Positions 1-64,000 of a DNA stretch of 64,000 bases are shown here, piece by piece. Both the position numbers and the translations under genes were made by a program. The stretch lies in sequence record OQ708376.1; one strand, written 5' to 3'. Every line of letters begins with the position of its first letter. Within the stretch, counting starts at the first letter, position 1. The notes beneath the pieces are model-generated. The model did no database searches, was not told the origin of the DNA, and saw nothing but the letters and a program-made list of their open reading frames with translations.

Positions 1-137
1 AGTAGGCAGAGGAAGTCTGCCGTACTTTGTAGTTTCCAAGCTCCTTTTCCATTTTTCAAATTACATCAAATGTAATCAAAAGTAATCACGCAATGATTAG
101 TACTGAATTATTACTTTCACCTTAATTACAATTACCC

Positions 138-157
138 TTTTACCCTTCGGGGTAAAA
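138..157. other. perfect hairpin TTTTACCC-TTCG-GGGTAAAA
   Basis: 8-bp inverted repeat closing a cUUCGg tetraloop in gene-free DNA. Confidence 0.7.
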
Positions 158-779
158 TTCAATTACCCCTTGAGGCTCCAGCAAAAAGTTGGTTAGTACT
201 CCATCCTAAATCTCGATCCTAAAAATTTTGGAGTACCTATGAAATAAAAGTTGGATCTTCGAAAGTTGAAATTTACGTTGGGACGTTTATGATTTGTGGG
301 ATATAATGATGTTTGTAGACGGGTAGTTCTCAAGAATATCAGTACTGAAAGATGAAAGAAAGTTATTGACTTTATGATTCAGTACTGTATAATGTTCTAC
401 ATAGGGTGATGAGTTGCTGCGAACAATTCATTTACTCTACCTCCTGTCGTGAGACAGTACAGAAAAGATAGTTCCTCCTGTGGTGGTACATCTTTTTGAA
501 CCTCATATGAAAATCGTAATAACAGTACTGATATTAACAGAATGGTGTCAGTACTGATTTTAATCTAAAGCATTATGCCACCAGCACAAGCTGGTGGATT
601 CCCTCTAACAGTATTCAGTACTACATGATGGTCTTCATCCTCCTAGGGTAACATAGTGAGGGCTATGATGGCAGTACTGAATACTCCCTTTCAAAAGATA
701 GATCTATGGTATAGTACTGACGGATTTTGGGCGTAGTTACCCTGGATGGATTTTGGGCGTAGATATGTCTAGCCCTCCA

Positions 780-907
780 GAAGTCTGGAAGTAAAGATGG
801 CTATCCATCTAGACGGCTAAACGGCTAGATTTCTGGATGGCTGGATGGCTAGACGTTTGGACGGCTAAACGGCTAGATGGTTACACGTCTGGAAGTATAG
901 ACGGCTA
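780..907 (+). repeat. degenerate 8-bp tandem array, 16 units, consensus GAYGGCTA
   Basis: gatggcta/gacggcta/aacggcta units stay in exact 8-nt register from 780 to 907. Confidence 0.8.
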
Positions 908-1074
908 AATCAAAATTTTATTTTGTTTTTTCCAATAGTTCCCCTACCGCGTGGGGATAGTTTCCCCGCAGTATCTGGTGTTAGATTTTTCTGAATCTGG
1001 AATCATTATCTTATAAACTGGGGGCAATGTCAACGGCCTGGCCGGATATTTTTAAAAATTTTTTCAGTACTGAA

Positions 1075-1125
1075 TTTTGGGCGTAACTATGCACCCGGTG
1101 GGCTTGAGTCTTTCTCGACTTGATG
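1075..1125 (-). ncRNA. candidate small RNA S1 (CCCA-NN-GGGTG family)
   Basis: TTGCTT-16-TATAAT on - strand, then hairpin AGTC-GAGAAA-GACT and AGCCCACCGGGTGC; no ORF. Confidence 0.45.
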
Positions 1126-1224
1126 GAACTATTATACAGTACTGGAAAAATAAAGCAATACCCTGGAAGCAAAAAAGTTTTAATTAATTTGCTTGCTATC
1201 CTGGGCCGGACTATGGTACTATAT

Positions 1225-1280
1225 TTCAGTACTGAGAAAGTGCGTTTACCTGCTAGGGTGCGGGAGTGTATCCTTTTTTT
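1225..1280 (+). ncRNA. candidate small RNA S2 (degenerate)
   Basis: ACCTGCTAGGGTGCGGGAGTGTATCC followed by T7. Confidence 0.35.
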
Positions 1281-1294
1281 ATATCTTGAATTTT

Positions 1295-1341
1295 GGACGG
1301 ATCTTCCCACCCCCTGGGGTATCCGCTTTCTCGCGTCTATG
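1295..1341 (-). ncRNA. candidate small RNA S3
   Basis: TTGACT-16-TATAAT on - strand, then CCCAGGGGGTGGGAAGATCCGTC. Confidence 0.4.
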
Positions 1342-1536
1342 TAGTAATTATACGCTTTTTCAGGATCAAGTCAATACCTAAAAACAAAATAATTGAAAAT
1401 AATTTAACGCGTTTAAACGGCCTGTAAAGCCCTGGAATGATTGGAATGGTGCAAATGTATAGCTTATGTGTATTAATGCGTTAGAATGCGTCTGAGGACG
1501 TTTTACGGGGTATAGGGATGATTTAGTGGATTGATT

Positions 1537-1623
1537 CAGTACTGAATAATAGTACTCCTATATAGAAAGATAGTTCCCCTGGATGATTGCAGTACTGAAT
1601 AATAGTACTCCTATATAGAAAGA
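1537..1623 (+). repeat. 34-bp perfect direct repeat x2
   Basis: cagtactgaataatagtactcctatatagaaaga at 1537-1570 and 1590-1623. Confidence 0.9.
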
Positions 1624-1737
1624 AAACTATTTTAAAAGTATTTGTAGAAAGTACTTGCACCGTACTGATAAAAGCGTATAATGTTTTACATCGAGAGCGG
1701 GAACACTTCCCGCTACACATTAAGAGAGATTAAAACG

Positions 1738-2100
1738 ATGGCGACTCAAATCAATAAAATCATGCTTAACCTGGTAAACTTCCGCGATGAGATGAAAGGT
1801 CTTCCGGCTGAAACTGTAAAAATTCACATTGCAGCTTATCGGGAACTTATTGCAATGTTGCCGCTTAAGCGTGAACAATACGCCGCTACTTTGATGCTGG
1901 ATTCAATGATCCATATAATGATCTCAAATGATTTGACGATGGTTTATCAGTATATGGGCGAAAATTTCGCGGTGTGTAGTAAGCCAGTACCAGGGATGGC
2001 AACAACTGAGGAATTGCACGGCTTAAACTTAAAACAAGATGCATGGGATAATATGCCTCGTTTCCTGGTATGGGCTGACAGTGGCAAAATTTACAAATAA
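1738..2100 (+). CDS. hypothetical early protein
   Basis: ATG after promoter-hairpin-RBS cassette. Confidence 0.8.
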   Translation: MATQINKIMLNLVNFRDEMKGLPAETVKIHIAAYRELIAMLPLKREQYAATLMLDSMIHIMISNDLTMVYQYMGENFAVCSKPVPGMATTEELHGLNLKQDAWDNMPRFLVWADSGKIYK

Positions 2101-2193
2101 GTTTAATAAAGTACTTGCAAACTATGTTTAATGGCGTATAATGTTTTACATCAGGTGGGGAATAGTTCCCCACTATATAAGAGGATTAAAAAA

Positions 2194-2433
2194 ATGGCTA
2201 AATCAAAAATGTTCTTAGGTCACAAAAACAAAACTCATTGGAATGTAAGCCTTTGGATTAATAACGATGAGGGATTGTATCGGTTGGCCCAGGACTTTAT
2301 TAACGATAGCACTAATCGCAATGATGCGGCCCGTCATATGATGTTATTTTTAGAACAGACTGGACAAGATAAAACACCGGACGGATTCAAATATAGCACT
2401 ACTGCGATCCGTGCGGCGATGGTTGGAATGTAA
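2194..2433 (+). CDS. conserved phage hypothetical protein (WNVSLWINNDEGLY...TPDG)
   Basis: GAGGA RBS; motif recalled from a widespread phage family. Confidence 0.8.
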   Translation: MAKSKMFLGHKNKTHWNVSLWINNDEGLYRLAQDFINDSTNRNDAARHMMLFLEQTGQDKTPDGFKYSTTAIRAAMVGM

Positions 2434-2519
2434 TAGAATTTATTTAAAGTACTATCATTTTTTTGCGATAGTACTTTATAATAGTGTTTTATTCATACAC
2501 CAACGATAAGGGCAACAGC

Positions 2520-2786
2520 ATGAAAATTAAGTATTTTGCGACGCGTGAACAAGCTCGGATCGCCGCACGCCAGGACGGGGCAACGTTTAAAGATATGGGC
2601 GTACAATCGGAACGTGGTAAACGTTGGGCCATTGTAAAGCGTAGTACCGCCAGATCATTACAGTACTGGTTAGCGGCCTTAAAAAGTCCCGATAGTGTAT
2701 CGCGTCGAGTGGTAGAAATAAAGCTCGACCGAAAGGGCAACCGCGTGACCGTGTACCGTACTAAAAAGATTGCAGTACTTGAATAA
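2520..2786 (+). CDS. basic early protein, paralogue of 14497..14892
   Basis: shared ATREQARIAAR/FKDMG/RWA/DRKGNRVTVY motifs. Confidence 0.8.
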   Translation: MKIKYFATREQARIAARQDGATFKDMGVQSERGKRWAIVKRSTARSLQYWLAALKSPDSVSRRVVEIKLDRKGNRVTVYRTKKIAVLE

Positions 2787-2867
2787 AAAGTACTTGCAAA
2801 CTATGTTTAATGGCGTATAATGTTTTACATCGAGAGCGGGAACTCTTCCCGCCTATAACCTGGAGTA

Positions 2868-3104
2868 ATGAAAATGACTAATATGTATATGACTGAAGTT
2901 AAAACCGTAAAAGATACTACCACGAATAAAACTACTTACTTACAGCGGATCTGTGGTGTATGGCAACGTATCAGCAAATCAAAGTACTTTAAATTAACAT
3001 CATATGCAAACCGTTCGGATTCATTCAGTACTGAAATAAAAGGTAATAAAGTACACCAATACGGCACTTATTATTATTATAGCCTGGACGCGATTGCAGT
3101 ATAA
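2868..3104 (+). CDS. hypothetical early protein
   Basis: cassette with GGAG RBS. Confidence 0.75.
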   Translation: MKMTNMYMTEVKTVKDTTTNKTTYLQRICGVWQRISKSKYFKLTSYANRSDSFSTEIKGNKVHQYGTYYYYSLDAIAV

Positions 3105-3169
3105 GCAGTTTACAAATCTTTACAATTGCCGGTATTGACTTATTTTGTCAGTACTGGCATAATGTATTC

Positions 3170-3215
3170 ATTGGCAGATAAGCCGTAGCCCATAGGGTGC
3201 GGGAGTGTATCTATA
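3170..3215 (+). ncRNA. candidate small RNA S4
   Basis: TTGACT-17-CATAAT (3135-3163), then AGCCCATAGGGTGCGGGAGTGTATCTA. Confidence 0.45.
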
Positions 3216-3234
3216 GAAAAATTAGTTTAGTATA

Positions 3235-3273
3235 GTTACAATTGTGCACCCGGTGGGTTAGCTGTTGTCATGG
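3235..3273 (-). ncRNA. candidate small RNA S5 (convergent with S4)
   Basis: TTGACA-17-TATAAT on - strand, then AACCCACCGGGTGCACAATTGTA. Confidence 0.45.
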
Positions 3274-3389
3274 GGTATATTATACCAGTACTTGATAATG
3301 CTGTCAATACTTTTTTTTTACTATTCAGTACTGAAAACTATTTTTAAAAAGTACTTGCAAACTATGTTTAAAGGCGTATAATGTTTTAC

Positions 3390-3464
3390 ATCAGGACGGG
3401 GAACGAAATAAGTAACTTCCCGTTAAGTAGCCCAGGAGTAAGGCACACGAAAAACTCCCCTGAT
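3390..3464 (+). ncRNA. candidate multi-stem RNA J1
   Basis: promoter 3356; ATCAGG/CCTGAT closing stem with two internal hairpins; next promoter follows with no ORF. Confidence 0.45.
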
Positions 3465-3532
3465 AAAATAGTTTGACAAATGTTTTTAAAAGCGTATAAT
3501 ACTTACATCAACTACTGAATGAGGGTTACAAA

Positions 3533-4144
3533 ATGAAAACTATCACTACTACTACTTATGTTATGGCTTTTTCTGAATTGAACGCAGAACAACAAACGTC
3601 AGCTATCGAACTGGTTCGGGAACGTGAAAAAAACTCAAACGACAATTATTTTTCTGAAAGTGAAATTGAATACTATAAAGAAACAGTACTACCGGAATAT
3701 GGCATTAATGACGCTGAAATACAATTCAGTGGTTTTTGGTCCCAGGGTGACGGTGCATCAATCAGTACTGACCACGTTGACGCAGTGAAGTTTTTACGCA
3801 AGGTAAGAGCATTAACTAAGTATCGCTCAATCCGTCACTTGCTGAATGAAGATGATTTGGCGATGAGTGTAAAACGTTCGCACTCCCACTACTCGCATGA
3901 GAATACTGTAAGCGGGTACATTGAATCGGCTTACACTGATTTAACCGCAAAACAAGAAACGTTAGTTAATGAGCTTGAGGAACTACTCACTGAAACTATT
4001 CGTGAATTGTCCCGCAAGTTGTACCGTGATTTAGAGAATGCATATGAGGATCAATTCACTACTGAAAACATTACGGCACTGATTGAGGGTAACGAATATC
4101 AATTCAATGTTATTGATGGCGTAGTAGAATCAATCGAATATTAA
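3533..4144 (+). CDS. conserved phage protein (SGFWSQGDGAS family; often auto-annotated as antitoxin-like, unproven)
   Basis: FSEL...FSGFWSQGDGAS...HYSHE...LYRDLE..YE...NEYQF pattern; acidic. Confidence 0.8.
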   Translation: MKTITTTTYVMAFSELNAEQQTSAIELVREREKNSNDNYFSESEIEYYKETVLPEYGINDAEIQFSGFWSQGDGASISTDHVDAVKFLRKVRALTKYRSIRHLLNEDDLAMSVKRSHSHYSHENTVSGYIESAYTDLTAKQETLVNELEELLTETIRELSRKLYRDLENAYEDQFTTENITALIEGNEYQFNVIDGVVESIEY

Positions 4145-4236
4145 TTTAAAAAGTACTTGCAAACTAAGTTTAAAAGCGTATAATACTTTATATCGAGAGC
4201 GGGAATAGTTCCCGCTACTAATGAGGAATACTACAA

Positions 4237-4401
4237 ATGAATACTTTTACCTTCGCTCAATTGAACGCCCTGGATGTATTGTCTGATGCTTTGCGGGATG
4301 CAACTGAAAGCGGTTTATTTGACAATGTTGACATTCACCCTGATGTAATTAATAATTTTTGTGATGCTATCGCAGAAGTACTGGAAGATCTAAAAAAATA
4401 A
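4237..4401 (+). CDS. small acidic hypothetical protein (54 aa)
   Basis: below track cutoff; cassette and GAGGA RBS. Confidence 0.7.
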   Translation: MNTFTFAQLNALDVLSDALRDATESGLFDNVDIHPDVINNFCDAIAEVLEDLKK

Positions 4402-4489
4402 TAGAAAGTACTTGCAATTAGTTTTCAGTACTGTATAATGGTTTACATCAAAGGGAGAAATGGTTCTCCCTGGTAATGAGGAAAATACA

Positions 4490-4711
4490 ATGGCTAATAT
4501 CACTACTCTTTCCCAACTGGAAGCACTGGTTAAATCTATGCGGGAACATGCTGACAAAATCGGCGTACAAGATCCAGCCGTTTGCTTCTGCGACGAATTG
4601 AATGATGATACCCTGGTAATAGCAGAAGTCCAGGACGTTTCTAACTATTCCTCGCGTTACACTGGCGGCGTAGCAAATAAAGGTGACTTCTGTTTATACC
4701 TTACAAAATAA
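4490..4711 (+). CDS. hypothetical early protein
   Basis: GAGGA RBS after hairpin. Confidence 0.75.
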   Translation: MANITTLSQLEALVKSMREHADKIGVQDPAVCFCDELNDDTLVIAEVQDVSNYSSRYTGGVANKGDFCLYLTK

Positions 4712-4746
4712 CAACGCGGGGAGATAATAACTCCCCGTTACTTTTT
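4712..4746 (+). terminator. intrinsic terminator
   Basis: GGGGAG/CTCCCC stem and T tract. Confidence 0.6.
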
Positions 4747-4764
4747 CAGTACTGAATCATTTAA

Positions 4765-4812
4765 TAGACGGATCTCGGCACCCGGTGGGTTAGTGACTGT
4801 TTCGTCTTGATG
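4765..4812 (-). ncRNA. candidate small RNA S6
   Basis: TTGACA-17-CATAAT on - strand, then AACCCACCGGGTGCCGAGATCCGTC. Confidence 0.45.
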
Positions 4813-4954
4813 TAGTAATTATGCCAGTACTGGATGCACTTGTCAACAATTATTTTCCAAATACTTTTTATTAAAATACTTGCAATTAGTTTTTAAACGC
4901 GTATAATGTTTTGCATAGGGGGAGCGGTTCCCCTGGTAACTAAGGAATAATAAA

Positions 4955-5191
4955 ATGCTTGAACAAATCAAATCAACGTCTTCGAATGTAACGGGAACGG
5001 TAGCACACTTTACTAGTGATGAATCGCGGGGCGTTCCCTATTGTGCTGTACATGTAAACACTGAGGGTAACTACTGGTTTACGGTTTACGGATCATATTC
5101 ATTTGGACGGCCTGGACATCAAAAAATTCTGGATAAAGTACAACCAACGGGTAAAAATATCACTGCCGAAATGTTTTATAAAAAATCATAA
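4955..5191 (+). CDS. hypothetical early protein
   Basis: cassette and AAGGA RBS. Confidence 0.75.
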   Translation: MLEQIKSTSSNVTGTVAHFTSDESRGVPYCAVHVNTEGNYWFTVYGSYSFGRPGHQKILDKVQPTGKNITAEMFYKKS

Positions 5192-5275
5192 AGTACTTGC
5201 AATTAGTTTTTAGTACTGTATAATATTTTACATCGCAAGGGGAAACGGTTTCCCCTGGTAACTAAGGATAATCAA

Positions 5276-5575
5276 ATGAAAATTGCAATCATCGCCCTGG
5301 CTTTATCTGTTTCCTCTTTCGCTGTTAATGCGTCATTAGATGTAAGTAGTGAAAAATTCATTCAGTGCACTGTTGCAATGACCGATGAAAGAACTGGCGA
5401 GATTGTATTAAAGGATTTAGAGATCCAGCCGGAAGCATTTAAAAACGGCCCGTTCCATGAAGAAGACGAAAACGGTAGCACGACAATTTATTATGATGCC
5501 AGTACTAAACGCGGTTCGGTCACTGTAATGGATACCGAGAAAGTAACTCATACCGGCGTTATTAATTGCCGTTGA
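5276..5575 (+). CDS. exported/periplasmic protein
   Basis: signal peptide MKIAIIALALSVSSFAVNA; two Cys. Confidence 0.75.
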   Translation: MKIAIIALALSVSSFAVNASLDVSSEKFIQCTVAMTDERTGEIVLKDLEIQPEAFKNGPFHEEDENGSTTIYYDASTKRGSVTVMDTEKVTHTGVINCR

Positions 5576-5596
5576 TAGATACTACGGGGTAACATC

Positions 5597-5827
5597 ATGA
5601 CTAAGCGAATTGTTTTACTTAACGAAAGCAGTACTACACAACTACTTAACGCCGTGCATTATGATATTGAAACGAGCGTTAATCTTATCAGTACTGTAGT
5701 TCTGTTGGACACTGGAAAGGTAGCCAATGATAAAGCGATTGCAGGTATACTAACGGATCTTGTGCCTGGTAGCAGTGCACCAATAACGTTAAATGGTAAA
5801 GTGTTTAATATTTTACTCACTGATTAA
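5597..5827 (+). CDS. hypothetical protein
   Basis: ORF followed by terminator. Confidence 0.7.
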   Translation: MTKRIVLLNESSTTQLLNAVHYDIETSVNLISTVVLLDTGKVANDKAIAGILTDLVPGSSAPITLNGKVFNILLTD

Positions 5828-5833
5828 GTACAT

Positions 5834-5855
5834 AGCCCACCTGGTGGGCTTTTTT
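5834..5855 (+). terminator. intrinsic terminator
   Basis: AGCCCAC-CTG-GTGGGCT and T tract. Confidence 0.85.
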
Positions 5856-5944
5856 GTTTTTGTAGTATCGTAGTACTGAGATACTTTGAAAATAGTTTTA
5901 AAAAAGTAGTTGACATTACCACAGAAAAGCGTAGAATGTATTAC

Positions 5945-6017
5945 ATCAAGACGGGGAGCACTAAGTAGACCGCCAGTAAGTCGAACGAAAAACTGGACAC
6001 GTCGAGAAAACTTTGAT
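5945..6017 (+). ncRNA. structured leader/RNA J2
   Basis: shares ATCA.GACGGGGA, TAAGTAG and AGTAAG-N5-CGAAAAACT with J1/J3. Confidence 0.4.
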
Positions 6018-6060
6018 ACACTAATAAACGTAAACTAAACTTTAATTGAGGATTTATAAA

Positions 6061-6543
6061 ATGGCTAATGTAAAATCATTCATCAAAGCACTGGTAGCAA
6101 ATGAAACTAACGTCGCGGCTGAGATCCTGGCTGAACTGGATAACGATACCATGAAAGCGGTACGCAACAATTTTAACATTGCGTACAGTGAAGCTAAAGA
6201 ACTGCAAGCCAAAAAGGTAGCAGAACTGGAAGAACAGAAAAAAGCCCGTGAAGCAGAACTACAAGCAACAATTGAAAGTATTCAGGCGGCAGTGTCTGGA
6301 TTGGATCTGGAAGTGGTTGTAGAAATGGCACATAAAGCCCTGGCGGTTAAGTACGGTGAAGATAAGCCGGAATCTAAACCTAAAAAATGGATTCAAGAAC
6401 GTGTTACTGTAGTACTTGATAACGGTGAAGAACATTTGATTCCTGTACGCGGTAACTGCATTGCGGTAGTACTGGACGCTATCAAAGAAAGCGGTATGAC
6501 TCGCGAGGAATGGATCGAAGCTCATCGCAAAGTTGAAGCATAA
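6061..6543 (+). CDS. H-NS-like protein (putative)
   Basis: coiled-coil N-terminus; C-terminus VVLDNGEEHLIPVRGNCIAVVLDAIKESGMTREEW parallels H-NS [35 protein letters not shown]. Confidence 0.5.
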   Translation: MANVKSFIKALVANETNVAAEILAELDNDTMKAVRNNFNIAYSEAKELQAKKVAELEEQKKAREAELQATIESIQAAVSGLDLEVVVEMAHKALAVKYGEDKPESKPKKWIQERVTVVLDNGEEHLIPVRGNCIAVVLDAIKESGMTREEWIEAHRKVEA

Positions 6544-6564
6544 CAATTAAAGTACTGAATCACT

Positions 6565-6591
6565 AGCCCACCTTAAACAGTGGGCTTTTTT
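6565..6591 (+). terminator. intrinsic terminator
   Basis: AGCCCAC..GTGGGCT and T tract. Confidence 0.85.
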
Positions 6592-6828
6592 GTGTCTGTA
6601 GTATTCCAGTCCACCAGCACCGCCTAGAATCGATTCTAACGCATTAAACTGATTATCTGATACATCGCCCTAGCTGGTGGCGTTAAGGTCGTTAGAATGC
6701 GATTGAGAGCGTTTAAAGTATTTTGCAAAAAGTAATAAAAAGTACTTGCACGATTAAGAGATTAGCGTATAATGTTTTACATCGAGAGGGGGAAACGGTT
6801 CTCCTTCCAAATCAAAGGAATCAAAACA

Positions 6829-7056
6829 ATGGCTATTATCATTACTCGCGTATCTGGTACTACTGGCAACGAACAAGTAGTTGCAGTCATTACTAACAAG
6901 GCAGGTGCGGAATTGCAAAATGCAATGAATACCTGGGCCGTTAATGAGTTCGGTCAGTGGGCAAGTGTAGCATACATTGAAACCTATCAAGTGCCGTCGA
7001 TTAGTTTAACTGATTTGGGCGTTGAGCGTATCCTTTGCCTGGATGAATTAAATTAA
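6829..7056 (+). CDS. hypothetical early protein
   Basis: cassette and RBS. Confidence 0.75.
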   Translation: MAIIITRVSGTTGNEQVVAVITNKAGAELQNAMNTWAVNEFGQWASVAYIETYQVPSISLTDLGVERILCLDELN

Positions 7057-7142
7057 AAAAAGTACTTGCAAAGTAAATCGAATAAAGTATAATACATTAC
7101 ATCAAGGGGAGAAATGATTCTCCCCACTACAAGGAAACTAAA

Positions 7143-7355
7143 ATGGCTATCATTACTAAAATCAAAGTTAACAAGACTATCGTTAAACTGGCAGAAGTGA
7201 AAGAAGGTTATAAAGTATCTTGGTGCGGTATGTATCGGACGTTCGCAGATATAGATGATGCGATCAATTATTACAGTGACACGGTTAAAAACTTTGTTCG
7301 TGCTGATGTGGTTATGGCAGTGGCAACATATAAAGCAGCGAAAGAAAGTAAGTAA
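7143..7355 (+). CDS. hypothetical early protein, similar to 10054..10233
   Basis: cassette; MAII..K...G.Y.VS.....R...D/E.A pattern. Confidence 0.75.
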   Translation: MAIITKIKVNKTIVKLAEVKEGYKVSWCGMYRTFADIDDAINYYSDTVKNFVRADVVMAVATYKAAKESK

Positions 7356-7446
7356 AAATATTATCACAGTACTATTGACATAGTTTGATAGTACTGGCAT
7401 AATAGATTTTATCAAGACGACACATATTAATTTAAGGAATACTAAA

Positions 7447-7770
7447 ATGGCTAAAACTATCATCAACACCGTTTCCCTGGCTGCAATCCATGCAATCAAT
7501 GTTGACGGTAAACGTTGGACTGATTCATATGGCAATACTTATCATTCTTGTCATGTAAGCGTTGAACTGGATAACGGCTTGAATGATCTGGCGGTTGAAT
7601 CATTTACTTATGGCTATGAGGATGCATATCAACAAACGGCGGTATCACTCTTAAAGGAATCAGTAGACGGGCTTGATACTGTTGAAACCTCCCTCTATCG
7701 TTTGTGCAATGATCTTAATATCCCGTTGCATTGTACTGTACAGGATGTAAAACGTAAAAAAGATCTTTAA
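7447..7770 (+). CDS. early protein, paralogue of 14078..14401
   Basis: RWTD..GNTYHSC, FTYGY, DVKRKKD motifs. Confidence 0.8.
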   Translation: MAKTIINTVSLAAIHAINVDGKRWTDSYGNTYHSCHVSVELDNGLNDLAVESFTYGYEDAYQQTAVSLLKESVDGLDTVETSLYRLCNDLNIPLHCTVQDVKRKKDL

Positions 7771-7850
7771 TTAGCTTTACTTTATGCAGATACTTTGATA
7801 TAGTGTCTGCATAGGGGAAAGAAATTAAATCAACTTAAGAGGAAAGTAAA

Positions 7851-8120
7851 ATGAAAAATATCAGTACTTTAATCGATGCAGGTACACATGTTCGTCGGTC
7901 TATGGTTGCAACCAGTTCTACAAAACAAGTAGCGAGCGGTTATCTTGTATTTGTGCACGATGGAAAACTCCTGGAACGTTCAATCAATTTTGATGTTAAA
8001 AACAATTGCCGTTTTATTATCTTTCGCCGTGAACAATATAAAATTGATTTGCCAGCGAAGCCCATTAGCGGGGCGTACAACGTGCAATCATTGTTTGAGC
8101 GTCAACCTTACACCTATTAA
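7851..8120 (+). CDS. hypothetical protein
   Basis: GAGGA RBS. Confidence 0.7.
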   Translation: MKNISTLIDAGTHVRRSMVATSSTKQVASGYLVFVHDGKLLERSINFDVKNNCRFIIFRREQYKIDLPAKPISGAYNVQSLFERQPYTY

Positions 8121-8171
8121 TCAAAACATCGTTAGCGGTCGATTTAGGCCGCTTATATTGGGGATTATACC

Positions 8172-8444
8172 ATGAACGTTAATCAAGTACTGAATGAGAT
8201 CGAAAGCATCATTAAACCGATGAAGCGTACTGATGCTATGTTAACACCGGAAGAATGCCGCCTTTATGAGCGTTACAGCGTCGAACAAGTCCAGGCAATG
8301 GCTATGGCTACCCCAGCCGTTTCACCGCCTGAGAATGCGTTACAGGACGTTACAGGGGATTATATCATTAATCCAGTACTAGGGAAGATGACTGCAATCA
8401 CCGAAGATCAAAAAGACTACTTAAGCCAGTACTTAAAAGGTTAA
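8172..8444 (+). CDS. hypothetical protein
   Basis: ORF track. Confidence 0.7.
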   Translation: MNVNQVLNEIESIIKPMKRTDAMLTPEECRLYERYSVEQVQAMAMATPAVSPPENALQDVTGDYIINPVLGKMTAITEDQKDYLSQYLKG

Positions 8445-8449
8445 TTAAT

Positions 8450-8659
8450 ATGCTTACTGTACAGGATAAGATCGACATCTTAAAGGTTAATATGTATGTG
8501 ATTGATGCCGTACCTGGTAAAGTATTTGCATACGATGATAGTACTGTAAGCGATTTCTACTATAGCCAGGACGTGGGGGATCTTTCTGTACAGTCGGTTA
8601 TTGAAAACGTAGTTAATGCAGCGTATGAGCATTTACTTTCAAATAGTACTTGCAATTAG
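8450..8659 (+). CDS. hypothetical protein
   Basis: ORF track, operonic spacing. Confidence 0.7.
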   Translation: MLTVQDKIDILKVNMYVIDAVPGKVFAYDDSTVSDFYYSQDVGDLSVQSVIENVVNAAYEHLLSNSTCN

Positions 8660-8727
8660 TTTTTAAACGCGTATAATGTTTTACATGAAGGGGAGAAATG
8701 ATTCTCCCCAATAACAGGAGAAACAAA

Positions 8728-8880
8728 ATGAAACAATACAACGCTCGGTTTGATGTTACTATCGGTAACGGCAAAGGTCAATTCTCTTTCAGTACTCGCC
8801 GCAGTTATACAGAAAACTTCCTGCGTAATTGTGCACTGACCGCCGCTCAAATTAAACACTATTTTCAGGCTAAAAAATGA
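8728..8880 (+). CDS. hypothetical early protein (50 aa)
   Basis: cassette and AGGAG RBS. Confidence 0.7.
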   Translation: MKQYNARFDVTIGNGKGQFSFSTRRSYTENFLRNCALTAAQIKHYFQAKK

Positions 8881-9154
8881 AATCATTAGCTTATTACAGT
8901 TCGGCCCTGGTCGGTGCATTGATCGCGGCATTGTTAGTAACCTATCTATTCTTTATGGTGATTTAAATGAATCCAACAGGTTTAAACTATAAAAGTTGTT
9001 CTGCATTTACGAAAGCAAATAAAGCGAATGCACGTAAAGCGAAAGTACAGGAATACATCAAGCAAGGCATGACGCGAAAAGCGGCGATTATAAAAGCTAA
9101 AAATAAATGAAAAAAGTGGTTGACTTCGGTCAGCCATTTTGTTATTATATATTC

Positions 9155-9200
9155 ATTGAGAGATAGCTCACTAGCCCACAGGGTGCAGGAGTGTATCTAT
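9155..9200 (+). ncRNA. candidate small RNA S7
   Basis: TTGACT-17-TATTAT, then AGCCCACAGGGTGCAGGAGTGTATCTA. Confidence 0.45.
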
Positions 9201-9320
9201 TGTATGAGTATTGAGTACTGAAAACTATTTTTAAAAAGTACTTGCAAACTATCTCAATAAGCGTATAATGTTTTACATCGAAAGGGGAAACGGTTTCCCC
9301 TGGTAATAAGGAAACAAATC

Positions 9321-9662
9321 ATGACTATCTCAATTGCTCAATCTAACTTTGAAAATGAAATCATCGCCCAGGCACTGCGTTTAAATGATGGTCGGGCCGA
9401 AATTAATTACGGTTTCAATTCAGGCGGTTGCGAAAAATATCAGTACTTTGTAACGGCTGATGGCGGTGTCCTGGGTATCAATACAGTTATTGTAAACATC
9501 CAAAAAATTAATTTCAATGATCCAGACGATAGCCAGTTTTACATCACTGGCGTAGACGTGAACTATGAGGATGACTCACTAACTGATGATCACACTGGCG
9601 AGCGGTTAGAAAGTGCATACGGTGAAGATGATTATCAGTCCGGTCCAGAAGATTTCGAATAA
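9321..9662 (+). CDS. acidic conserved phage protein
   Basis: GG..YF.TADGGVL...VNYED..L.DDHTGERLESAYGE pattern; D/E-rich tail. Confidence 0.8.
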   Translation: MTISIAQSNFENEIIAQALRLNDGRAEINYGFNSGGCEKYQYFVTADGGVLGINTVIVNIQKINFNDPDDSQFYITGVDVNYEDDSLTDDHTGERLESAYGEDDYQSGPEDFE

Positions 9663-9758
9663 TATAAAAAAATAGTTTGACAATAGATTATAGTACTGTA
9701 TAATAGTTTACATCAAGGGGAGAAAAACTTCTCCCCACTAACAGAGAGAGAAAACAAA

Positions 9759-9971
9759 ATGGCTAATATCCGGTCGAAATTAAAAAATGCAAAACAAGTT
9801 TTATTTTCAGATCATGAATACTTTAATAAAGATATTACAGGAGTTACAAGTATCAAGGAAGTAAAAGAAAAAACCGGCGTTTTGTGTGATGTGCGATTAG
9901 TTGGAACATTTGGGAATAACGTGCTATATCGCTGCGGTGATTACAATTTTACACTGACTATCATTAACTAA
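9759..9971 (+). CDS. hypothetical early protein
   Basis: cassette. Confidence 0.75.
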   Translation: MANIRSKLKNAKQVLFSDHEYFNKDITGVTSIKEVKEKTGVLCDVRLVGTFGNNVLYRCGDYNFTLTIIN

Positions 9972-10053
9972 AAATATTATCACAGTACTATTGACATAGT
10001 TTGATAGTACTGACATAATAACTTTTATCAACTACACTATTAAGGAATTAAAA

Positions 10054-10233
10054 ATGGCTATCATCGCAAAAACTGAAATCGTTGGTCTGGATTCTATCAT
10101 CATGACGTTTGAAGATCAAAAAGGTATGTATGTAGTTTCATATGGTGATTATGTTCGGGAGTATGAAACGGTAGACGAAGCCTTTGAAAGTTACATTCGC
10201 CAGGTGAATAAAGCATACGACGATTACCGCTAA
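10054..10233 (+). CDS. hypothetical early protein (59 aa)
   Basis: below track cutoff; promoter 9991 and AAGGA RBS. Confidence 0.7.
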   Translation: MAIIAKTEIVGLDSIIMTFEDQKGMYVVSYGDYVREYETVDEAFESYIRQVNKAYDDYR

Positions 10234-10332
10234 AATATATTACCAGTACTATTAAAGATATTGACAACGTTTGATAGTACTGTATAATAAGTTTTATCAA
10301 CAGTAGTTAACTTAACCTAAGAGAGAAATAAA

Positions 10333-10476
10333 ATGATCGCACTGGATTCATTCATCGACGCAGTACTGGCAAAAACTGGCGAGGATCTGACCGCAGAACA
10401 ATACGCAATGATCGAGCAATGCCAGCAAGACGGTAAATCGGTGAAAGATACTGTTAAGATTATCCGCAAGATGTAA
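10333..10476 (+). CDS. hypothetical early protein (47 aa)
   Basis: promoter 10261, RBS, followed by terminator. Confidence 0.65.
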   Translation: MIALDSFIDAVLAKTGEDLTAEQYAMIEQCQQDGKSVKDTVKIIRKM

Positions 10477-10482
10477 GATTAT

Positions 10483-10510
10483 AGCCCACTGGTTAACGCT
10501 GGTGGGCTTT
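10483..10510 (+). terminator. intrinsic terminator containing a Chi site
   Basis: AGCCCAC..GTGGGCT-TT. Confidence 0.6.
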
Positions 10511-10581
10511 AATTCATTACCCTATACAATGCCAGTACTAAACCGTTTATCTCGTTAGAATGCGTTACAGGACGTTTAACA

Positions 10582-10779
10582 ATGATTAGCATGAAATCAG
10601 TACAAAAACAAATAGAAACATTATCAAAAATTAAACGTAAACAGTACTCCTTAGAATATACAATCAATGGTAACTATCATCTAATGAAAGAGAATAATTT
10701 TATAGTCATTGATGAATCATTGCAAATCATTAGTATAGTACTGAAAGCATTAATCAATGACAGAAAAAAATTAAAATAA
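10582..10779 (+). CDS. hypothetical protein
   Basis: ORF track. Confidence 0.55.
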   Translation: MISMKSVQKQIETLSKIKRKQYSLEYTINGNYHLMKENNFIVIDESLQIISIVLKALINDRKKLK

Positions 10780-10818
10780 ACTATTGACAATATCATCAAG
10801 TACTGGCATAATACTTAC

Positions 10819-10866
10819 ATCAAGACGAGAACGTCACTAACCCATAGGGTGCACAAATGTAACTGT
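10819..10866 (+). ncRNA. candidate small RNA S8
   Basis: TTGACA-17-CATAAT, GACG-AGAA-CGTC hairpin, AACCCATAGGGTGCACAAATGTA. Confidence 0.45.
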
Positions 10867-11110
10867 ATAATATTGATCAAAAAATGATCTGATCAATACT
10901 TGATCAATTTGCGTAAAGTAGTATAATTCTATGCAGTTGGTTAGACGAAAGGTTATGATTAGTAGTGCAAGTGTATAAAAATTTTCATGGTGTATCGTTT
11001 CGCACATATGGGGATGAATATGTGGTATCATGTGGATTGGAAAAAGTAAGAACAAGTAATATTATTGTCGCATTACAGTACTATAGTATTTTTATAATGA
11101 GGTTAAAATA

Positions 11111-11368
11111 ATGGCTGTAGGATTCGCGAAAGATGGGGCCGAACAAGACGAGATTAACGCAGTGATTCAGGCCGCCGTTAACCACGCTAGAAAGCAAATT
11201 AACGCACAAATAGAATCACTGATACATTGCCTCGACTGCGGCGATATAATCCCTGAGAATCGACGCCAGGCCGTTAAGGGATGTAAGTACTGCATAACTT
11301 GCCAGGAGGATCATGATAGTACTTTTAAACGTCCCCCGCGTAATTGTTGGCATAGATCTATGAGATAA
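11111..11368 (+). CDS. TraR/DksA C4-type zinc-finger protein
   Basis: MAVGFAKDGAEQD N-terminus; CLDC-x17-CITC; IPENRR. Confidence 0.92.
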   Translation: MAVGFAKDGAEQDEINAVIQAAVNHARKQINAQIESLIHCLDCGDIIPENRRQAVKGCKYCITCQEDHDSTFKRPPRNCWHRSMR

Positions 11369-11431
11369 AAAGTATTGACAGTACTGAAAGATAGTGTATA
11401 ATGTTTTATATCTTAACTGAGGATAGAAATC

Positions 11432-11788
11432 ATGGGAATACAACATATCACGCGTACTACTGACAATGGCGAGATCACTGGTTATCAAGTACAGGGCAAA
11501 GTAGCACAATTGCAGTACTGGTTTGTTAAACGTGGAATCATTGCACCGGATCTTGATTATGACCGTGTAGCGTTTATTGATTCTCTTTATGTTGATCCTG
11601 ATAGTCGGGGCAATGGTGAAGGTAACGAATTAATGAATGCCTTTATTGATGCCGCCGATGATTCAGATTGTATCATTTTAGAATGCGATACGGGAGAAGA
11701 TAACGCCTTTAATCTTAAAGAATGGTACGAAGGTTTCGGATTCGAGGTACTGATCGATAGTGAATATCCTATCATGATTTTATCATAG
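11432..11788 (+). CDS. GNAT family N-acetyltransferase
   Basis: motif A LYVDPDSRGNGEGNELM; motif B LKEWYEGFGF. Confidence 0.85.
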   Translation: MGIQHITRTTDNGEITGYQVQGKVAQLQYWFVKRGIIAPDLDYDRVAFIDSLYVDPDSRGNGEGNELMNAFIDAADDSDCIILECDTGEDNAFNLKEWYEGFGFEVLIDSEYPIMILS

Positions 11789-11860
11789 TACTTGCATTTA
11801 GTTTTCAGTAGTGTTATAGTACTTACATCAAGGGGAAACATCTTCCCCTACTAAGAGGAA

Positions 11861-12055
11861 ATGAAAATGGAAAACTTATCAAGTATTTTAGTACAAGATG
11901 ATTTCGGTAATCCTGGAAGTGCTATCATTGTTCGGGGTAATAAAGCAACATTTGTTATTGCTGGTGGACCTGTACAGCGTAGCATTAAAAACAATGCCGT
12001 TACTATTAATAATGTACGCTATCGCTTAGATAAAGAATTGATTCATAAACTGTAA
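11861..12055 (+). CDS. hypothetical early protein
   Basis: cassette. Confidence 0.7.
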   Translation: MKMENLSSILVQDDFGNPGSAIIVRGNKATFVIAGGPVQRSIKNNAVTINNVRYRLDKELIHKL

Positions 12056-12082
12056 TATTAATTTAATAGAGGATAACAATAA

Positions 12083-12406
12083 ATGTACATTCATACTACT
12101 ATCACAAAGGAAGTCCGTTGCCAGTTCGAAAGTATTCCGGGCGTATGTTTCATCACTGGTACGTTTTCCCCTGGTGATCGTGATAATCCAGTACTGTTAC
12201 AATTACGCCATCCATCATGGGATAAAGCATTTGATCTACCGTTGAATGAATTCGCAACTACTGCTGAAAAGTACATTAAAAATATTCGCGAGAATGATCG
12301 ACTATTCATTAATGCTTTTAGTGATTCCGCGTTAAGCGAGATCCACGGTGTATTGGTTGCAATCATGGAATCAATGGAGAAAACTAAATTCAAACAAGGT
12401 GAATAA
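12083..12406 (+). CDS. hypothetical protein
   Basis: GAGGA RBS. Confidence 0.75.
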   Translation: MYIHTTITKEVRCQFESIPGVCFITGTFSPGDRDNPVLLQLRHPSWDKAFDLPLNEFATTAEKYIKNIRENDRLFINAFSDSALSEIHGVLVAIMESMEKTKFKQGE

Positions 12407-12489
12407 AAACTATTGACAAGATAATCTAGTACTGTATAATAAGTTACATGAAGGGGAGAAATGATTCTCCCCACTGAGAGGAAAGAAAA

Positions 12490-12702
12490 ATGCAAGGTCA
12501 ACTAATCGTTCGTAAATGGTCTGATACTAACGCTAAACCGTGGGATGTACAATACATCGGACCGGATGGGGTATCACGTTATCAGCCTGGCGTAACGCAT
12601 AGTACTGAGCAATATGCCGCCGCTCACCGCGAACGCCTGTTAGAATCCATGAAACAGGGATACGGTGAAAAATTCATTCAAGATCATTGGCTGAAAGATT
12701 AA
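12490..12702 (+). CDS. hypothetical early protein
   Basis: cassette. Confidence 0.75.
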   Translation: MQGQLIVRKWSDTNAKPWDVQYIGPDGVSRYQPGVTHSTEQYAAAHRERLLESMKQGYGEKFIQDHWLKD

Positions 12703-12719
12703 TATAAGGAGTACAGCTT

Positions 12720-13127
12720 ATGCAAATGAATCCGATGATTATTGTTTTAGCTGTACTTATGATCATTCATGCAATAGTAGAAGTATTAACGCAATCAGGA
12801 GTAATAAAATGATTCAAGTAGAATTATCAGTACTGAAAGATCTGTTTTATCGGTTAGGTACTACTGGCGAGTATCCTAAAAGTGATACCGCAAAACTTTT
12901 TGTATCACTCGACTTATGGCAACGCGAACAATTAGTAATGTCCTGGCGTAAAGGTAAAGCAGATAGCGAGGTGAAAGCATGAAAGAATTCTTATTCGAAG
13001 TAGTGTTTCAAGGTGTCGGTAGTAACCAACTGATTCGCTCAAGTGGTTACAATGTTAACCAGGCATGGAATAACATTAAACAAATGTACCCGAACGCTAT
13101 CACCTATCGCAACCCGAAACAAGTTTA
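12720..13127 (+). CDS. three tiny coupled ORFs (~30, ~57, ~49 aa; first hydrophobic)
   Basis: AAGGAG/AGGAG/GAGG RBSs with ATGA overlaps; below track cutoff. Confidence 0.5.
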
Positions 13128-13181
13128 AAAATAATTGAAAAAGGGATTGACTCCGGTCAGTCCCTTTGCTATTATATACGC

Positions 13182-13223
13182 ATAGAAACAAATCAGCCCA
13201 CAGGGTGCATAAATGTATCTATT
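13182..13223 (+). ncRNA. candidate small RNA S9
   Basis: TTGACT-17-TATTAT, then AGCCCACAGGGTGCATAAATGTATCTA. Confidence 0.45.
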
Positions 13224-13301
13224 GTTTGCTGGTGGCTAGTACTGAAAACTATTTTTAAAAAAGTACTTGCATTGTACTTAGAATCAAGTATAATGTTTTA
13301 C

Positions 13302-13374
13302 ATCAGGACGGGGAACGAAACAAGTAACCCCGTTAAGTAGTCCAGGAGTAAGACATAAGAAAACCTCCCCTGAT
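13302..13374 (+). ncRNA. candidate multi-stem RNA J3
   Basis: near copy of J1 with stems preserved. Confidence 0.45.
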
Positions 13375-13443
13375 AAAATAGTTTGACAATAGAAAGTAAA
13401 CGAGTATAATACTTACATCAACCACTGATAAGGAAACATTAAA

Positions 13444-13719
13444 ATGCGGATTCTACTGACAGCTAACGAAATCGAACAAGTACTGACTACTAACCTGGAA
13501 GACTGGAAACGTGAAGCAGATATCCAGGCGGTTCAACGGCTTAACGATGAGTTAACGCCGGATGACTTAAGCAAGATTGTAGATCCTCAATTCTACGAAG
13601 ATATCCACGACACCGCGTTAAGCGTCGAGGATGTACTAGATAAGCACTACATTGATATTGATTTGCAGGTTTACGGTCGTAAAAACTTTATCACTATTCA
13701 CGACATTTACAATAATTAA
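13444..13719 (+). CDS. acidic hypothetical protein
   Basis: promoter and AAGGA RBS; D/E-rich. Confidence 0.75.
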   Translation: MRILLTANEIEQVLTTNLEDWKREADIQAVQRLNDELTPDDLSKIVDPQFYEDIHDTALSVEDVLDKHYIDIDLQVYGRKNFITIHDIYNN

Positions 13720-13805
13720 GTATTGACAAAGTATCTTAGTACTGTATAATAGTTTACATCGAGAGGGGGAATGGTTCCCCTCCTAACAAAGAGAGAGAAA
13801 TAAAA

Positions 13806-13988
13806 ATGGCTAAATGCACTATCTGTAAGAAAGAAATCGTATTAGTTCCAAGTGCCCGTGAACGTGCCGCTCGGTTCGGTGGCAAAGCGTCAGACTATAC
13901 AAAAATGTTTACTACCCATGCAGCTTGCCAGGTAGCAAAACGTTCACAAGAAAGCGTAGAATTAATGCGTAAACTTTCCAAAAAATAA
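13806..13988 (+). CDS. small putative Zn-binding protein
   Basis: CxxC ... HxxC. Confidence 0.75.
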   Translation: MAKCTICKKEIVLVPSARERAARFGGKASDYTKMFTTHAACQVAKRSQESVELMRKLSKK

Positions 13989-14077
13989 GTATTGACAAAG
14001 TATCTTAGTACTGTATAATAGTTTACATCAAGCGAGGGGAATGGTTCCCCTCCTAACTAAAAGAGAGAGAAATAAAA

Positions 14078-14401
14078 ATGGCTATGATCCTTACCCAGAA
14101 AGTAGAACTGAAAATTGTAACCTCCTTTGACATTAAAGTTAATCGCTGGACTGATCGGAACGGTAACACTTACCACTCTTGCTACGTGTCCGCGTTAATT
14201 GGCGACCGCTGGGAAGACTTGGGACATGAAACCTTTACTTACGGTTACGGTACACAAGGAGAATACACGGGCTTGGAGATCATTAAAGAAACCGTTATAG
14301 GTTTCAACCCGAAAGAAAAAGTTATTCACCGCATCGAAAAAGAGATTAACAAAGAAATAACAGTTCGCTACTACGATGTAAAACGTAAGAAAGACATGTA
14401 A
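14078..14401 (+). CDS. early protein, paralogue of 7447..7770
   Basis: RWTDRNGNTYHSC, FTYGY, DVKRKKD. Confidence 0.8.
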   Translation: MAMILTQKVELKIVTSFDIKVNRWTDRNGNTYHSCYVSALIGDRWEDLGHETFTYGYGTQGEYTGLEIIKETVIGFNPKEKVIHRIEKEINKEITVRYYDVKRKKDM

Positions 14402-14496
14402 TAGAATCCATTTAAAGTACTATTTGACATTGCCCAGATAGTACTTTATAATAGACTCTAACTTGTAGTACTAACTCAACTAATAGGATGTATACC

Positions 14497-14892
14497 ATGA
14501 TTACTAAATTCTACGCTACCCGTGAAGCTGCCCGTATTGTTGCACGCGAGGAAGGAGCAGCATTTAAAGACATGGGCAAAGATGCACCGAAAGGTCAACG
14601 CTGGGCCGTACAGTTCAAAGAAATCTCTGATATCGTGAATTCACCGGAGCCAGTACTAACAGCAGCAGAACTAAAACGAGCGGATTTACTGGCGGCAGTA
14701 CTTAACGCACAAGATGAATTTATCGCTGATTCTGATATCAAAGTACAGACAAACCATACCGCTTGGACTCACGCGGATCACCTGGCAAACCTTAAGCGTC
14801 CAAGTGAACTGGTTCGCAACCAGAAAGAGATCCGACACGACCGTAAGGGTAATCGTGTAACAGTATACAGTAAACGCCGCCAGGTTATCTAA
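14497..14892 (+). CDS. early protein, paralogue of 2520..2786
   Basis: ATREAARIVAR, FKDMG, DRKGNRVTVY. Confidence 0.8.
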   Translation: MITKFYATREAARIVAREEGAAFKDMGKDAPKGQRWAVQFKEISDIVNSPEPVLTAAELKRADLLAAVLNAQDEFIADSDIKVQTNHTAWTHADHLANLKRPSELVRNQKEIRHDRKGNRVTVYSKRRQVI

Positions 14893-14914
14893 TAACTTGC
14901 AGTACTAACAACAC

Positions 14915-14939
14915 GGCGGGATCAGTTCCCGCCTTTTTT
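14915..14939 (+). terminator. intrinsic terminator
   Basis: GGCGGGA/TCCCGCC and T tract. Confidence 0.85.
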
Positions 14940-14954
14940 ATAGGATAAACTAAA

Positions 14955-15209
14955 ATGATTAAGGTACAACTATCTAAAGATAATATCTTGCGGGTACACT
15001 ATAAAGCACCACAGAGAATCATCACAAAGGCCGTACAGCTTGCTAATGAGTTTATTAATGGTAACCTATTACCAAGGAAGTTAAGCAACGGAAAACTGCG
15101 TGTAATCGATGTAGACACTAACAACAGAATAGTAATTGAGAACACAGGAAAGATAAACCTATATGAACACCAACAATATAATAAGAAAATAAAACTAATA
15201 TCACGTTGA
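14955..15209 (+). CDS. basic hypothetical protein
   Basis: AGGA RBS. Confidence 0.7.
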   Translation: MIKVQLSKDNILRVHYKAPQRIITKAVQLANEFINGNLLPRKLSNGKLRVIDVDTNNRIVIENTGKINLYEHQQYNKKIKLISR

Positions 15210-15262
15210 CAGTACTCAATTGTTTTAGTACTATGTACATATACCAACACGGGAGAAACAAA

Positions 15263-15481
15263 ATGAAATTATCTAAAATCGAAAAGAAAACTATTGATGA
15301 AGCAGTTAAGCACGGTTATACCTTTCGTAATGATTCACATTTTACCAATTTTCAACAAGGGTATCGTACTATTAAAAAACTCATTGACAAAGGTTTATTA
15401 GTTGAAGTCAATAACGGCAATGGTATTGAGTATCAACCAACACAAGACGCATTTTATTTTAAGAAATATAATATTATCTAA
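15263..15481 (+). CDS. possible winged-helix protein
   Basis: TIKKLIDKGLLVEV...YQPT pattern. Confidence 0.55.
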   Translation: MKLSKIEKKTIDEAVKHGYTFRNDSHFTNFQQGYRTIKKLIDKGLLVEVNNGNGIEYQPTQDAFYFKKYNII

Positions 15482-15539
15482 TTGACAGTACTCAAATGTT
15501 TTAGTACTATATGTACATACCAACACGGGGAAAAACAAA

Positions 15540-15782
15540 ATGATTACTTTAGAAAAACGTATCAAAGAAACTACATCGCTGGTGGAACTGTTAACAGTAC
15601 TGAAATGCCGTACTACTCGGTTTAGTACACCGGACTTTATTAATATGGTTGATGTTAATGGTCGCTATCGTATCACGGTCGAACAAGGAGCGGCGAAAGT
15701 ATTCAGTACTAAAAACACTAAGGAAGTGATTCACGCTGTAAGTGTTAAAAAAGTAGTTGCCATTGATAGTAAAGTACTGTAA
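15540..15782 (+). CDS. hypothetical protein
   Basis: promoter nearly identical to that of 15263. Confidence 0.7.
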   Translation: MITLEKRIKETTSLVELLTVLKCRTTRFSTPDFINMVDVNGRYRITVEQGAAKVFSTKNTKEVIHAVSVKKVVAIDSKVL

Positions 15783-15813
15783 GATAGTTTCATTAACTCA
15801 AGGAGAACATGCA

Positions 15814-16398
15814 ATGCGTAATTATACTAAATTCATCCGTACCCTGTCAGAAATGGAAACCAACAAAGAGATCCTTTCAGCTTGTCGGTTAGCTGGTCTG
15901 GAGATCATCGGTGCGGGTTCTTCCCGTATTGTATTCGCTTTAAATGATCGGTTAGTGATTAAGGTCGCGAATTGTGATGCGGGTGTAGAACAAAATGAAA
16001 CTGAATGTAAGGTATGGAATTTTTTAGATTATGACCGCCCTCAATTGAAACAGTACTTTGCAAAGGTGCATATGCATTTATGCGATCCTGATAATATGTT
16101 TATCGTTATGGATCGGTTGAGTACTGCAAGTAAAGGCAGTGTAAAGCACGTAAACGCGTGCAATGAATTAAAGTACAATATTAAACGTAATGCCATTGAA
16201 CGCCAGCACCGCTTTGCTGATGCACTACAACACGTTGATGATACATTATCAACACTAACGATAAGAGATATCAGAAAACAGAATATCGGCCAGGATCGTA
16301 ATGGCCTTATTAAAGTACTTGATTACGGTTTAACCCGCAATATCTGGAATCAGTACTATAAAAAGCGTGATGTAGAAGCAAGTAAGGTAACACGATAA
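15814..16398 (+). CDS. minimal Ser/Thr protein kinase-fold protein
   Basis: GAGSSRIVF, VIK, helix-C Glu (NETE), RDIRKQN, LDYG. Confidence 0.85.
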   Translation: MRNYTKFIRTLSEMETNKEILSACRLAGLEIIGAGSSRIVFALNDRLVIKVANCDAGVEQNETECKVWNFLDYDRPQLKQYFAKVHMHLCDPDNMFIVMDRLSTASKGSVKHVNACNELKYNIKRNAIERQHRFADALQHVDDTLSTLTIRDIRKQNIGQDRNGLIKVLDYGLTRNIWNQYYKKRDVEASKVTR

Positions 16399-16451
16399 AA
16401 AAGATTAAAAAAGGGATTGACTCCGGTCAGTCCCTTTGCTATTATATATTC

Positions 16452-16498
16452 ATTGAGAGATAACTCACTGACCCATAGGGTGCGGAAGTGTATCTATT
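16452..16498 (+). ncRNA. candidate small RNA S10
   Basis: TTGACT-17-TATTAT, then ACCCATAGGGTGCGGAAGTGTATCTA. Confidence 0.45.
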
Positions 16499-16619
16499 AT
16501 ATAAGTATTCAGTACTGAAAACTATTTTTAAAAAAGTACTTGCATTGTACTTAGAATCAAGTATAATGTTTTACATAGAGAGGGGGAAATGGTTCTCCCT
16601 GGTAATAAGGAATAAAATC

Positions 16620-16841
16620 ATGACTACAATGACTTGCATTTACGCTTCCAATCTTCTGAATGATGCGGCCTTTAATGTTGATTCAGAATATCAATGTTAT
16701 CGGGATGAAAATAAAAAAGTTTTTGTAGTTGATAATAATGGTTTCCATATTGAATTACAATCCGGTTTCACTGGTGTTGATGGTAAATCAGTGTGGGGCG
16801 TACAGGATGATAAAGGCACATATCATTTTAAACGTAATTAA
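16620..16841 (+). CDS. hypothetical early protein
   Basis: cassette. Confidence 0.75.
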   Translation: MTTMTCIYASNLLNDAAFNVDSEYQCYRDENKKVFVVDNNGFHIELQSGFTGVDGKSVWGVQDDKGTYHFKRN

Positions 16842-16925
16842 GTATTGACAAAGTATATCAGTACTGTATAATAGTTTACATCAAGGGGAGAATAGTTCTC
16901 CCCGATACTAAAAGGAAACAAAATT

Positions 16926-17198
16926 ATGTCCAGCTACTCCGCTACTATGATCATTAAAGATATGAACGGTAATCCTACTTCTGCTGGTGGATCATTTGGA
17001 AACATTAATTTAGATGGTCGGTTATCCATGCAATCAGCCATCGATGCAGCGAAAGAAGTTTTTAAGAATGAATGTACTGTTAGTAAGATGGATTATATGG
17101 GATTCGCTATCGAGAAAACTAATCGTTTTGTGAACTACAAAAATCCACTGATGATTGATACTAACCTGAAAGCTAACGAAGTGGGGTACTTATTATGA
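16926..17198 (+). CDS. hypothetical early protein
   Basis: cassette. Confidence 0.75.
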   Translation: MSSYSATMIIKDMNGNPTSAGGSFGNINLDGRLSMQSAIDAAKEVFKNECTVSKMDYMGFAIEKTNRFVNYKNPLMIDTNLKANEVGYLL

Positions 17199-17386
17199 CA
17201 GTAGAAGAAGTTAAAAAAGTACTGGCAGTACTACGCTATCATAATCATTGCAAGGTGAAGAATGATCCTGATTATGTTGATTCATCCCTGGAGGAAGACA
17301 CATTAAACGCAATAAGCCATATGCAAACATTAGCAAAGCGTATGACCGAAAAGAATAGACCGGACTATATCGGAAATAAAATTTAA
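17195..17386 (+). CDS. hypothetical protein
   Basis: ATGA overlap. Confidence 0.7.
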   Translation: MTVEEVKKVLAVLRYHNHCKVKNDPDYVDSSLEEDTLNAISHMQTLAKRMTEKNRPDYIGNKI

Positions 17387-17472
17387 AAAGTACTTGCATT
17401 GTAGTTAGATTAACGTATAATGTTTTACATAGAGCGGGGGAATAGTTCTCCCGCCAGTCCAGGAGATACACC

Positions 17473-17736
17473 ATGAACACTATCGAAATCACTATCAATG
17501 CACACGTATACGACAACGTAGTACTGCAAACTACTATGACCGCTAATGATACCAGTACTTTGCGGAATACCGTTGTAAGTGCTGTATGTGCTGCAATCGG
17601 TGATGTAGCCCTGGAAAATGCAGAACACATCAACAACGGTTTCACTATGTGCAAACGTGATAACGCAAAACATATCATCTTAGAAGGTTACGGCGGTGTA
17701 GAATATAATCTTTATATGAAAAAAGTACTTGCATAA
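17473..17736 (+). CDS. hypothetical early protein
   Basis: cassette. Confidence 0.75.
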   Translation: MNTIEITINAHVYDNVVLQTTMTANDTSTLRNTVVSAVCAAIGDVALENAEHINNGFTMCKRDNAKHIILEGYGGVEYNLYMKKVLA

Positions 17737-17803
17737 TAACTAAAACAAAGTATAATGTTTTGCATAGGGGGAGATATCCTCCCCCACTAAAAGGAGTAAT
17801 AAA

Positions 17804-18028
17804 ATGGCTAACTTTGATGAACTGATGCGGGAAGTAGCTAACCTGGCAGAAGAGAAGAAATCATTCGATTCTATCTATAACACCGCTCACCGTGATTCAG
17901 TACTGGCATGTACTCAGGATCAAAAAGATGAACTAATCGCCACCTATCATGAAGCATGGAAGTACTACCGACAATGGGAGAAAGAAGAAAGTGAGTCTAC
18001 CATTGACGGCCTCAATAATCTAATCTAA
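17804..18028 (+). CDS. acidic helical early protein
   Basis: cassette. Confidence 0.75.
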   Translation: MANFDELMREVANLAEEKKSFDSIYNTAHRDSVLACTQDQKDELIATYHEAWKYYRQWEKEESESTIDGLNNLI

Positions 18029-18104
18029 AAGTTTTATTTCAGTACTATTGACATAGCTTGATAGTACTGATGTAATAACTTTACTAACTACAAGGGGAAA
18101 CATA

Positions 18105-18362
18105 ATGGAACAGTTCACACAATATCGGGTAAATCCTCAAGCTATGGCCTACGTAGAAGACCATAAAACATTACCAGTACTGCAACCAGTTAAAGGCCAT
18201 ATCTATCGTGCTATGTCGTGGAGTACTGCACAGGATGGATATAAAACCGTTGCCGTGGGTATGTATTGCGGGAATGGTGAATGGTTTGATCCAAATAATC
18301 CGGTAGCCATTGACAGTACTGAAAAAATGAAATGGGCCGACTACATCGAAGATATTTCATAA
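18105..18362 (+). CDS. hypothetical protein
   Basis: promoter and RBS. Confidence 0.75.
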   Translation: MEQFTQYRVNPQAMAYVEDHKTLPVLQPVKGHIYRAMSWSTAQDGYKTVAVGMYCGNGEWFDPNNPVAIDSTEKMKWADYIEDIS

Positions 18363-18451
18363 AACTATTTGACAGTACTAACCAGTAATGTATAATGTTT
18401 TACATAGAGCGGGGGAATAGTTCTCCCGTCAATAGTTTGGAGTAAAACATT

Positions 18452-18652
18452 ATGTCTATCGCTATCGCCCTGGTTGAAGTACTGAAAGAAGCTAAAGCCA
18501 ACCTTATCGATGTACAGATTAAGGAATTACAAAATGGTTTAATCGGCTGTACTTGTACCGCTGGTGGAGCGGCAGACTATCGGGAATTCGAATCACTTGA
18601 ATCGATGGTCCGTTATCTTACCATGATCGTAGAAGATTGGAGAATCATCTAA
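18452..18652 (+). CDS. hypothetical early protein
   Basis: cassette. Confidence 0.75.
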   Translation: MSIAIALVEVLKEAKANLIDVQIKELQNGLIGCTCTAGGAADYREFESLESMVRYLTMIVEDWRII

Positions 18653-18709
18653 CAAAAAAGAATAAAAAAAGGGATTGACTCCGGTCAGTCCCTTTGCTAT
18701 TATATACTC

Positions 18710-18750
18710 ATAGACAAAAACTAGCCCACTGGGTGCAGGAGTGTATCTAA
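18710..18750 (+). ncRNA. candidate small RNA S11
   Basis: TTGACT-17-TATTAT, then AGCCCACTGGGTGCAGGAGTGTATCTA. Confidence 0.45.
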
Positions 18751-18898
18751 AATATATAGTTAATAACGGTGAGTAACTATCTGCTGGTGGGGTGAAAACT
18801 ATTAATAAAAAAAGTATTGACAAAGTATATCAGTACTGCAATAATGTATCTCGTAGGGCGGCAATGGTGCGACGGCCCACAAAGTTAGGAGATTCAAA

Positions 18899-19231
18899 AT
18901 GAGTACTTCAATCGCTATCGTTAAAGCTTTCATCCGTACCAATGTTTCATCTGTATTCATCGACGGTCTGGATCGGGAAGTAGAATACTCAATCATTATC
19001 GCACAGACTGCAAACGGTGCTCGGTATATCCTTAATGATAGTGAAGCAAATCACTACTACTTCACTAAAGCTACTGGCTTTAAACGCATCGATGCTGACG
19101 TAGTATACACTAAGATGAATAAGCTGGTAGACAAGATTAACGCGAAAGGTACTATCGATTTACAGTACTGGACCGAAACCGATCCAGAATATGGATCTCA
19201 CCGCTACCTGAATCCAGGTATTAAAATGTAA
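18899..19231 (+). CDS. conserved phage hypothetical protein
   Basis: AGGAG RBS; IDLQYWTETDPEYGS C-terminus. Confidence 0.75.
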   Translation: MSTSIAIVKAFIRTNVSSVFIDGLDREVEYSIIIAQTANGARYILNDSEANHYYFTKATGFKRIDADVVYTKMNKLVDKINAKGTIDLQYWTETDPEYGSHRYLNPGIKM

Positions 19232-19320
19232 AAAGTACTTGCATAGTACTTAGAATCAAGTATAATGTTTTACATAGAGAGGGGGAAATGGTTCTCCCTC
19301 CTAAATTAAGGAGTTTTATC

Positions 19321-19722
19321 ATGACCTTCTCAATCAATTCCTTCGCTGACGTTTTAGTACTGGCTCGGACTTTCGGTAAAGATGCACTGGAGTACGCTGT
19401 AAGTAATGGTACTATCCAACCGGAACAGTGCCGCATCATTGGAAACTGCAAACGTTGGGCGGTATCCAATACTATTGCACTGGAAAACTTCCACGATGGC
19501 AACAATGAATATTCTGTTGATGTAGTATTCGAAGCCGTTGATCTCGGCGGTATCTATAATACTAACCTGAATGATGTGCGTATCGTTCGCACGGGGTTCG
19601 GTGCTTATGATGTATCTATTCGTGAAGCTATGAACACCGGATACATTAGCAAGGACTTACTTGCTCACATCATGCAGCTGTGTACGGAACGTAACGAAGC
19701 ACGCACTATCTTAGGACTGTAA
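19321..19722 (+). CDS. hypothetical early protein
   Basis: cassette and AAGGAG RBS. Confidence 0.75.
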   Translation: MTFSINSFADVLVLARTFGKDALEYAVSNGTIQPEQCRIIGNCKRWAVSNTIALENFHDGNNEYSVDVVFEAVDLGGIYNTNLNDVRIVRTGFGAYDVSIREAMNTGYISKDLLAHIMQLCTERNEARTILGL

Positions 19723-19790
19723 GCGTTACACATCACCAAACATCATAGGCCGCCTTGTAGCGGCCTTAACTATATCAGGAGGGCATACAT

Positions 19791-20000
19791 ATGTTCTATA
19801 CAGTATACAGCGTTCTAGGTACTATTGCAGGCGTACATGATAACGTCAATGATGCTATGCGTACAGTACTGCAACAGGTTCCACTAAAGCCTAAGACCAT
19901 TAAGCAGATGACAGCACGACTAACCAGGGCGACCGATGGCGTGGAAGTATGGCAGGACTACGGGGATACACAGATAATCGTTAGCGTAACGAAGGATTAA
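19791..20000 (+). CDS. hypothetical protein
   Basis: AGGAGG RBS. Confidence 0.7.
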   Translation: MFYTVYSVLGTIAGVHDNVNDAMRTVLQQVPLKPKTIKQMTARLTRATDGVEVWQDYGDTQIIVSVTKD

Positions 20001-20028
20001 TGCGTAAAGGGATCTAGTACTGATTCAG

Positions 20029-20094
20029 AAAAAAGTCAAGGCGTTTTTAAAATTATGCGTTAAAAAAATGCATAGGTAATCCCTTGACTTTTTT
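20029..20094. repeat. perfect 13-bp inverted repeat at region boundary
   Basis: AAAAAAGTCAAGG (20029-41) / CCTTGACTTTTTT (20082-94). Confidence 0.8.
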
Positions 20095-20249
20095 GAAATA
20101 AAAGGGATTGGACTATGGCAAAATGCGTAGGGGGCTAAAGGGCGGGTAACCTTAGCGACTTCGATAAAGGGGTATTACGAATAAAATGTTATTGACTTTT
20201 TATACAATTCATATATTATATGATTGATATTATTTTCAAGGGAGTCCCT

Positions 20250-20447
20250 ATGCGTATTTTAACTCAAGCAGAACACCACGAAAGACTTATCAATAACATG
20301 GCTATGATAATGTATAAGTCACATGAACGTGGTATTTCCTATAAGCGTGAATTAATTATGGCACTATTCATTGGAACTAACTTTCAGGAAAGGTATGTCA
20401 AGGATTGGATTTGGTATTTAATTGAAGATGTAACGAGTAAACTATGA
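20250..20447 (+). CDS. GTNYQ-family paralogue 1
   Basis: FIGTNFQE. Confidence 0.85.
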   Translation: MRILTQAEHHERLINNMAMIMYKSHERGISYKRELIMALFIGTNFQERYVKDWIWYLIEDVTSKL

Positions 20448-20644
20448 AAATGCGTAAATTAACCGAAAAAGAATATCAAGCACTGTTACGTAAAAACTTC
20501 ACAAAGATTTATAATACAGACACACACGTAGAACGAATGGAGTTATACCTTTTGATTACATTGGGAACAAACTATCAGGGTAGATGGGTGTGGCAATATA
20601 TGGATACATTGAAAAATAAAATATTGTCCACGAGGAAACAATGA
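20444..20644 (+). CDS. GTNYQ-family paralogue 2
   Basis: LGTNYQG; ATGA coupling. Confidence 0.85.
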   Translation: MKMRKLTEKEYQALLRKNFTKIYNTDTHVERMELYLLITLGTNYQGRWVWQYMDTLKNKILSTRKQ

Positions 20645-20850
20645 AAACTATAACACGAACCCAATCATACGGTCTTATCTTGAAATACATGGACTTAATG
20701 GTGGATATCAGCAAAGACCTTCCTAAAACTGAAATTGAAGTTGCAAGAGCAGAGATCCGCATGTTGGCTGTACTGAACACAAACCATCAGGAAGATTATG
20801 TTGAAGAATGGATTCGATTTTTAATAGAAGATATAAAGAGTAAACTATGA
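20641..20850 (+). CDS. GTNYQ-family paralogue 3
   Basis: LNTNHQE. Confidence 0.85.
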   Translation: MKTITRTQSYGLILKYMDLMVDISKDLPKTEIEVARAEIRMLAVLNTNHQEDYVEEWIRFLIEDIKSKL

Positions 20851-21062
20851 TTATTATAGAAAACTCATATCAATATACTGAACGCATCGCTGCCAGACAA
20901 CTTGAAATCCTCATAATATACGAAGAGACTTCTGATTTAAACTTAGCCGAGGTATTGGAAAATGAAATACTTTTGGGTGCATTCTTAGGAACAGACTATC
21001 AGAAGTATTATGAGGAAAAGTATTTGTCATCTCTTGAGAAATATATCAGGAGCAAATTATGA
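20847..21062 (+). CDS. GTNYQ-family paralogue 4
   Basis: FLGTDYQK. Confidence 0.85.
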   Translation: MIIIENSYQYTERIAARQLEILIIYEETSDLNLAEVLENEILLGAFLGTDYQKYYEEKYLSSLEKYIRSKL

Positions 21063-21271
21063 TTTTTTTAACACCAGAAGAATATAAGAAACGTTTCAAT
21101 TCCGCACAGGGTGAAATCTTACTTATATACCTTTCAAATGCAGACCTTAACTTATCAAGGGTATTAGAAAAAGATTTACTTATGGGTGCATTCCTTGATA
21201 CAGACTTTCAGGTGTATTATGTAGGGGAATACTTAATTGCACTTCAGAATTATATCAGGAGTAAACTATGA
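21059..21271 (+). CDS. GTNYQ-family paralogue 5
   Basis: FLDTDFQV. Confidence 0.85.
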   Translation: MIFLTPEEYKKRFNSAQGEILLIYLSNADLNLSRVLEKDLLMGAFLDTDFQVYYVGEYLIALQNYIRSKL

Positions 21272-21495
21272 AACATTTAAGTAATATTGAGAAGATGAGA
21301 ATTATCATTGATGCATTAAACAAATACGATACCCTTTTACAAATAAAAGGTTTAACTCGATTGGAACACAAGATAAACACCACCGATGTACGCATGATGG
21401 CTGTACTGGGGACGAACTTCCAGGAAGAGTATGTTATTGCACACATAGTTGCACTCAAGAATTACATTATGGACAAATGTAATGAACATCATTAA
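21268..21495 (+). CDS. GTNYQ-family paralogue 6
   Basis: VLGTNFQE. Confidence 0.85.
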   Translation: MKHLSNIEKMRIIIDALNKYDTLLQIKGLTRLEHKINTTDVRMMAVLGTNFQEEYVIAHIVALKNYIMDKCNEHH

Positions 21496-21706
21496 TAACT
21501 TTGAATACGAGGCCCGTGCTAAGAGTGCCAGAAAAAAAGAGAACACCATTTACTTCACTATGATGTACTTACAATGGACTGAAATTGAAGAAAAGGTTGC
21601 TGAAGTATGGATGTTGGAATTCATGGGGACGCAGTATCAGAATAGGTTTGCGGGTGAGTATATCAATGTTCTTATGAAACAAATAGAAAGAAAGGAAAAG
21701 AACTAA
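21482..21706 (+). CDS. GTNYQ-family paralogue 7
   Basis: FMGTQYQN. Confidence 0.85.
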   Translation: MNIINNFEYEARAKSARKKENTIYFTMMYLQWTEIEEKVAEVWMLEFMGTQYQNRFAGEYINVLMKQIERKEKN

Positions 21707-21864
21707 TGGTTTTCATTAACATATCTGACCAACTCGATACTAAACTAGAAGTCGAGCAGAGTGAGGGATGGATGCTGTACTTTCTTGGAACTTCTCATCA
21801 AAATTTTTATATCCATGAACACATAGTTGCACTCACAAATCTAATAAGGGATAAATGTAAATGA
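21706..21864 (+). CDS. GTNYQ-family paralogue 8 (52 aa, N-terminally short)
   Basis: FLGTSHQN; below track cutoff. Confidence 0.75.
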   Translation: MVFINISDQLDTKLEVEQSEGWMLYFLGTSHQNFYIHEHIVALTNLIRDKCK

Positions 21865-22118
21865 AACACTTGACGAACGATGAATATTCACTTAGAATTC
21901 GAAAGCTCACCCCAGAAGCAAGAGTAATCTACGATGACGGTGAACTTTCATGGAACGAGATGAAAGTTAAAGTTCATGAGCTATGGTTGCTGTACTTTGT
22001 GGGAACCCAATATCAAGAGAAATATTGTACCGATTATCTTGAACAACTAATGGATCTTATACAGATAAAACTAAATGAACGAATTGTGGAAAAATATGAA
22101 GACTTTATCAAGCACTGA
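21861..22118 (+). CDS. GTNYQ-family paralogue 9
   Basis: FVGTQYQE. Confidence 0.85.
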   Translation: MKHLTNDEYSLRIRKLTPEARVIYDDGELSWNEMKVKVHELWLLYFVGTQYQEKYCTDYLEQLMDLIQIKLNERIVEKYEDFIKH

Positions 22119-22347
22119 GTATCAGACTGCCCTCTTCTCCCTTCTAAACACTCTCCGCACGAACAATAAACTTTATAATTCCCGTGAAGCTGATATCGTC
22201 AACGGTGATGTTTATCTTATGAAATTCATTGGAACAAACTATCAAGAACTGTTCACTCAACGATATATCTCTGCACTGAGAAACGAAATATCAGATAAAA
22301 CCCGCCAAGCCAGAAGAGAATGGAAGAGACAATGCAACAAAGACTAA
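22096..22347 (+). CDS. GTNYQ-family paralogue 10
   Basis: FIGTNYQE. Confidence 0.85.
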   Translation: MKTLSSTEYQTALFSLLNTLRTNNKLYNSREADIVNGDVYLMKFIGTNYQELFTQRYISALRNEISDKTRQARREWKRQCNKD

Positions 22348-22583
22348 ATCACAAAATGTATTTTAAACTATTACAGAATCTGGGACAAAAACACTATGAT
22401 ACAGTATCTGAAATATTACCCTATGATATCATGCGTTTAATTCATAGTGAGGCAGAGATGCTTGTACTGATGACAGGCACTGATAAAACAGCAATTACCA
22501 AATCTATAGATATGTTCATCGATGCACACTGCCAACACATTAGAACCGAGATATGGAGACGTGAGAATGAAAATCCTGACTGA
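22320..22583 (+). CDS. GTNYQ-family paralogue 11 (divergent)
   Basis: EMLVLMTGTDKT. Confidence 0.7.
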   Translation: MEETMQQRLNHKMYFKLLQNLGQKHYDTVSEILPYDIMRLIHSEAEMLVLMTGTDKTAITKSIDMFIDAHCQHIRTEIWRRENENPD

Positions 22584-22782
22584 GCATGAGTATTACAATA
22601 GGTTAAGAACTATACAAGGAAAAGTCTCGTGGACTTTTTTAGATAATTCTATTGCAGAAGCGGACCGATGTGTTATAATAGCTGAAATGAAGCTATTACT
22701 CTTCATTGGGACAAACTATCAAAGTATCTACATAGACGCATGGTTAAGCAGCTTACGTCTGAAGTCGGTGAGTTTAAAATGA
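22567..22782 (+). CDS. GTNYQ-family paralogue 12
   Basis: FIGTNYQS. Confidence 0.85.
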   Translation: MKILTEHEYYNRLRTIQGKVSWTFLDNSIAEADRCVIIAEMKLLLFIGTNYQSIYIDAWLSSLRLKSVSLK

Positions 22783-22997
22783 GAAAATTAATAGGTTTCG
22801 AATATGTTAAGCTTCTACAAACCTGTGGAATCAGAAGGAGAATGATTCAAAAGGATAAAAGAATTGCCGAAGAACGAAAGTATATAATGATAACTGAACT
22901 TTATGTCTTAACACTCTTAGGCACAAACTATCAACACACTTATGTAGACCTATGGATCGATGCACTACAGAAAGAGGTTAAAAGTAAATGCAAATGA
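22779..22997 (+). CDS. GTNYQ-family paralogue 13
   Basis: LLGTNYQH. Confidence 0.85.
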   Translation: MRKLIGFEYVKLLQTCGIRRRMIQKDKRIAEERKYIMITELYVLTLLGTNYQHTYVDLWIDALQKEVKSKCK

Positions 22998-23206
22998 TTA
23001 ATTTAAGTAAAGACGAATTTTATGTTATACTGGCGAAAACTTATCCAGCACGTAAGGCCGTTTATGATAGTAACATTATTGAACCCTCAAAGAAGTTGAT
23101 TTTAGTAAATGAGATAAAGATGCTTTCAGTCTTAGGGACAAACTATCAAGAGAATGCTGTACTGATGTTAATTGATGCCCTCCAGCGAGAGGTTAAACGT
23201 AAATGA
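22988..23206 (+). CDS. GTNYQ-family paralogue 14
   Basis: VLGTNYQE. Confidence 0.85.
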   Translation: MQMINLSKDEFYVILAKTYPARKAVYDSNIIEPSKKLILVNEIKMLSVLGTNYQENAVLMLIDALQREVKRK

Positions 23207-23433
23207 AAATGATTCATTTAACTTACCATGAATATCAAAAACGTTTAAATGCATCCAGAGATATAAGGATTCAAATATTCAATAACAAAAGATTGAAGCC
23301 TGATATCAGAAAAATCAAAATTATAGAAGCAGAGTTATGCAACTTTCTAGGGACCAACTATCAGGCAGGTAAGGTAAAAAACTATCTTAGAGAACTAATG
23401 AATAGTATTGAAAATAAATGTAAGGGTAATTAA
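23203..23433 (+). CDS. GTNYQ-family paralogue 15
   Basis: FLGTNYQA. Confidence 0.85.
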   Translation: MKMIHLTYHEYQKRLNASRDIRIQIFNNKRLKPDIRKIKIIEAELCNFLGTNYQAGKVKNYLRELMNSIENKCKGN

Positions 23434-23434
23434 C

Positions 23435-23674
23435 ATGAAAATGATTAAATTATCTCAAGCAAAATATAAAGAACGCCTGGTGAAAATTGCACCTGGACTT
23501 AATGAAATCCATCACGGAGAAGTCATTAAACACGGAAATAAGATGATTATGAAACTTGAGTTAAAGGTGGGTGCATTCATAGGAACAAACTATCAGGAGT
23601 ATTATGTAGATGAATACATAATCGCACTTAAGAGATACATTGGAAGAAAACTATATCTACAAACTAAAGAATAG
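23435..23674 (+). CDS. GTNYQ-family paralogue 16
   Basis: FIGTNYQE. Confidence 0.85.
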   Translation: MKMIKLSQAKYKERLVKIAPGLNEIHHGEVIKHGNKMIMKLELKVGAFIGTNYQEYYVDEYIIALKRYIGRKLYLQTKE

Positions 23675-23703
23675 TATTGAAAATAAATGTGAGGTTGATG
23701 AAC

Positions 23704-23967
23704 ATGCAAATGATCAATTTAAGTAAAGATGAATATACCGAGCGTATGACAAAAATTACGCACAAACGTAATACAATCTATCACAACCCAGAAATTCAAC
23801 ACAGTAAGAAAATGATTATGATGCGTGAGTTAAAGATGGGTGTATTCTTAGGAACAAACTATCAAGATACAGAAGTAAATCGCTTAATCGCGGAGTTACT
23901 ACTGGAAATCAGAGGTAAGCTGTACTTTCATCAAATGACCCAACCACTGAGGTGTACTGATCGATGA
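23704..23967 (+). CDS. GTNYQ-family paralogue 17
   Basis: FLGTNYQD. Confidence 0.85.
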   Translation: MQMINLSKDEYTERMTKITHKRNTIYHNPEIQHSKKMIMMRELKMGVFLGTNYQDTEVNRLIAELLLEIRGKLYFHQMTQPLRCTDR

Positions 23968-24215
23968 ATACTATGAATAAAATTAATAAAATCGACTTAG
24001 CAGAAAGTTTTGCCAGAATGGGGGAAGCTCTGAAAAGATACGAAAAGGAATATGGTCATTTAAGCTTTTCTATAGAAAAGAGATATGAACTGGAAACAGA
24101 GTTTAAAATGCAGAGTCTCTTAGGAACACAATATCAAACAAGATATGTTCAAACTTGGATTGATTGTTTAATCCAGACAATTCATGTAAGGAACATTAAA
24201 TGCAAAATGAAATGA
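23964..24215 (+). CDS. GTNYQ-family paralogue 18
   Basis: LLGTQYQT. Confidence 0.85.
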   Translation: MNTMNKINKIDLAESFARMGEALKRYEKEYGHLSFSIEKRYELETEFKMQSLLGTQYQTRYVQTWIDCLIQTIHVRNIKCKMK

Positions 24216-24454
24216 TATACTTAACCTATAATGAATACGTCGAGAGATTAGTTCGTGCCAAGAGATATACCAATAAACGTCCAATTGACCTAAACCAAAC
24301 CCCAGCAGAAAGGAGTGCAGAAGTATTATTCCAATCACTACCATATCTTCTGGGAACTGATAGACAAGAGGAATATGTTGCACGTATGATTAGATATCTT
24401 AAAATCACTATTAAGGAAAAAGTAAATGCAAATGAAATACTTAACAGACGATGA
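24200..24454 (+). CDS. GTNYQ-family paralogue 19
   Basis: LLGTDRQE. Confidence 0.85.
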   Translation: MQNEMIYLTYNEYVERLVRAKRYTNKRPIDLNQTPAERSAEVLFQSLPYLLGTDRQEEYVARMIRYLKITIKEKVNANEILNRR

Positions 24455-24677
24455 GTTAAAAGAACGACTAATTAAATCAAGAAAACATACAAATCAACTT
24501 CCAAACGACACAAACAAGTCTCCAGCGGAAAGGAGTGCAGAAGTTTTATACATTCAACTCATGTACTTTCTTGGCACTGACAGACAAGAGTATTACATTG
24601 AAAGTATGCTTCGATATCTTAAATTCTCTATAAAGGAAAAGATACATGATCAAGTATTTAAAAATCCTAACAGTTAA
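24426..24677 (+). CDS. GTNYQ-family paralogue 20
   Basis: FLGTDRQE; recent duplicate of 19 (PAERSAEVL). Confidence 0.85.
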   Translation: MQMKYLTDDELKERLIKSRKHTNQLPNDTNKSPAERSAEVLYIQLMYFLGTDRQEYYIESMLRYLKFSIKEKIHDQVFKNPNS

Positions 24678-24888
24678 TGAATATCATAAGATTGTAATGA
24701 AAACTAATAGTGATTACGCTAAAAAATCAAACCCAAAGTACATACTGGAACACACATTTGAAGAACGTCAATTAGCTTTAGTTGAAGCAAAACTTCTTGC
24801 ACTATTAGGAACAAACTATCAGGAAGAATACAATAGAAAACTAATATACCTTTTAACTAAACATATAAGAAAAAGAAAAAATGCATGA
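24646..24888 (+). CDS. GTNYQ-family paralogue 21
   Basis: LLGTNYQE. Confidence 0.85.
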   Translation: MIKYLKILTVNEYHKIVMKTNSDYAKKSNPKYILEHTFEERQLALVEAKLLALLGTNYQEEYNRKLIYLLTKHIRKRKNA

Positions 24889-25115
24889 AACACTTGACAG
24901 ATGATGAACATGGGCTTATAGTAATGGATGTAATCAACATCGAATACAAAAAGTTGATACGCTATCGTTGTTATGAAGATAAGCAACTCGTTCTAGCAGA
25001 ACAGAAGTTGTTTCGACTCTTAAACACAAACTACCAAGCACAATACGAAGAATCGTATATGTACCTTTTGGCGAGGAAAGCAAAAAGAGATTATGAAAAT
25101 TTTAAGCAAAGGTGA
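24885..25115 (+). CDS. GTNYQ-family paralogue 22
   Basis: LLNTNYQA. Confidence 0.85.
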   Translation: MKHLTDDEHGLIVMDVINIEYKKLIRYRCYEDKQLVLAEQKLFRLLNTNYQAQYEESYMYLLARKAKRDYENFKQR

Positions 25116-25314
25116 TTCAGTAATATTACTTATAGAGAGTTCAAGTAAATTCTTAAACATAACACTGTCTGATATAGATGAAGATGACAAAGAAGTACTG
25201 AGAGCAGATTTAAGAGTACTGTTACATATCGGAACAAACCTACAAGAAGAATATGTAGAGTGCTACATCAATGAACTTAAAGAATCAGTACTGAGAAAAT
25301 GCAAATGCAAATGA
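25093..25314 (+). CDS. GTNYQ-family paralogue 23
   Basis: HIGTNLQE. Confidence 0.85.
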   Translation: MKILSKGDSVILLIESSSKFLNITLSDIDEDDKEVLRADLRVLLHIGTNLQEEYVECYINELKESVLRKCKCK

Positions 25315-25532
25315 AAATCATTACCGATGTAGAATACCTAACAATCATAAATGGACTGTTTTTGAAGCTCTTCGTCATTAACACATCAGATATACCAGAT
25401 ATGGATAAAATTATTAAGAGAAATGAAGTCTATGTTCTAGCTACCCTTGGAACGAACTATCAAGAACACGACATTAAAGATTATATTAATACACTTAAAC
25501 GAGCGATTGAACTAAAATGCCAAAACCACTAG
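25299..25532 (+). CDS. GTNYQ-family paralogue 24
   Basis: TLGTNYQE. Confidence 0.85.
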   Translation: MQMQMKIITDVEYLTIINGLFLKLFVINTSDIPDMDKIIKRNEVYVLATLGTNYQEHDIKDYINTLKRAIELKCQNH

Positions 25533-25732
25533 GAACAGCAGAATACATTGAACTCATGGGATTACACTTCTCATCCTTTCAGAAACTTATGCGAGAATCA
25601 AAGAATGATTTAGAATATACCATCAGAGGTTCCGATTTAAGAATGCTTCTCACCCTAGACACAGATTCCCAAGAGCGATTTGTCAATGAGCATATTAGAG
25701 CACTTTTAATGGAAATTAAAAGTAAACTATGA
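25517..25732 (+). CDS. GTNYQ-family paralogue 25
   Basis: TLDTDSQE. Confidence 0.8.
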   Translation: MPKPLGTAEYIELMGLHFSSFQKLMRESKNDLEYTIRGSDLRMLLTLDTDSQERFVNEHIRALLMEIKSKL

Positions 25733-25944
25733 AGATAATATCAAACCAAGAGTACTTGGCACTATTCAGGAAGAATAATCACAAATATATGGCACTTGAT
25801 TCAAGAACTGATATAAGTGAACTTGAAAAAAATCTTTTGCGTTCAGATATGATAGTACTGACACTCTTAGGAACACAGCATCAAGAGAGAACTGTTAATT
25901 CACACATAGGTATTCTTATACAGATTGTACAGGAAAAGATATGA
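25729..25944 (+). CDS. GTNYQ-family paralogue 26
   Basis: LLGTQHQE. Confidence 0.85.
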   Translation: MKIISNQEYLALFRKNNHKYMALDSRTDISELEKNLLRSDMIVLTLLGTQHQERTVNSHIGILIQIVQEKI

Positions 25945-26162
25945 GAATCATATCACAACAAGATATTCTTAAGTTCACAAGGGTTCATGCATCTGAATTT
26001 GATGCTATATTATCAAAAAGTTACAACAACCCTTATACACAAGATGTACATTACAGTGAATTATGGATGTATATACTTTTAGGTACAAATAAGCAAGAGC
26101 AAGCCGTACAGAAGTATTTGACAGCTTTACGTGATGCTACAGCTAATGGAGTATGTGTTTAA
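25941..26162 (+). CDS. GTNYQ-family paralogue 27
   Basis: LLGTNKQE. Confidence 0.85.
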   Translation: MRIISQQDILKFTRVHASEFDAILSKSYNNPYTQDVHYSELWMYILLGTNKQEQAVQKYLTALRDATANGVCV

Positions 26163-26163
26163 T

Positions 26164-26406
26164 ATGAAAGTACTATCTGAATTAGAAATGTATCATAGAT
26201 TTAATAAGTACTATCATTTACTTAAGCCTATACAGAGGATTAAATGTCCATTTGAAGAGAAACAGGTATTAATTTATGAGCATAAGTTATTTGTATCATT
26301 AGGTACGAATGAACAAGAGTATTATTTGAAGTTGTACTTGATTACATTAATAGATTTAATTCACTATAAAACCAAACAAGCTAATAAAGAGAAATATGAA
26401 AACTAA
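26164..26406 (+). CDS. GTNYQ-family paralogue 28
   Basis: SLGTNEQE. Confidence 0.85.
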   Translation: MKVLSELEMYHRFNKYYHLLKPIQRIKCPFEEKQVLIYEHKLFVSLGTNEQEYYLKLYLITLIDLIHYKTKQANKEKYEN

Positions 26407-26740
26407 TATACAACTCAAGGTATATAAATCATTTGAACATACATATATCAAAAGTAGTCTATGTAGAGATGTAATGGATTACAAGGGTAAGCCATTCACA
26501 ATTACCTATGATTCTTATGTTAGTGATTTATATATATCATTTGTTAATTACGAAAATAAAATATACAAGCACGTTGATATTAAAGATTTAAGTACTTTAT
26601 CACCAGAGGAATACTTTCAGGAATCATTAGTATGGGATTTAGAGTTCCCTATGCCATTAGTACATAAGATGATAGTACTAATGAAAGAATCTAAACAGGA
26701 GCCTAATAGTGGTTATGAAGAACACACAGTTGAGTATTAA
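26396..26740 (+). CDS. EExxFQ-motif family protein
   Basis: LSPEEYFQESLVWD. Confidence 0.8.
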   Translation: MKTNIQLKVYKSFEHTYIKSSLCRDVMDYKGKPFTITYDSYVSDLYISFVNYENKIYKHVDIKDLSTLSPEEYFQESLVWDLEFPMPLVHKMIVLMKESKQEPNSGYEEHTVEY

Positions 26741-27110
26741 AAGTACTGATAATACTAAGAGTTATACAAGCTCAAGTACTGTGACAATCGAAGTGAATTC
26801 TATTAATGCTGGTAATGCAGTAGATAAGTTCTTTATTGCTCAAGGGTACAGGAAAGATATTCATCAATACTGTTCAGTATATGGGGAGTACAATTCTACT
26901 GAAGATATAATTTATTGGTCAACACATCAAGATTATATAACTAAAATTGGCGTTCCAGATGTTAGTACTTTATCTGAAGAAGAATACTTTCAGTACAGCT
27001 TAGTACATGATGTACCTATACCTTTAGGGTTAATCAAGGGTATGCAGGAAGAGGTTCATAAGCTTAAATCCATGAGTTCAGGTACTTTCATTAGAACAGT
27101 GCAATACTAG
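26715..27110 (+). CDS. EExxFQ-motif family protein
   Basis: LSEEEYFQYSLVHD. Confidence 0.8.
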   Translation: MKNTQLSIKSTDNTKSYTSSSTVTIEVNSINAGNAVDKFFIAQGYRKDIHQYCSVYGEYNSTEDIIYWSTHQDYITKIGVPDVSTLSEEEYFQYSLVHDVPIPLGLIKGMQEEVHKLKSMSSGTFIRTVQY

Positions 27111-27111
27111 C

Positions 27112-27140
27112 TTGACAGTACTTTTTATTACTGATATAGT
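27112..27140 (+). promoter_or_regulatory. sigma70 promoter
   Basis: TTGACA-17-TATAGT. Confidence 0.75.
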
Positions 27141-27169
27141 GCACCAACGTTAATCATAGGGTACAGATT

Positions 27170-27415
27170 ATGTTAAAATTTTTAAATTTCCTTATCGTCT
27201 TGTGTATTGTTCTTGGAATTGCACCGTTTGTATTAGCGTATCTGGATTCAGATGAAATGCAGAAGATGAATTGCACAAAGACAGGACAGAGTAGAGAAGA
27301 GACGGTTATGATGCCTGTAACGGTTATTGTGAATAACATACCAATTACGAACATGATTCCTACCCTAACGACAACGTACCAGTACTCTTGTGCAGACGGA
27401 GAGAGGTGGAGATGA
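27170..27415 (+). CDS. membrane-anchored protein
   Basis: N-terminal TM helix; two later Cys. Confidence 0.75.
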   Translation: MLKFLNFLIVLCIVLGIAPFVLAYLDSDEMQKMNCTKTGQSREETVMMPVTVIVNNIPITNMIPTLTTTYQYSCADGERWR

Positions 27416-27732
27416 AATTTAATATAGCAAAAACATCGAATGTATGTATATTTGGTTATGCAGATGAGTTAGGTGATATTGACATTCTTTTGTACAAAAA
27501 GGATGGTGTTATGCATTTCAAGTACCAGGATGAAGAGGCAGACAATTATCCTTTACCTAATTTAGTACAAATGCAGGAAGAGGAATTATTCCAGTACAGC
27601 TTAGTATATGACATTGATATTTGCACGATGCCAGTACTAATTAATATTCAAAAAGTGATGCTCGATGTGTTTGATAGGCTAATACAAGGCACACAAGGAA
27701 GAACCATATATGTCAATGTACAAGACAATTAA
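27412..27732 (+). CDS. EExxFQ-motif family protein
   Basis: MQEEELFQYSLVYD. Confidence 0.8.
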   Translation: MKFNIAKTSNVCIFGYADELGDIDILLYKKDGVMHFKYQDEEADNYPLPNLVQMQEEELFQYSLVYDIDICTMPVLINIQKVMLDVFDRLIQGTQGRTIYVNVQDN

Positions 27733-27925
27733 TCAAGAATGGAAGACCCAAAAGTACAGGGAATTCAGTACTAGTTTAACAAAAGATGCATTGAATTTAA
27801 AAAGAACAGAGTTTGATATGTTTATTTTTCTTGGAACACGTTCACAGGAACAATACATTCATTATTATATAAGTTCATTGCGAACGGAGATCGTATACAA
27901 AACACAGGGTATTATAAAAAAGTAA
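27710..27925 (+). CDS. GTNYQ-family paralogue 29
   Basis: FLGTRSQE. Confidence 0.8.
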   Translation: MSMYKTINQEWKTQKYREFSTSLTKDALNLKRTEFDMFIFLGTRSQEQYIHYYISSLRTEIVYKTQGIIKK

Positions 27926-27933
27926 ACCAATAT

Positions 27934-28161
27934 TTGTACGCTACAAAGTACAGGGATTTTTGTTTAAAGGGTGGTGATGAAGATTTTTCTTTGCGATTAT
28001 CAGAATTTAATCTGTTATTTTATCTTGGTACATCGGAACAAGAAGAAATGGCACAGAAATTTATCAAGCACCTTGAACAAAAAATTCATATGCAAATTTT
28101 GATGCTTAAGGTACATAATGAGATAAACAAATATGAACCCAACAATAGTACAGGATCTTAA
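27934..28161 (+). CDS. GTNYQ-family paralogue 30
   Basis: YLGTSEQE; TTG start. Confidence 0.75.
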   Translation: MYATKYRDFCLKGGDEDFSLRLSEFNLLFYLGTSEQEEMAQKFIKHLEQKIHMQILMLKVHNEINKYEPNNSTGS

Positions 28162-28522
28162 ACAAGTAATATTCCTTTTGAATACAAGAAGTGAAATGTA
28201 TACAGAGTTTAAAGAGATTAATGCATTTTATCAGAATTTTGTAATTCAAGAGTTCAGTGATTTAATTACAGATGCATTATTTGAATTATCGGAAAAATAC
28301 AAAGGAACAGAGTTCAGTGTTAAGAATGTATTACGTTCTTTATCAAAGCGTATAATAAAATTAGATCATTTTACATTTGACAATAAAGATTTATTCAGTC
28401 ATAATCCAAGTACAGCTTTATATTTTATTCCTGATTCAGACAAAAATCATCCTATTCATTACGGATGGATTTTGTCGTACATAGTACAAGGAAAGGAGTA
28501 TCCTATTAAATGGAACGATTAG
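28133..28522 (+). CDS. hypothetical protein
   Basis: ORF track, coupled. Confidence 0.7.
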   Translation: MNPTIVQDLKQVIFLLNTRSEMYTEFKEINAFYQNFVIQEFSDLITDALFELSEKYKGTEFSVKNVLRSLSKRIIKLDHFTFDNKDLFSHNPSTALYFIPDSDKNHPIHYGWILSYIVQGKEYPIKWND

Positions 28523-28671
28523 GGCGATTAGATTATTACACAATTAATACAAATTATTTGTTGCGTAATATAAAATCCGATTACAAAATATGGATAAAGA
28601 ACAGAGATAGTATGTGTTATGAATTTTATTTAGATTATGCCATCAAACGCTTTTTAAGAGAAGAACATTAA
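28510..28671 (+). CDS. hypothetical protein (53 aa)
   Basis: fills gap with overlaps on both sides. Confidence 0.5.
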   Translation: MERLGRLDYYTINTNYLLRNIKSDYKIWIKNRDSMCYEFYLDYAIKRFLREEH

Positions 28672-28853
28672 TGCACACACCGCACAAAAATACAAAAACG
28701 ATAAATGTTTTAAATGATTCTTTATTGGTGAGTATAAATTTATATTATAAAATTCATTTAAATGGTGGTATTGAAAATTTTAGTTATTATTTGAGTGCAA
28801 TATCGCAAGAGCATTTAATATACCAAGATCATTTATTGCACCCGAATCCATAA
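28671..28853 (+). CDS. hypothetical protein
   Basis: TAATG overlap. Confidence 0.55.
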   Translation: MHTPHKNTKTINVLNDSLLVSINLYYKIHLNGGIENFSYYLSAISQEHLIYQDHLLHPNP

Positions 28854-28861
28854 GGCAAATT

Positions 28862-29407
28862 ATGAATGATATAGAATTATTAGCACACAAGATTAGTACA
28901 ATAATGCTTATCCTCAATAACAACCATCCTATATCGCAGATAGATGGAATCCTGAGTCAGAGGACAGGTGGTAGTTTATATTTGACATTAACAGAGGTTA
29001 TCGCAAGGAATTACATTGATATTGAAATCGAGAACAGTGATGCATCAGGAAAGGTTGATGTAGGTGCATTAATCAGTTCAAATCCAGTATCAGCATCCCC
29101 ATTGACCAAAGGTGTTAGTACAGGATTCGAAGGGTATTTGTGGTACAATACCAATGATGATTATTTTATATATCAGCATTCCAATACAAATTATGATGAA
29201 GACAAATTTCAGTTCATAGACCCTTATGATGAAGCTGAAGTATTTCAAAAATCATTAATCACAAAACCGCATGAGATGATGTATCTAATGTTATTCAGTA
29301 CAATGCATTTGAATCGATTAATTAAAGGTTTAAAATTTTATATTCAATTGAATTTAGTCCATGTAGTTTATGATTTATTAATGCAAGGATATAGTTATGA
29401 AGTATAA
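28862..29407 (+). CDS. EExxFQ-motif family protein
   Basis: DEAEVFQKSLI. Confidence 0.8.
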   Translation: MNDIELLAHKISTIMLILNNNHPISQIDGILSQRTGGSLYLTLTEVIARNYIDIEIENSDASGKVDVGALISSNPVSASPLTKGVSTGFEGYLWYNTNDDYFIYQHSNTNYDEDKFQFIDPYDEAEVFQKSLITKPHEMMYLMLFSTMHLNRLIKGLKFYIQLNLVHVVYDLLMQGYSYEV

Positions 29408-29708
29408 AATGATGTATACCCCAGATATGATTTATGTTGAATTAGAAGATGATGACGATGGGTGGAATTTGATTTATTCAAGAAGTTCAGGTTGGTACAT
29501 GGCACATTTAAATGATTCGATAGTTACAGATTATTTTGTAGATTTCAATACATTATCCGATGAAGAATTGTTCCAACAGCAATTAGTAATTGACACGGGT
29601 GGTTATGATGTTTTATTATTAAAAAAGATACAGAAAGCTGTTATTGATTTTAAGCCCATGATATGGCAAAGGAAATATTATGACCTCGAAGTACCGTACC
29701 AGCAATGA
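29397..29708 (+). CDS. EExxFQ-motif family protein
   Basis: LSDEELFQQQLVID. Confidence 0.8.
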   Translation: MKYKMMYTPDMIYVELEDDDDGWNLIYSRSSGWYMAHLNDSIVTDYFVDFNTLSDEELFQQQLVIDTGGYDVLLLKKIQKAVIDFKPMIWQRKYYDLEVPYQQ

Positions 29709-30246
29709 AATTCAGTACACCTACGCTAATGCAATCCTTATGGGACAAAAGTTAGCTTGTATTGTTGCAGCCTTATATAATGCACAGAAAGATTACAAGC
29801 GTCACATCCACAAATGTATTGGTATTATTCCATCGAAGTACAATACATATATTGCGTGCACGAGTCATTTTGATAAACGATTCAATACACCTGATACCCC
29901 AAATGCCAGTAGTGTTATTGGTCTTTTGGATTTCGCACCTGGTGCTGTTATTGGAAAGAATGATTTAGAGTACACATGGTATAATAAAAATGCCCCGTTA
30001 GTAATGGTAAAATATGATACAGAAACGAATAAAACAATAGAGTACAATACATATAAATCAGAGGAAGAATTTTTCCAAGGTTCATTGCTTGTGCCAGTGC
30101 GTTTGTTGTTTTATAATGTCCTTATTAGTACAGTACACAATAGTCCATTACACAAGAATCACAAAATTAATTTCAATTTTTGTGCTTATGCGATTGATGG
30201 TGTGTATGAGTGTTTAATGGAGGTATTGAGTTATGAAGCTGAATAA
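29680..30246 (+). CDS. EExxFQ-motif family protein
   Basis: SEEEFFQGSLL. Confidence 0.8.
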   Translation: MTSKYRTSNEIQYTYANAILMGQKLACIVAALYNAQKDYKRHIHKCIGIIPSKYNTYIACTSHFDKRFNTPDTPNASSVIGLLDFAPGAVIGKNDLEYTWYNKNAPLVMVKYDTETNKTIEYNTYKSEEEFFQGSLLVPVRLLFYNVLISTVHNSPLHKNHKINFNFCAYAIDGVYECLMEVLSYEAE

Positions 30247-30574
30247 TACATTTGATATTAATAAGTTAAGAGAATGGTTTTATAGTATTGAAATTGAAGC
30301 CATCCCGTATCATAGATATGAACAATATAATTTAACCAGTATTGATATCAGTGAGTTGTACGCGTATTATCAAAGTGCATTAGAGATGCATAAGTTATTT
30401 TTGAGTACAGATTTTGTTCTAAATTACAATTTTGAGGAATTTAATAATTATAATTTAGTACAGAAATATGTAGTAGCAAAGTACATGTACAATCAAGGTA
30501 TCAAAGGTTGCCTCGAATTCAATACCGTTCTTATTTTAGTTGAGGTAATTTTATGCACCGCATGTCTGATTTAG
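30233..30574 (+). CDS. hypothetical protein
   Basis: ORF track, coupled. Confidence 0.7.
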   Translation: MKLNNTFDINKLREWFYSIEIEAIPYHRYEQYNLTSIDISELYAYYQSALEMHKLFLSTDFVLNYNFEEFNNYNLVQKYVVAKYMYNQGIKGCLEFNTVLILVEVILCTACLI

Positions 30575-31050
30575 AGTTCAGTTTAGATGCAGCCTTTAAA
30601 TTTGTTCACAAAATAGAAACAATATATCGTACATTATGTGCAATAACATCAGTATCAAAAGAGTTTGATGTTGGTGAAAGGTATCAGGTGTGGAATAATT
30701 CATTTTATAATAAAGAACATTCTGCGACGGCATTTTATATTTTAGCATTTAATCCCAGCAATTGTTACCCAGAGAAGCATGAACGTTATCCAAATGACGA
30801 CATGTGGTTTGAGTACAAAGAAGATGCTGATATGTCGTCAATTGTAGTTCCTGATGATTTTAATGCACAAGATTTAACAGAAGAGTGGTGGTTCCAGCAG
30901 AATTTAGTACATGATGATATTGATTTATTTTTCTATATTGCATTTAAAATGCTTTATCACAACAATATAGTTAAAGAAAGTTTATCGTTTTCATGTCTAT
31001 ATATTGATGATTTGTACAATGAAATTCAAATAAACATGCCTGTATCGTAA
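30553..31050 (+). CDS. EExxFQ-motif family protein
   Basis: LTEEWWFQQNLVHD. Confidence 0.8.
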   Translation: MHRMSDLEFSLDAAFKFVHKIETIYRTLCAITSVSKEFDVGERYQVWNNSFYNKEHSATAFYILAFNPSNCYPEKHERYPNDDMWFEYKEDADMSSIVVPDDFNAQDLTEEWWFQQNLVHDDIDLFFYIAFKMLYHNNIVKESLSFSCLYIDDLYNEIQINMPVS

Positions 31051-31106
31051 GATATGGGCTTTTTTCGTTTTGGTATTGACAAAGAAGTGCAAAGCTGTTA
31101 TCATGT
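31038..31106 (+). terminator. terminator (GTAA tetraloop, T6) followed by sigma70 promoter
   Basis: GCCTGTATC-GTAA-GATATGGGC-T6; TTGACA-17-TATCAT at 31076. Confidence 0.7.
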
Positions 31107-31132
31107 GTAATCATTTTAAAGGAGAACATATA

Positions 31133-31645
31133 GTGAGTTTCATAATCCCAAGTACATACGAAGATGCATCAAGTGCAGTTCATAAGATTCATTATATTTT
31201 TAATTTAATTATTAGATCTGCAAAAATTAAAATGTATGCACCTCTTGTGACAAATAATCGAAATGAAGAAATTTTTATTAGCACAGACAAAATTATTTTT
31301 CCATATTTCAATGAAGATAGATTGTGGTTCATACATTTAGCTGCATTACAAAAATATAAGATGTCAATTCGTAATAATTTGGATATACCGTTATATCATC
31401 CTGATATTGGAGAGGATGAATATTTTCAGTACAGTACAGTACACCGCCATGAAGATATCTTTGTTGCTATGCTTATTGCTAAATTGAATACCGTTGATTT
31501 GGAGCAGTACAAATACAATAATAAATCATGTAAGATCATAATCCCTGCATTCATAGCTCTTTATGATTATGTGGTGCATAACAAAAAAGATGATACATAT
31601 GCTTTCAATGAAGAGTATTTGAATTTTTTTAAGGAGAACATATGA
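31133..31645 (+). CDS. EExxFQ-motif family protein
   Basis: GEDEYFQYSTVH; GTG start after GGAG. Confidence 0.75.
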   Translation: MSFIIPSTYEDASSAVHKIHYIFNLIIRSAKIKMYAPLVTNNRNEEIFISTDKIIFPYFNEDRLWFIHLAALQKYKMSIRNNLDIPLYHPDIGEDEYFQYSTVHRHEDIFVAMLIAKLNTVDLEQYKYNNKSCKIIIPAFIALYDYVVHNKKDDTYAFNEEYLNFFKENI

Positions 31646-32169
31646 GCAGTGAAGTGCTGAAATCAATGACATTCAATGAAATTGGTACATTTAAAGATAA
31701 GATCATTGATTGCATTGAATACATGATTTGTAGTAATATCGAAAGTATCGAGATATTTAACAAGACAAATCGCTCTTACCATATGATGTACATTGCAAAC
31801 AATAATGGTATCATTCCATTTATTTCGGATAGTACAATATGGTACGCATGTGATACGAAAAAAACCACAATAGGTTTACATTCATTTGAGACACATTATG
31901 ATCTAATTATTCCTGAACATTGTATGCAAGAAGAAGAATATTTTCAAATGCAATGTATACATTCACCATTAGTGTTGTTTAGTTTATATATTATACCTTA
32001 TATCACCAAATGTGTTCATGAGAATAAAGCTCCGTGGAATCATGAATTTGTATCGTTGAAGTTATTGTATAATGTATTAGTAGAATATTATGATTACAGG
32101 CACAATGGTACAATCAGTGATGTATGGGATTTTGAATCGCTAAGGGTGAAAACATACACAGGTGAATGA
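31642..32169 (+). CDS. EExxFQ-motif family protein
   Basis: QEEEYFQMQCIH. Confidence 0.8.
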   Translation: MSSEVLKSMTFNEIGTFKDKIIDCIEYMICSNIESIEIFNKTNRSYHMMYIANNNGIIPFISDSTIWYACDTKKTTIGLHSFETHYDLIIPEHCMQEEEYFQMQCIHSPLVLFSLYIIPYITKCVHENKAPWNHEFVSLKLLYNVLVEYYDYRHNGTISDVWDFESLRVKTYTGE

Positions 32170-32785
32170 TATGACCAGAATTAAAATGTATGATTTGATG
32201 CAGTACAGTAAAATTGCCATTCCAGTGCTTAATAAAGTGCTGGATGCATTCATTGCCAAATACCCTGAGAATTCAGTGTTATGTATTCCATTTAGTGTTC
32301 CAGATAAAGATGATATATTCCAAGTGAATGTCAGTACACGTGGTATTACATTACAGCAGAAATACATGGATACGGAATATTATGGAATAAAGTTGGATTC
32401 AGTACAGGGTTCAAAATCAGCCTATGATTTTTTTGTTCCTAATAATATAGAGTCATGGGAAACAAACATTTCAAAGAAAGATGAAAATGATGTTCCTATT
32501 AGTGGTGTGTTCAACAATAAAGTTTTTTATTATTACGAAACCGACAAATTCCCTGAAGAGTTATATTACAATTCAGAAATGAATGAAGATGTAGATGCAT
32601 TCATGTTTCAATTATCTTTAGTACATGATATCATTGATGTTCAAGAGTTAAGAGCAGAAATCAATTTAGCTAAAGAGTTATCGGACATGCTGCCACCGTT
32701 TAGTATGCTTTTTTGTGAAGGTGGTTATTTTTCAAAAGAAGTGTTTGAACATTTCGTAGATGTTGTAAAAGGGTTGGATATATAG
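32162..32785 (+). CDS. EExxFQ-motif family protein
   Basis: DVDAFMFQLSLVHD. Confidence 0.8.
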   Translation: MNDMTRIKMYDLMQYSKIAIPVLNKVLDAFIAKYPENSVLCIPFSVPDKDDIFQVNVSTRGITLQQKYMDTEYYGIKLDSVQGSKSAYDFFVPNNIESWETNISKKDENDVPISGVFNNKVFYYYETDKFPEELYYNSEMNEDVDAFMFQLSLVHDIIDVQELRAEINLAKELSDMLPPFSMLFCEGGYFSKEVFEHFVDVVKGLDI

Positions 32786-32786
32786 T

Positions 32787-32981
32787 ATGCTTACAGTTGA
32801 TGTTAAACAAAAATACCGTAAGTTTGATTGGTTCACCGACAGTTTCCAGCTTGAATTATTACATTTGAATATCTGTGAAACATTATGTGCAGAAACACAA
32901 GATGAATTTGATGATAGAGTGATGAACATAGTAATGCTTTCTTGCTTTAAACATTTTGGTTATTTTTTCGGACAGAATTGA
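32787..32981 (+). CDS. hypothetical protein
   Basis: ORF track. Confidence 0.65.
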   Translation: MLTVDVKQKYRKFDWFTDSFQLELLHLNICETLCAETQDEFDDRVMNIVMLSCFKHFGYFFGQN

Positions 32982-32989
32982 GGTAAAAA

Positions 32990-33505
32990 ATGCATCAACA
33001 CAAGCATCATTCATATGATTTTGCAATTAACATTATGAAGTTTATTCGAGCGTTGGAGGATGGGAAGCTTAGTCATAAGTACAGGAAAGAGGGTAACAAT
33101 TGGTTCAGAAATGATTCCGAGTTCAGTTGTCATAAAATCGTGTATAGTAATCAGTACAGTGCCAATTACCTACAAGATGTAGTGATGTGTTTTGAATACG
33201 TGTTGCAGTTCAGGGGTTCAATCCAAGATGAGTTGATGGAGAACATGTACATCCGATACCTTCCAATGCTCAAAGATGAAAATGTATTATTAAATTCAAT
33301 ATACCAACGAGTTCGTGAAATTGAGTGCAGGGATATATTAGATACAGAAGAATCGTATTTCCAGCAATCCCTGATTTATGCACCTGATTTATTACAGGTA
33401 CATAATTTGTTTAATACATTACGTCAAAACATCAGTACAGACATATTTTTGTCATTATCGGATTATGATACATTTGTCAAAGATTTAGAGGAAATAGGTT
33501 TATGA
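32990..33505 (+). CDS. EExxFQ-motif family protein
   Basis: TEESYFQQSLIY. Confidence 0.8.
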   Translation: MHQHKHHSYDFAINIMKFIRALEDGKLSHKYRKEGNNWFRNDSEFSCHKIVYSNQYSANYLQDVVMCFEYVLQFRGSIQDELMENMYIRYLPMLKDENVLLNSIYQRVREIECRDILDTEESYFQQSLIYAPDLLQVHNLFNTLRQNISTDIFLSLSDYDTFVKDLEEIGL

Positions 33506-33846
33506 GTCGATTTTCGGTTTATATAGTAAACGTCAGTAAAGATGGTAGTTTAATTGAATTTGATGTAGTTGATAACAATGATAATTCATATGGTATTAAG
33601 GTACAGGACAATGATGTACAGTTCAGTACAAGGACAAATTTTGAGAATCCAGTCCAAGTTCCGAATTTCATAGAAGATGAAGCTGCACGATTCCAATACG
33701 AAACGGCATATGACAATGTACATATGCATATTATTATGCAAACGAGTTTAGTTCAATTAGTTCCTTTGTTCAGACAAAATATATATGTACATGAAGTGTC
33801 GATTAATGGCATTCAAAGTTCCGTTTTGTTCGGTACAAATATGTAA
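33502..33846 (+). CDS. EExxFQ-motif family protein
   Basis: EDEAARFQYETAYD. Confidence 0.75.
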   Translation: MSRFSVYIVNVSKDGSLIEFDVVDNNDNSYGIKVQDNDVQFSTRTNFENPVQVPNFIEDEAARFQYETAYDNVHMHIIMQTSLVQLVPLFRQNIYVHEVSINGIQSSVLFGTNM

Positions 33847-33856
33847 GGAAAGTACA

Positions 33857-34399
33857 ATGAGTTTATTAGATACATTAGAAAAAGACAGAAGTGCAATTAA
33901 GCGTTTAAAAGAGCAAGTACAAAAGATTGTATACAACGTTGATAAGTTTGAAGTCCCAGGAAGATTTGGTGATATTTCCCATACGGAGATCAAATCCCTT
34001 AAGTCAGATTTGTTGATTAAAAATAAAAATGGGTTGATTTTAGTTTTGAGTTCAGATATGATGGGGGCAACACATAGTTATAATGCAGTATCGGTGCGTT
34101 CAGAGTGTGAAGGTATATATCTATCACAGGGTTTCAATAGCGAGACACAGGTTTGTTTTTGTGATGCAGTACATGACCCTATGAAGTTCACGAGAAGTGA
34201 AGCCCAAGCGTTATTAGAGCTATCAGACGAGAGTTTGTTTCAGTACAGTACAATGTATGACAATGATAAGCTTCGTTGTATGTACGCTGTAAAGCATTAT
34301 ACACAGGAGTTCTCTGGATTTGCATACCTTTTAGTTAGAACCAATACCATATATATTGATATGTTAGAAGATTACATCGATAAAGTTGTTAATGTATGA
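33857..34399 (+). CDS. EExxFQ-motif family protein
   Basis: LSDESLFQYSTMYD. Confidence 0.8.
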   Translation: MSLLDTLEKDRSAIKRLKEQVQKIVYNVDKFEVPGRFGDISHTEIKSLKSDLLIKNKNGLILVLSSDMMGATHSYNAVSVRSECEGIYLSQGFNSETQVCFCDAVHDPMKFTRSEAQALLELSDESLFQYSTMYDNDKLRCMYAVKHYTQEFSGFAYLLVRTNTIYIDMLEDYIDKVVNV

Positions 34400-34553
34400 T
34401 TTTGTGATGGGATGATGCTAATGAAAGAGTTATTTGAAGATCAGTTCAATACATATGTGGATAATATTCTTTATTCCAGTCGTGCCAGTCAACGAGGAAA
34501 TCGTGCTTACAATATTGATTACCTATTGGTGGTGCTGAGTTCACAGTACACCA

Positions 34554-34784
34554 ATGCGGTACAAAGGGTTTATTATGAAAAGTGAAAGTAATAGTGATAT
34601 TGCAAAGGAGAAGTTTAAGTGCAGTTTAGATTACGGTTTAAATAATTTTCTTACATGCACAATGTACAGGGATGAGGATTATGAACAATCCGTAATTTCG
34701 TTGCATCGATATTTCGAAATAATTTACGCAAGATATCTTAGAAGGTTAGAGGGAATAGGGGATTGGTATAATGATTACGTTTGA
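34554..34784 (+). CDS. hypothetical protein
   Basis: ORF track. Confidence 0.65.
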   Translation: MRYKGFIMKSESNSDIAKEKFKCSLDYGLNNFLTCTMYRDEDYEQSVISLHRYFEIIYARYLRRLEGIGDWYNDYV

Positions 34785-35007
34785 AGAACCAGAAACAATG
34801 AGTCCATATACGATGAAAGGTTTTGAATTCATGATGGATTCGATTTTGAAGAGTTCGTGTTTAGTACACAATCCTGAGCGTGCAACAGTGAGGGAATATC
34901 AGGACAATGCATTACAGCGTGTAATGAATATGTACAGGAATACGAGTCGCAAGCTTTGTGCGTTGAAAAGGATTGAAGAAATCAAGGTTTCTAGGCTGAA
35001 TAAATAG
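34771..35007 (+). CDS. hypothetical protein
   Basis: ORF track, coupled. Confidence 0.65.
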   Translation: MITFEEPETMSPYTMKGFEFMMDSILKSSCLVHNPERATVREYQDNALQRVMNMYRNTSRKLCALKRIEEIKVSRLNK

Positions 35008-35205
35008 AGACGTTTCATTTTGACAGGCCGCAGGGGGGTCAAAAAAATTTCCGCTGAAAAACATGCTAAGGTATATGTTTAATATAAAGTTTTATATTGT
35101 GTTTTTCAGAGTACAGTTCATGTTTCCTTAAACAAAAAAAATACCCCGCCACCGAACGTGCTCCTTATATTGGAGTTTACCTTATTAATTAAAGTTGAGG
35201 ATTAC

Positions 35206-35583
35206 ATGGAAATAAAATATAATCAATATTGTGTAAGGACATGGATGTACACGGGTGAGTTAGTTACGCACTGTAACTTATACAAAGGTGATTTAAACTA
35301 CGCCAGGGACAAGATTTTAAAGTACTGGAATGCTGACTTTTATTTGATGGATTTTAGTACTGGGTTTAGGGGTAAAGCAACCGAGATGTTGGACTATACA
35401 GTACTTGATGATGCTGCACTGTTTCAGGAGGCATTAGTATTTGACAAGAAGTACATCTGTACATTAGAAGAGATGATTGAATTACAGCGTAGAATTAAAT
35501 GTATTCACAGGGAATGTATAGATATCTGGTGCAGTACTGGTGAAGATGATTTTTGTAATCATTTCAATCTAGGGGAAGTGTGA
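35206..35583 (+). CDS. EExxFQ-motif family protein (CNLxKGD subfamily)
   Basis: CNLYKGD; LDDAALFQEALVFD. Confidence 0.8.
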   Translation: MEIKYNQYCVRTWMYTGELVTHCNLYKGDLNYARDKILKYWNADFYLMDFSTGFRGKATEMLDYTVLDDAALFQEALVFDKKYICTLEEMIELQRRIKCIHRECIDIWCSTGEDDFCNHFNLGEV

Positions 35584-35744
35584 TGGAATTTGATTTTTTA
35601 ATATCAGTACATACGGTCAAGGGTGCACCTCAGTACCTTTGTAATTTAAACAAAGGTGATTTGATTATGGATACAGATACAGAGGCTGTATACAGTTCTA
35701 ATATTCTGTACAAATTCAGTACTAATCTGAAGGAGATTTTATGA
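35583..35744 (+). pseudogene. truncated duplicate of 36112..36468
   Basis: MEFDFLISVHT...CNLNKGDL then diverges; lacks FQ motif; 53 aa. Confidence 0.65.
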
Positions 35745-36112
35745 AAAAAGAAATTAGAATTCAATTCGGTATGAGGAAAAAAGAGGTCATCTGTACACTG
35801 AATCATGCGGTCGTGGAAAGCCTTGGTGGTGCATTACAAAAATTCTCCCATTTTGTTCTTGTACTATATGAAAATGGGTCTTTTAAAATCTTCACATATG
35901 ATGATTCAAAAAATTACCGTAATGATTTTGTAAATCTGACAGTACTGTCAGAAGAGGAATTCTTTCAGGAAAGTACTGTCTGGAATTTACCAGGAGCACC
36001 AATTGAATACGTCCGTGCTACACAGGCAGAAATGATCAAAGTAATGCAGAACTATCCAGAAGATTATATGACTAAGTTTCCTGAATCTATTTATGTAGAG
36101 GTTGAGTACTGA
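35741..36112 (+). CDS. EExxFQ-motif family protein
   Basis: LSEEEFFQESTVWN. Confidence 0.8.
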   Translation: MKKEIRIQFGMRKKEVICTLNHAVVESLGGALQKFSHFVLVLYENGSFKIFTYDDSKNYRNDFVNLTVLSEEEFFQESTVWNLPGAPIEYVRATQAEMIKVMQNYPEDYMTKFPESIYVEVEY

Positions 36113-36468
36113 TGGAATTTGATTTTTTAATATCAGTACATACTTTCAAGCACAGTTATCAGTACTTTTGTAATTTAAACAAAGGTGATTTAATGCACAG
36201 TGCAAATGAGTATATTCATTACACTCAGGGTAAATTTACATTCATTGATTACAGTTCATTACAGTATCCACACCAAGATATGCCGGACTATACATTAATG
36301 GATACCGCAGAACTATTCCAAGAATCATTAGTATTTGATAAGAAGTACTTGTGTACATTTGAAGAAGTTATTGCAATACAAAATGAAATGAAAGAGTATG
36401 CTGCTTTGCATAAACCCAATGCAAGTATTAATCAAGAATACAAATTCAATTTAGGAATTCAAGAATGA
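36112..36468 (+). CDS. EExxFQ-motif family protein (CNLxKGD subfamily)
   Basis: MDTAELFQESLVFD. Confidence 0.8.
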   Translation: MEFDFLISVHTFKHSYQYFCNLNKGDLMHSANEYIHYTQGKFTFIDYSSLQYPHQDMPDYTLMDTAELFQESLVFDKKYLCTFEEVIAIQNEMKEYAALHKPNASINQEYKFNLGIQE

Positions 36469-36824
36469 CATATGATTATTCTATGTACTATTATAAGTTA
36501 CCTAAAGGATGGGACTTGTGCTGTAATCTTATTAAGGGCGACTCGGAACATGAGTTGAGTTTATATATGCATTACAAAGATTCTTGTTTTAAATTTATTC
36601 ATGTATCACATGACGACTATGACTATGAATCTGAGAGTCTTATAGATTATACAGTACTGGACGATGGTGAACTATTTCAGGCTGCATTAGTGTTTGATAA
36701 GAATAAGTACTCCTGTACATTTGAAGAAATGGTTTCTTTGCAAAATGAAATGAAGAGATTTGAAAAAGAAAACGTATTTAATCCATCCCCATCAAGAACG
36801 AATAATTATTATTTCAATATATGA
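36465..36824 (+). CDS. EExxFQ-motif family protein (CNLxKGD subfamily)
   Basis: LDDGELFQAALVFD. Confidence 0.8.
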   Translation: MTYDYSMYYYKLPKGWDLCCNLIKGDSEHELSLYMHYKDSCFKFIHVSHDDYDYESESLIDYTVLDDGELFQAALVFDKNKYSCTFEEMVSLQNEMKRFEKENVFNPSPSRTNNYYFNI

Positions 36825-36833
36825 GATTATAAA

Positions 36834-37328
36834 ATGACATTACAGAGTTCATTGGAAAAAGCAAAGAAGATTCATGAGTACATGAATATGGCAAAAGAAG
36901 GTTCAGTTTACGGTGTTTTCAAAGACACAAGTACTCAATATTATGTGCCGGATAACCTCCTTTATAATGACTGCTCAGATACAGAAACGTGCGTACTGGA
37001 TACAGAAACATGCATACTAGATACCGACCCTAATGATTATGAATGCTTCATTAATATGCATAATGAGTACATGGTCTATATTAATGATGCAGATATTACC
37101 ATATACAGTACTGACAGCGATTCCGATGACATTATAATTCCGAGTGAAGTACTAGAAGGTCCGTGGGATAGTGAAGAGTATTACTTCCAACAAAGTACTG
37201 TATACGATGATGAAGTACTTGAAGTATTAGTTATTATGTGGTACTTTAAAAGTATTGGTTCTGGGAACTTCTATTTCGATTACAGATACGTAACGAAAAC
37301 TGTAGATAACGGTATTAACAGGGGTTGA
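36834..37328 (+). CDS. EExxFQ-motif family protein (SLxxALExA/FYLD subfamily)
   Basis: GPWDSEEYYFQQSTVYD. Confidence 0.85.
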   Translation: MTLQSSLEKAKKIHEYMNMAKEGSVYGVFKDTSTQYYVPDNLLYNDCSDTETCVLDTETCILDTDPNDYECFINMHNEYMVYINDADITIYSTDSDSDDIIIPSEVLEGPWDSEEYYFQQSTVYDDEVLEVLVIMWYFKSIGSGNFYFDYRYVTKTVDNGINRG

Positions 37329-37329
37329 A

Positions 37330-37800
37330 ATGAGTTTAGAAAGAGCATTAGAGATTGCGAAGTTAATTGATTTATGCAGCAAAGAAATTGTAGCAAATTG
37401 TCTCAATGGATATCTATTCAAGGAAGGTAAATCTTATTGTCGAATGAGATACGATGACAGTAGTGAGTACATTCACATGTACGATGAAAACTTAGATTCT
37501 TCTGAAACAACACTCAATGGGTGTGATGTTAATTTGGAAGATAATTACATGTACTTCTGTCGTGATGCTGATATTTTAATACAAGATTCTGACATTCTAA
37601 CTGGTGGTGAAGAGAAACATCTTCCGTATTCAGTACTGGATAATGACTGGGGAAGTGAAGAGTACTACTTCCAGCAGAATACTATCTACGAGGAAGATGT
37701 ACTTGACAAGCTTGTCATTCTGTGGTACTTTAATAATACAGATTGTCCTAGCTTCTATTTGGACTTGGATCTACTACGAGTTATTAAAGAGGATATATGA
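37330..37800 (+). CDS. EExxFQ-motif family protein (SLxxALExA/FYLD subfamily)
   Basis: WGSEEYYFQQNTIYE. Confidence 0.85.
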   Translation: MSLERALEIAKLIDLCSKEIVANCLNGYLFKEGKSYCRMRYDDSSEYIHMYDENLDSSETTLNGCDVNLEDNYMYFCRDADILIQDSDILTGGEEKHLPYSVLDNDWGSEEYYFQQNTIYEEDVLDKLVILWYFNNTDCPSFYLDLDLLRVIKEDI

Positions 37801-38240
37801 GTTTAGCAAGTGCACTTGAACTAGCACACAGAATACATCACTTCCACGATAACATAAAAAGTGGGTTCTATGGTGATAAAGTAAGTGCATTTGGTGATGA
37901 GTATTATCTATCAGGTATAAAGACATACTCTGATGATATTTTACTTATGGGACAGGATAAAGACAATACTATACAGTACTCTTCATGTAGTCAATATACT
38001 AATTTTTTTGTATATATTCCAGGTACTAAGATTACTTTTGACACAACAAATACACCTGTTGACTTCGGGGTACTTGATGGCCCGTGGGGTACTGAAGAGT
38101 ATTACTTCCAACAGAGTCTCATTTTTAACCAAGAAATTCTTGATTCCTTGGTTGTGTTGTGGTACTTTAAGGAATTGAATTTTGAACCATTCTTTCTTGA
38201 CTGGGGAGCATGTGAATATTTAAGTACAGGGGATTTGTAA
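37797..38240 (+). CDS. EExxFQ-motif family protein (SLxxALExA/FYLD subfamily)
   Basis: GPWGTEEYYFQQSLIFN. Confidence 0.85.
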   Translation: MSLASALELAHRIHHFHDNIKSGFYGDKVSAFGDEYYLSGIKTYSDDILLMGQDKDNTIQYSSCSQYTNFFVYIPGTKITFDTTNTPVDFGVLDGPWGTEEYYFQQSLIFNQEILDSLVVLWYFKELNFEPFFLDWGACEYLSTGDL

Positions 38241-38728
38241 TGTCATTACAAAGTGCATTGAAAGAAGCAAAGAAGATTCATGAGTACATGATTATGGTAC
38301 AGGAAGGTTCAGTACCAGGTGTATATAAAACATCTGATACTGAATTTTTTGTAAAAGACCGTGACGATTATGACGAGTCCGAGATATGTGCAGAAACATT
38401 AGTACTGCACACTGATACTGGTGACAGTGATAACTGTGAATATCATATGTACAATCAGTACATTAGTTATTGCCGTAATGAAGATATTACCATCTACAAC
38501 ACAGATAGTGATGCTGATGACACTATCATTCCTTATTCAGTACTGGAAGGACCGTGGGATAGTGAAGAATATTACTTCCAGAATAGTACGTTGTACAATG
38601 AAGAAGAATTAGATGTTATTGTAATTATGTGGTATTTCAAAAGTATTGACTCCAGTAGTTTCTATTTTGATTATGAATATGTAGAGAATACTGTAGGAGA
38701 AGGTAATGTCATTACAAAGTGCTCTTGA
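38240..38728 (+). CDS. EExxFQ-motif family protein (SLxxALExA/FYLD subfamily)
   Basis: GPWDSEEYYFQNSTLYN. Confidence 0.85.
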   Translation: MSLQSALKEAKKIHEYMIMVQEGSVPGVYKTSDTEFFVKDRDDYDESEICAETLVLHTDTGDSDNCEYHMYNQYISYCRNEDITIYNTDSDADDTIIPYSVLEGPWDSEEYYFQNSTLYNEEELDVIVIMWYFKSIDSSSFYFDYEYVENTVGEGNVITKCS

Positions 38729-39158
38729 AAAAGCAAAAGAACTACATGGATACTTTGACGATATAAAGGCAGGAAAGTTCAAAGAAGTGTACAAAGCCGA
38801 GAACGGCAACTACTACAAGGATGAAATGTATAATAACTCCGTTGGTGTAAGGGTTATTCTTGGGTTGAATTCCAATAGTCCTATATCGTTTTCTGAATAC
38901 AATAGAGATGCAGAATTTATTAGTTATGTTGAAAATGGTAGCATTCGTTTTATTAATCGCAAAAAACCATTAATTTTGAATTATGAAGTACTGGAAGGTC
39001 CGTGGGATAGTGAAGAGTATTACTTCCAAAACAGTACTGTTTACGATGATGAAGTACTTGAAGCATTAGTTATTATGTGGTACTTAAAGAGTGTTAACTG
39101 TCCTCGATTTTATTTGGATTTCGAAGAACTTCGTAAAGATCCAGAAGGTATAGAATGA
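38706..39158 (+). CDS. EExxFQ-motif family protein (SLxxALExA/FYLD subfamily)
   Basis: GPWDSEEYYFQNSTVYD. Confidence 0.85.
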   Translation: MSLQSALEKAKELHGYFDDIKAGKFKEVYKAENGNYYKDEMYNNSVGVRVILGLNSNSPISFSEYNRDAEFISYVENGSIRFINRKKPLILNYEVLEGPWDSEEYYFQNSTVYDDEVLEALVIMWYLKSVNCPRFYLDFEELRKDPEGIE

Positions 39159-39469
39159 AAAACTTATTCAGTGTTCAGTACGTTCCTGGTGAAATTAGTT
39201 TATTGTATCTGTTTGATCATGATAATTCATTATTACTAGTAGTAAAGAAATGCCAAGCTAGTTCGTTTGTTGAATACATTCACGATAGTGAATATATACC
39301 TGATTTTTTAGAGTGTGATTATTACGATGAACATGAATCATTTATTTTCCAGGAATCGCTCGTATGGGATAAATCGATCAACTTCTTTACGTTAATTGAA
39401 TTACAAAAGCAGGTGAAGTATCATTGGAATTACTTAATCACACAGGATTACATTGAGATAGAAATATAA
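39155..39469 (+). CDS. EExxFQ-motif family protein
   Basis: HESFIFQESLVWD. Confidence 0.8.
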   Translation: MKNLFSVQYVPGEISLLYLFDHDNSLLLVVKKCQASSFVEYIHDSEYIPDFLECDYYDEHESFIFQESLVWDKSINFFTLIELQKQVKYHWNYLITQDYIEIEI

Positions 39470-39777
39470 TGACTAAAAATGAATTTGATTCACTTTGTAC
39501 GGTTTATAATTCATTGACAGAAATACCTGACTTTATTAATTACATTTCAGCTTTAAATCAAATTATGCATAGTTTTGAACAATCGTTTGAAGAGAAATAT
39601 GCTGGTAGAAAAGTTCTATGTCATATGTCAATGTACTTAGGAGATGGTGAGCCTTACACTACAAGTACTACATGTGAAATAAAAAAATATAATATATTAT
39701 TGGGGACAATAGAATTCACAGTATCCAATGGTGGTAGTTATATGTACTTTAGAGATGGAGTGGTTGAATTATTATGA
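39469..39777 (+). CDS. hypothetical protein
   Basis: coupled ORF, no FQ motif. Confidence 0.7.
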   Translation: MTKNEFDSLCTVYNSLTEIPDFINYISALNQIMHSFEQSFEEKYAGRKVLCHMSMYLGDGEPYTTSTTCEIKKYNILLGTIEFTVSNGGSYMYFRDGVVELL

Positions 39778-40223
39778 GTTACGAAAGTGCAATCAAGAAA
39801 GCAAATGATATTCTACGCGTCGTTAAATTCTTCAAAGAAAATCCTGAATACTTAGCTGATGAAAACCATGATCACGATGAGAGATTGAGACGAAAAATTG
39901 TCGCTTTATTTGACACTAATGCGGATAATTATAGTCTAATTGAGTTAGCATACGATTATATTTCATTGAACCGAAACGGCAATATAGTTAATATAGAAAG
40001 ACATGCAACTGAAGAATCTTTTAAAATTTCAGATATTTTATCCCTGAGTACTGAAGAAGGGTACTTCCAGGGTAGTACTGTTTATGAACAAGGGACACTT
40101 GACAATCTATGCACATTCAGTGTAATATATCAGAAATCTGTACTAGATGTATTTTATCTTGACACTGCTGAACTGGATACACTAACCAATTTTGTTACTA
40201 CTGAAGAGGCTACATTCGAGTGA
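39774..40223 (+). CDS. EExxFQ-motif family protein
   Basis: STEEGYFQGSTVYE; FYLD. Confidence 0.8.
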   Translation: MSYESAIKKANDILRVVKFFKENPEYLADENHDHDERLRRKIVALFDTNADNYSLIELAYDYISLNRNGNIVNIERHATEESFKISDILSLSTEEGYFQGSTVYEQGTLDNLCTFSVIYQKSVLDVFYLDTAELDTLTNFVTTEEATFE

Positions 40224-40756
40224 TGAAAGTTAACATCAATGACTTTGATGCATTACAAGATTTATCAAAAAAGATTCGCACCATTGTACCAGTACTCAAA
40301 AAATGCAGTACTGGTTTAATCGATCCTAGTACTGTTGTTAATGAGAAGTACAATTTTCATTATGTATTACAGGGTACTGGGGCATTCCAGAAGTGTGAGG
40401 TGCGTGAGACACACGTAATTGATACATCATTGTTTTCTATTGGTGCACCTGTGTCGAATAATACTATTTTCCTAGACAACGCTGGAAATATTCAACAATT
40501 AACATTTAAGAAAAGGAAAAAGAACAATAACATTGGTGTGTATGCGATGAAGTGGGGTCAACCTGATTTGAAGCGTGAAATTCACATCCCTAAGTACAAT
40601 TACAATGCATTTGACGAACAGTGTTTTCAACTATCGTGTACTGACCCTGACTATGCTATCATTCAGTTCTATATGGAATTGCAGATAGCATTTAACAGTA
40701 ATTTGTATATTAACTTATTGGCGATGAACATCGATGAAGTATTCAAAAACATTTAA
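40220..40756 (+). CDS. EExxFQ-motif family protein
   Basis: FDEQCFQLS. Confidence 0.75.
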   Translation: MMKVNINDFDALQDLSKKIRTIVPVLKKCSTGLIDPSTVVNEKYNFHYVLQGTGAFQKCEVRETHVIDTSLFSIGAPVSNNTIFLDNAGNIQQLTFKKRKKNNNIGVYAMKWGQPDLKREIHIPKYNYNAFDEQCFQLSCTDPDYAIIQFYMELQIAFNSNLYINLLAMNIDEVFKNI

Positions 40757-40952
40757 TCGAATTGAATACATGAGAACTGTGAGTGCAGTGTGGGACATAT
40801 GGTTCACTACTAAACCAAAAATGGATTACCATGACTTTAAGCTCTTGTTCTTCGTTGGCTCTAACAAACAGGATGTTGCAATGAAGGGTTATATTCAGCA
40901 CTTACAGGAACTAATCCAGAAGAGAATATATGAAAATAATAGACCAAAATGA
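40734..40952 (+). CDS. GTNYQ-family paralogue 31
   Basis: FVGSNKQD. Confidence 0.75.
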   Translation: MKYSKTFNRIEYMRTVSAVWDIWFTTKPKMDYHDFKLLFFVGSNKQDVAMKGYIQHLQELIQKRIYENNRPK

Positions 40953-41121
40953 CATTGCTAAACTATTCAATATATATTCTACTAGAATGATGCAAACAGA
41001 CTCATATAGTACTGAATTCAAAGAGTTGAAAGTACTGATGTACTTGGGAACCCAATATCAGGAACAAGTTATTTTGGAATATATTAATTCGCTGAAGAAG
41101 GATATCCGTTATGTACGATGA
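40930..41121 (+). CDS. GTNYQ-family paralogue 32
   Basis: YLGTQYQE. Confidence 0.8.
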   Translation: MKIIDQNDIAKLFNIYSTRMMQTDSYSTEFKELKVLMYLGTQYQEQVILEYINSLKKDIRYVR

Positions 41122-41671
41122 TTTAGATCTTGCGTTTGAACGTATGGTAATTTTAATGCAATGTGCAGAAATGCATGAAACAATCCGTCGCACCAAAGGG
41201 ATTGAATATACAAGTAAACTATTCTCATACGAAAGTCGTCGAGGGATGGATCATTTTTACTGCACTGATTGTTCAAAGTTTTCAGTACTGAAATATTATC
41301 ATCCTACTGTTTCCAATAATAGTTTAATATCCACATATGACGGTGATCTGTTTAGTGTAATGTATGACACATTACATCCATCAATTTCAATCTATAAAGA
41401 TTGCGATAGTAGTTTATCGTATATAATTGAAGATTACTTATCTCCTAATACTGAAGAGAATATTTTTCAGAACAGTGTGTTGCATGATGAATTAAGTATA
41501 AAATGCATCTATATGTTCAATAAGTTAAAAGAGTACGCCGATAATAATTACTTAATTGATAAGTTAGCAGTATTGTCTGTTTCCGTTTTTAATACAAATG
41601 ACATTGATATGAAATACTATAATGAGATTTGTAAAGTACATCATATGTATAAGGAACTATTATGTCAATAA
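41111..41671 (+). CDS. EExxFQ-motif family protein
   Basis: TEENIFQNSVLHD. Confidence 0.8.
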   Translation: MYDDLDLAFERMVILMQCAEMHETIRRTKGIEYTSKLFSYESRRGMDHFYCTDCSKFSVLKYYHPTVSNNSLISTYDGDLFSVMYDTLHPSISIYKDCDSSLSYIIEDYLSPNTEENIFQNSVLHDELSIKCIYMFNKLKEYADNNYLIDKLAVLSVSVFNTNDIDMKYYNEICKVHHMYKELLCQ

Positions 41672-42264
41672 ATGCAAATAAATGTTGTAGTGCAGATGTG
41701 CATTTGTTTTTTAAGAAATTAGCAAATGATATTATATATATGCAGGAAATGATTTATCACAAACGAGCGGATTTAGAAAAAGCATTAGTACAGTTCTCAT
41801 TTATGCTTGATGGTGATATATTTCTAGAGAGTGATGCATTGCGAATAGTATTAGACAAAAATGCTAAAAGATTTTTATTTCATATAGATAATAAATTATG
41901 TTCCTCCGTATGTCGTACTTTTTATAATCGTGATTCGGACTTATATCAATTCCTTTATGCTAAAGGTGCAGTAGAAGCATCATATGGTGATGGTTATGCC
42001 CTAGGAAATAGTATTCCATTTATGAAATCATTTAAAATAGAACACATCAGTACTGATGAAGATGCAATGTTCACAAATGATATAACTATGGGACGTGAAG
42101 ATGCAATGCGATATATTACAAATTCTATGCATACATTCTTTCAACGATCAGAATTTGATAATGTATATATATCAAATGTAAATATTTTCACTGACCTGTG
42201 TCAGTACTTGAGAAGTGTTTGTGATTTTGATGAAAGCTATTGTAAGCTTTATACTGAGGTATAA
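41662..42264 (+). CDS. hypothetical protein (possible divergent FQ member)
   Basis: TDEDAMFTND. Confidence 0.7.
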   Translation: MSINANKCCSADVHLFFKKLANDIIYMQEMIYHKRADLEKALVQFSFMLDGDIFLESDALRIVLDKNAKRFLFHIDNKLCSSVCRTFYNRDSDLYQFLYAKGAVEASYGDGYALGNSIPFMKSFKIEHISTDEDAMFTNDITMGREDAMRYITNSMHTFFQRSEFDNVYISNVNIFTDLCQYLRSVCDFDESYCKLYTEV

Positions 42265-42269
42265 AACAA

Positions 42270-42632
42270 ATGAACACATTAAGTATTACATACTATACAA
42301 CTAAAAAATTAGTTACTTGTTTAATATCATTGAAGACAAACCATGATGATATGTTTGATATGGCGGCATATGAATTAGAATTATCAGAAGATGGCTTCAA
42401 GAGCTATGAAGTATATAGCTATGTTCGTGAAGATGTAATTGACACTACACTAATGCAAGAGGATGAGTTATTCCAAGAAAGTTTAGTATGGGATAATAAG
42501 TACGATTGTAACTTTGATTTCTTATGTTTAATCCAGAAAGAAATGAAAAGAATCTTTGATAATTATCCAGTGAAGAGATTGAGTACTGGACCGGAGCAGT
42601 ACAGGAGAATTTTATTCCGTTATGAAGACTGA
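42270..42632 (+). CDS. EExxFQ-motif family protein
   Basis: MQEDELFQESLVWD. Confidence 0.8.
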   Translation: MNTLSITYYTTKKLVTCLISLKTNHDDMFDMAAYELELSEDGFKSYEVYSYVREDVIDTTLMQEDELFQESLVWDNKYDCNFDFLCLIQKEMKRIFDNYPVKRLSTGPEQYRRILFRYED

Positions 42633-42957
42633 ATTAGTGAAAGTAATGTACGCTACTCATATTAAACTACTACTTGTGAAATTTGATTATAATAAAAAAC
42701 ATAATGATTTCTATACTTTAATTCGTGATGAAAATACATTCTCCTTGCGATGCAACAATATACCGTTGAAGATAAATGATTTTACTTCACTTGACGAGGG
42801 TGAATTATTTCAAGAATCATTAGTTTTTAATAGTAATATAAAAATTGATATAGAAGTTATTAAAAAATACCAGATTTTATTGAACAAAATTATGAATTGT
42901 TATCCATGTGAAATAGGAGGTCATATGCAGTTCAAATCAAAAATGTATGAATTATGA
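42622..42957 (+). CDS. EExxFQ-motif family protein
   Basis: LDEGELFQESLVFN. Confidence 0.8.
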   Translation: MKTELVKVMYATHIKLLLVKFDYNKKHNDFYTLIRDENTFSLRCNNIPLKINDFTSLDEGELFQESLVFNSNIKIDIEVIKKYQILLNKIMNCYPCEIGGHMQFKSKMYEL

Positions 42958-43501
42958 GGTTTATATGTTAGATGAAAAAATGAACAATGGAACACAATAT
43001 AATCATCTTAAGTTGGATACATTCGAATCAGCTATCAGTACTGCACAAGATATAATTGATATTATCAAGTTCATTAAAGAAAATAAGTTCAAATGTTTGA
43101 AAATACTAAATCGTTCAATGTACCGTGATAACAATATTCATGTATCAGTACGTAGACCGAAAGATAAAGAAAGTGGGAGAGATTTCTATAACAACAGTGA
43201 GCAGTTCGAATGTGAATATGATCCAGAATTCAGAGGCGGTTTCATGTGTTACAGTATAAAGGATACCTCACACATTGAGATACGTTCATCGAAAGGTGGC
43301 ATACGTACATTAGAGTTCATTGATATAGTTTTAAATCAGGAATACTACTTTCAACTATCATTATTGTTTCCTGCATACGATTTAGGAGTTCTATTCATGT
43401 ATAAGTACTTTTATGAGCACTGGAATGAAGACTTCTATCTGGACTTAGAAGATTACCAATTAGTTTGGAAAGAAATGGTAGAACTTCGCAATCCCTCTTG
43501 A
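42947..43501 (+). CDS. EExxFQ-motif family protein
   Basis: NQEYYFQLSLLF; FYLD. Confidence 0.8.
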   Translation: MNYEVYMLDEKMNNGTQYNHLKLDTFESAISTAQDIIDIIKFIKENKFKCLKILNRSMYRDNNIHVSVRRPKDKESGRDFYNNSEQFECEYDPEFRGGFMCYSIKDTSHIEIRSSKGGIRTLEFIDIVLNQEYYFQLSLLFPAYDLGVLFMYKYFYEHWNEDFYLDLEDYQLVWKEMVELRNPS

Positions 43502-43560
43502 CACCCACCGATTCTTTGTGATATAATCCCTTTATATTAATTGTAAAGGGTTATAACACA

Positions 43561-44037
43561 ATGTCCAAAGACCTATCATTTAGCAATGCACAAAAAATAG
43601 CAAAAGACATTATCAGGGTTTATAAATTCCTTGCGAATGTTACTGAAGATTTTTCCGTGGGGGAACATAAAGTTATTAAACGAAATGGATACCTTTCATT
43701 TATGGATGGGTTACTCTATAGTTCAGATGAATCAACTTGTAGCATTAGAGTACTTGATGAAGTACCAAGTGGTGATTTTATTTCATACCATTTTCCAAGT
43801 TCAGATAATTTCAAATACTACAATCATCTTCTTATAAATGAAGCATTTAATACGATTGTAATTAACACTGAAGAAGAGTTCTTCCAGTACAGTACTGTGT
43901 ATCCAGAGAGGATTGTTTTCAGTTCAGTGATTTTAACAGCCCTTAAAAATGAACTAAATTCCGATAGTGATCATTTCTACTTGGACCTGAACAATGTCGA
44001 TTGTATTATTGAGTACCTGGAGAAAAATGGTTTATGA
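43561..44037 (+). CDS. EExxFQ-motif family protein
   Basis: TEEEFFQYSTVY; FYLD; promoter TTGACA..TATAAT at ~43499. Confidence 0.8.
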   Translation: MSKDLSFSNAQKIAKDIIRVYKFLANVTEDFSVGEHKVIKRNGYLSFMDGLLYSSDESTCSIRVLDEVPSGDFISYHFPSSDNFKYYNHLLINEAFNTIVINTEEEFFQYSTVYPERIVFSSVILTALKNELNSDSDHFYLDLNNVDCIIEYLEKNGL

Positions 44038-44519
44038 TTACTACAGAATATGATTACTATGGTGTTTTAGAATTTACAGAAAATATCTATCGCATTGCAA
44101 AGGAGTTCAGAAGTCCTAAGCCTTTTGGTGGAATGCCTTTTGGTGGTATGTTTCAATACGATGAGTTCAGTTCATCTAAAGGAAGACTAGCATTTACTAA
44201 TGGTAGAGGTAATCAAATCTACGCGGAGTACTTTGATGATAATGACTTTCATTACAAAGCCGAATACATTTCATATTGCCCTGGGTCTGATTTGAAGATT
44301 AATATTGATACATTTAGAGAAGCAGTATTTGTTCCGTATAATGATTTAGTCTTCATGTCAGAGGAAATGTACTTTCAGGGTTCTTGTATTCATGATGTAA
44401 AAGTACTTAATGCTATGTTATTTTATGGTGCACTACTTAATCATTACAAATACAATCAACGATTCTTTTTAGATTTAGCAGTCTACTATAAATGCGTGGA
44501 TTATTTGAATGCAAAATAA
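44034..44519 (+). CDS. EExxFQ-motif family protein
   Basis: MSEEMYFQGSCIHD; FFLD. Confidence 0.8.
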   Translation: MITTEYDYYGVLEFTENIYRIAKEFRSPKPFGGMPFGGMFQYDEFSSSKGRLAFTNGRGNQIYAEYFDDNDFHYKAEYISYCPGSDLKINIDTFREAVFVPYNDLVFMSEEMYFQGSCIHDVKVLNAMLFYGALLNHYKYNQRFFLDLAVYYKCVDYLNAK

Positions 44520-44871
44520 GAAAACAATTCAGTACATGACGGATGGCAATGAATGCTTTGCTTCAAGATATGAATTCAACAAGAACCATTTCGTAACCTA
44601 TATCCCTGAATATAATCAGTTTTATCTACAGATTTACCAAAATGATTCATATATGAATGAGATATATTCTGAAATAAAAATCCCGGATTATAGTACTTTA
44701 TCAGAAGAGGAATTGTTTCAGCAGAGCACTATCAGTACTGAAGATGTGTATGAAATAATGGAATACCAGAAGGTACTTAAATATTTCCATGAAGTTCAGG
44801 ATATACAAATGGATAGTGTTAAAGCGTGGAATTATAACACATACGAGGTAAATTATGTTCGAAATGATTAA
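44509..44871 (+). CDS. EExxFQ-motif family protein
   Basis: LSEEELFQQSTI. Confidence 0.8.
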   Translation: MQNKKTIQYMTDGNECFASRYEFNKNHFVTYIPEYNQFYLQIYQNDSYMNEIYSEIKIPDYSTLSEEELFQQSTISTEDVYEIMEYQKVLKYFHEVQDIQMDSVKAWNYNTYEVNYVRND

Positions 44872-45268
44872 AATTATGCAACGATGTATTGTAGACCAAC
44901 ACGGGATATATGGATATCGTTTAAGTGCTCCTATTGACAAAAATAAAACAACCTATGTAAGCTATAATGCTGTACAAGGATTTGATATATTCATTGATGC
45001 CAACAATAAAATCAAACAAGCTAAGGATGTGTCTATAATGACCCCTGACGAGCTATTTCAGTACAGCTTAGTTCTGCCTACCTGTATTGATTTACAACGT
45101 CTAGGAGCTATACAGAAGGTTTTACGCGAACATAAAGTACAACCCAATAAAGTCACACACATTCCAGAAACAATCTTCAAAACCATAGAAGTAGAAACTC
45201 CTGATTATATGTTAAGTGATGATGAGTACTACGAGAAACACTTCCCTGGTAAAGTTTGGAGAGACTAA
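44855..45268 (+). CDS. EExxFQ-motif family protein
   Basis: MTPDELFQYSLVL. Confidence 0.8.
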   Translation: MFEMIKIMQRCIVDQHGIYGYRLSAPIDKNKTTYVSYNAVQGFDIFIDANNKIKQAKDVSIMTPDELFQYSLVLPTCIDLQRLGAIQKVLREHKVQPNKVTHIPETIFKTIEVETPDYMLSDDEYYEKHFPGKVWRD

Positions 45269-45750
45269 TGAACCGAAAGTACAGAGAAACTATGAAGTTC
45301 GCTAAGGAGTGTTTAGAGACAGTTGATTTCATTTTCGATAACAAAGACTCACTGGGTCATCACTTCGTAATTACAAAGAAAGAAGATAAGAGATACAAGT
45401 GTGAAAGATTAGGATACAGTATTGAGTTCTCCTTAATGATTGATGGAATGATAAACTCCTTATATGAATGTGGTAAGACTGATTACCTTTCATTTAGATC
45501 ATGGAGTGAAGGTATCATGTTCTTGAGAACAAATGGAGTTTTATATCCGTTTCTTGATGATTTATCAGAAGAAAGTTACTTTCAAAATAGTTTAATTTAC
45601 ACAGAAAAAGAACTCAAGATGCTATTCATTATGTCGTACTTTAAAAAGTACTGCAAATTTAATACATTATCTTTTGAGATTTCTGCAATGAAAGTATTCA
45701 TTAAAAATGTAAAAGAATTAAAGAGGGCTTTTAATGTACATAGAAAATGA
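45268..45750 (+). CDS. EExxFQ-motif family protein
   Basis: LSEESYFQNSLIY. Confidence 0.8.
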   Translation: MNRKYRETMKFAKECLETVDFIFDNKDSLGHHFVITKKEDKRYKCERLGYSIEFSLMIDGMINSLYECGKTDYLSFRSWSEGIMFLRTNGVLYPFLDDLSEESYFQNSLIYTEKELKMLFIMSYFKKYCKFNTLSFEISAMKVFIKNVKELKRAFNVHRK

Positions 45751-46276
45751 GAATGTAAAATGCATTACTGACATTTGTATAAAATTAATGAAAATTTTCA
45801 TTAACCCAAAATACAAGACTCGTTCTTTACATCATAATATTGATGAGCATTGTACCATTAATATACTAGGTAGTATTCTTGATGTAAAATATGATGGTAA
45901 AATGTTATTCGGTATAAGAGAAGAGAAGATAGATGATGCATTCTTTTCTTCTAAAGATAAATTTGAACCTTCTGATTATAAAGTGATTATTCGTGATGAT
46001 AGCATCTATATTAGTAGTGATTATTCAAATTACTTCGATAAAATATACACTGAAAACGTTGACTACCATTATGAAATGATTGATTTACCAGTAACAGACA
46101 TTGATATGGAGAGAATCAAATTTTCATTATCAGATAATGAGTACTTAGGTATACAAACATATTATTCACTACAAGGAAAGATTCCACCTGCTATGTATAT
46201 AAGGATTGAGATTGGTAATGTATTCAATGATAAGGTTATATCAATTGCTGATAAAATATTGAGGGTTGAATTATGA
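45734..46276 (+). CDS. hypothetical protein
   Basis: coupled ORF. Confidence 0.7.
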   Translation: MYIENENVKCITDICIKLMKIFINPKYKTRSLHHNIDEHCTINILGSILDVKYDGKMLFGIREEKIDDAFFSSKDKFEPSDYKVIIRDDSIYISSDYSNYFDKIYTENVDYHYEMIDLPVTDIDMERIKFSLSDNEYLGIQTYYSLQGKIPPAMYIRIEIGNVFNDKVISIADKILRVEL

Positions 46277-46836
46277 ATATCAATGATTACCAATTTCATA
46301 GGCTTGAATTTCGTCATTGTGTTGCATTTGCAAAAACATTGATGTGCATCATTGACACTCTTTCATCCAAACAATTTCGTAAGGATAATGATTTATTTCT
46401 GAAAAAAGGTCGTGTAACATCATCCGATATCAGTGTTGAACTATTTGTTGATATCAGTGTTGATACCGGAGACAGTACAAGGGTTGGTTGTATAGGTCAT
46501 ATTGGTACACATTGCTTCACATGGAATCCAAATACAAGTCAAGTACGAATTGATTATAGAAATTCACGTTGGGTTGATCTTAGTACTGAATCCGATTTAG
46601 AATCAGCTATGTTCCAGCTAAGTTTAATTCACAATCCTAATGAACTTCTTTACATTATTACTTTCAGTTATCTGTTACAAAACTACGATAATCCATCAGG
46701 GTTTTTCATAGAATCGGATATAGAAGAAATTATGGAAGAGTTTCCTAGTTTAAAGGATATTCTGGAAGAAAAAGATTTCTATGAAGACTTCAGAGATTTA
46801 TACGACATGCACTTGGAGTTATTTAAGAATGGATAA
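46273..46836 (+). CDS. EExxFQ-motif family protein
   Basis: DLESAMFQLSLIHN. Confidence 0.8.
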   Translation: MNINDYQFHRLEFRHCVAFAKTLMCIIDTLSSKQFRKDNDLFLKKGRVTSSDISVELFVDISVDTGDSTRVGCIGHIGTHCFTWNPNTSQVRIDYRNSRWVDLSTESDLESAMFQLSLIHNPNELLYIITFSYLLQNYDNPSGFFIESDIEEIMEEFPSLKDILEEKDFYEDFRDLYDMHLELFKNG

Positions 46837-47347
46837 AGATGATATTCTAATTAGACTAATTAAGAGTTTAATAAAGTTCTCAAATAATGATGTCGATACA
46901 TACAAAGTAGGGGATATTGAATTCAAATCATTTGGTATGTACGGTGAGGACAAAACATATTATGCGTCAATGAAATTTCAAGATTTTCACGAGATGTTAA
47001 TATCGTTATCATATGAAGATGTTGATCCAAGATGGAGTTCCAGTATTTCACTATCGAGAATGGTAATTCGTAGTAAGCATCGTTACATTTCGTCAAAGAA
47101 TACTCCTAACTTGATTAATATTGTGTTGAATGAAAATACCAATCCTATATCTAAACTTGATATCGTACCGTTAACCGATGAAGTACTTTTTCAATTGAGT
47201 ACCATTTGTGATGAAGATGTGATATCATGTATGAAAATTTATGAGAAGGTTGGGAGTGATATTCCCATGAACTATTACCTAACTATAGATGGAACGTACC
47301 TTCGAGATGAGGTTCTAGCGTACATTGACAGTGTTTTACCAAAATAA
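46829..47347 (+). CDS. EExxFQ-motif family protein
   Basis: LTDEVLFQLSTICD. Confidence 0.8.
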   Translation: MDKDDILIRLIKSLIKFSNNDVDTYKVGDIEFKSFGMYGEDKTYYASMKFQDFHEMLISLSYEDVDPRWSSSISLSRMVIRSKHRYISSKNTPNLINIVLNENTNPISKLDIVPLTDEVLFQLSTICDEDVISCMKIYEKVGSDIPMNYYLTIDGTYLRDEVLAYIDSVLPK

Positions 47348-47406
47348 AGACCCGTATGGGTCTTTTTGTGTTTATGGCTTTACAAGAGCATTCAGGTGTG
47401 TTATAC
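47346..47406 (+). terminator. terminator followed by sigma70 promoter
   Basis: AAAGACCC-GTAT-GGGTCTTT-TT; TTTACA-17-TATACT. Confidence 0.8.
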
Positions 47407-47434
47407 TTGATTTTAAATAGAGTTGGAGGAATCT

Positions 47435-48001
47435 ATGAGTACTGAATTAATTAAAGAAGTCACATTACTTCTGAAGCATTGTTTTAAGTTCATTCCTGAT
47501 ACTGGTTCCCGCCAGTACATTAAAGTCAATGAGAAATATAACATCAATATCCTTGCATCCGAAACTGCAAGCAGTTATGCTAACATTGAGTTGGATTCTG
47601 AAGAAAAATATACAGTATTACAAATCATATCAGATGTACAACGTAAACAAGATTATCGTTCTTCATTTTACAACGATCATCTGTGTGTTTGCTCAAACTT
47701 CAGTGAGAATAAAATTGTGTATAAGAATTTATACACACATGAAGTGATTGATACATATAATTATAAAATTTCATCTGATGAATACAATGTGCTAATGTTC
47801 AACGCAAACCTTTTGTATGATGCCAGTACTGTACGCTGTTTAGAGTTAGCATATAAAATTCCAAAGATCATGGAAAGAAAAGATTTGATTCACTTTAAAA
47901 CTATTTTAAAATACAGTACAAAAGAATTAGAGGATTTAGTACAGGCTCTTAAGAATTTCATTAATGAACATGTACCTGTTAAATTCGAGGATGCACAATG
48001 A
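47435..48001 (+). CDS. hypothetical protein (divergent FQ member)
   Basis: DEYNVLMFNANLLYD. Confidence 0.75.
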   Translation: MSTELIKEVTLLLKHCFKFIPDTGSRQYIKVNEKYNINILASETASSYANIELDSEEKYTVLQIISDVQRKQDYRSSFYNDHLCVCSNFSENKIVYKNLYTHEVIDTYNYKISSDEYNVLMFNANLLYDASTVRCLELAYKIPKIMERKDLIHFKTILKYSTKELEDLVQALKNFINEHVPVKFEDAQ

Positions 48002-48582
48002 ACCATATCAGAACTAAAATTTTGAGACTCATGCATGACATTGCAGAACTTTCAGAGATTCATGACATTACAGAAATTGTTGAATTTGATGATTATCGAC
48101 TGAAAATTGAAAACAAATCCAAACATCGTTTTGGATCAGTTCAGTTGGATGTATATAAAACTTATGAATTTTCTAAAAAAATTAAAAGTTCATGGGATAC
48201 GATTACTATGTACATTCGCACATCCAGAAATCGTGAACGTATTGGTTCTATTTCTTCTAATATGGTATTTGCGAATGCATTACATGAAAAAATGAATAAA
48301 ATTGTAGAATCTGATTTCAGTGAAGATGATGGTTTTATTGGGTTGGATGTTCCACCAGAATTAGACCAAAGTGAAGATATTCGAGATGCATTCATTTTCC
48401 AGAAATCATTGTTGGACAATTACAAAGAATTCGAGTACTTAATGCTTTGTTACGATACTGCAAAAGTTCTTGATTGTGGTGAACTAGTTATGTACAATGA
48501 TTTTATCAATTACAAGACTGATGTTCTGAATACACTACTTCAAAATATAGAATCGGTTAAGGAAAAATATGAACGCTTATAG
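47998..48582 (+). CDS. EExxFQ-motif family protein
   Basis: IRDAFIFQKSLLDN. Confidence 0.8.
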   Translation: MNHIRTKILRLMHDIAELSEIHDITEIVEFDDYRLKIENKSKHRFGSVQLDVYKTYEFSKKIKSSWDTITMYIRTSRNRERIGSISSNMVFANALHEKMNKIVESDFSEDDGFIGLDVPPELDQSEDIRDAFIFQKSLLDNYKEFEYLMLCYDTAKVLDCGELVMYNDFINYKTDVLNTLLQNIESVKEKYERL

Positions 48583-49147
48583 TTATATGACAGAACGCCA
48601 TCAGTTATTATATGATATCAGTACAAAAATGTTATCAATTGTTAGTAGTGCAAAAGAAATTGAAAAACAATACCTCATCCGTGATGTAGCAATTTCATCT
48701 AAATGTTGGTCCAATGAATATTACGATCACGGTATTCTTACTATTTCTGGGGCTAGAAATATTTGTATTGTAAAAAATAAAAATAAAAGTAATGAAGAGT
48801 GTGAGATTATAACCGATATACAAATTAAGGATGATGGAAGTTTTTCACACCACCCATTCCATATTAGTACTATTGGTGTTTTATATAATATTAAAGTACT
48901 ATTCGGTGATGAAGAGTATGTGTTAAAAGCCATCAATCCAGATTCAAGTACAGTTGAAGAAGAACTGTTCCAGATGAGCACTGTTATACCTGAAGAGGTT
49001 CTTAGTACTGTTATTTTTTGTAGTTTAATTTATCATGAATACAAAAAGTACCAGTTCGATTTCCACATGTTAGGAACATACATCTTCAATAATTTGAATG
49101 TAGATCGTTTAACAGCATTAAATGCAGCAATGGATAAGGTGCTATAA
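48569..49147 (+). CDS. EExxFQ-motif family protein
   Basis: VEEELFQMSTVI. Confidence 0.8.
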   Translation: MNAYSYMTERHQLLYDISTKMLSIVSSAKEIEKQYLIRDVAISSKCWSNEYYDHGILTISGARNICIVKNKNKSNEECEIITDIQIKDDGSFSHHPFHISTIGVLYNIKVLFGDEEYVLKAINPDSSTVEEELFQMSTVIPEEVLSTVIFCSLIYHEYKKYQFDFHMLGTYIFNNLNVDRLTALNAAMDKVL

Positions 49148-49575
49148 TGACAAGAGATGATTGTTTGTACATATGGGATATAATTGAAACTACACTTTCA
49201 AATCCAGAAAATTATAAAACAAAAAAAAGACAACGACACAAAATATGGATAGATTTGTTCGTTGAGGGCATACACGCAGTGACTATCTGGGATTCACCGA
49301 GGGCATCATCATCTACTCTGTTGGACAATGAATGCATTGATTGCATTAATTCCACTTTTCATCTCTACGGTACTACAATTTTTGGTACATTTCTGGATAT
49401 TGAAAGTAAAGATGATATTGATTCACTTGCGTTACAATACCAAGTACTATATAATACTAAATTAATTTACGATTTAGTACTAGCTTCTTATGTGTATAAA
49501 TTAATGATGAAATATAATCATATTTCTGTTTCAGTTTATACTAAGGATATTCTTTCATTAAGAGACAAAACATGA
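49147..49575 (+). CDS. hypothetical protein (divergent FQ member)
   Basis: DIDSLALQYQVLYN. Confidence 0.7.
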   Translation: MTRDDCLYIWDIIETTLSNPENYKTKKRQRHKIWIDLFVEGIHAVTIWDSPRASSSTLLDNECIDCINSTFHLYGTTIFGTFLDIESKDDIDSLALQYQVLYNTKLIYDLVLASYVYKLMMKYNHISVSVYTKDILSLRDKT

Positions 49576-50081
49576 GTTTATTAAATGCACGCGAATTGGT
49601 TGAGATGTATGAGATTTTGTCTTCATATAAAAATTCTCATGGAGATGTGATTCTCGACAAAAAGTTCCATGTCAGTGTTGAACATATATCAAATATAGAT
49701 ATGATTTCTTTGGTGGAAAGTAATAAGTCAGGTCTTGAACGCGATATCATGCGTTTGATTTATATTCCCAAACCATCATATACTAATGATAGTTCAATTA
49801 GTAATGAGACATTCATGTATAGTCCCGGTACGGATTCTACTATAGTATCGCTGTCCAATAAATCAATGGATACTTTCCAATTCATATATACCAGTACTGA
49901 TAACATTGAAGAAATTGAATTTCAAAACAATACATTAAGTCCATGTAGTAGTGTTATAACCTTTATGTCATATCTATGGTCAACTAAAACAAGTGCTGTT
50001 GTATATAGTTCAAATTATACACAAGATAGTATTGTTGAATCATATAAAGTTCTAAAGGAATACTATGAAAATAACAAATGA
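49572..50081 (+). CDS. EExxFQ-motif family protein
   Basis: IEEIEFQNNTL. Confidence 0.75.
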   Translation: MSLLNARELVEMYEILSSYKNSHGDVILDKKFHVSVEHISNIDMISLVESNKSGLERDIMRLIYIPKPSYTNDSSISNETFMYSPGTDSTIVSLSNKSMDTFQFIYTSTDNIEEIEFQNNTLSPCSSVITFMSYLWSTKTSAVVYSSNYTQDSIVESYKVLKEYYENNK

Positions 50082-50646
50082 TTTTATTAAAAGTGTAGTA
50101 CACCCTATGCTTAGTATTATGAAAAAAATACAGAATCTACCGGAAGATAACGATTACAAGTTTAATCGTTTTGATTCAGATGTGTTTTGTATTGAAATTG
50201 AAATTAATAACAATCGCAATTTACATTTAAAATTCAAAGAATCTTCGAGTCCGTACTACAACTTTGATATGAATTTTAAAATAGATACTGACATTGAAGA
50301 AAACATAATATCAAATCATACTAGCAAAAATGGTTTTATGCATAGAACTACTATGTACAATAATAAAAATAGTATTATATCTAAATGGAATCAACAATTC
50401 ACTAAAATTTGTGAAATTGAATATAATGATTTTGGTGAAGAACATTACTTTCAGTTAAGTACAATTCATGAACTTCCACCATATGATTATGTTAAAACAT
50501 GGTTTGATATTCATAATATAATTGATGATGCAATCAAACTTCCATTTGGTGTGTCAATATCATATACTGCTCCTAAAACATTTGTTTTTACTGAAGATAT
50601 GATTATGAAAAAGATATGGGCAATCATCCCACTTATGATGGATTAA
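50065..50646 (+). CDS. EExxFQ-motif family protein
   Basis: FGEEHYFQLSTIHE. Confidence 0.8.
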   Translation: MKITNDFIKSVVHPMLSIMKKIQNLPEDNDYKFNRFDSDVFCIEIEINNNRNLHLKFKESSSPYYNFDMNFKIDTDIEENIISNHTSKNGFMHRTTMYNNKNSIISKWNQQFTKICEIEYNDFGEEHYFQLSTIHELPPYDYVKTWFDIHNIIDDAIKLPFGVSISYTAPKTFVFTEDMIMKKIWAIIPLMMD

Positions 50647-50707
50647 ATTTGTACCAGGGGTTGACTCTGGTTTTTTTGTATGATACATTGTTCTCAAGGA
50701 GAATTTT

Positions 50708-51259
50708 ATGAACTACAATCATGATCTTTTTACATTATGTGCATCCAAATGTGTTGAAGGATGGGCAGATAAAATCAATACCATAATTCATCGATATCTC
50801 GTCTTTAGTTCCCGTGCACGAAGTGAGGGGGCTATGGATTTCAAATATACACTATCTATTGATGGTGTAACTATCCATGCAGACGAAGAACGTCTGAACA
50901 TTAATTTGTATGATTCCTGTGTATTTGCTATTCACCAAAAGATGGGGAAAGGATGGGGTTGTAATAACATTAACTCCAAAGCTATCTTTTGGGTTGGTCA
51001 CCATCAGACAGTACTTGATCCTTCAATCAAATCTAATCTTTTATCCGATAATATGGTTTATGATTTATTGTACTCCGAAGAACAACATTTTCAGTTAAGT
51101 ACATTGCATGTTCTGGCACAGTACGAGGATTGTTACAAAACATTAGAACTATGCCATTCCCTTGAACTTAAAGATAAATTAATACAAGTTTACCCTTCAT
51201 TCTTTCATGAAGAAGTCCAAAGTACACTAGATCATATTTTATATGGATACGATAAATGA
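50708..51259 (+). CDS. EExxFQ-motif family protein
   Basis: SEEQHFQLSTLH. Confidence 0.8.
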   Translation: MNYNHDLFTLCASKCVEGWADKINTIIHRYLVFSSRARSEGAMDFKYTLSIDGVTIHADEERLNINLYDSCVFAIHQKMGKGWGCNNINSKAIFWVGHHQTVLDPSIKSNLLSDNMVYDLLYSEEQHFQLSTLHVLAQYEDCYKTLELCHSLELKDKLIQVYPSFFHEEVQSTLDHILYGYDK

Positions 51260-51858
51260 GAAAAAGTTATCAAGAAGCTATTGACTTAATTCGTGAAGTT
51301 ATCAAGGTGGCTCCTGCTGCTATTGAGTTCAAGAAGTCCATATACAAGAAGTATGGGTCAATGTCGAGTATGTGCTTTCAAAAGAAACGTAGAGCATTCA
51401 CTACCCAGTACTGGAATGATTCTATCATCCTGAGCAATGAGACTCAGCGTATTTTAACACTAGAATCTGAACCTAATGAGTACGGGGAAGGAAACATTTG
51501 TGTACCTGATTATGATGAAATTAACTTCAACTGCGGTGATTTTGAAACAACATTATTACTTCATGAGGGTTATCCAGAAGGTGATGTATTAGCTGAATAC
51601 AATCCAAAAACTAAAATTCTCAAAAGAGGAATTCAGTTCACTATTAATAACAAAGATGATGTTGAAGCAGCACTGATGCAACTGAGTACAAGTGAACCTA
51701 TCACTATTAGTGTAGAAGAGTTATGGGGAATTATTTCAGTACTCAATGAGTGCTACAAAGTAAAATCATTGCGTAAACACAGCATTATATTACATACCAA
51801 TATGGCAAATATAAAATGTAAGCACATTCAAGAAATGGTGGTTCCAGATGGACTTTAA
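51256..51858 (+). CDS. EExxFQ-motif family protein (divergent)
   Basis: DVEAALMQLSTS. Confidence 0.75.
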   Translation: MRKSYQEAIDLIREVIKVAPAAIEFKKSIYKKYGSMSSMCFQKKRRAFTTQYWNDSIILSNETQRILTLESEPNEYGEGNICVPDYDEINFNCGDFETTLLLHEGYPEGDVLAEYNPKTKILKRGIQFTINNKDDVEAALMQLSTSEPITISVEELWGIISVLNECYKVKSLRKHSIILHTNMANIKCKHIQEMVVPDGL

Positions 51859-52432
51859 AGAAATTGAAAGTAAATTAAAGTACTTCAAAGATATCAAACT
51901 TCTTTGGAAAAAGTATAAAGTTGATTACAATTTCAGTGATGATGAGACAATAAAATACATTGAGATTAATATCAAAATCAAGTTCAAGAATAATAATTAT
52001 GGTGAAGTAACCTTAAATCATACTGGTATATCACTCAAGGACTATGATGGTACAACACTCGCATATTTTGACTTCACACCAGAACCAGGTGAAACACTAC
52101 TTAGTGAGATAAATTCCTATGACATGGAAGTGTTCGGCGGGAATCCGTTACTGTTCCGACTTTCTGAAGAGTGGAGTGAAGAGTACTACACTTACAAAGA
52201 TGGTGTAGTACTTGACATTCATGGAGAAGTTGTGAATGACTTGGAAGAACGTTTGTTCCAAGAATTGTGTGTTTCAAATACTTCATATGCATACAATCAT
52301 ATCCTTGACATGTTTGATTTATATAGTAAAATAGATGCTGAAATGAAGGCACATGGTATTCATTACCTTACAATTAACGACTATGCTCAACTCGAAACCG
52401 CTGTGAAAGCATTGACTAAAGTACTGAAATAG
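51848..52432 (+). CDS. EExxFQ-motif family protein
   Basis: DLEERLFQELCV. Confidence 0.8.
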   Translation: MDFKEIESKLKYFKDIKLLWKKYKVDYNFSDDETIKYIEINIKIKFKNNNYGEVTLNHTGISLKDYDGTTLAYFDFTPEPGETLLSEINSYDMEVFGGNPLLFRLSEEWSEEYYTYKDGVVLDIHGEVVNDLEERLFQELCVSNTSYAYNHILDMFDLYSKIDAEMKAHGIHYLTINDYAQLETAVKALTKVLK

Positions 52433-52441
52433 GAATGAAAT

Positions 52442-52855
52442 ATGAAACTGTATCATGCGAGTACTGTAAAAATTGATAACTTTTATATCCCGTATGGTGG
52501 TCTTCATATGGGAGGTAAACACAGTGCTTTGGAAGCTGCATTACGCAAGCTGAGAAGCCCACTGAACGTAGTAGACGCATGTACAGTATACTTGCATACC
52601 TTAGAAGTTGATGTTGATAACGTGCTTCTGTGTGAAGATTTAGGCAGTGATGATGAGTGGCGTTCACTTATTGAGAATTGCACTGCTCAAGGTTATGATG
52701 CTGTTCAGTACAAAAATGATTACGAGCCAGACAATGTTCCTAGCTTTATGATTTGGGATGCATCTAAAGTTCGCATCATTGAAGTTGATGCTATGCATAT
52801 GGATGAAGCTGAAATGATTATCGAAGATTTTCTTGATGAATATGAAGGTGTATAA
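52442..52855 (+). CDS. ADP-ribosyltransferase-fold protein (putative)
   Basis: LYHAS strand-1 His, GLHMG, GYDAVQYKNDYE, terminal FMIWD.SKVRI as in ART-PolyVal-like domains. Confidence 0.6.
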   Translation: MKLYHASTVKIDNFYIPYGGLHMGGKHSALEAALRKLRSPLNVVDACTVYLHTLEVDVDNVLLCEDLGSDDEWRSLIENCTAQGYDAVQYKNDYEPDNVPSFMIWDASKVRIIEVDAMHMDEAEMIIEDFLDEYEGV

Positions 52856-53391
52856 TGACTGACCCGATGGTAGCACTGGCACGTACTAAGTTACTATTAA
52901 AGATTGGTGAGATTTTTACGGTTCTTCTGTCCAATAATATTGATATTACTGAGCTAGATATTAAGCAACCGTGGGAAGTGACTATGTTCTCGGCGTTCCA
53001 CCGATTGTCATATAAAGGTGAAAGTGTTCTTGATTTTAACCCTAAAGCAAAATTCATAGATTATGCTGCGTTGTACAGAGAGTTGCACCGAAATATTTAT
53101 TCCGGTTGTATAACCAATAACTTCAAAGAAATTAAAGTTCAAACTGCATCACATGAGTTCAATGATTTACTTTATCCAGAATTTAATCTAACGGAAGAAT
53201 TACTCTTTCAGTACTCGTTAATTCTCACAAATCTCGAAACGCTAGAGTACTACAAAGAGTTAGTAGATATTTTTATGAATACACGACTTTCAAAAGATAT
53301 TGTGATATTCTGGTATACAGAGCATGTTACGGAGGAATTGCTTACTGAATTTCTTCTAAATATGACAGCTATAAAGGAGAAGTTATGTTAG
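52855..53391 (+). CDS. EExxFQ-motif family protein
   Basis: LTEELLFQYSLIL. Confidence 0.8.
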   Translation: MTDPMVALARTKLLLKIGEIFTVLLSNNIDITELDIKQPWEVTMFSAFHRLSYKGESVLDFNPKAKFIDYAALYRELHRNIYSGCITNNFKEIKVQTASHEFNDLLYPEFNLTEELLFQYSLILTNLETLEYYKELVDIFMNTRLSKDIVIFWYTEHVTEELLTEFLLNMTAIKEKLC

Positions 53392-53858
53392 ATATTTTAG
53401 GAAACATCGATACTGCAAATTATTTTATCCAGGACGCACTGTTCAATACAGTTCAACAAGGATTAGAAGTTCGTCATAACGTTTACCAAGGTGATGGTTA
53501 TTTCGTTGATATTGTTGAGGCACGAAAGAATACGTTTAATGTTAACATTACAACACTGGGTAGACAGAACATTGCACGAATTTTAGTAAGTAAAGATGAA
53601 ATTGTATTGAGATACAGTGCTAAGTTTATGTTGACTTATAAGAAAAAAACTGATATGTTCAGTACTAATTTATTTGATGAGCCATTTGACCTTGAAGATA
53701 TTGAAGCTACTTTCTTTACTCAAAGTACTATGGTAAAATACACTGATGTTCAATTTTCTGCTGATGTAATGTCGGAAACATTACAAATGATCAAGGTATT
53801 ATTTTATGCATTTGAGCAATTTAGAGAAGAAAGAAACAAGGTTAACAACCACAGATGA
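53385..53858 (+). CDS. EExxFQ-motif family protein (divergent)
   Basis: DIEATFFTQSTM. Confidence 0.75.
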   Translation: MLDILGNIDTANYFIQDALFNTVQQGLEVRHNVYQGDGYFVDIVEARKNTFNVNITTLGRQNIARILVSKDEIVLRYSAKFMLTYKKKTDMFSTNLFDEPFDLEDIEATFFTQSTMVKYTDVQFSADVMSETLQMIKVLFYAFEQFREERNKVNNHR

Positions 53859-54219
53859 ACTAATAGAGGCGATCACTAAGGAGTCAAAATACCACAAAGG
53901 GATTCGTCTATATTTTATAGATATTGGTTCAATGGAAGGCATATACATTTATGGTTCACAATCTTTATCTTATGATGTAATGCCAAAAAAACATGTAAAA
54001 ATCTTTTTAGGTTCAGATAAAAAAACTTTCTTGACAATTAATGATAAAAACGTTATTATGAATTCGTTGGGTCATGATAAGGTGGAAATTGATCTAAACA
54101 CACTGGAGGATATTGATTTTTTTCAATACGAGTGTTTAGGTGTTGACTTACATGGCATTAGTAGCGATATGATAAAATCATTAATCAAATATTTCGAAGG
54201 TGTTCATAAATGTATCTAA
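53806..54219 (+). CDS. EExxFQ-motif family protein
   Basis: LEDIDFFQYECL. Confidence 0.75.
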   Translation: MHLSNLEKKETRLTTTDELIEAITKESKYHKGIRLYFIDIGSMEGIYIYGSQSLSYDVMPKKHVKIFLGSDKKTFLTINDKNVIMNSLGHDKVEIDLNTLEDIDFFQYECLGVDLHGISSDMIKSLIKYFEGVHKCI

Positions 54220-54707
54220 CTAAATCAATGAAAAATTCATTTGATAAAATCAAGAGTTGTCTTGATGGGGAAAATATTACAAGTGTTACACAAACTGCTG
54301 ACCAAATTCAAAGCAGTTCAAGTGATTGTACTGTTATTTTAGGTTTACATAGTCTACGTTTATCAATAGTAAATAATATTGACAACACTGCTATTGTAAT
54401 CACACCATGCCATATTCAAAATGAGAATGGTGTATATCTTCATCACATGGGAACAGTATTTCATATTTTCAATACAAACGAAAACATTGTTAAGGAATAC
54501 AAATCTCTTAATATTGATTCAGGTGAATTATTTCAAATGAGTACTTTGTACTCATGTAATTTTACAGATACTTCATGTATTTTGCCATTTTTCTTGGAAA
54601 TTATTAAGAAAATGGAAAATTTAAAACGTGAATACAATAAAGAAATGGTTCCTGAAGCTATATTAAATATTACTAATGCTATAGAGAAGTATAATGCAGT
54701 GACTTAA
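54210..54707 (+). CDS. EExxFQ-motif family protein
   Basis: IDSGELFQMSTLYS. Confidence 0.8.
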   Translation: MYLTKSMKNSFDKIKSCLDGENITSVTQTADQIQSSSSDCTVILGLHSLRLSIVNNIDNTAIVITPCHIQNENGVYLHHMGTVFHIFNTNENIVKEYKSLNIDSGELFQMSTLYSCNFTDTSCILPFFLEIIKKMENLKREYNKEMVPEAILNITNAIEKYNAVT

Positions 54708-54749
54708 TAAAAACGCACATGGAGTGCATTAGAAGATCAAGGATAGATC

Positions 54750-55223
54750 ATGGAGATTAAAACTGTTGAAAATGGGAAAATTGATGACATTTTAGAGTTG
54801 GACGCATTCAAAGTTCATGATATAATGTTTAATGTGAAGGACATTATTCAATGTCTATTTTTGTGTAGCAAGACAATGCATGATTTTTTTCACAACCCAA
54901 ATACTAACGTTTTTATACTAACAATCAGTACTGAAAACTCGTTTATCATGGGTATGCCTATGAGTACAAATGAACAATATATTGATTGTGTTATTCGTAA
55001 TAACGATAGTATTACGCCACAATCTGAAGTACGTAAAAAGAAAAACACCTACACAATCAAAGATGATAAAATTATGATGTGCTGTAGTAAAGGGTTTATA
55101 TTAGATAATTTTATCGTCAAAGACAGTTATCACGACTTTAAAGTGTCTGAAAATCAATCCAATGTAGTTCTTTATGCGAGTGACATAGAAAGTCTAACAG
55201 TTAAAGATCCCAGTTTGGAGTAA
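54750..55223 (+). CDS. hypothetical protein
   Basis: AAGGA RBS. Confidence 0.75.
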   Translation: MEIKTVENGKIDDILELDAFKVHDIMFNVKDIIQCLFLCSKTMHDFFHNPNTNVFILTISTENSFIMGMPMSTNEQYIDCVIRNNDSITPQSEVRKKKNTYTIKDDKIMMCCSKGFILDNFIVKDSYHDFKVSENQSNVVLYASDIESLTVKDPSLE

Positions 55224-55225
55224 GT

Positions 55226-55357
55226 ATGGCTAAGAAAGTAAACAATTTCGTACAGAAACACATGAATGAGTTTAACAAGCCTCAGACACATGTGGACCGT
55301 AAAAAAGCAATGAAGAATGGTAAAGTAAAACACAAGTCGAGATTTATTCTCGACTAA
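55226..55357 (+). CDS. 43-aa basic peptide (N..QKH..FNK...VDRKK..K.G..KHK)
   Basis: GGAG RBS; widespread small phage family pattern; ends in terminator hairpin. Confidence 0.7.
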   Translation: MAKKVNNFVQKHMNEFNKPQTHVDRKKAMKNGKVKHKSRFILD

Positions 55358-55390
55358 TTTTTTGTCCGAAATTTAGGAGATTGTATTACT

Positions 55391-56239
55391 ATGGATACAA
55401 CAGATTTTCGTAATTTCAAAAAGTATTCAGTACTTGAACATATCAACGAATTTCTGAATTCCCCAACACCATTTGGTATCAGTACATCAGATACATACGA
55501 TGGATATAGAATCTTCCCATGCAATGACTTTCAAATTTCTGTCAAAAAAGGTACTTCAAAAGAAGTTGCAATTCGTGATGTAGTACTGTATAGCGATTCT
55601 TCTATTTCTTACTGTCATGATGTGAACAATTTTGAATCTCTTTCAACACCTAATTGTTCATACTACAAATCCAATGACACAATGATGTACAAAGAAGAAC
55701 ACATCAATGGGGTTTCGTTTTATAAAACCGCCAGCGATAAATCATATACATCTAGAGATGATTTTGGAAAATATACATGCACTATGTATACGGATGATGA
55801 AAAATCAAATCGTATTCATTCATTCGAATCCAAATTCAAAGAGAGTGAAGTTTCAAATATCACTATACAAGAAAAGGTTACAGAAGATGGTGTTGTGTAT
55901 CGTAGTACTGCATTCTTCCGAATGAAAGATATTGCAACTGGTCGCCCAATGATGTATAATATTGACATATCCATGAAAGGTGAATCATCGGAAGTGGTGA
56001 TTAGTACTGGTTATCGTGCCAACTACACATTTACAATGGAATCACCTGATGCATCGTTGGTACATCTATTCAACAATTTATATACTTTCCAATTCGAACT
56101 TAGTTTCGAAACAAATGAATATCAAATATTTGAGATATTAAAAAGTAATATTATTAATAAATTGGAATATTACTTCAAGTTAGGCGGGAAGATGAACATA
56201 GTTAATACTATGTTACATAACATAAAAGAAACATTATAA
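55391..56239 (+). CDS. hypothetical protein (282 aa)
   Basis: AGGAG RBS. Confidence 0.8.
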   Translation: MDTTDFRNFKKYSVLEHINEFLNSPTPFGISTSDTYDGYRIFPCNDFQISVKKGTSKEVAIRDVVLYSDSSISYCHDVNNFESLSTPNCSYYKSNDTMMYKEEHINGVSFYKTASDKSYTSRDDFGKYTCTMYTDDEKSNRIHSFESKFKESEVSNITIQEKVTEDGVVYRSTAFFRMKDIATGRPMMYNIDISMKGESSEVVISTGYRANYTFTMESPDASLVHLFNNLYTFQFELSFETNEYQIFEILKSNIINKLEYYFKLGGKMNIVNTMLHNIKETL

Positions 56240-56255
56240 ATCTGGAGGATTTGGT

Positions 56256-56549
56256 ATGGATACTAAATTCAAAATTATTTTTAAAACTAAGCCGTATATT
56301 CCACATACAGCAGAACGTTTTATACCACATGGTGCTGAGGAAATTATTCACCAAGATGGTACTAAGTTATACCTTGTTCCTTGTTCTTATGAACGTGCAG
56401 TAGAAATGTTACTAATGAATGCTAGACTATGCAAAAACAAGTACATTAGTTACCTATACAATGAACATATTTTAGATTTCAATGATGAAAATATGTTCAT
56501 TCTAGCAATTGAGGATTTTGATAACTGGTACAATATTATTAAAATCTAA
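56256..56549 (+). CDS. hypothetical protein
   Basis: GGAGG RBS. Confidence 0.75.
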   Translation: MDTKFKIIFKTKPYIPHTAERFIPHGAEEIIHQDGTKLYLVPCSYERAVEMLLMNARLCKNKYISYLYNEHILDFNDENMFILAIEDFDNWYNIIKI

Positions 56550-56557
56550 TGAAAATA

Positions 56558-56596
56558 ATGTGAACATATTAGATTCTTGTGATATAATGTTCACAT
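56558..56596 (+). promoter_or_regulatory. promoter with operator-like inverted repeat
   Basis: ATGTGAACAT / ATGTTCACAT, second arm overlapping TATAAT (56583-88). Confidence 0.5.
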
Positions 56597-56620
56597 CTTT
56601 TTTTGATAACGGAGATATAG

Positions 56621-57007
56621 ATGAATACAAGTTCAATCCTAAAAGCAATTGGTGGTGTTTTACTCATTGAAGTAAAAGGTGAACCAAAGCTATGCTGTTT
56701 AGAAGATATGAAGAATACAAAACACTTCAGTACTGGTCAGATTTTCAATGCCATTCGTATTCTAAATGACAAATCCATTGCTGATTATGGAAAAGTTTGG
56801 CCTGTATATCAAAATGCTGATGGTGATATCAGTACTGATTGGAAAACAATTGAGGCGGTACGACAAAGTTGTGAGAGTGATTGGGACTTCATTGTTGAAG
56901 TTTGTGATCAACTACAAGAAGATGTTCCAGAAATTGTTGAACGAAAAGAAGTTCTAGCACGACTTGAAAAATTCCGTCACGGAACACTACAGTATGACAC
57001 AATCTAA
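56621..57007 (+). CDS. hypothetical protein
   Basis: GGAG RBS. Confidence 0.8.
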   Translation: MNTSSILKAIGGVLLIEVKGEPKLCCLEDMKNTKHFSTGQIFNAIRILNDKSIADYGKVWPVYQNADGDISTDWKTIEAVRQSCESDWDFIVEVCDQLQEDVPEIVERKEVLARLEKFRHGTLQYDTI

Positions 57008-57056
57008 TCTGCTTATTAAAAATATCTAATTAACATTATATAAAAGGAATTTAAAA

Positions 57057-57362
57057 ATGGAAGACAATGGAATGAAATTTGATATGTTTGAAGGTGTACC
57101 AGAGTTCGATTTCAACAAACTTGAAGAAGGTGAGGAATCAGAACTAGTTAGTGTTACACTTAAAGCAGATTCTAAAAAGAAATATTCATCATCAGTACGT
57201 TCACGTTCACAAGAAGAATACGAATCATTTATTGAAAGTATTCATTATGAAACATTCCATCACGCAGATGGAACTCCATATGAAGTACGTGTAACAGTAC
57301 TGAAGCCTGAAGTAAATCCAATGGAAAATCTACGTCCTGTTTACTGCTGGGCAAGTCACTAA
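57057..57362 (+). CDS. acidic hypothetical protein
   Basis: AAGGA RBS; followed by terminator. Confidence 0.75.
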   Translation: MEDNGMKFDMFEGVPEFDFNKLEEGEESELVSVTLKADSKKKYSSSVRSRSQEEYESFIESIHYETFHHADGTPYEVRVTVLKPEVNPMENLRPVYCWASH

Positions 57363-57367
57363 TAAAC

Positions 57368-57401
57368 CAAAGGACGGGATTTGTTATCTCGTCCTTTTTT
57401 T
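57368..57401 (+). terminator. intrinsic terminator
   Basis: AAAGGACGGGAT..ATCTCGTCCTTT and T tract. Confidence 0.8.
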
Positions 57402-57413
57402 GTCTGGAGATGT

Positions 57414-58268
57414 ATGAAACTTTATCTAATCGTTGACTACAATAAGGATTATGCTGGTAACTTCACCGAAGATTCGGATGGATATTGCACATCGACTAAT
57501 GTCAATGTACGTATCAGTAATGCTCATGAACATGAATCTTGTAAAAATCTAAAAGATTTTATCACATACCGAGCATTTGAAAAGAACTTCTGCCGCAGTA
57601 GATATTCGAAGTTTGAGTACCCGTTAATTGATGTTCCTGATGATTTAATGTTCCAGTTAATGCTAACTGGAGTTCAAGATTATGATTACATAGCATATAA
57701 TCATATTACTAAGAAAATTTATATTGGTACATCATCACATGACACTTCTATGTATGCATCATGCCCAGATGATCGAATGAATGATAGAAAATCATACTAT
57801 AGTGGATCAGTTGGTTTAAATGATTCATTAAATGAAAATTTATTCTTTGAGTATGTTTATGATTACCATCATGAGAAAAAAGAACGTGAAGATTACTGTA
57901 TAGCAATTGATAGTACTAATGGGTATGAAGACGTGAAAGAAGCACTTATGCCGTACATTATTGAAAAGTACTACAAAGATTTTCAGTACTGTAGTAATTT
58001 TCTAATCAGAAATTCTATTATAATCGGTCGCCAATCTAGTGCATACTCTCAGTACTATAATGATTCACCAGTAGCATCGGCAAATGAAATGTGTGATATT
58101 TTACAAATTCCACGTGAAGATATGGCATTCATTTTTACATCTTTTATTGAAGATGATGAGTTGTATATTAAAAATAAACACCGTTTCATGCCAAGCAAGA
58201 TTGAGGTTATTCGAAGTTTTAGTGTTGATATACTAACAAATTTCACAGAAAAAACCGAATATAACTGA
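57414..58268 (+). CDS. hypothetical protein with FQ-like motif
   Basis: VPDDLMFQLML; GGAG RBS. Confidence 0.75.
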   Translation: MKLYLIVDYNKDYAGNFTEDSDGYCTSTNVNVRISNAHEHESCKNLKDFITYRAFEKNFCRSRYSKFEYPLIDVPDDLMFQLMLTGVQDYDYIAYNHITKKIYIGTSSHDTSMYASCPDDRMNDRKSYYSGSVGLNDSLNENLFFEYVYDYHHEKKEREDYCIAIDSTNGYEDVKEALMPYIIEKYYKDFQYCSNFLIRNSIIIGRQSSAYSQYYNDSPVASANEMCDILQIPREDMAFIFTSFIEDDELYIKNKHRFMPSKIEVIRSFSVDILTNFTEKTEYN

Positions 58269-58296
58269 GACAAATGATAAGTTAATGATATAATAT

Positions 58297-58845
58297 AAGG
58301 TGACAACATAATATGTTAGTCACCTTTTTTTAATCCTGAAAGGTTCCCATAAGGAAATGATTAAAAGCCTAATCCACTCGAAAATGTAGAGGGTAGATGA
58401 GTAGTCCTTTCAGTACGAACAGCAGATGAAACCCGTTAGATGATGGCATAGTTTGAACCACTCACGGCAATGCGGCTGTATAAAGAACTCCAATAGGATA
58501 AAGAGAGTTCCTCGATAGACATATAAGGATCGCACCTTACCAATTATCTAAGGGAGATTTCATAAGAAATATGCGGTCGGAATTATACAATATAGTTGCG
58601 TCCAAATTTTGTGAAATCAAATACAAGTACTGGTCATATGGTATTTGTATTATGTGTCGGGATGTTTAAGACCGACGACCGTTGCTACAAGAACCGCGAT
58701 AGAGAGAAACAGAGCAACCCGCTTTCGTCTCGTAAGAGAATTCGTGATATGAACTATGTGAAGGCCACCAGCGTCAAACTTTTTTGTTCTTTCCCCTGCG
58801 GGGGGATGAAATATGCTCAAGCAAACCCCGTCAATATTAATTAAA
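58297..58845 (+). ncRNA. candidate large structured non-coding RNA
   Basis: ~550-nt intergenic stretch with many helices (see finding); TGnTATAAT at 58286-94. Confidence 0.45.
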
Positions 58846-58871
58846 AGAAAATAGTACTTGTAGAATTAGAC

Positions 58872-59492
58872 ATGCGTAGCATGATAATTCTACTGATGTT
58901 GATGCAATCAACGTCACGTATATTCATTGATGTTTCCATAGGAATAATGATGGCATTTATTAGAAAAGAAAAAACTGTTACTTATAAAACTTTGAATTTT
59001 GATGATTGCATTAATCAATCACAAGACGAAGATATCTTTACTGGATATGTGGTTATTAAAGAAAAAGGATGCATTTCTTATATAAAGGAATTGCAAAATG
59101 GAATTGAAGTAACTTCAGTTAAATTACTTCCTACTCAAAAACCAACAATATCAAAAGCCCAGTATGGTAATTATTTTGAAGAAAGATATAGTAATAATTC
59201 AATAAGTGTTAAGGCTCATATTATTAAAGGAGAACTAGAAGGAGAATATAGAAAATACAACCCACAAGGAAAATGTGTTTGGGTTAAATACTTCAATTCA
59301 GGATATGATGTAACATCTGAAATTATAGAGTTCTTAGGTTTAAAATGTACCCCTGAGACTATTCACGATTACAAGTTCAATACTGAAGAAGAGTTTAATC
59401 TGATGATGCGTTACGGTTCACATTTTAAATTTTTATATGAATATAACATTGACAGTAGTACTTTTGATAAGATAGTACACAACTGTCTCTAA
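58872..59492 (+). CDS. MORN-variant repeat protein (start uncertain)
   Basis: IIKGELEGEYRKYNPQGKCVWVKYFNSG; C-terminal NTEEEFNL. Confidence 0.65.
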   Translation: MRSMIILLMLMQSTSRIFIDVSIGIMMAFIRKEKTVTYKTLNFDDCINQSQDEDIFTGYVVIKEKGCISYIKELQNGIEVTSVKLLPTQKPTISKAQYGNYFEERYSNNSISVKAHIIKGELEGEYRKYNPQGKCVWVKYFNSGYDVTSEIIEFLGLKCTPETIHDYKFNTEEEFNLMMRYGSHFKFLYEYNIDSSTFDKIVHNCL

Positions 59493-59508
59493 CAAAAGGA
59501 ATTATATA

Positions 59509-60030
59509 ATGTCGAAGAAGGATGCTTCGAAAAAACATTCAGTACATTTTAGTACTGGAAAAGATAACTGGACAACTCCAAAGGATTTCTTTGAAGATTT
59601 GGATGAACTCTGGGAATTTACACTAGATGCAGCATGTGTCAAAGAAACTGCATTGTGTGATAATTTTTTCACTCCAGAAGATGATTCACTGTCACAGGAT
59701 TGGGGAAATAATATAGTTTGGTTGAATCCACCATATAGTGACTTGAAAACTTGGTTATCCAAAGCAGTAGATGCATATAATAACGGGGCAACTGTAGTTA
59801 TTCTTGTACCCTCAAGAACCGATACAATTGCTTTTCAGGATTATGCTGCTAAAATATGTGATTGTATTTGTTTTATTAAGGGAAGATTGAGATTTGGTAT
59901 ACCAGAAGAACCCGATAAGAAAACAGATTCAGCACCATTTCCTTCGTGTCTGATAGTACTGGATAAGTACTTAACCACTGCTAAAATCAATTATCTTAAA
60001 TCTCTTGGGTTGGTGATGAAGAATTTATGA
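59509..60030 (+). CDS. dam: phage DNA N6-adenine methyltransferase (Dam family, T1/HP1 type)
   Basis: WTTP..FF, FTLDAAC, WLNPPYS, LVPSRTDT, FIKGRLRF. Confidence 0.92.
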   Translation: MSKKDASKKHSVHFSTGKDNWTTPKDFFEDLDELWEFTLDAACVKETALCDNFFTPEDDSLSQDWGNNIVWLNPPYSDLKTWLSKAVDAYNNGATVVILVPSRTDTIAFQDYAAKICDCICFIKGRLRFGIPEEPDKKTDSAPFPSCLIVLDKYLTTAKINYLKSLGLVMKNL

Positions 60031-60560
60031 AAGAAACATGCGTATTAACTTTTGGACGTGTTAATCCCGTACATCGTGGACATGGTTTAGTTTTTGAAAA
60101 GGCCAAAACATTACAAGAACAGTACAATGCTGATTTAAAAATATATCTAAGCACCAGTACTGACAATATAAAAAACCCACTCCCACCTGAACTAAAAATG
60201 TATTATACAGAGGGATTCTATCCTTCAGTGCAAGAGAACATCTACACAGAAGACAATCTATTTGATATAATGAGAGAACTGGATGGAAAGTACTTAGATG
60301 TTCTTTTCATATGTGGTTCTGACCGTATTGATTCTTTTCAAAAAACTCTTGACATGTACAATGGTAAGTTGTATAATTTTTGTAGTATAAAAGCAATTCA
60401 AGCAGGTATTGACCGTAATGTAAGTCAATATAGCTCAACACAAATGCGTAACTTCGCAAAAAATGAAGATTTTGATAGTTTTCGTGAGTTTTTACCTGGA
60501 AATGACGAGGACTTAAAAATACAATTATTTGAAGACGTTATAAAATACATGAGGAAATAA
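60027..60560 (+). CDS. HIGH-superfamily nucleotidyltransferase (cytidyltransferase-like)
   Basis: TFGRVNPVHRGH, KNPL, GSDR, SSTQMR. Confidence 0.85.
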   Translation: MKETCVLTFGRVNPVHRGHGLVFEKAKTLQEQYNADLKIYLSTSTDNIKNPLPPELKMYYTEGFYPSVQENIYTEDNLFDIMRELDGKYLDVLFICGSDRIDSFQKTLDMYNGKLYNFCSIKAIQAGIDRNVSQYSSTQMRNFAKNEDFDSFREFLPGNDEDLKIQLFEDVIKYMRK

Positions 60561-60562
60561 TT

Positions 60563-60856
60563 ATGTCAGTACTGTTCAAAACCAATCCAGTACTTTGGGA
60601 TCAAAATGAGCAATCAGGATTTCGTTCCATCCATGTTGAATACAAAGGTAATACTGTAGTTGCAATTATTGCTAACAAAACTCTAGGAAACTGGACTGCA
60701 CAGGTTGTTCCTATGGGATATTCTTACACATCTGATGAGGTTCAATTCCTGGCTGAACTATATCGTCAAGTGCCGTTTATCATTAATGTACTAGAAGGTA
60801 ATGATACATTATCACATGCAGATGTGATTAATTTTCTTGGAAACTTGCATGTGTGA
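60563..60856 (+). CDS. hypothetical protein
   Basis: GAGG RBS. Confidence 0.75.
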   Translation: MSVLFKTNPVLWDQNEQSGFRSIHVEYKGNTVVAIIANKTLGNWTAQVVPMGYSYTSDEVQFLAELYRQVPFIINVLEGNDTLSHADVINFLGNLHV

Positions 60857-61136
60857 TGAAATAAATCTTACAGGATATTTTTTACAAGAATCAATGATTA
60901 AATTTAGTGATAAATTTTCAGTACTGGATGGTATCGAAATGTGGCATGTCAAACCACTGTTCCACACTTTCAGTAAAGAGCACAAAATGTTATTGACTGA
61001 AGCCAGTAAATCAAATAACATATGTGAAATCAAAATTGGTGTAAATGTCTATAAAGGGATGGTTATCTTTTTTGACAATAACAGCAACTACTTTTATATT
61101 GTTAAGGAGCATTACGTTGACAAATACAAATACTAA
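60849..61136 (+). CDS. hypothetical protein
   Basis: coupled ORF. Confidence 0.65.
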   Translation: MCDEINLTGYFLQESMIKFSDKFSVLDGIEMWHVKPLFHTFSKEHKMLLTEASKSNNICEIKIGVNVYKGMVIFFDNNSNYFYIVKEHYVDKYKY

Positions 61137-61731
61137 TACATATTTCCGTTATCTTCGCTTAGGTCTTTCCCTACGTCCGATCCGTGGAAAGTGCGATTCA
61201 CTCGCTGACCTTGACTATGCATATGCATTACATCATGAAGGTGTACAGTATGTATTGGGTGATTATGGTGAATTTGAAGAAACAAATGACAGTACTGGAA
61301 TTAATGCTGGTGTAGAAAATCTTAACAACATTGCTAACAGTTCTCGCCATGACATTGTGTTACAGATTCAAAACTTTATTGAGCAGCACACAGGTAAACG
61401 TGTTTGGTGCTATGTCGGTACGGATGCACAAATGTCAATTTCATTCGGTAACGATGAAGGATATGTTGCACAGCTTATTATGGATTTTGAATCTGAAGAG
61501 AAGTTTTTAGAATTCAAAGAAAAGATTATTCAGTCACTTGTTGATATGGGTATCCCCGAAGATAAAATGCCAGAAGTCCAAAACATTGATGAATTTGTTT
61601 TGATTCCATCTGATGAGAAATATGATGCAATGTTTACTGCTCTTAATATTCCAGGAGTTATTGTGGAGTACTTTGATGATGGTGATGATAGTATCTATAT
61701 CGATCTAGATGACGATGACGACGATGAATAA
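61045..61731 (+). CDS. very acidic hypothetical protein (true start probably downstream)
   Basis: poly-Asp C-terminus; followed by terminator. Confidence 0.7.
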   Translation: MSIKGWLSFLTITATTFILLRSITLTNTNTNTYFRYLRLGLSLRPIRGKCDSLADLDYAYALHHEGVQYVLGDYGEFEETNDSTGINAGVENLNNIANSSRHDIVLQIQNFIEQHTGKRVWCYVGTDAQMSISFGNDEGYVAQLIMDFESEEKFLEFKEKIIQSLVDMGIPEDKMPEVQNIDEFVLIPSDEKYDAMFTALNIPGVIVEYFDDGDDSIYIDLDDDDDDE

Positions 61732-61738
61732 TGTACAT

Positions 61739-61766
61739 AGCCCGACATAAGTTCGGGCTATTTTTG
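61739..61766 (+). terminator. intrinsic terminator
   Basis: TAGCCCGA..TCGGGCTA and T tract. Confidence 0.8.
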
Positions 61767-61777
61767 TAAGGGGATAT

Positions 61778-62053
61778 ATGAATTATAAAGTTCTACAATA
61801 TACATACAGTGTTTTGTTTGATTTACATCACAATGGAAGATATCTCAATACAATACGAGAAAACACATTCACTCATACTATCTGGATTAATCACTTAATA
61901 ATGATACGTGAATATTTTGTTAATAGTGAGATAATCATTCGTGGTAAAAAACAGAAGATAGAACAAGTTAATAGTTTTGGTGGTAAATTAGTACTATCAT
62001 TTATAGATAGTAATACTAATGAAAGATATAGTATAGATTTGGTGGACATATGA
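61778..62053 (+). CDS. TYKxLY-family paralogue 1
   Basis: LQYTYSVLFDL. Confidence 0.75.
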   Translation: MNYKVLQYTYSVLFDLHHNGRYLNTIRENTFTHTIWINHLIMIREYFVNSEIIIRGKKQKIEQVNSFGGKLVLSFIDSNTNERYSIDLVDI

Positions 62054-62316
62054 ATTATAAAGATTTCCTACTAACATACAAGATTATTCGAGATTTAGCA
62101 CACGACAATGATAGCCCTAGTCTAGAAGACACATGCACTGAAATGATTCATACGATTCGTGGTAAGATTAAAAAAAAATTCAGTACTGTTATTATTGGTG
62201 ATGACCATGCAGAATTTTCTGATATAATCATTAGACGTGATGGTAAAGTTGAGGTTCAGTACTACACTGATTTTGGATTTACCAGTATTCCGTTGGAGAT
62301 ATTCCCTTGGGATTAA
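62050..62316 (+). CDS. TYKxLY-family paralogue 2
   Basis: FLLTYKIIRDL. Confidence 0.75.
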   Translation: MNYKDFLLTYKIIRDLAHDNDSPSLEDTCTEMIHTIRGKIKKKFSTVIIGDDHAEFSDIIIRRDGKVEVQYYTDFGFTSIPLEIFPWD

Positions 62317-62618
62317 ATTTAAATGATATACAATTCACTTATAAGATCCTATATGATTTGTATGATGTATACCTTGTTAGTAACAACATAGGTTCACATA
62401 ACCGATCCAAAGAACAACCATTTATTGATTTATATATTGAGTACTTAGATTCAGTAGGTGAATATATAAAAAAGAATTACAGTACTTTTATCGATGGAAA
62501 TGATAAATTCGATTTCTATGGTGTGCAATCATATAATGGTATAATCCATGTTCAATTTCAGGAAATAACCGATAGGGGATTTATCGAGATTAAAGTTGTG
62601 AAGTTGGTGAATTTATAA
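62307..62618 (+). CDS. TYKxLY-family paralogue 3
   Basis: LNDIQFTYKILYDLY. Confidence 0.8.
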   Translation: MGLNLNDIQFTYKILYDLYDVYLVSNNIGSHNRSKEQPFIDLYIEYLDSVGEYIKKNYSTFIDGNDKFDFYGVQSYNGIIHVQFQEITDRGFIEIKVVKLVNL

Positions 62619-62628
62619 GAGGTTACAT

Positions 62629-62940
62629 ATGTTATTAAATGATATACAATTCACATACAAATTTTTGTATATCCAATACGCTACGGTTGATGCTGGAGAA
62701 TATCTCTACAGTGAAATCTATCGTTCGGTATGGATAAAGTTTTTGGATGAATTACATGAATATTACCATGATTTGTGTATAGTTCGTGATAATAAAATAT
62801 ACAAATTCCGCGATATTGTTAGTCATAGCGGTAAGCTACGATTGGAATTAAGTACTGATAGTGATGTTGATTGGATTGGTGTAAATTTACTGGAATTGAA
62901 GAATGAAAAACAACTTAAAGGAAATACAAGTATTTTATAA
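62629..62940 (+). CDS. TYKxLY-family paralogue 4
   Basis: LNDIQFTYKFLY. Confidence 0.8.
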   Translation: MLLNDIQFTYKFLYIQYATVDAGEYLYSEIYRSVWIKFLDELHEYYHDLCIVRDNKIYKFRDIVSHSGKLRLELSTDSDVDWIGVNLLELKNEKQLKGNTSIL

Positions 62941-63187
62941 ATTCTTATACTTATCATATGTAAAAGATGAGTACTATGAAAGTGTGTATTATTTTTTATG
63001 GCAACATTACCGTACTATAGTAAGAGATTTATATATAGGAAAATCTATCATATCCAATGGTGAAAAATGTATCTGTACGGATGTAGTTAGTTTTAATGGT
63101 TCTTTAACACTGTGTTTCAGATGCGATAATAATAGTGGGTCATTTTCATTAAACGTATATCAGTTAGAAGGAATAAATTTTGAATAA
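62903..63187 (+). CDS. TYKxLY-family paralogue 5
   Basis: LKEIQVFYKFLY. Confidence 0.8.
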   Translation: MKNNLKEIQVFYKFLYLSYVKDEYYESVYYFLWQHYRTIVRDLYIGKSIISNGEKCICTDVVSFNGSLTLCFRCDNNSGSFSLNVYQLEGINFE

Positions 63188-63380
63188 ATGTCCATATTGT
63201 AACAGTACTCAATTAGCTCGTTTCCGTTTAGATTCAGACTGGGCGACTGGTGCTGGTGATTTCTTCCCTATTAATGATGATGCGGAATACACCGAAGAAC
63301 AACACAAAGATTTTGATAAATCATGGCGACCTGACATTGAGTGCATTTATTGCCTTAATTGTGAGCGTGTTCATGACTAA
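63180..63380 (+). CDS. zinc-ribbon protein
   Basis: CPYC ... CLNC. Confidence 0.75.
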   Translation: MNKCPYCNSTQLARFRLDSDWATGAGDFFPINDDAEYTEEQHKDFDKSWRPDIECIYCLNCERVHD

Positions 63381-63636
63381 AGCTGAACTAATAGTTCATA
63401 CATATAAAATGATATCAAGTACTGAGTTATCATATAGTGCAGATAATCCAGTACTGGATTATTTTGTTGAATTATTGAAAGAGCATTATATTGGTAAATC
63501 ACTGATTCTTAATAATATTAATTTCACGGTAAAGGATGTAGCACCTGGAAAAAACGTACTAATAGTATGTGTTACTTCATCTGATAACCCAGTATACCCA
63601 ATATCAATAATTTTTGAGATATTAGGAGATTTATGA
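63373..63636 (+). CDS. TYKxLY-family paralogue 6
   Basis: IVHTYKMI; YIGKS as in 62903. Confidence 0.7.
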   Translation: MTKAELIVHTYKMISSTELSYSADNPVLDYFVELLKEHYIGKSLILNNINFTVKDVAPGKNVLIVCVTSSDNPVYPISIIFEILGDL

Positions 63637-63923
63637 ATATCATTTTAATGCAGAAAACATATGCTATATTGGTGAAAGATTATTCCATTACTTTCGATTC
63701 ACAAGAAAGTGCTCTACATAACCTATACAAAAACGTAACACAAGAATACAGAAATATGTTTTCTGACTTAGTAGTAGGAAGGTATTTCAGTACTAGAAAA
63801 TACCCAAAACTTCAAATAGTTGATGTTTCTTTTTATTTCAATGGTCATATTACTATTCATAGTTTAGACCAAGATTCAACAACGTACTTAAACTTTTCAT
63901 TTGATGAGGTAACATTTTTATGA
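63633..63923 (+). CDS. TYKxLY-family paralogue 7
   Basis: MQKTYAILVKDY; VSFYFNG. Confidence 0.7.
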   Translation: MNIILMQKTYAILVKDYSITFDSQESALHNLYKNVTQEYRNMFSDLVVGRYFSTRKYPKLQIVDVSFYFNGHITIHSLDQDSTTYLNFSFDEVTFL

Positions 63924-64000
63924 GAACAGTATTTTTTATCTGGAGTCTTTTTTCATTGGCAGTACTGACAGTATGTGGGATTTGTTTCCTTTCATCAATT

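Follow-up and report, generated by a model that had tools for sequence, protein, structure and literature searches.

Selection on an iterated AGTACT palindrome in RaK2-like jumbo phages, and the proteins that may read it

Short palindromes are expected to be lost from phage genomes, yet a clade of 350-kb phages holds AGTACT at approximately ten times its expectation, which raises the question of what keeps it there. Such saturation implies that some sequence-specific protein or enzyme, so far unnamed, is of central importance, and we found no published description of AGTACT enrichment in the literature. The phages concerned are jumbo phages under characterisation for therapy. The sequence analysed here, referred to as the window, comprises nucleotides 1-64000 (64,000 nt) of Escherichia phage vB_EcoM_CRJP21 (Asteriusvirus, 366 kb).

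AGTACT excess in the window, the genome and the clade

The following features of the window bear on the count of AGTACT:

99..63966, palindrome, both strands: 254 copies of AGTACT, the first starting at 99 and the last at 63961
36650..37220, + strand: coding stretch with seven copies, an example from the initial annotation

Dinucleotide-preserving shuffles of the window gave only 17.3±4.3 copies (largest shuffle 33), and AGTACT was the top-deviating 6-mer of the window under an order-1 Markov model (z=58), an over-representation larger than the initial annotation had stated; its counts of 17 copies in 1-1700 and seven in 36650-37220 were reproduced upon recounting. Across the 346 kb of unique sequence in the genome, 893 copies were present against 99 expected (approximately 9-fold), and AGTACT and its own extension CAGTAC/GTACTG ranked as the most over-represented 6-mers. 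Unique flanks were found at 857 of the 893 sites, and the 254 window copies fell into 228 distinct flank clusters. Density was uneven, at 6.4/kb in 1-20152 and approximately 3/kb beyond 35.3 kb, with no copies in 20017-25193 or 27773-35320. Other palindromes were avoided, including GCGC (0 versus 177 expected), GATC (0.6) and GGCC (0.44), and 26 six-base palindromes were missing from the window altogether. The earlier argument, that enrichment in a phage avoiding palindromes implies selection, is supported; of the agents it proposed, a nucleoid or shielding protein and a methylation-dependent promoter switch are both still candidates.

Within ORFs, 762 copies were observed genome-wide and 175 in the window, compared with 220±14.5 and 51.6±5.9, respectively, when synonymous codons were shuffled with protein sequence and codon usage kept; codon and amino-acid composition, put forward initially as a possible refutation, thus fails to account for the excess. 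All three codon phases were used (387/140/235), and copies were spread evenly along ORFs, at 2.0-2.7/kb for any ORF length. Ser-Thr, Val-Leu and Gln-Tyr, the reading frames of CAGTACTG, ranked among the top five dipeptides by excess, so that the proteome is bent towards these pairs. Together with the conservation of sites described below, the shuffles support selection on the DNA rather than the protein. The extended motif CAGTACTG itself occurred 185 times in the genome against 4.3 expected. The flanks were weakly symmetric, with C at -1 and G at +1, and TTC directly 5' of the hexamer was found 86 times (16 expected); the symmetric extended consensus was clearest in non-coding DNA. The optimal form of the site is TTCAGTACTGAA.

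Comparison of related genomes revealed that AGTACT was conserved at 94.1% of sites between CRJP21 and PBECO4, against 85.4% for other hexamers, and at 78.6% between CRJP21 and ph0011, against 65% for local controls. In a three-way comparison the corresponding values were 77.5% and 48.5%, with gains (28) and losses (24) in balance. Separately, gains ran at approximately twofold, and losses at under half, a rough neutral estimate. It was the density of AGTACT that was conserved, not its position. Enrichment was found in all seven further RaK2-like genera or lineages sampled, with RaK2, Serratia BF, Munch, GAP32, XbC2 and Hallingskeid carrying 66-112 copies per 42 kb, compared with approximately 12 expected. 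The avoidance expected under restriction pressure was absent from CRJP21, where the site is 9-fold enriched, and was seen only in the outgroups PA5oct (1 versus 14.9 expected) and XacN1 (0 versus 7.7). A sample of E. coli DNA held 3 copies per 50 kb, some 40-fold fewer per kb, a spacing of one per ~17 kb compared with one per ~390 bp in the phage. The enrichment is specific to the RaK2-like clade. We therefore regard AGTACT (optimally TTCAGTACTGAA) as a highly iterated palindrome that selection maintains at the level of the DNA: it is a short exact palindrome many-fold above expectation across the genome, present in coding DNA in every reading frame beyond codon usage, common to the clade and preferentially conserved.

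Early promoters of the terminal repeat and the AGTACT-free islands

The density of AGTACT is highest in the left end of the window, where the features are as follows (promoters were called by matching a consensus rather than from mapped starts):

1..20152, + strand: left direct terminal repeat, identical to 346150-366301
1..1680, no strand assigned: non-coding leader within the terminal repeat; its 17 AGTACT are mostly (A/T)TTCAGTACTGAA(T/A)
366..393, + strand: promoter with a spacer site (381-386), TTGACT-N9-AGTACT-G-TATAAT
2110..2142, + strand: promoter with a -35-abutting site (2110-2115), AAAAGTAC-TTGCAA-N16-TATAAT
4407..4439, + strand: two-site promoter (sites 4407-4412 and 4427-4432)
7368..7403, + strand: two-site promoter with an extended -10, AGTACT-A-TTGACA-N9-AGTACT-GG-CATAAT

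The terminal repeat, the counterparts of which in relatives are approximately 21 kb (PMC13070987), carries early genes, as small ORFs that all have a sigma-70-type promoter of their own. It holds 129 copies of AGTACT, its non-coding DNA being denser in them (11.2/kb) than its ORFs (4.1/kb). Within the leader lie two repeats of 44 nt (1527-1570 and 1580-1623), both with two copies 13 nt apart, and in phage fENko-Kae01, of another genus, the densest stretch is likewise the first 2 kb (22 copies). An ORF with a ParE-like toxin domain also lies within the terminal repeat, and its neighbour had no recognisable DNA-binding fold.

Fixed promoter positions had been claimed for the palindrome from the contexts AAAAGTACTTGCAA, AGTACTGTATAAT and AGTACTGGCATAAT; all three are present in the sequence, and the offsets proved to be kept in fENko-Kae01 as well. 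AGTACT lay between -45 and -13 in 26 of the 39 strong sigma-70-like promoters of 1-20152, and at equal offsets in 22 of 38 promoters of fENko-Kae01. Two placements recurred in both phages, in which the palindrome starts either 27-28 or 7-8 nt before the -10 hexamer, the latter ending 1-2 nt short of it. The former, abutting the -35 hexamer, was found in nine CRJP21 promoters (27 nt) and 13 fENko-Kae01 promoters (27-28 nt), whilst in the spacer placement the site ended 1-4 nt before the -10 in 15 of the 39 CRJP21 promoters. Four promoters in CRJP21 and seven in fENko-Kae01 carried both sites; in that at 4407..4439 these lie 20 nt apart centre to centre, flanking the -35 hexamer. AGTACT is not itself the -35 or -10 hexamer but adjoins these hexamers and shares only one base with the -35, the final T of the site doubling as the first T of the -35 hexamer at 2110..2142. 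Its position relative to the -35 and -10, fixed and kept between related genomes, is as expected of the operator of a promoter-bound regulator.

Two islands downstream of the repeat are devoid of the palindrome:

20153..25193, + strand: island 1, approximately 22 small overlapping paralogous ORFs in tandem, directly 3' of the terminal repeat
27773..35320, + strand: island 2, ORFan genes of approximately 100-200 aa, with neither AGTACT nor TGTACT

Island 1 instead carries ten TGTACT at apparently homologous places in the paralogs, and is kept in PBECO4 and ph0011. Island 2, of 7.5 kb, uses AGTACA, a one-base, non-palindromic variant; its 40 copies occupy every codon phase and all lie on the + strand, with none on the - strand. 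Its ORFs had no Pfam matches and only rare PHROGs. The same pattern was found in PBECO4 and ph0011, and a smaller, similar block follows the terminal repeat of fENko-Kae01.

Candidate readers of the palindrome

We tentatively favour, at somewhat short of even chances, the view that AGTACT is the site of a putative two-fold symmetric (dimeric) DNA-binding protein encoded by the RaK2-like jumbo phages. At the early promoters such a protein would be an operator-bound regulator, which may shut off host RNA polymerase or assist it at promoters with the weak -35 TTGCAA. Elsewhere, the even distribution of sites could allow it to coat phage DNA or organise it, and to do so selectively, AGTACT being almost lacking from the host. 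The advantage of any one site is probably weak, and therefore density rather than position is maintained. Several considerations speak against a binding protein. The sharp six-base specificity looks more like that of a restriction-modification enzyme than of a typical transcription factor; a simple homodimer-site model does not predict island 2, with its 40 one-strand AGTACA and no AGTACT; and a palindrome-avoiding phage would be open to ScaI-type restriction at 893 sites unless these were modified or covered. Also against it, no candidate protein emerged: a Pfam scan of approximately 445 ORFs of ≤320 aa, most of them without a family assignment, returned no HTH, RHH or TetR-type domains.

The main rival, which we consider rather unlikely, is an epigenetic mark. 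AGTACT would be the substrate of a phage methyltransferase, and its dense, even, palindromic sites would play the part that GATC has for Dam in E. coli. Such a mark would allow parental DNA to be told apart from newly made DNA, turn early promoters on or off as replication proceeds, or shield the genome from ScaI-type restriction. The initial annotation had placed a methylase at 59509, and the ORF there does encode a DNA methyltransferase:

59509..60030, + strand: Dam-family N6-adenine DNA methyltransferase (Pfam PF05869 Dam, E=2e-31; NPPY at residue 73)

An exact 6-bp palindrome with enzyme-like specificity, sites inside promoters and an even spacing of ~390 bp, near that of GATC in E. coli, all accord with a mark, as does this gene within the window, and the 893 sites would be a liability if unprotected because the phage otherwise avoids palindromes. 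By motif scan the product of 59509-60030 is the sole amino-methyltransferase of the genome, and it is the candidate writer if AGTACT is methylated; homologues of at least 60% identity were found in 52 phage records, with an Escherichia phage (100%) and Klebsiella phage Muenster (67%) among the matches listed. Characterised phage Dam-family members, though, act on GATC, and the only other methyltransferase found by motif scan and a Pfam survey of ORFs of ≤320 aa is a C5 enzyme encoded outside the window, so that the proposed self mark laid down by the methylase at 59509 is weakened even as the enzyme itself is confirmed. RaK2 DNA has been reported to behave as Dam-methylated, with bisulfite data placing its methylated C within CpG (PMC3622015). 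AGTACT matches the recognition site of a known type II enzyme, ScaI (PMC8919816), and orphan viral methylation of AGTACT has been discussed for mollivirus (PMC7253447), a precedent for the mark. By itself, a mark gives no reason why more sites are better, and the T/A-rich symmetric flanks extending beyond the hexamer are unusual for a methyltransferase.

A doubtful alternative is discrimination of self from non-self by sequence vocabulary, in which a phage reader of AGTACT and a second activity on GCGC would operate free of modification and time early transcription, the AGTACA block being exempt from the reader. The two vocabularies do contrast, AGTACT occurring at approximately 2.6/kb in the phage and 0.06/kb in the E. 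coli sample, and GCGC at 0 in 346 kb and 6.8/kb, respectively.

It is improbable that a functionless mutational or repair drive keeps making AGTACT through biased mismatch correction, as has been proposed for the cyanobacterial HIP1 and as in very-short-patch repair. Conversion bias would likewise give the raised gains and reduced losses, and a density conserved independently of position. Such a drive should deplete the mismatch neighbour that is converted, but eight of the nine classes one mismatch from AGTACT were raised 1.2-2.2 fold genome-wide, transition neighbours included, and only the transversion neighbour AGGACT/AGTCCT was low; mildly raised neighbours point to decay from selected sites rather than to conversion. 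No Vsr-like or MutH-like gene was found in the Pfam survey (ORFs of ≤320 aa), and a drive leaves unexplained the promoter positions conserved between genera, the sharp drop in density at the repeat boundary and the islands.

We likewise give little credence to the possibility that what is really recognised is AGTAC(W) on a single strand, for instance by a primase, helicase loader or nicking enzyme, the palindrome being an economical two-strand placement and island 2 requiring one strand only. The one-strand AGTACA of island 2, the similar block in fENko-Kae01 and runs of the AGTAC pentamer, such as AGTACAGTACAGTACA at 31428-31443, fit such a unit. Outside the islands, however, AGTACA follows codon usage (90 versus 89 expected in Ser-Thr pairs) and does not consistently favour either strand with respect to the direction of genes; the flank preference of AGTACT is symmetric, the island signal derives in part from a conserved FQYSTVH peptide in paralogs, and no reason is offered for exclusion of the palindrome from island 2.

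A host factor common to Enterobacterales seems very unlikely to be the reader, although all the AGTACT-enriched phages except XbC2 infect this order. SlmA, the TetR-family protein of nucleoid occlusion, is the natural candidate, its site GTGAGTACTCAC being likewise a 12-bp palindrome with an identical AGTACT centre, bound by a dimer as is presumed here (PMC3020112), and its binding would block cell division, as proposed because infected cells filament; Sharanji-infected cells do so without a known division inhibitor (PMC11895373). SlmA needs G, T, purine, A and G at positions 1-5 (PMC3020112), whereas the phage consensus has T, T and C at the first three, and the GTR flank is depleted (9 versus 31 expected). 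The relaxed SlmA site had no matches in 346 kb and GAGTACTC only four, whilst AGCACT, with the C tolerated at position 6, is not enriched as AGTACT is. SlmA binding was rejected on these grounds, and no SlmA-like protein was found in the phage.

That the excess is an artefact, whether of composition, of codon usage or of promoter cassettes present in several copies, can be set aside with near certainty. In favour of an artefact, the order-4 Markov expectation lies near the observed count (210 versus 254), though only because 5-mers already hold the signal, and some promoters are duplicated cassettes. Against it stand the synonymous shuffles of window and genome, the predominance of unique flanks and an enrichment shared by genera with 62-66% identity between their core proteins.

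Relation to known iterated and regulatory sites

A close parallel is HIP1 (GCGATCGC), a highly iterated palindrome found in cyanobacteria, which has a suspected methyltransferase link and no agreed function. AGTACT resembles HIP1 as a short exact palindrome occurring about once per few hundred bp, in all frames of coding DNA and conserved within a clade; unlike HIP1, it is viral and not cellular, has an AT-rich word of 6 bp, takes fixed promoter positions, is avoided by related outgroup phages and is replaced in one block by a non-palindromic variant. The parallel makes the phage a far smaller and quicker system in which to study the same question of function by experiment.

The Dam GATC network of E. 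coli serves mismatch repair, SeqA and the methylation-sensitive promoters of mom, IS10 and pap. It shares with AGTACT the even palindromic sites and regulatory clusters, and a Dam-family enzyme is encoded in the window; GATC is not many-fold above expectation in E. coli, and in the phage it is under-represented (0.6), whereas methylation of AGTACT is putative. The early-promoter operators of phages, including those of lambda, P22 (Arc/Mnt) and SPO1 (TF1), are also symmetric sites overlapping the -35 and spacer, and the AGTACT pairs lie two helical turns apart as in such operators, which are few and local, unlike AGTACT with its ~760 further copies within genes. The operators of the YefM/Axe antitoxins have a TGTACA core read by a small dimer. 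These too are hexamer palindromes centred on GTAC, and the ParE-like ORF of the terminal repeat adds to the likeness, which serves as a lead only, the outer bases differing and the YefM/Axe sites being single-locus.

For jumbo phages that do not form a nucleus, the palindrome gives ideas on how early genes are shut off and approximately 100 genome copies per cell organised, and on how these phages spare their own DNA while recycling that of the host. Chi, KOPS and uptake sequences resemble AGTACT in having a density held by weak selection whilst positions turn over, but are asymmetric and oriented where AGTACT is palindromic. As a separate observation, true Chi was enriched in the terminal repeat.

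Excess of AGTACT in the phage genome

The window was found to be identical to nucleotides 1-64000 of Escherichia phage vB_EcoM_CRJP21 (OQ708376.1; Asteriusvirus; 366,301 bp). Comparison across the whole genome revealed that 1-20152 is duplicated exactly at 346150-366301, hence the window's initial 20 kb constitute the left direct terminal repeat; terminal repeats of approximately 21 kb have been experimentally determined in relatives (PMC13070987). ORF calling followed a simple longest-ORF rule, whilst relatives were sampled in 30-60-kb pieces and the host, E. coli K-12, over 50 kb. The GenBank product labels of OQ708376.1 were set aside because they are mismatched to their genes, with an offset that is not constant (e.g. 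window 58950-60030). A search with window 1-20000 also retrieved 13 records named as Campylobacter phages that are similar in nucleotide sequence to the coliphage terminal repeat, which could be due to mislabelling or contamination.

A total of 254 copies of AGTACT were present in the window, against 17.3±4.3 expected from dinucleotide-preserving shuffles, and 893 copies across the unique genome (346,149 bp; 99 expected). AGTACT was the most deviant 6-mer of the window and, genome-wide, was tied with its own extension CAGTAC/GTACTG. The initial annotation had proposed this enrichment, and its counts of 17 copies in 1-1700 and seven in 36650-37220 were exact on recount. Among the sixteen NGTACN words, strong enrichment was seen only for that with A and T at its ends. 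The flanks were weakly symmetric, with C before and G after in 42-46% of sites; CAGTACTG occurred 185 times (4.3 expected), and TTC lay directly 5' of 86 sites (16 expected). In the leader, the non-coding first stretch of the repeat (1-1680), the majority of copies took the 12-bp form TTCAGTACTGAA, the optimal form of the site. Repeats are not the cause of the excess, since flanking sequences are unique at 857 of the 893 sites.

Codon and amino-acid composition, named in the initial annotation as the explanation that could account for the frequency, failed to do so. When synonymous codons were shuffled inside each ORF, such that the protein and its codon usage were preserved, 220±14.5 copies were obtained genome-wide compared with the 762 observed in ORFs, and 51.6±5.9 compared with 175 in those of the window; a composition artefact was thus excluded. 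A maximal-order Markov expectation was uninformative, as the signal is already present in 5-mers. All three codon phases were used (387/140/235), and Ser-Thr, Val-Leu and Gln-Tyr, the three readings of CAGTACTG, ranked first, second and fifth in dipeptide over-representation across the proteome, with the reversed pairs Thr-Ser and Leu-Val at expectation. Moreover, AGTACT encodes 387 of the 711 Ser-Thr pairs, against 109 expected from codon usage. This excess of dipeptides and codon pairs indicates a pressure on the DNA sufficient to skew the sequences of the proteins.

Distribution of sites and promoters of the terminal repeat

Outside the repeat, sites were distributed evenly along ORFs at 2.0-2.7/kb at any ORF length, structural and replication genes included. 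Within it the density was 6.4/kb overall, rising to 11.2/kb in non-coding DNA and falling to 4.1/kb in ORFs. The fixed promoter positions suggested earlier were borne out: AGTACT lay between -45 and -13 in 26 of the 39 strong sigma-70-like promoters of the repeat, these being predicted from consensus matches rather than mapped transcript ends, and favoured two locations. One leaves a gap of 1-2 nt between the end of the site and the -10 (AGTACTG-TATAAT; or AGTACTGG-CATAAT, forming an extended -10). At the other, site and -35 share a base, the final T of the former serving as the initial T of the latter (AAAAGTAC-TTGCAA). Four predicted promoters carry both sites, 20-22 nt apart, and mostly account for the only modest bump in spacing periodicity, at 20-23 bp. 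The repeat of the Klebsiella phage fENko-Kae01, a member of another genus with an experimentally determined repeat, holds approximately 5.7 copies/kb with a drop at the repeat boundary, and the word occurs at the offsets of CRJP21 in 22 of its 38 predicted promoters; this arrangement of promoters is thus conserved rather than peculiar to a single genome.

Features of the terminal repeat (window coordinates)
14955-15206: ORF with a ParE-like toxin domain (PF24732, E=6e-11)
15206-15240 and 15482-15516: two promoter-like sites, TTGACAGTACT-N10-TAGTACTAT, just 3' of the ParE-like ORF, with the word overlapping -35 and -10
578, 590, 6611, 6673, 10498, 11960, 13228, 15578, 16983, 18560 and 18783: Chi (GCTGGTGG), nine on the + strand and two on the - strand

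Several other signals were observed in the repeat. Chi was concentrated in these 20 kb, where approximately 0.1 copies are expected (an estimate from genome-wide figures), and the repeat of fENko-Kae01 harbours 12 copies on the + strand and two on the - strand, some within promoter spacers, with none in the 10 kb that follow; such clustering resembles RecBCD protection at the genomic termini. The leader also contains a series of degenerate 8-bp units (779-906; GGATGGCT, AGACGGCT, AAACGGCT) that resembles iterons and might serve as a signal for replication or packaging. CCCTGG was found 22 times in the window (2.5 expected) but only 32 times genome-wide (17 expected), and lies within repeated leader elements such as TAGTTMCCCTGGATG, mainly in 1-1700 (e.g. 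734-748 and 1571-1585). The most under-represented 6-mer genome-wide was TAAATA/TATTTA, with 220 copies against 701 expected; as the T4-type late promoter TATAAATA has TAAATA as its core, stray late promoters are seemingly avoided.

Site evolution, phylogenetic range and AGTACT-free islands

Relative to the close relative PBECO4 (96.5% identity), 94.1% of sites and 85.4% of other hexamers were intact, with 10 sites private to CRJP21 and nine to PBECO4. Relative to ph0011 (87% identity), the corresponding values were 78.6% for sites and 65% for hexamers 7-40 bp away, whilst a three-way comparison gave a retention of 77.5% for sites against 48.5% for controls, and 28 private sites on one side against 24 on the other. 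Between genera, approximately 30% of core-gene sites coincide and most sites turn over; this positional conservation was discounted as evidence, since conserved pairs such as Ser-Thr, together with shared codon-pair choice, can explain the 30%. The picture from site evolution is one of weak per-site selection maintaining density.

AGTACT was also the top 6-mer in the 42-kb syntenic core regions of RaK2 (76 copies), Serratia BF (88), Munch (66), GAP32 (90), XbC2 (92) and Hallingskeid (112), where approximately 10-15 are expected. Vibrio phage 2.275.O was neutral (eight copies), and the outgroups PA5oct (one copy, 14.9 expected) and XacN1 (none, 7.7 expected) avoid the word. The trait dates from the root of the RaK2-like clade; with AGTACT strongly avoided by the closest outgroup jumbo phages, the word has therefore turned from avoided to favoured inside one lineage. 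With three copies in the 50-kb E. coli K-12 sample, phage DNA is approximately 40 times richer than this host sample. The enrichment co-occurs with an absence of GCGC, of which there were no copies in 346 kb (177 expected) and none in any sampled RaK2-like locus; counts elsewhere were 26 in PA5oct, 55 in XacN1, 35 in Vibrio 2.275.O and 342 per 50 kb in E. coli. Such an absence points to a lethal activity specific for GCGC, which the phage itself may encode.

The genome's two longest stretches free of AGTACT, 20017-25193 and 27773-35320, both fall in the window; the next longest measures 2.3 kb.

Array in the first island
20153-25300: approximately 22 tandem overlapping ORFs of 65-85 aa, directly after the repeat

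The ORFs of this array look like one paralogous family (phrog_4148), and TGTACT in this island was set aside as an oriented signal, paralogy being the probable explanation. The second island (27773-35320) harbours neither AGTACT nor TGTACT, yet contains 40 copies of AGTACA, which occupy every one of the three codon phases but only the + strand; A follows 40 of the 41 non-palindromic AGTAC. Approximately a third derive from a conserved FQYSTVH-like peptide of diverged paralogs and the remainder are scattered; the pattern is kept in PBECO4 and ph0011. Outside this island, the strand asymmetry of AGTACA matched codon-usage expectation and was rejected as a genome-wide feature. Searches of the island genes returned no Pfam families and only rare PHROGs. 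A smaller block follows the repeat of fENko-Kae01 (22-26 kb; 17 AGTACA, five AGTACT), in genes without detectable similarity to those of CRJP21. From the islands it is clear that a region can exclude the palindrome specifically and yet retain a one-base variant on one strand, which constrains every model of AGTACT.

Candidate readers of the site

From the pattern in the DNA we tentatively infer that AGTACT may be the site of a dimeric phage-encoded protein, which would read the word on phage DNA, regulating early promoters and binding phage DNA selectively. Such a protein fits best with a 12-bp optimum that is symmetric, with sites on either side of the -35 and with their even distribution over the whole genome. 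A Pfam survey of approximately 445 ORFs of up to 320 aa recognised no HTH, RHH, TetR-type or other DNA-binding domain for this reader, and returned the nuclease-like domains HNH, TnsA-like, PD-(D/E)XK and T5orf172. The ORF at 14497-14889, upstream of the ParE-like ORF in an adjacency kept in fENko-Kae01, was rejected as a candidate for lack of a recognisable fold match: atlas matches were below chance level, no PDB sequence matched, and its AlphaFold model (pLDDT 72, pTM 0.34) retrieved nothing with Foldseek at E<=0.001.

The main rival, a methylation mark used as Dam uses GATC, would explain the enzyme-like sharpness of the word and how 893 ScaI-type sites, a liability in an otherwise palindrome-avoiding genome, are borne. 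The methylase placed at 59509 by the initial annotation is indeed encoded there, the ORF at 59509-60030 matching the Dam-family N6-adenine methyltransferase domain; the Dam domain lies in gp_150, whilst the GenBank 'methylase' label is on its neighbour, gp_149. Dam-family enzymes of PF05869 are likely specific for GATC, however, and a motif scan and the Pfam searches turned up a single further methyltransferase, a C5 enzyme (genome 278049-278909). With the only amino-methyltransferase found in the phage likely GATC-specific, the mark is weakened and seems unlikely.

A strand-read signal was ranked below both the dimeric protein and the mark, as improbable. Equally doubtful is a repair drive: single-mismatch neighbours were mildly enriched genome-wide (1.2-2.2 fold) and no transition neighbour was depleted, which argues against very-short-patch type conversion. 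A host factor is the most improbable reader; the site of SlmA, GTGAGTACTCAC with required flanks (PMC3020112), shares its centre with the phage sites, but those flanks are depleted at the phage sites and no SlmA-like protein was found in the phage; SlmA was therefore rejected.

AGTACT was without mention in the RaK2, CBB, fEgEco12 and Sharanji papers or in combined full-text searches. Among known phenomena, cyanobacterial HIP1 comes closest; AGTACT differs from it in its presence in a virus and its promoter role.

Follow-up and report, generated by a model that had tools for sequence, protein, structure and literature searches.

Why should a phage crowd Chi, the octamer that E. coli RecBCD is established to recognise, into the ends of its genome? 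The question came from a window of DNA, the opening 64 kb of Escherichia phage vB_EcoM_CRJP21, a Rak2-like jumbo phage (Asteriusvirus) of 366,301 bp whose record names Escherichia coli as the host. A preliminary description of the window had counted nine copies of 5'-GCTGGTGG-3' on the + strand and two on the - strand within the first 19 kb, and one - copy (58765) afterwards. Our exact search agrees, giving 9 + and 3 - copies, 12 in 64 kb. The cluster had been placed in an 'early region'. It is real, and its boundary turned out to be sharper than that: all the clustered sites (11; 9 + and 2 -) lie inside 1-20152, which is the left copy of a direct terminal repeat (DTR). The idea that the region might be a terminal repeat had been a guess, and it was a good one. 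When we rebuilt the genome, 1-20152 and 346150-366301 were identical to the last base, an exact DTR of 20,152 bp that leaves 326 kb of unique genome. Assembler contigs are about twice as deep within the DTR as beyond it, and the DTRs of relatives, mapped by PhageTerm and restriction digests, are 20-21.5 kb.

The repeat differs in character from the DNA that follows. It is richer in GC than the unique genome (38.3% and 33.8%), its coding fraction is 64%, and it carries 12 perfect consensus promoters where the next 20 kb has none. It opens with a non-coding leader (1..1737; the first annotated CDS begins at 1738) that holds a terminal hairpin, sigma70-like promoters, a repeat array at 808-907 and a back-to-back pair of Chi sites. 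Rfam gave no match in the 64-kb window. Early expression of a DTR has been shown by RNA-seq for PA5oct only; from that relative and from the promoter density here, we infer that the DTR is the early region of CRJP21 too. For gene functions we set aside the product names in the record because the labels are out of register by about seven genes; what is called 'nuclease subunit', for instance, is a baseplate hub-lysozyme.

Reading from the left terminus, the first Chi (578..585, - strand) is active for RecBCD entering at that terminus, 577 bp away, and is kept in fEgEco12, vB_Ec-M-J and 121Q. It forms the left arm of a 20-bp palindrome (578-597) whose right arm is the + site at 590..597, the last + site for a leftward RecBCD crossing the DTR. 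An opposed intergenic pair follows at 6611..6618 (-), the second site active for left-end entry and one that is lost in 121Q, and 6673..6680 (+). Both the palindrome and the opposed pair are as the preliminary description had them. The remaining sites are all on the + strand. Those at 10498..10505 (22 nt past a stop codon and overlapping a terminator-like hairpin), 13228..13235 and 18783..18790 are intergenic. The other four sit in coding sequences: 11960..11967 in CDS 11867-12055, 16983..16990 in CDS 16926-17198 and 18560..18567 in CDS 18452-18652, each read as Ala-Gly-Gly, and 15578..15585 in CDS 15540-15782, read as Leu-Val. The 18560 site is lost in 121Q. In the right-end copy of the DTR the 18783 site is 1,362 bp from the genome terminus, the first Chi that RecBCD entering there would meet, and related metagenomic contigs with other flanking sequence have its octamer intact. 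The copy at 58765..58772 (-) is isolated in unique DNA, outside the cluster and at background level. Seven of the 11 DTR sites are thus intergenic in a repeat that is mostly coding, the coding sites use two reading frames, and the flanks have no sequence in common. As the source of the cluster we also considered an extended motif surrounding Chi, a family of paralogous genes and a family of terminators, and rejected all three.

How far is this from chance? The first estimate had been about 0.1 sites per strand per 20 kb, which is close to what Markov models of orders 0-4 return for the first 20,152 bp: 0.11-0.33 on the + strand and 0.03-0.08 on the - strand. The Poisson probability of at least nine + sites in the DTR is about 1e-10, and the enrichment is some 25-30 fold in both orientations. 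Dinucleotide shuffles of the window yielded 0.37 +/- 0.56 sites, and none of 100 reached the observed 12. A density no higher than that of permuted octamers had been named beforehand as the result that would speak against the idea. Among 168 permutations counted on the + strand of the DTR, Chi came top with nine copies; the mean was 0.29 and the next best three, and the two octamers with three copies overlap strings made of Chi plus its flank. Variants of Chi with one mismatch are depleted (0.15/kb vs 0.66/kb). The genome-wide count that had also been proposed places the DTR far above its Markov background and the unique region near its own, with 14 sites (9 + and 5 -) against 5.0 and 3.2 expected. 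Expressed as density, the DTR has one Chi per 1.83 kb and the unique genome one per 23.3 kb. Zheng et al. give one per 4.6 kb for E. coli, one per 1.86 kb for the lambdoid phage LLS and one per 1.90 kb for P1, so CRJP21 exceeds the density of its host only locally, in the DTR.

The same DTR-confined, +-biased cluster is present in four further lineages. In fENko-Kae01 we counted 12+/2- sites in a 19.7-kb DTR against 1+/1- in the next 30 kb; in Muenster 7+/1- against none beyond; in CBB 7+/2- against 2+/1-; and in XbC2 7+/2- against 1+/1-. The DTRs of these lineages cannot be aligned, yet the exact octamer recurs in them, and judged by their sequences the recurrence is independent. fENko-Kae01 even has the same back-to-back arrangement, 483 bp from its end, in unrelated flanks. 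Chi is the top permuted octamer in all four of the DTRs tested in this way (CRJP21, fENko-Kae01, Muenster and CBB); among the over-represented GC-rich octamers of XbC2 it comes fifth. Within the genus, sites turn over while the count holds steady at 9-10, and the octamer is kept in 41 of 44 site-by-relative comparisons where about 28 would be expected from flank identity. CMSTMSU was intended as the relative at middle distance; its one 'lost' Chi may be a sequencing error because its record carries an unverified flag and its ORFs are broken up. Relatives with the cluster infect Klebsiella and Pectobacterium. As a control with a different host we took PA5oct, a Pseudomonas relative, in place of XbC2, which has the enteric octamer despite its reported Xanthomonas host. 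Its 39-kb DTR contains no GCTGGTGG, nor is it enriched for the proposed Pseudomonas Chi, so the Chi strategy is not general to the clade. DNA of fEgEco12 is cut in the pattern predicted in silico; its bases are therefore probably unmodified and Chi readable.

Chi is polar, and this is where the argument becomes more demanding. RecBCD responds to the octamer only when it arrives from the octamer's right. The nine + sites are therefore active only for a leftward enzyme and serve the right-end copy of the DTR; against RecBCD entering at the left terminus they do nothing, and cover of the left end rests on the two - sites, 578 and 6611, only. The preliminary description had RecBCD meeting an active Chi from either side, which holds on nine sites at the right end and on just those two at the left. 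If 20-40% recognition is assumed per site, two active sites would capture 36-64% of the enzymes entering at the left. A symmetrical model of end protection, taken purely, fits poorly for this reason. The polarity is not peculiar to CRJP21. Four genera taken together have 35 + and 7 - sites, with mean relative positions in the DTR of 0.63 (toward the right) and 0.27 (toward the left; Mann-Whitney p = 0.001). In every lineage a Chi of the correct orientation lies 0.4-1.4 kb from the right terminus, and three lineages have a - site within 0.2-0.6 kb of the left virion terminus.

With enrichment, exact confinement to the DTR, polarity and recurrence in other lineages all observed, the explanation we consider probable is that Chi has been selected in the DTR so that RecBCD, arriving at the ends of the injected genome, becomes a loader of RecA, the genome being spared and recombination between the repeats driven. 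Host RecBCD would load on both free ends of the linear DNA and reach an active Chi while still within redundant sequence, after 1.4 kb at the right end (the first of nine + sites) or 0.6 kb at the left (the first of two - sites). There it would cease to degrade the 3'-ended strand and load RecA, and degradation would halt before unique genes were reached. The RecA-coated 3' tail of one repeat could then invade the second, and the product would be a circle, a concatemer or a replication fork primed by recombination. Both the action of RecBCD on these ends in vivo and the recombination that would follow between the DTR copies are steps we infer. Protection or recombination priming had been suggested from the start; it stands as the best reading, with the repeat terminal, the enrichment specific to the octamer, its recurrence elsewhere and its absence from the Pseudomonas relative, and with the orientation corrected.

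Could the cluster be there for something simpler? One reading, rather unlikely in our judgement, has Chi acting purely as a shield or decoy, attenuating RecBCD, or inactivating it once Chi has been recognised, so that the injected DNA lasts until phage functions take over, with recombination between the repeats left to a phage recombinase or not needed at all. Enrichment, orientation and host specificity speak for it exactly as they do for RecA loading; the phage has its own RecA-like, SSB and Mre11/Rad50-like genes, and a redundant DTR could serve as a sacrificial buffer. Against it, the Smith laboratory's analysis ties Chi protection in vivo to RecA-dependent recombination and not to a simple blockade of the nuclease, and it is the invading-end model that predicts confinement to a homologous repeat together with a one-sided + excess. 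That excess, 35 sites to seven, would suit a single direction of end exposure late in infection, where Chi might protect, or make recombinogenic, rolling-circle tails or the free ends that terminase leaves on cutting concatemers at the DTR boundaries; in lambda, according to the literature, Chi orientation is tied to the direction of packaging. But with a single Chi cluster every 346 kb the tail of a concatemer would be poorly protected, and the - sites so close to the left virion terminus in three lineages point to virion ends. We think a late role improbable.

Two further readings are more improbable still. RecBCD degradation, Chi and spacer acquisition have an established link, reportedly from Levy et al. 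2015, and from it one could argue that the main selective force is to limit the gain of spacers by CRISPR, or other defences that draw on the fragments RecBCD makes. Such an effect would, however, be a by-product of any stop at Chi, and it does not account for a polarity that is conserved or for a cluster that keeps to homologous DNA; we give it very little weight. As little goes to a cluster unrelated to RecBCD, arising as a by-product of composition, coding or promoter and terminator repeats, or from a site for a phage protein that happens to coincide with Chi. The DTR is indeed the more GC-rich part of the genome (38% vs 34%), promoter and terminator motifs are repeated many times in it and one Chi overlaps a hairpin. 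Yet Markov models up to order 4 expect no more than 0.33 sites, neither permuted octamers nor one-mismatch variants are enriched, the sites have unrelated flanks, GC skew in the DTR does not exceed that of the rest, and the exact octamer stands in the DTRs of four other enteric lineages, which cannot be aligned, and that of PA5oct lacks it. This reading is disfavoured.

Conversion of RecBCD into a RecA loader has its own difficulties. CRJP21 departs from what marks the Chi-exploiting P1 and LLS phages, the want of a phage recombination module: at 189.8-226 kb it encodes RecA (PF00154, E = 1e-14), gp32-like, Metallophos/Mre11-like and Rad50-zinc-hook proteins, and with these it may not need host recombination. 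XbC2, reported from Xanthomonas, still has the enteric Chi. CRJP21 may also make a protein that protects its ends or opposes RecBCD, which would count against our explanation. PHROGs and Pfam scans of 48 DTR proteins, most of them without known function, found no RecBCD inhibitor of the Gam, Abc2 or gp5.9 type; the matches were to DksA/TraR, GNAT, ParE-like, kinase and DUF families only, and the PHROGs listed are all of unknown function. The literature we searched held no plating results for these phages on rec mutants.

A bolder version of RecA loading, which we hold tentatively and think doubtful, though possible, makes the polar array a start device, powered by the host, for the first round of replication or for concatemer formation. 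RecBCD from the right end would be converted at one of the nine sites and the RecA-coated 3' end would invade the left repeat. Host enzymes would prime the process at a time when the phage has no replication or recombination protein of its own, and the two sites at the left would do no more than preserve the duplex that is invaded. If this is true, Rak2-like jumbo phages would show a conditional need for host recA and recBCD, and a Chi-dense block would mark the DTR in any unresolved assembly of the clade.

Our search of the literature found no description of Chi clustering in the DTRs of these jumbo phages, although there are instructive parallels. P1 (with its relatives P7 and D6) also injects linear DNA with terminal direct repeats, has Chi far above expectation (1 per 1.9 kb) and concentrates it at the virion ends, so RecBCD finds an active site whichever end it enters. 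P1 is temperate, however, and packages by headful with variable ends, whereas CRJP21 is virulent with fixed DTRs on a 366-kb genome. Chi in P1 lies on both strands across tens of kb, unlike the exactly DTR-confined, 9:2 biased sites here; CRJP21 has a RecA-like gene of its own; and in P1 the dependence on recA and recBC, with the Chi-dense redundancy used for cyclisation, is proven, whereas for CRJP21 it is a prediction. In the LLS phages Chi also lies toward one end, is mostly active for RecBCD entering there and is not accounted for by the GC content of the region, and Zheng et al. 2025 read the clustering as direct selection for Chi. Phages of LLS type have neither recombination genes nor a RecBCD inhibitor, and their growth is enhanced by RecBCD; CRJP21 is at background Chi density outside its DTR. 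T5 resembles CRJP21 in its long non-permuted DTR, which houses numerous small genes under promoters of host type. The T5 DTR is the first part to enter (first-step transfer, pre-early) in a two-step injection, and RecBCD is one of the host functions that its pre-early proteins neutralise. The 10.2-kb DTR of T5 has only two + Chi. The E. coli chromosome uses the same octamer, with sites oriented for RecBCD that starts at a break and heads for the DNA that is to be kept; its sites are mostly in ORFs and have been argued to ride on codon usage, in contrast to the largely intergenic sites of this 38% GC repeat.

What would follow? Direct selection for Chi, argued so far for P1-like and some lambdoid temperate phages, would extend to virulent jumbo phages with their own recombinases, in at least three enteric host genera (Escherichia, Klebsiella and Pectobacterium, besides the reported Xanthomonas host of XbC2) and in a group under development for therapy. 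The predicted phenotype in K-12 is altered growth on recA, recB, recC and recD hosts. The strand asymmetry may offer a handle on which genome end is exposed first, and on how linear genomes of 350 kb become replicable after injection. Many Rak2-like genomes have been deposited with arbitrary starts, and in these the Chi cluster could serve as a sequence marker for the terminal repeats. The 20-bp palindrome had 46 matches in IMG/VR, almost all in high-GC contigs of ordinary size and probably there by chance, and the one relevant match was the 121Q contig.

Escherichia phage vB_EcoM_CRJP21 (OQ708376.1) is a Rak2-like jumbo myovirus of the genus Asteriusvirus with a genome of 366,301 bp, to whose bases 1–64000 the window is identical. 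When the whole genome was rebuilt from the record, bases 1–20152 recurred exactly at 346150–366301, through the final base. Four lines of evidence support a direct terminal repeat (DTR). DTRs of 20,993, 21,525 and 20,668 bp have been reported for the relatives fEgEco12 (by PhageTerm and restriction digests), vB_Ec-M-J and Sharanji, respectively; assembler depth roughly doubles within the repeat relative to the sequence beyond, in a bovine-gut metagenome as well as in the run of the isolate itself; GC content, 38.3% in the DTR, falls to 33.8% past its boundary; and a cluster of Chi sites at 578–18790 fills the repeat and ends with it.

Chi is the octamer GCTGGTGG, a signal for the host enzyme RecBCD. 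An exact search of the window placed it at 590, 6673, 10498, 11960, 13228, 15578, 16983, 18560 and 18783 on the + strand and at 578, 6611 and 58765 on the − strand, where dinucleotide shuffles of the window hold 0.37 ± 0.56 sites. The palindrome at 578–597, in which four bases separate a Chi complement from a Chi, and the opposed pair 6611/6673, both picked out in the preliminary description, are present as it described them. Markov models of orders 0–4, fitted to the DTR, predict 0.11–0.33 sites on + and 0.03–0.08 on −, so both orientations are enriched some 25–30 fold (P ~1e-10 on +, 0.003 on −). The 326 kb of unique genome sits at background, with 9 + sites where 5.0 are expected and 5 − sites where 3.2 are, and 11 of the 25 non-redundant sites fall in 5.8% of the sequence (p = 5e-8). 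The preliminary description would have been refuted by permuted octamers as dense as Chi; across 168 permutations the + strand mean was 0.29 and the second-best word reached 3, against 9 for Chi. The DTR is poorer in the 24 one-mismatch variants (0.15/kb) than the unique genome is (0.66/kb). It is the exact Chi word alone that is favoured. The remaining octamers enriched in the DTR are parts of repeated promoter motifs, to which Chi does not belong.

Could the cluster be a by-product of something else? A repeat family is disfavoured by the unrelated flanks of the eleven DTR sites, which share no sequence in the 40 bases on each side. A by-product of coding is disfavoured as well: seven of the eleven are intergenic, although 64% of the DTR is annotated coding sequence (p = 0.06), and the four within genes are spread over two reading frames. 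Nor does the DTR have a stronger GC skew than DNA elsewhere. The site at 10498 overlaps a terminator-like hairpin, which the other DTR sites do not.

Orientation gives the cluster a direction. Since a + site acts only on RecBCD arriving from its right, the nine + sites are inert toward enzyme entering from the left terminus. In the right-end copy, counted from the right terminus, the same sites lie at 1.4, 1.6, 3.2, 4.6, 6.9, 8.2, 9.6, 13.5 and 19.6 kb, where they would be in the active orientation; RecBCD entering at the left terminus would meet the − sites at 578 and 6611. If Chi is recognized 20–40% of the time at each site, which is our own estimate, nine sites would capture 87–99% of RecBCD and two sites 36–64%, an asymmetry that the preliminary description had not noted.

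Within the genus the octamer is held more tightly than its surroundings. Comparisons with fEgEco12, vB_Ec-M-J, 121Q and CMSTMSU, four relatives that are not independent of one another, find it kept in 41 of 44 cases against about 28 expected from flank identity. Phage 121Q has lost two sites, gained one and still has 9 on the + strand. Chi is absent from about 20 kb flanking the DTR-equivalent in 121Q and in CMSTMSU, and from 29 kb past the fEgEco12 DTR. The spacer at 586–589 is ACAA in CRJP21 and vB_Ec-M-J, whereas fEgEco12 and 121Q have the reverse complement, TTGT, between the same flanking sequences; on this comparison of sequences, the back-to-back palindrome is found in two flipped states among isolates. 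In related metagenomic contigs from runs X4 and X10, substitutions and insertions are listed just after the Chi at 18783 (18783–18807), with none inside the octamer.

The same Chi pattern recurs in further lineages whose DTRs cannot be aligned with that of CRJP21. The whole-genome scan covered CRJP21, and the other lineages were compared over 20–30 kb of flanking DNA. The Klebsiella phage fENko-Kae01 has 12 + and 2 − sites in a DTR of 19,736 bp (1 + and 1 − in the adjacent 30 kb); Muenster, a Klebsiella Alcyoneusvirus, 7 + and 1 − in 20,030 bp (none in the adjacent 25 kb); the Pectobacterium Mimasvirus CBB 7 + and 2 − in 22,456 bp (2 + and 1 − in 22.5 kb); and XbC2, reported on Xanthomonas, 7 + and 2 − in 17,581 bp (1 + and 1 − in 22 kb). 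Chi ranked first in the permuted-octamer test in all four DTRs of CRJP21, fENko-Kae01, Muenster and CBB; in XbC2 it came fifth among over-represented GC-rich octamers, after promoter-related words. Pooled over four genera, DTR sites number 35 on + and 7 on −, and they are sorted along the repeat, with mean relative positions of 0.63 (rightward) for + and 0.27 (leftward) for − (Mann–Whitney p = 0.001). A Chi in the correct orientation lies 0.4–1.4 kb from the right terminus in every lineage, and 0.2–0.6 kb from the left in three. A back-to-back pair also lies 483 bp from the left end of fENko-Kae01, with a different spacer and flanks unrelated to those of CRJP21.

A host outside the enteric bacteria provides the control. 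The related Pseudomonas phage PA5oct has no copy of GCTGGTGG in its 39,080-bp DTR (1–39080) and a single copy of GCTGGCGC, the octamer proposed as Pseudomonas Chi; by this count it gives no sign of a Chi strategy. With no Chi cluster in the PA5oct DTR, the enrichment tracks enteric hosts rather than the clade's DTR machinery. XbC2 is the exception. It was reported on Xanthomonas vesicatoria but shares over 50% similarity with Erwinia phages, and its enteric Chi may reflect an Erwinia-like enteric natural host, a recent host switch or a Xanthomonas RecBCD that reads the same octamer.

How might such sites work? In the mechanism we propose, RecBCD would load at the ends of the linear genome after injection and meet Chi within redundant DNA, whereupon degradation of the 3′ strand would stop and RecA be loaded. 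Loss would be confined to repeat DNA, and the 3′ tail, able to invade the other repeat copy by homology, could give rise to a circle, a concatemer or a fork primed by recombination. That Chi is restricted to the only DNA with a homologous counterpart fits this invasion model, as does the surplus of sites serving one end. Chi in the DTR could instead be purely protective, or could act late, at concatemer and packaging ends. Chi may also be of no consequence at one end if a protein protects that end; among the 48 small DTR proteins, none was recognized as a known RecBCD inhibitor. The bases of fEgEco12 DNA are probably unmodified, since its restriction cutting is reported to match in silico prediction. 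Outside the DTR, CRJP21 has genes for RecA-like, gp32-like, Mre11-like, Rad50-like and UvsW-like proteins, and having recombination proteins of its own it is not of the "no Rec module" type.

The closest known systems are P1 and its relatives, followed by lambdoid phages of the LLS class. P1 has dense Chi where its terminally redundant ends fall, and its cyclization requires RecA and RecBCD; in the LLS class, Chi is terminally clustered and RecBCD aids growth. Densities are nearly equal, at 1 per 1.83 kb in the CRJP21 DTR, 1 per 1.86 kb in LLS and 1 per 1.90 kb in P1. CRJP21 differs in being a virulent jumbo phage with its own recombination genes and a DTR that is fixed rather than headful-generated, and in having its Chi sites strictly within the repeat with a strong strand bias. 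T5 has a similar DTR architecture but differs in that its pre-early proteins counter RecBCD and its DTR holds two Chi only. These, at 8127 and 8689, are the only ones in its first 30 kb; both are + strand sites close to the inner end of the 10.2-kb DTR, and in the right-end copy they would lie 1.5–2.1 kb from the terminus in active orientation. In the literature we searched on Chi sites, terminal repeats and jumbo phages, no link between Chi and jumbo phages was found, and the Asteriusvirus genome papers discuss DTRs with no mention of Chi or of RecBCD acting on them. The Chi reading of the CRJP21 DTR yields a directly testable prediction.

The repeat is also rich in promoters. It has 12 perfect sigma70 consensus promoters (TTGACA-16/17-TATAAT; 153–20152), of which 11 are on +, and some 45 that match the consensus at 10 or more of its 12 positions, roughly one per small gene. 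In the 20 kb after the DTR perfect promoters are absent, and promoter-like sites are less frequent than in shuffles of that sequence. This density fits early expression by host RNA polymerase; in PA5oct, RNA-seq has identified the DTR genes as early genes. Almost all of the 48 proteins (1738–20000) are unassigned in function, the recognizable domains being a DksA/TraR zinc finger, a GNAT acetyltransferase, a ParE-like toxin, a protein kinase and several DUFs. The kinase gene (15814–16398) is conserved throughout the clade and makes a useful DTR marker.

Other features of the repeat were noted in passing. The hexamer AGTACT has 129 copies in the DTR (6.4/kb) and 764 in the unique genome (2.3/kb), well over base-composition prediction. 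The commonest DTR octamer is CAGTACTG (33 copies). Many copies adjoin the −35 element of repeated promoters (AAAGTACTTGCA), and this motif is also dominant in the CBB DTR. One 28-nt hairpin (12-bp stem) occurs in identical form at 13140–13167, 16410–16437 and 18668–18695, with a variant at 9113–9140; each of the three identical copies overlaps a TTGACT −35 element, and the hairpin resembles a cassette that joins terminator and promoter between early genes. A small hairpin at the left terminus (5–21; 6-bp arms, 5-nt loop) is kept in three Asteriusviruses, and a degenerate array of 8/16/24-nt repeats, with units such as GGCTAGAT and GGCTAAAC, lies at 808–907; either could be a packaging or ejection signal. 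Product names in OQ708376.1 are displaced by about seven genes: the "nuclease subunit" label sits on the baseplate hub-lysozyme gene, gp_355 is the true large terminase and gp_358 the true RecA-like protein.

Follow-up and report, generated by a model that had tools for sequence, protein, structure and literature searches.

A putative family of promoter-coupled non-coding RNA modules in the terminal repeat of RaK2/121Q-like jumbo phages

Multiple copies of a short element lie at the left end of the genome of a 121Q/RaK2-like jumbo phage, Escherichia phage vB_EcoM_CRJP21 (OQ708376.1). Judged from its sequence, the element represents a family of non-coding RNA modules apparently specific to the first-entering, early terminal repeat of RaK2/121Q-like jumbo phages. 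The window analyzed comprised 64,000 nucleotides, 100% identical to that record. Its first base was found again at record position 346150, where all 4351 compared bases were identical, and the direct terminal repeat (DTR) is therefore 20,152 bp long (1–20152), in a region that the records of relatives also annotate as terminal repeat. All element copies fall within this promoter-dense early region, which gives 22 copies per virion genome. No credible covariance-model match was obtained beyond 18769 and none within 20–64 kb of the window, nor was the element found in the flanks of relatives; where contigs covered a whole genome (121Q, CBB, GAP32 and RaK2), all pattern matches mapped to the DTR.

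Exact matches to the pattern CCCANNGGGTG occur at 10 sites in the 64 kb (1092−, 1308−, 3189+, 3247−, 4779−, 9175+, 10841+, 13197+, 16472+ and 18725+), compared with 0.10 in shuffled sequence, and for CCCNNNGGGTGC there are 9, where 0.02 would be expected. With filters off, a scan of the whole window using a covariance model derived from 59 homologues returned the same 10 copies (44–66 bits), plus a degenerate copy at 1254–1294(+) (22.5 bits). The eleven copies of the original prediction were thus all recovered, at offsets of 1–3 nt, and their description as non-coding also held: the family is real and promoter-coupled, and its copies have no ORF in common. The three bases 5′ of the CCC are mostly TAA, TAG or TGA.

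As had been anticipated, a promoter-like site precedes every window copy. Across 121 copies, 89% follow a sigma70 promoter scoring at least 10/12 with its −10 box ending 20–30 nt before the CCC, versus 3% of random DTR positions, and the orientation of the element relative to the promoter is identical in all copies. The typical promoter is a strong sigma70 site, most often with a 17-bp spacer and an extended −10 of the TG type, and the predicted transcript start is the A of 'CAT'; in four window copies the −35 box is embedded in the upstream gene's terminator hairpin. Two other minus-strand sites (1033–1005 and 15850–15821) score 11/12, which leaves the promoters of the element as the best on that strand but not, as first proposed, the only strong ones.

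Copy 1 (1079–1158, −; 44.1 bits) has a promoter read from the sequence as TTGCTT-16-TATAAT (1158–1131); its RNA would consist of a 5′ hairpin (AGUC-GAGAAA-GACU), the core CCCACCGGGUGC (1102–1091) and the 3′ arm ACGCCC, and both the 5′ hairpin and a GGGUG/CGCCC helix were seen in its fold (z = −2.4). Copy 3 (1295–1374, −; 51.4 bits) combines an 11/12 promoter, TTGACT-16-TATAAT (1374–1347), with the hairpin CGC-GAGAAA-GCG, core CCCAGGGGGUGG and 3′ arm CCGUCC. Facing it is the degenerate copy (1193–1281, +), which has only a weak promoter (TTGCTA-18-TACTAT) and lacks the CCC (UGCUAGGGUGC); its helix GGGUGCGG-GAGU-GUAUCC and the U7 run that follows make up an intrinsic terminator (1255–1274 plus TTTTTTT scored as terminator-like), and its covariance match covers model positions 33–73 only. 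The second convergent pair, which like the first had been correctly described, joins copies 4 and 5. Copy 4 (3135–3212, +; 57.5 bits) has the promoter TTGACT-17-CATAAT with TG (10/12), hairpin GGC-AGAUAA-GCC, core CCCAUAGGGUGC, loop GGGAGU and 3′ arm GUAUCU; its type of 5′ hairpin also precedes the gp_5/rV5 gp180-like gene in GAP32 and CBB. Copy 5 (3234–3307, −; 48.9 bits) has a full consensus promoter, TTGACA-17-TATAAT with TG (12/12), no 5′ stem (AUGACAACAGCUAA), core CCCACCGGGUGC and 3′ arm GUAACU. The promoter of copy 6 (4705–4846, −; 50.8 bits), TTGACA-17-CATAAT with TG (4846–4818; 11/12), stands back to back with that of gp_8, and its RNA comprises a 5′ hairpin, core CCCACCGGGUGC (4789–4778) and 3′ arm CCGUCU before a bidirectional terminator (4737–4717), with a discrete RNA of ∼107 nt as the predicted product.

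The remaining copies are on the plus strand. Copy 8 (10784–10864; 52.2 bits) follows TTGACA-17-CATAAT with TG (11/12) and carries hairpin GACG-AGAA-CGUC, core CCCAUAGGGUGC, loop ACAAAU and 3′ arm GUAACU. The other four share a −35 box within a terminator hairpin, a TATTAT −10 with TG, a promoter score of 10/12 and the 3′ arm GUAUCU: copy 7 (9113–9198; 63 bits; −35 TTGACT in the gp_19 terminator hairpin, 9113–9140; 5′ hairpin, core CCCACAGGGUGC, loop AGGAGU), copy 9 (13140–13220; 54.9 bits; terminator hairpin 13140–13167; no 5′ stem (AUAGAAACAAAUCAG), core CCCACAGGGUGC, loop AUAAAU), copy 10 (16410–16495; 66 bits; terminator hairpin 16410–16437; 5′ hairpin, core CCCAUAGGGUGC, loop GGAAGU) and copy 11 (18668–18748; 57.2 bits; terminator hairpin 18668–18695; no 5′ stem, core CCCACUGGGUGC, loop AGGAGU), the last of which lies 1.4 kb short of the DTR boundary.

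The evidence at the RNA level is good, and what is conserved among the aligned copies speaks for structure in the RNA of the transcribed strand. In ∼75% of copies the element begins with a small 5′ hairpin whose loop is rich in A; it continues with a near-invariant (UAR)CCC-AYN-GGGUGC and, seven bases on, with Y-R-Y-Y-Y. The 5′ hairpin folds in 47 of 62 copies, with ∼20 different stem sequences and a mean of −3.0 kcal/mol versus −0.8 when shuffled. The 3′ arm positions are Y, R, Y, Y and Y in 100, 100, 90, 95 and 93% of copies, respectively, which is the wobble complement of GGGUG; the proposed stem TGCR-NNNN-TGTA forms the inside of a more extended helix, GGGUG(C)/(G)YRYYY. GGG(U) can pair either with the upstream (R)CCC across a triloop (hairpin alpha) or with the downstream YRYYY (hairpin beta), and the two hairpins, similar in stability, are therefore mutually exclusive. 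On an alignment not fitted to structure, 90% of cells pair in the beta register compared with 34–64% in slid registers, and beta is kept in variants such as GGGUAC...AUACCC and GGAUGC...CUAUCU. Alpha is selected unprompted by RNAalifold and is kept in a CCU...AGG variant and with 4-nt loops. Single-sequence folds are only weakly better than shuffles (z from −0.1 to −2.4). The expected RNA-level constraint is borne out in that the 5′ stems covary and all 3′ arm transitions preserve G-U, G-C, U-A or U-G pairs. The CCC and GGGUG arms are invariant, so that the case for alpha comes from one double compensatory change and the loop-size variants, and changes in beta are one-sided, with column shuffling not separating it from chance. 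That 12 nt stay constant beside loops that vary freely indicates that the motif itself is under selection.

The family is conserved among the phage's relatives. A total of 111 distinct copies were collected from six enterobacterial phage lineages (Escherichia, Klebsiella, Salmonella, Cronobacter, Pectobacterium and Erwinia phages), and also from IMG/VR contigs, always in the DTR or early region. Among them CCC is conserved in 109–111, the A in 107, GGGUG in 109–111 and the C in 105. One minus-strand copy keeps its place and direction in three genera while its 5′ stem differs, and a bidirectional terminator lies downstream of it in at least two of the three. As had been argued, the minus-strand copies cannot be mRNA leaders; their placement and direction are shared between phage genera, and the conserved ones occupy gene-like slots. 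Rfam gave no match to the element, and no description of it was found in the literature searched.

Intrinsic terminators within 260 nt downstream were found for 7 of 69 plus-strand and 12 of 53 minus-strand copies, and within the window only the degenerate copy (U7 run) and copy 6 (bidirectional) are followed by one. There is therefore no general terminator, and discrete RNAs of 40–70 nt, which the original prediction had envisaged, are not generally expected; some minus-strand copies should yield sRNAs of ∼100 nt. Plus-strand copies stand immediately at the heads of operons, with a second promoter downstream of them, and may therefore be 5′ leaders.

The most economical reading, reached by inference, is that the element serves as a decoy or sponge; as a full explanation, an RNA module that is abundant early, binds a protein and serves as its decoy fits best, tentatively and at somewhat less than an even chance. 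The protein-titrating RNAs CsrB/CsrC/RsmZ (CsrA), CrcZ (Hfq/Crc) and 6S RNA (sigma70 holoenzyme) are likewise abundant (for the element, a prediction) non-coding RNAs with a short conserved hairpin motif, multiple sites and often a GGA/GGAG loop. They bear many sites per RNA, however, whereas here ∼11 promoters per repeat each drive one site, and the element has no sequence or Rfam match. GGA occurs in the loop of just 61 of 111 copies (55%), whereas CCC..GGGUGC is near-invariant, and titration of CsrA, as suggested earlier, is therefore not the conserved feature. A decoy has no obvious need for two alternative hairpins or a fixed start-site distance; most copies are without an intrinsic terminator, and the plus-strand copies could be simply the leaders of the next gene.

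The main rival, which we consider rather unlikely, is a cis-acting 5′ leader in which the nascent element acts on its own polymerase or transcript. It could be a processive antiterminator resembling HK022 put or a nut site that carries a phage N-like protein, or an attenuator in which alpha keeps beta from forming and beta halts or destabilizes the transcript. The fixed distance from start site to element would suit a cis-acting leader, as would six plus-strand copies exactly at operon heads (four immediately 3′ of a terminator) and the leftward copies at the DTR edge, whose transcripts would cross kilobases of untranslated sequence. Like put and lambda nut (boxA/boxB), the element is a promoter-proximal two-stem-loop RNA heading phage early units, with a purine-rich loop in its 5′ hairpin. 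Unlike them it lacks boxA (neither boxA nor the ops element was found in the DTR), its loops are of 6–8 nt rather than GNRA-like pentaloops, and its orphan minus-strand copies end at terminators. Alternative pairing among three segments (CCC/GGG/YYY) is typical of attenuators, and beta becomes a clean terminator where the CCC is lost and a U-run is present (1251+), with beta plus U5 also occurring in GAP32 (17348) and CBB (15231); in most copies, however, beta is followed by an A/U-mixed tail without a U-tract. Every downstream gene has a strong promoter of its own, and the conserved minus-strand copies run directly into a bidirectional terminator with no gene to serve.

Three further explanations carry much less weight. 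A transcription-primed replication origin or R-loop site, with a G-cluster RNA (GGGUGCGGAGG) hybridized beside an AT-rich unwinding region in the manner of T4 oriF/oriG or the T7 primary origin, would accommodate a strong promoter, a G-rich initial transcript, a ∼85% A/T tail and copies on both strands of a terminal repeat. It is very unlikely, given that eleven origins per repeat are hard to explain, that the copy pairs are convergent rather than divergent, that cumulative GC skew has no turning point in the window, and that what is selected is a hairpin in the RNA, with wobble pairing and a 5′ stem that covaries, for which an R-loop has no need. The covarying stems likewise count against a DNA-level operator, a 12-bp motif lying downstream of a single class of early promoters and bound by a phage or host regulator for their shut-off or as a roadblock, to which we give a slimmer chance still: although the sequence does not vary, CCCnnnGGG forms a palindrome at the DNA level and the site is always at promoter +14 to +33, the pairing-preserving C/T and A/G changes in the 3′ arm would be meaningless in duplex DNA and the gene-less promoters would be left unexplained. 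Equally slim is the chance of a mobile promoter cassette whose RNA is functionless and whose copies are recombination points for early-gene shuffling, as in the PeSL (promoter-early stem-loop) cassettes of T4-type phages, of which RaK2-like phages are distant relatives (PMC5259590). Both PeSL and the element repeat an early sigma70 promoter with a stem-loop between small accessory genes of a hyperplastic early region; terminator-promoter composites flank such genes here, and the cassette persists while DTR gene content differs greatly between genera. Yet copies in one genome share little more than ∼20 nt, a stretch over which homologous exchange would be inefficient, orthologous copies keep their synteny between genera, and the element, unlike PeSL, adds an invariant transcribed motif with RNA-level constraints downstream of the promoter and has copies on both strands without a gene.

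The host-takeover modules of SPO1 and T5 are also first-entering long terminal repeats with strong host-type early promoters, dense in terminators and many tiny genes. To the best of our knowledge, no repeated promoter-proximal RNA motif has been described in them. In the related jumbo phage PA5oct, RNA-seq showed the DTR to be highly transcribed early, with abundant non-coding RNAs (PMC7318152). Its ncRNA001 and ncRNA002, like the predicted element RNAs, are non-coding transcripts from a long terminal repeat and are abundant from early infection, but they are single-copy and 236 and 451 nt long (PMC7318152). No match to the covariance model was found in the part of the PA5oct DTR that holds both (record positions 7000–24000), and they are therefore analogous in place only.

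Under the decoy reading, each genome would offer host RNA polymerase 22 gene copies from which to make the element RNAs abundantly within the first minutes of infection. A protein, be it a host RNA-binding or defense factor or an early protein of the phage, would bind to the invariant hairpin with its flanks, and the RNAs would titrate or sequester it in trans. The 5′ stem-loop may shield the RNA 5′ end, as on the phage's early mRNAs, and the alpha/beta switch may tune how exposed the binding site is. Minus-strand copies would then be stand-alone sRNA genes, and plus-strand copies would place this module at the start of the operon transcripts.

The sequence of window 1000–5000 was 100% identical to that of Escherichia phage vB_EcoM_CRJP21 (OQ708376.1; 366,301 bp; genus Asteriusvirus), a 121Q/RaK2-like jumbo phage. 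Base 1 of the window occurs a second time at record position 346150, with complete identity over the 4351 bases compared, and window 1–20152 is therefore a direct terminal repeat (DTR) found at both genome ends. Packaging rebuilds the two DTR copies from one template. The homologous region is annotated as a terminal repeat in fENko-Kae01 (1–19736), CBB (1–22456), Muenster and vB_Ec-M-J. All annotated genes of the DTR are small and on the plus strand, and their function is mostly unassigned in the annotation.

The DTR holds eleven copies of a promoter-coupled RNA element with a near-invariant CCC-AYN-GGGUGC core. Ten exact matches to the pattern CCCANNGGGTG were found in the 64 kb, all within 1092–18735, versus 0.10 in shuffled sequences, and CCCNNNGGGTGC had 9 matches versus 0.02 expected. 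A covariance model of the element (R1), trained on 59 distinct copies from seven loci and run unfiltered on the full 64 kb, recovered ten copies at 44–66 bits and a degenerate copy at 1254–1294(+) (22.5 bits, 3′ half only); no other credible copy was found over this length. Together, the pattern matches and the R1 scan establish that the list of eleven copies in the original prediction was correct and complete. Its statement that the copies lack an ORF was likewise upheld, with no reading frame common to the copies and UAA, UAG or UGA standing directly before CCC in 71 of 111. A small protein-coding gene is ruled out on these grounds; several copies are currently mis-annotated as hypothetical proteins in these genomes.

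A BLAST search with one copy as query matched 60 phage records, of which 56 matched in full or over a long stretch and were all RaK2-like phages of Escherichia, Klebsiella, Salmonella, Cronobacter, Pectobacterium and Erwinia; the remaining four, from Brochothrix phages, matched over 30 nt only. The terminal-repeat regions fetched held 8–12 copies each, on both strands, and R1 returned 118 copies (111 distinct) from 21 loci. The element was absent from window 20–64 kb, from the 8 kb preceding the right DTR and from the sequence that flanks the repeat in CBB, RaK2 and GAP32. Among the matches listed from two exact-pattern scans of IMG/VR (at least 20 stretches each), only RaK2-like contigs occurred, and in the whole-genome contigs of 121Q, CBB, GAP32 and RaK2 every listed match lay in the DTR-equivalent locus. 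The element was not found in the stretch of the DTR searched in PA5oct, a related Pseudomonas jumbo phage (record positions 7000–24000), nor in rV5-like phages, which had the gp_5 gene only, nor in one Phapecoctavirus, which had only an early promoter of the mRNA type. The element is the most conserved sequence feature of the terminal-repeat region, outlasting neighbouring genes across six host genera.

The convergent-pair pattern was also searched in 185,579 bacterial species genomes, giving 44 stretches, none in Enterobacterales. These were rejected as copies of the element: some are long palindromic repeats in Ruminococcus, the others palindromes arising by chance in GC-rich genomes, and none of the 13 loci read had a promoter context. 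The Ruminococcus repeat (...atttcagcCCCATAGGGTGCAT...ATGCACCCTATGGGgctgaaat...) is present many times over in several genomes (loci L046–L089) and shares the 12-mer with the phage element; it has no other link to it, and no promoter context in the copies read.

The proposed coupling to promoters was borne out, as every copy in the window lies downstream of a sigma70-type promoter, typically with 17-bp spacing and a TG-extended -10; the predicted RNA start is the A of "CAT", as at 4811(-) for copy 4789(-) and 9155(+) for copy 9175(+). Promoters of at least 10/12 with the -10 ending 20–30 nt before CCC accompanied 89% of 121 copies, versus 3% of random positions in the same regions. Fused terminator-promoters, conserved in all genera examined, occur on the plus strand at 9113–9148, 13140–13175, 16410–16445 and 18668–18703; in these units the -35 (TTGACT) lies within the 5′ arm and loop of the preceding gene's strong terminator hairpin, whose loop is UUCG or UCCG, and the T-tract of the terminator runs into the TG-extended -10. 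Genes for Hfq-type trans-acting sRNAs have their own promoter and a Rho-independent terminator with a U-tail; in the present family an own promoter was found in 89–98% of copies and a terminator-like site within 260 nt downstream in only 19 of 122, mostly minus-strand copies (7/69 plus, 12/53 minus). No general terminator was thus found within 260 nt of the 122 copies, so that the discrete 40–70 nt transcripts originally envisaged are not predicted.

Where a minus-strand copy has a terminator, it is the bidirectional one of the adjoining plus-strand gene, ∼25 nt past the element, and the product of copy 4789(-) should be an RNA of ∼107 nt. In fENko-Kae01, RaK2 and Hallingskeid, one minus copy with this type of terminator layout is flanked by the same pair of gene families and has a different 5′ region in each (no stem, AGC/GCU and GCC/GGC). 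The contention that the minus-strand copies cannot be mRNA leaders holds, since these are conserved units without a gene. The plus copies stand at operon heads (four directly after a terminator) with the next gene's own promoter within 70–100 nt downstream, and may therefore read through as leaders. Every genus has convergent pairs whose cores are separated by 68–79 nt. Such pairs enclose or adjoin a near-consensus Fur box (GAGAATGATAATCATTTAC) in Klebsiella, Salmonella and Erwinia relatives (locus L002, 7323–7345 and 1047–1075; L004, 6690–6720 and 7520–7545; L007, 1120–1150 and 1662–1690); the window has no such site within 3 mismatches.

The anatomy of the RNA was counted on the columns of an alignment fitted to the model (A2); a MAFFT alignment (A1) was not fitted to structure. 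In 47/62 copies, the ∼20 nt that follow the start fold into a stem of 3–5 bp with an A-rich loop of 4–9 nt (mostly 6–7) ending in AA. Some 20 distinct stem sequences occur, and there are ancient hairpin classes, among them AGCAAGAACAAUGCU and GGCAGAUAAGCC, which are identical across genera. The mean fold energy of the 5′ region was -3.0 kcal/mol versus -0.8 when shuffled, and copies lacking the stem have an unpaired GAAAACAA-like stretch instead. This stem-loop probably guards the 5′ end. A U-A-R triplet precedes CCC (UAG 31, UAA 29, UGA 11 and AAG 13; n = 111), followed by the core, in which the same 111 copies give CCC 111/111/109, A 107, Y 106, N, GGG 109/111/110, U 111, G 110 and C 105. 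After the core and a 6-nt loop of variable sequence comes N-Y-R-Y-Y-Y, the last five positions of which are kept in 100, 100, 90, 95 and 93%; Y-R-Y-Y-Y is the wobble-tolerant complement of G-U-G-G-G read backwards.

The helix so formed (beta) was paired in 90% of cells in A1, versus 34–64% in registers slid by 1–3 columns. Its variants fit the pairing (GGGUAC with AUACCC, GGAUGC with CUAUCU), and several copies have wholly Watson-Crick arms (AUACCC, ACACCC, ACGCCC); C/T and A/G changes that preserve pairing make sense only in RNA of the transcribed strand. In the other hairpin (alpha), chosen unprompted by RNAalifold, GGGU pairs with the upstream (R)CCC across the AYN triloop, with support from one copy with the double change CCU...AGG and from five copies with a 4-nt loop that keep CCC and GGG. 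Alpha and beta share GGGU and so cannot coexist, and the alternative pairing is available in all copies, with similar computed stabilities (means of -3.6 kcal/mol for alpha and -2.2 for beta) and beta stronger in 47/111. The degenerate copy 1251(+), which has lost CCC, has beta plus U7 and scores as a clean terminator. Of the two pairings first described, RCCC-AYN-GGGT corresponds to alpha and TGCR-NNNN-TGTA to the inner half of beta. The structural evidence consists mostly of one-sided changes, since there is hardly any variation in CCC and GGGUG; a column-shuffle control for beta did not separate pairing from chance, and single-sequence fold z-scores were modest. In a search for pseudoknots or long-range pairing of the 5′ region with the 3′ arm or loop, cognate combinations did no better than non-cognate ones (permutation p = 0.19 and 0.06).

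Comparison with known RNA classes gave no Rfam 15 match at the gathering score in the 64 kb. At E ≤ 5, four weak matches were obtained in window 1–20200, none on the core motif; one of them, to PhrS (8971–9144), overlaps only the promoter/terminator hairpin of copy 7. ARAGORN found no tRNA or tmRNA genes in the window, and resemblances to the tmRNA 5′ region, 16S h44 and the RyhB terminator are weak. In CsrA sponges of the CsrB/RsmZ type, GGA in the hairpin loop is the conserved element and each RNA has many sites, whereas here GGA lies in or next to the loop in only 61/111 copies (GGAG in 41/111), with one site per unit. The suggestion that the loops are CsrA sites thus fails as a conserved function, because only 55% of loops have GGA and the invariant bases are elsewhere. 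A lambda-type nut site, which consists of boxA (YGCTCTTWA) beside a boxB hairpin with a GNRA-like pentaloop, is ruled out as well, as there is no boxA in the DTR (three matches elsewhere in the window versus 1.9 expected) and the 5′ loops have 4–9 nt; so is the RfaH ops element GGCGGTAGNNTG, with 0 matches in the DTR when up to 1 mismatch was allowed. Full-text literature searches on the motif and on transcriptomics of this phage group returned no description of the element. The CBB genome paper gives promoters and terminators, not this element (PMC5259590), and RNA-seq of PA5oct found the DTR strongly transcribed early, with abundant ncRNAs (PMC7318152); the PA5oct result supports the setting of the element, but its ncRNAs are unrelated to the element (R1 negative, 7000–24000). 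We rate the element as a new RNA family of a known sort, a phage early non-coding RNA or leader element.

Any account of its function has to explain why 12 nt stay nearly invariant across genera while neighbouring genes turn over, why each repeat has 11 copies and each genome 22, with promoters of the strongest type and in both orientations, why the copies are confined to the early DNA that enters first, and why small hairpins are selected. The most economical reading, which we infer and hold tentatively, would be that the RNA module binds a protein and is produced in bulk to act as a decoy or sponge. The main rival, which we consider improbable, is a cis-acting leader working by put/nut-like antitermination or as an alpha/beta attenuator. 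The element's fixed distance from the start, three-segment pairing and operon-head position would suit such a leader. HK022 put RNA consists of two stem-loops that make the transcribing RNA polymerase terminator-resistant in cis with no protein factors; the element has a two-hairpin layout, for which an activity of this kind would be putative. Attenuators combine a GC-rich hairpin and U-tract with an alternative anti-terminator pairing. Alternative pairing exists in all copies of the element; after beta, 1251(+) and a few relatives have a U-tract, the tail being otherwise A/U-mixed (consensus AUWRNWU). This mixed tail, orphan minus copies that end at terminators, downstream genes with promoters of their own and the lack of boxA and ops argue against a leader.

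Less probable again are an R-loop origin, a DNA operator and a mobile cassette resembling the PeSLs of T4-type phages, in which an early promoter and a stem-loop flank accessory ORFs and mark recombination breakpoints. The element has a composite of promoter and terminator hairpin; synteny across genera argues against recent mobility.

A more novel reading, to which we give a low probability, is an RNA-based device for host takeover or counter-defence: ∼22 promoter-driven copies would flood the cell within minutes with a small bistable hairpin RNA, whose target would be a protein that Enterobacterales have in common (an RNA-binding regulator, ribonuclease or defence sensor, for instance), and 5′ hairpin classes such as AGCAAGAACAAUGCU and GGCAGAUAAGCC may add distinct specificities. 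An equally new alternative would be a factor-independent RNA that reprograms host RNA polymerase in a lytic jumbo phage.

Several other features of the DTR were recorded. Early mRNAs of the phage start with a hairpin at the 5′ end: in the first 5.4 kb their first bases are AUC, ∼7 nt downstream of the -10, and ahead of the Shine-Dalgarno sequence lies a GC-rich hairpin of the GCGGGAA-NN-UUCCCGC type (1690–1725, 2150–2180, 2830–2860, 4195–4220 and others), probably as 5′-end protection. Counterparts of the gp_5 gene (3533–4144), which belong to the rV5 gp180 family, occur in rV5-like phages at 65–71% DNA identity. Klebsiella phage Muenster has a homologue with the annotation YeeU-like antitoxin, and a GGCAGAUAAGCC-type copy lies upstream of gp_5 in the window phage, GAP32 and CBB. 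The mRNA-type early promoter region at 3370–3518 (AAAAGTACTTGCAAACTATGTTTAAAGGCGTATAATG...) matches intergenic sequence in unrelated myoviruses (Phapecoctavirus muut, A7_1 and JLBYU50) at 86–96% identity, which suggests that promoter modules may be exchanged between phage groups. In the gene-free left 1.7 kb, tandem and dispersed repeats occur at 720–910 and 1075–1087, made up of GGCTAGACGG/CTAAACGGCTAGAT units and three copies of GATTTTGGGCGTAG. The third GATTTTGGGCGTAG coincides with the 3′ arm and tail of element copy 1, so that the other two could be relics. Also near the left end, at 935–975(+), is AGTTCCCCTACCGCGTGGGGATAGTTTCC, found in the window phage and 121Q and absent from the Klebsiella, Cronobacter, Pectobacterium and Erwinia relatives. 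We take it to resemble the E. coli type I-E CRISPR repeat, with common flanks AGTTCCCC and GGGGATA around the hairpin, and it could be a solitary CRISPR repeat, i.e. an RNA anti-CRISPR.

Chi (GCTGGTGG) has 9 plus-strand sites in the 20-kb DTR (590, 6673, 10498, 11960, 13228, 15578, 16983, 18560 and 18783) versus none in the next 44 kb, with minus-strand sites near the left end at 578 and 6611; several sites, at 13228 and 18783, lie directly after element copies. In this orientation, RecBCD entering from the right genome end would be attenuated. For the palindrome AGTACT, 129 sites were counted in the DTR, where base composition predicts 6.5, and a further 125 in the remaining 44 kb. The sites run through the whole window (from 99, 195, 341, 381, 524 and 550 onwards) and lie in promoter spacers (CAGTACTGGCATAAT), over -35 boxes (AAAGTACTTGCAA), after transcription units (as TTCAGTACTGAA) and within genes (54/127 sites); the palindrome could be an operator, modification target or processing signal. 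Four TGATCA/GATC sites (ATTGATCAAAAAATGATCTGATCAATACTTGATCAA) cluster directly after copy 8 (∼10870–10910), and Erwinia phage Hallingskeid has a comparable cluster after the orthologue of this copy.

As therapeutic phages against E. coli, Klebsiella and Salmonella, RaK2/121Q-like jumbo phages are both in use and under study, and to our knowledge almost nothing is known of host takeover by their 20-kb terminal repeat. Since start sites, the sizes of some copies and mutants are all predicted, the element is cheap to test. It would be a new phage RNA decoy should a host factor prove to be its partner, or a new transcription-control RNA should it act in cis; in both cases, R1 is a covariance model ready for annotating the genomes of this phage group.
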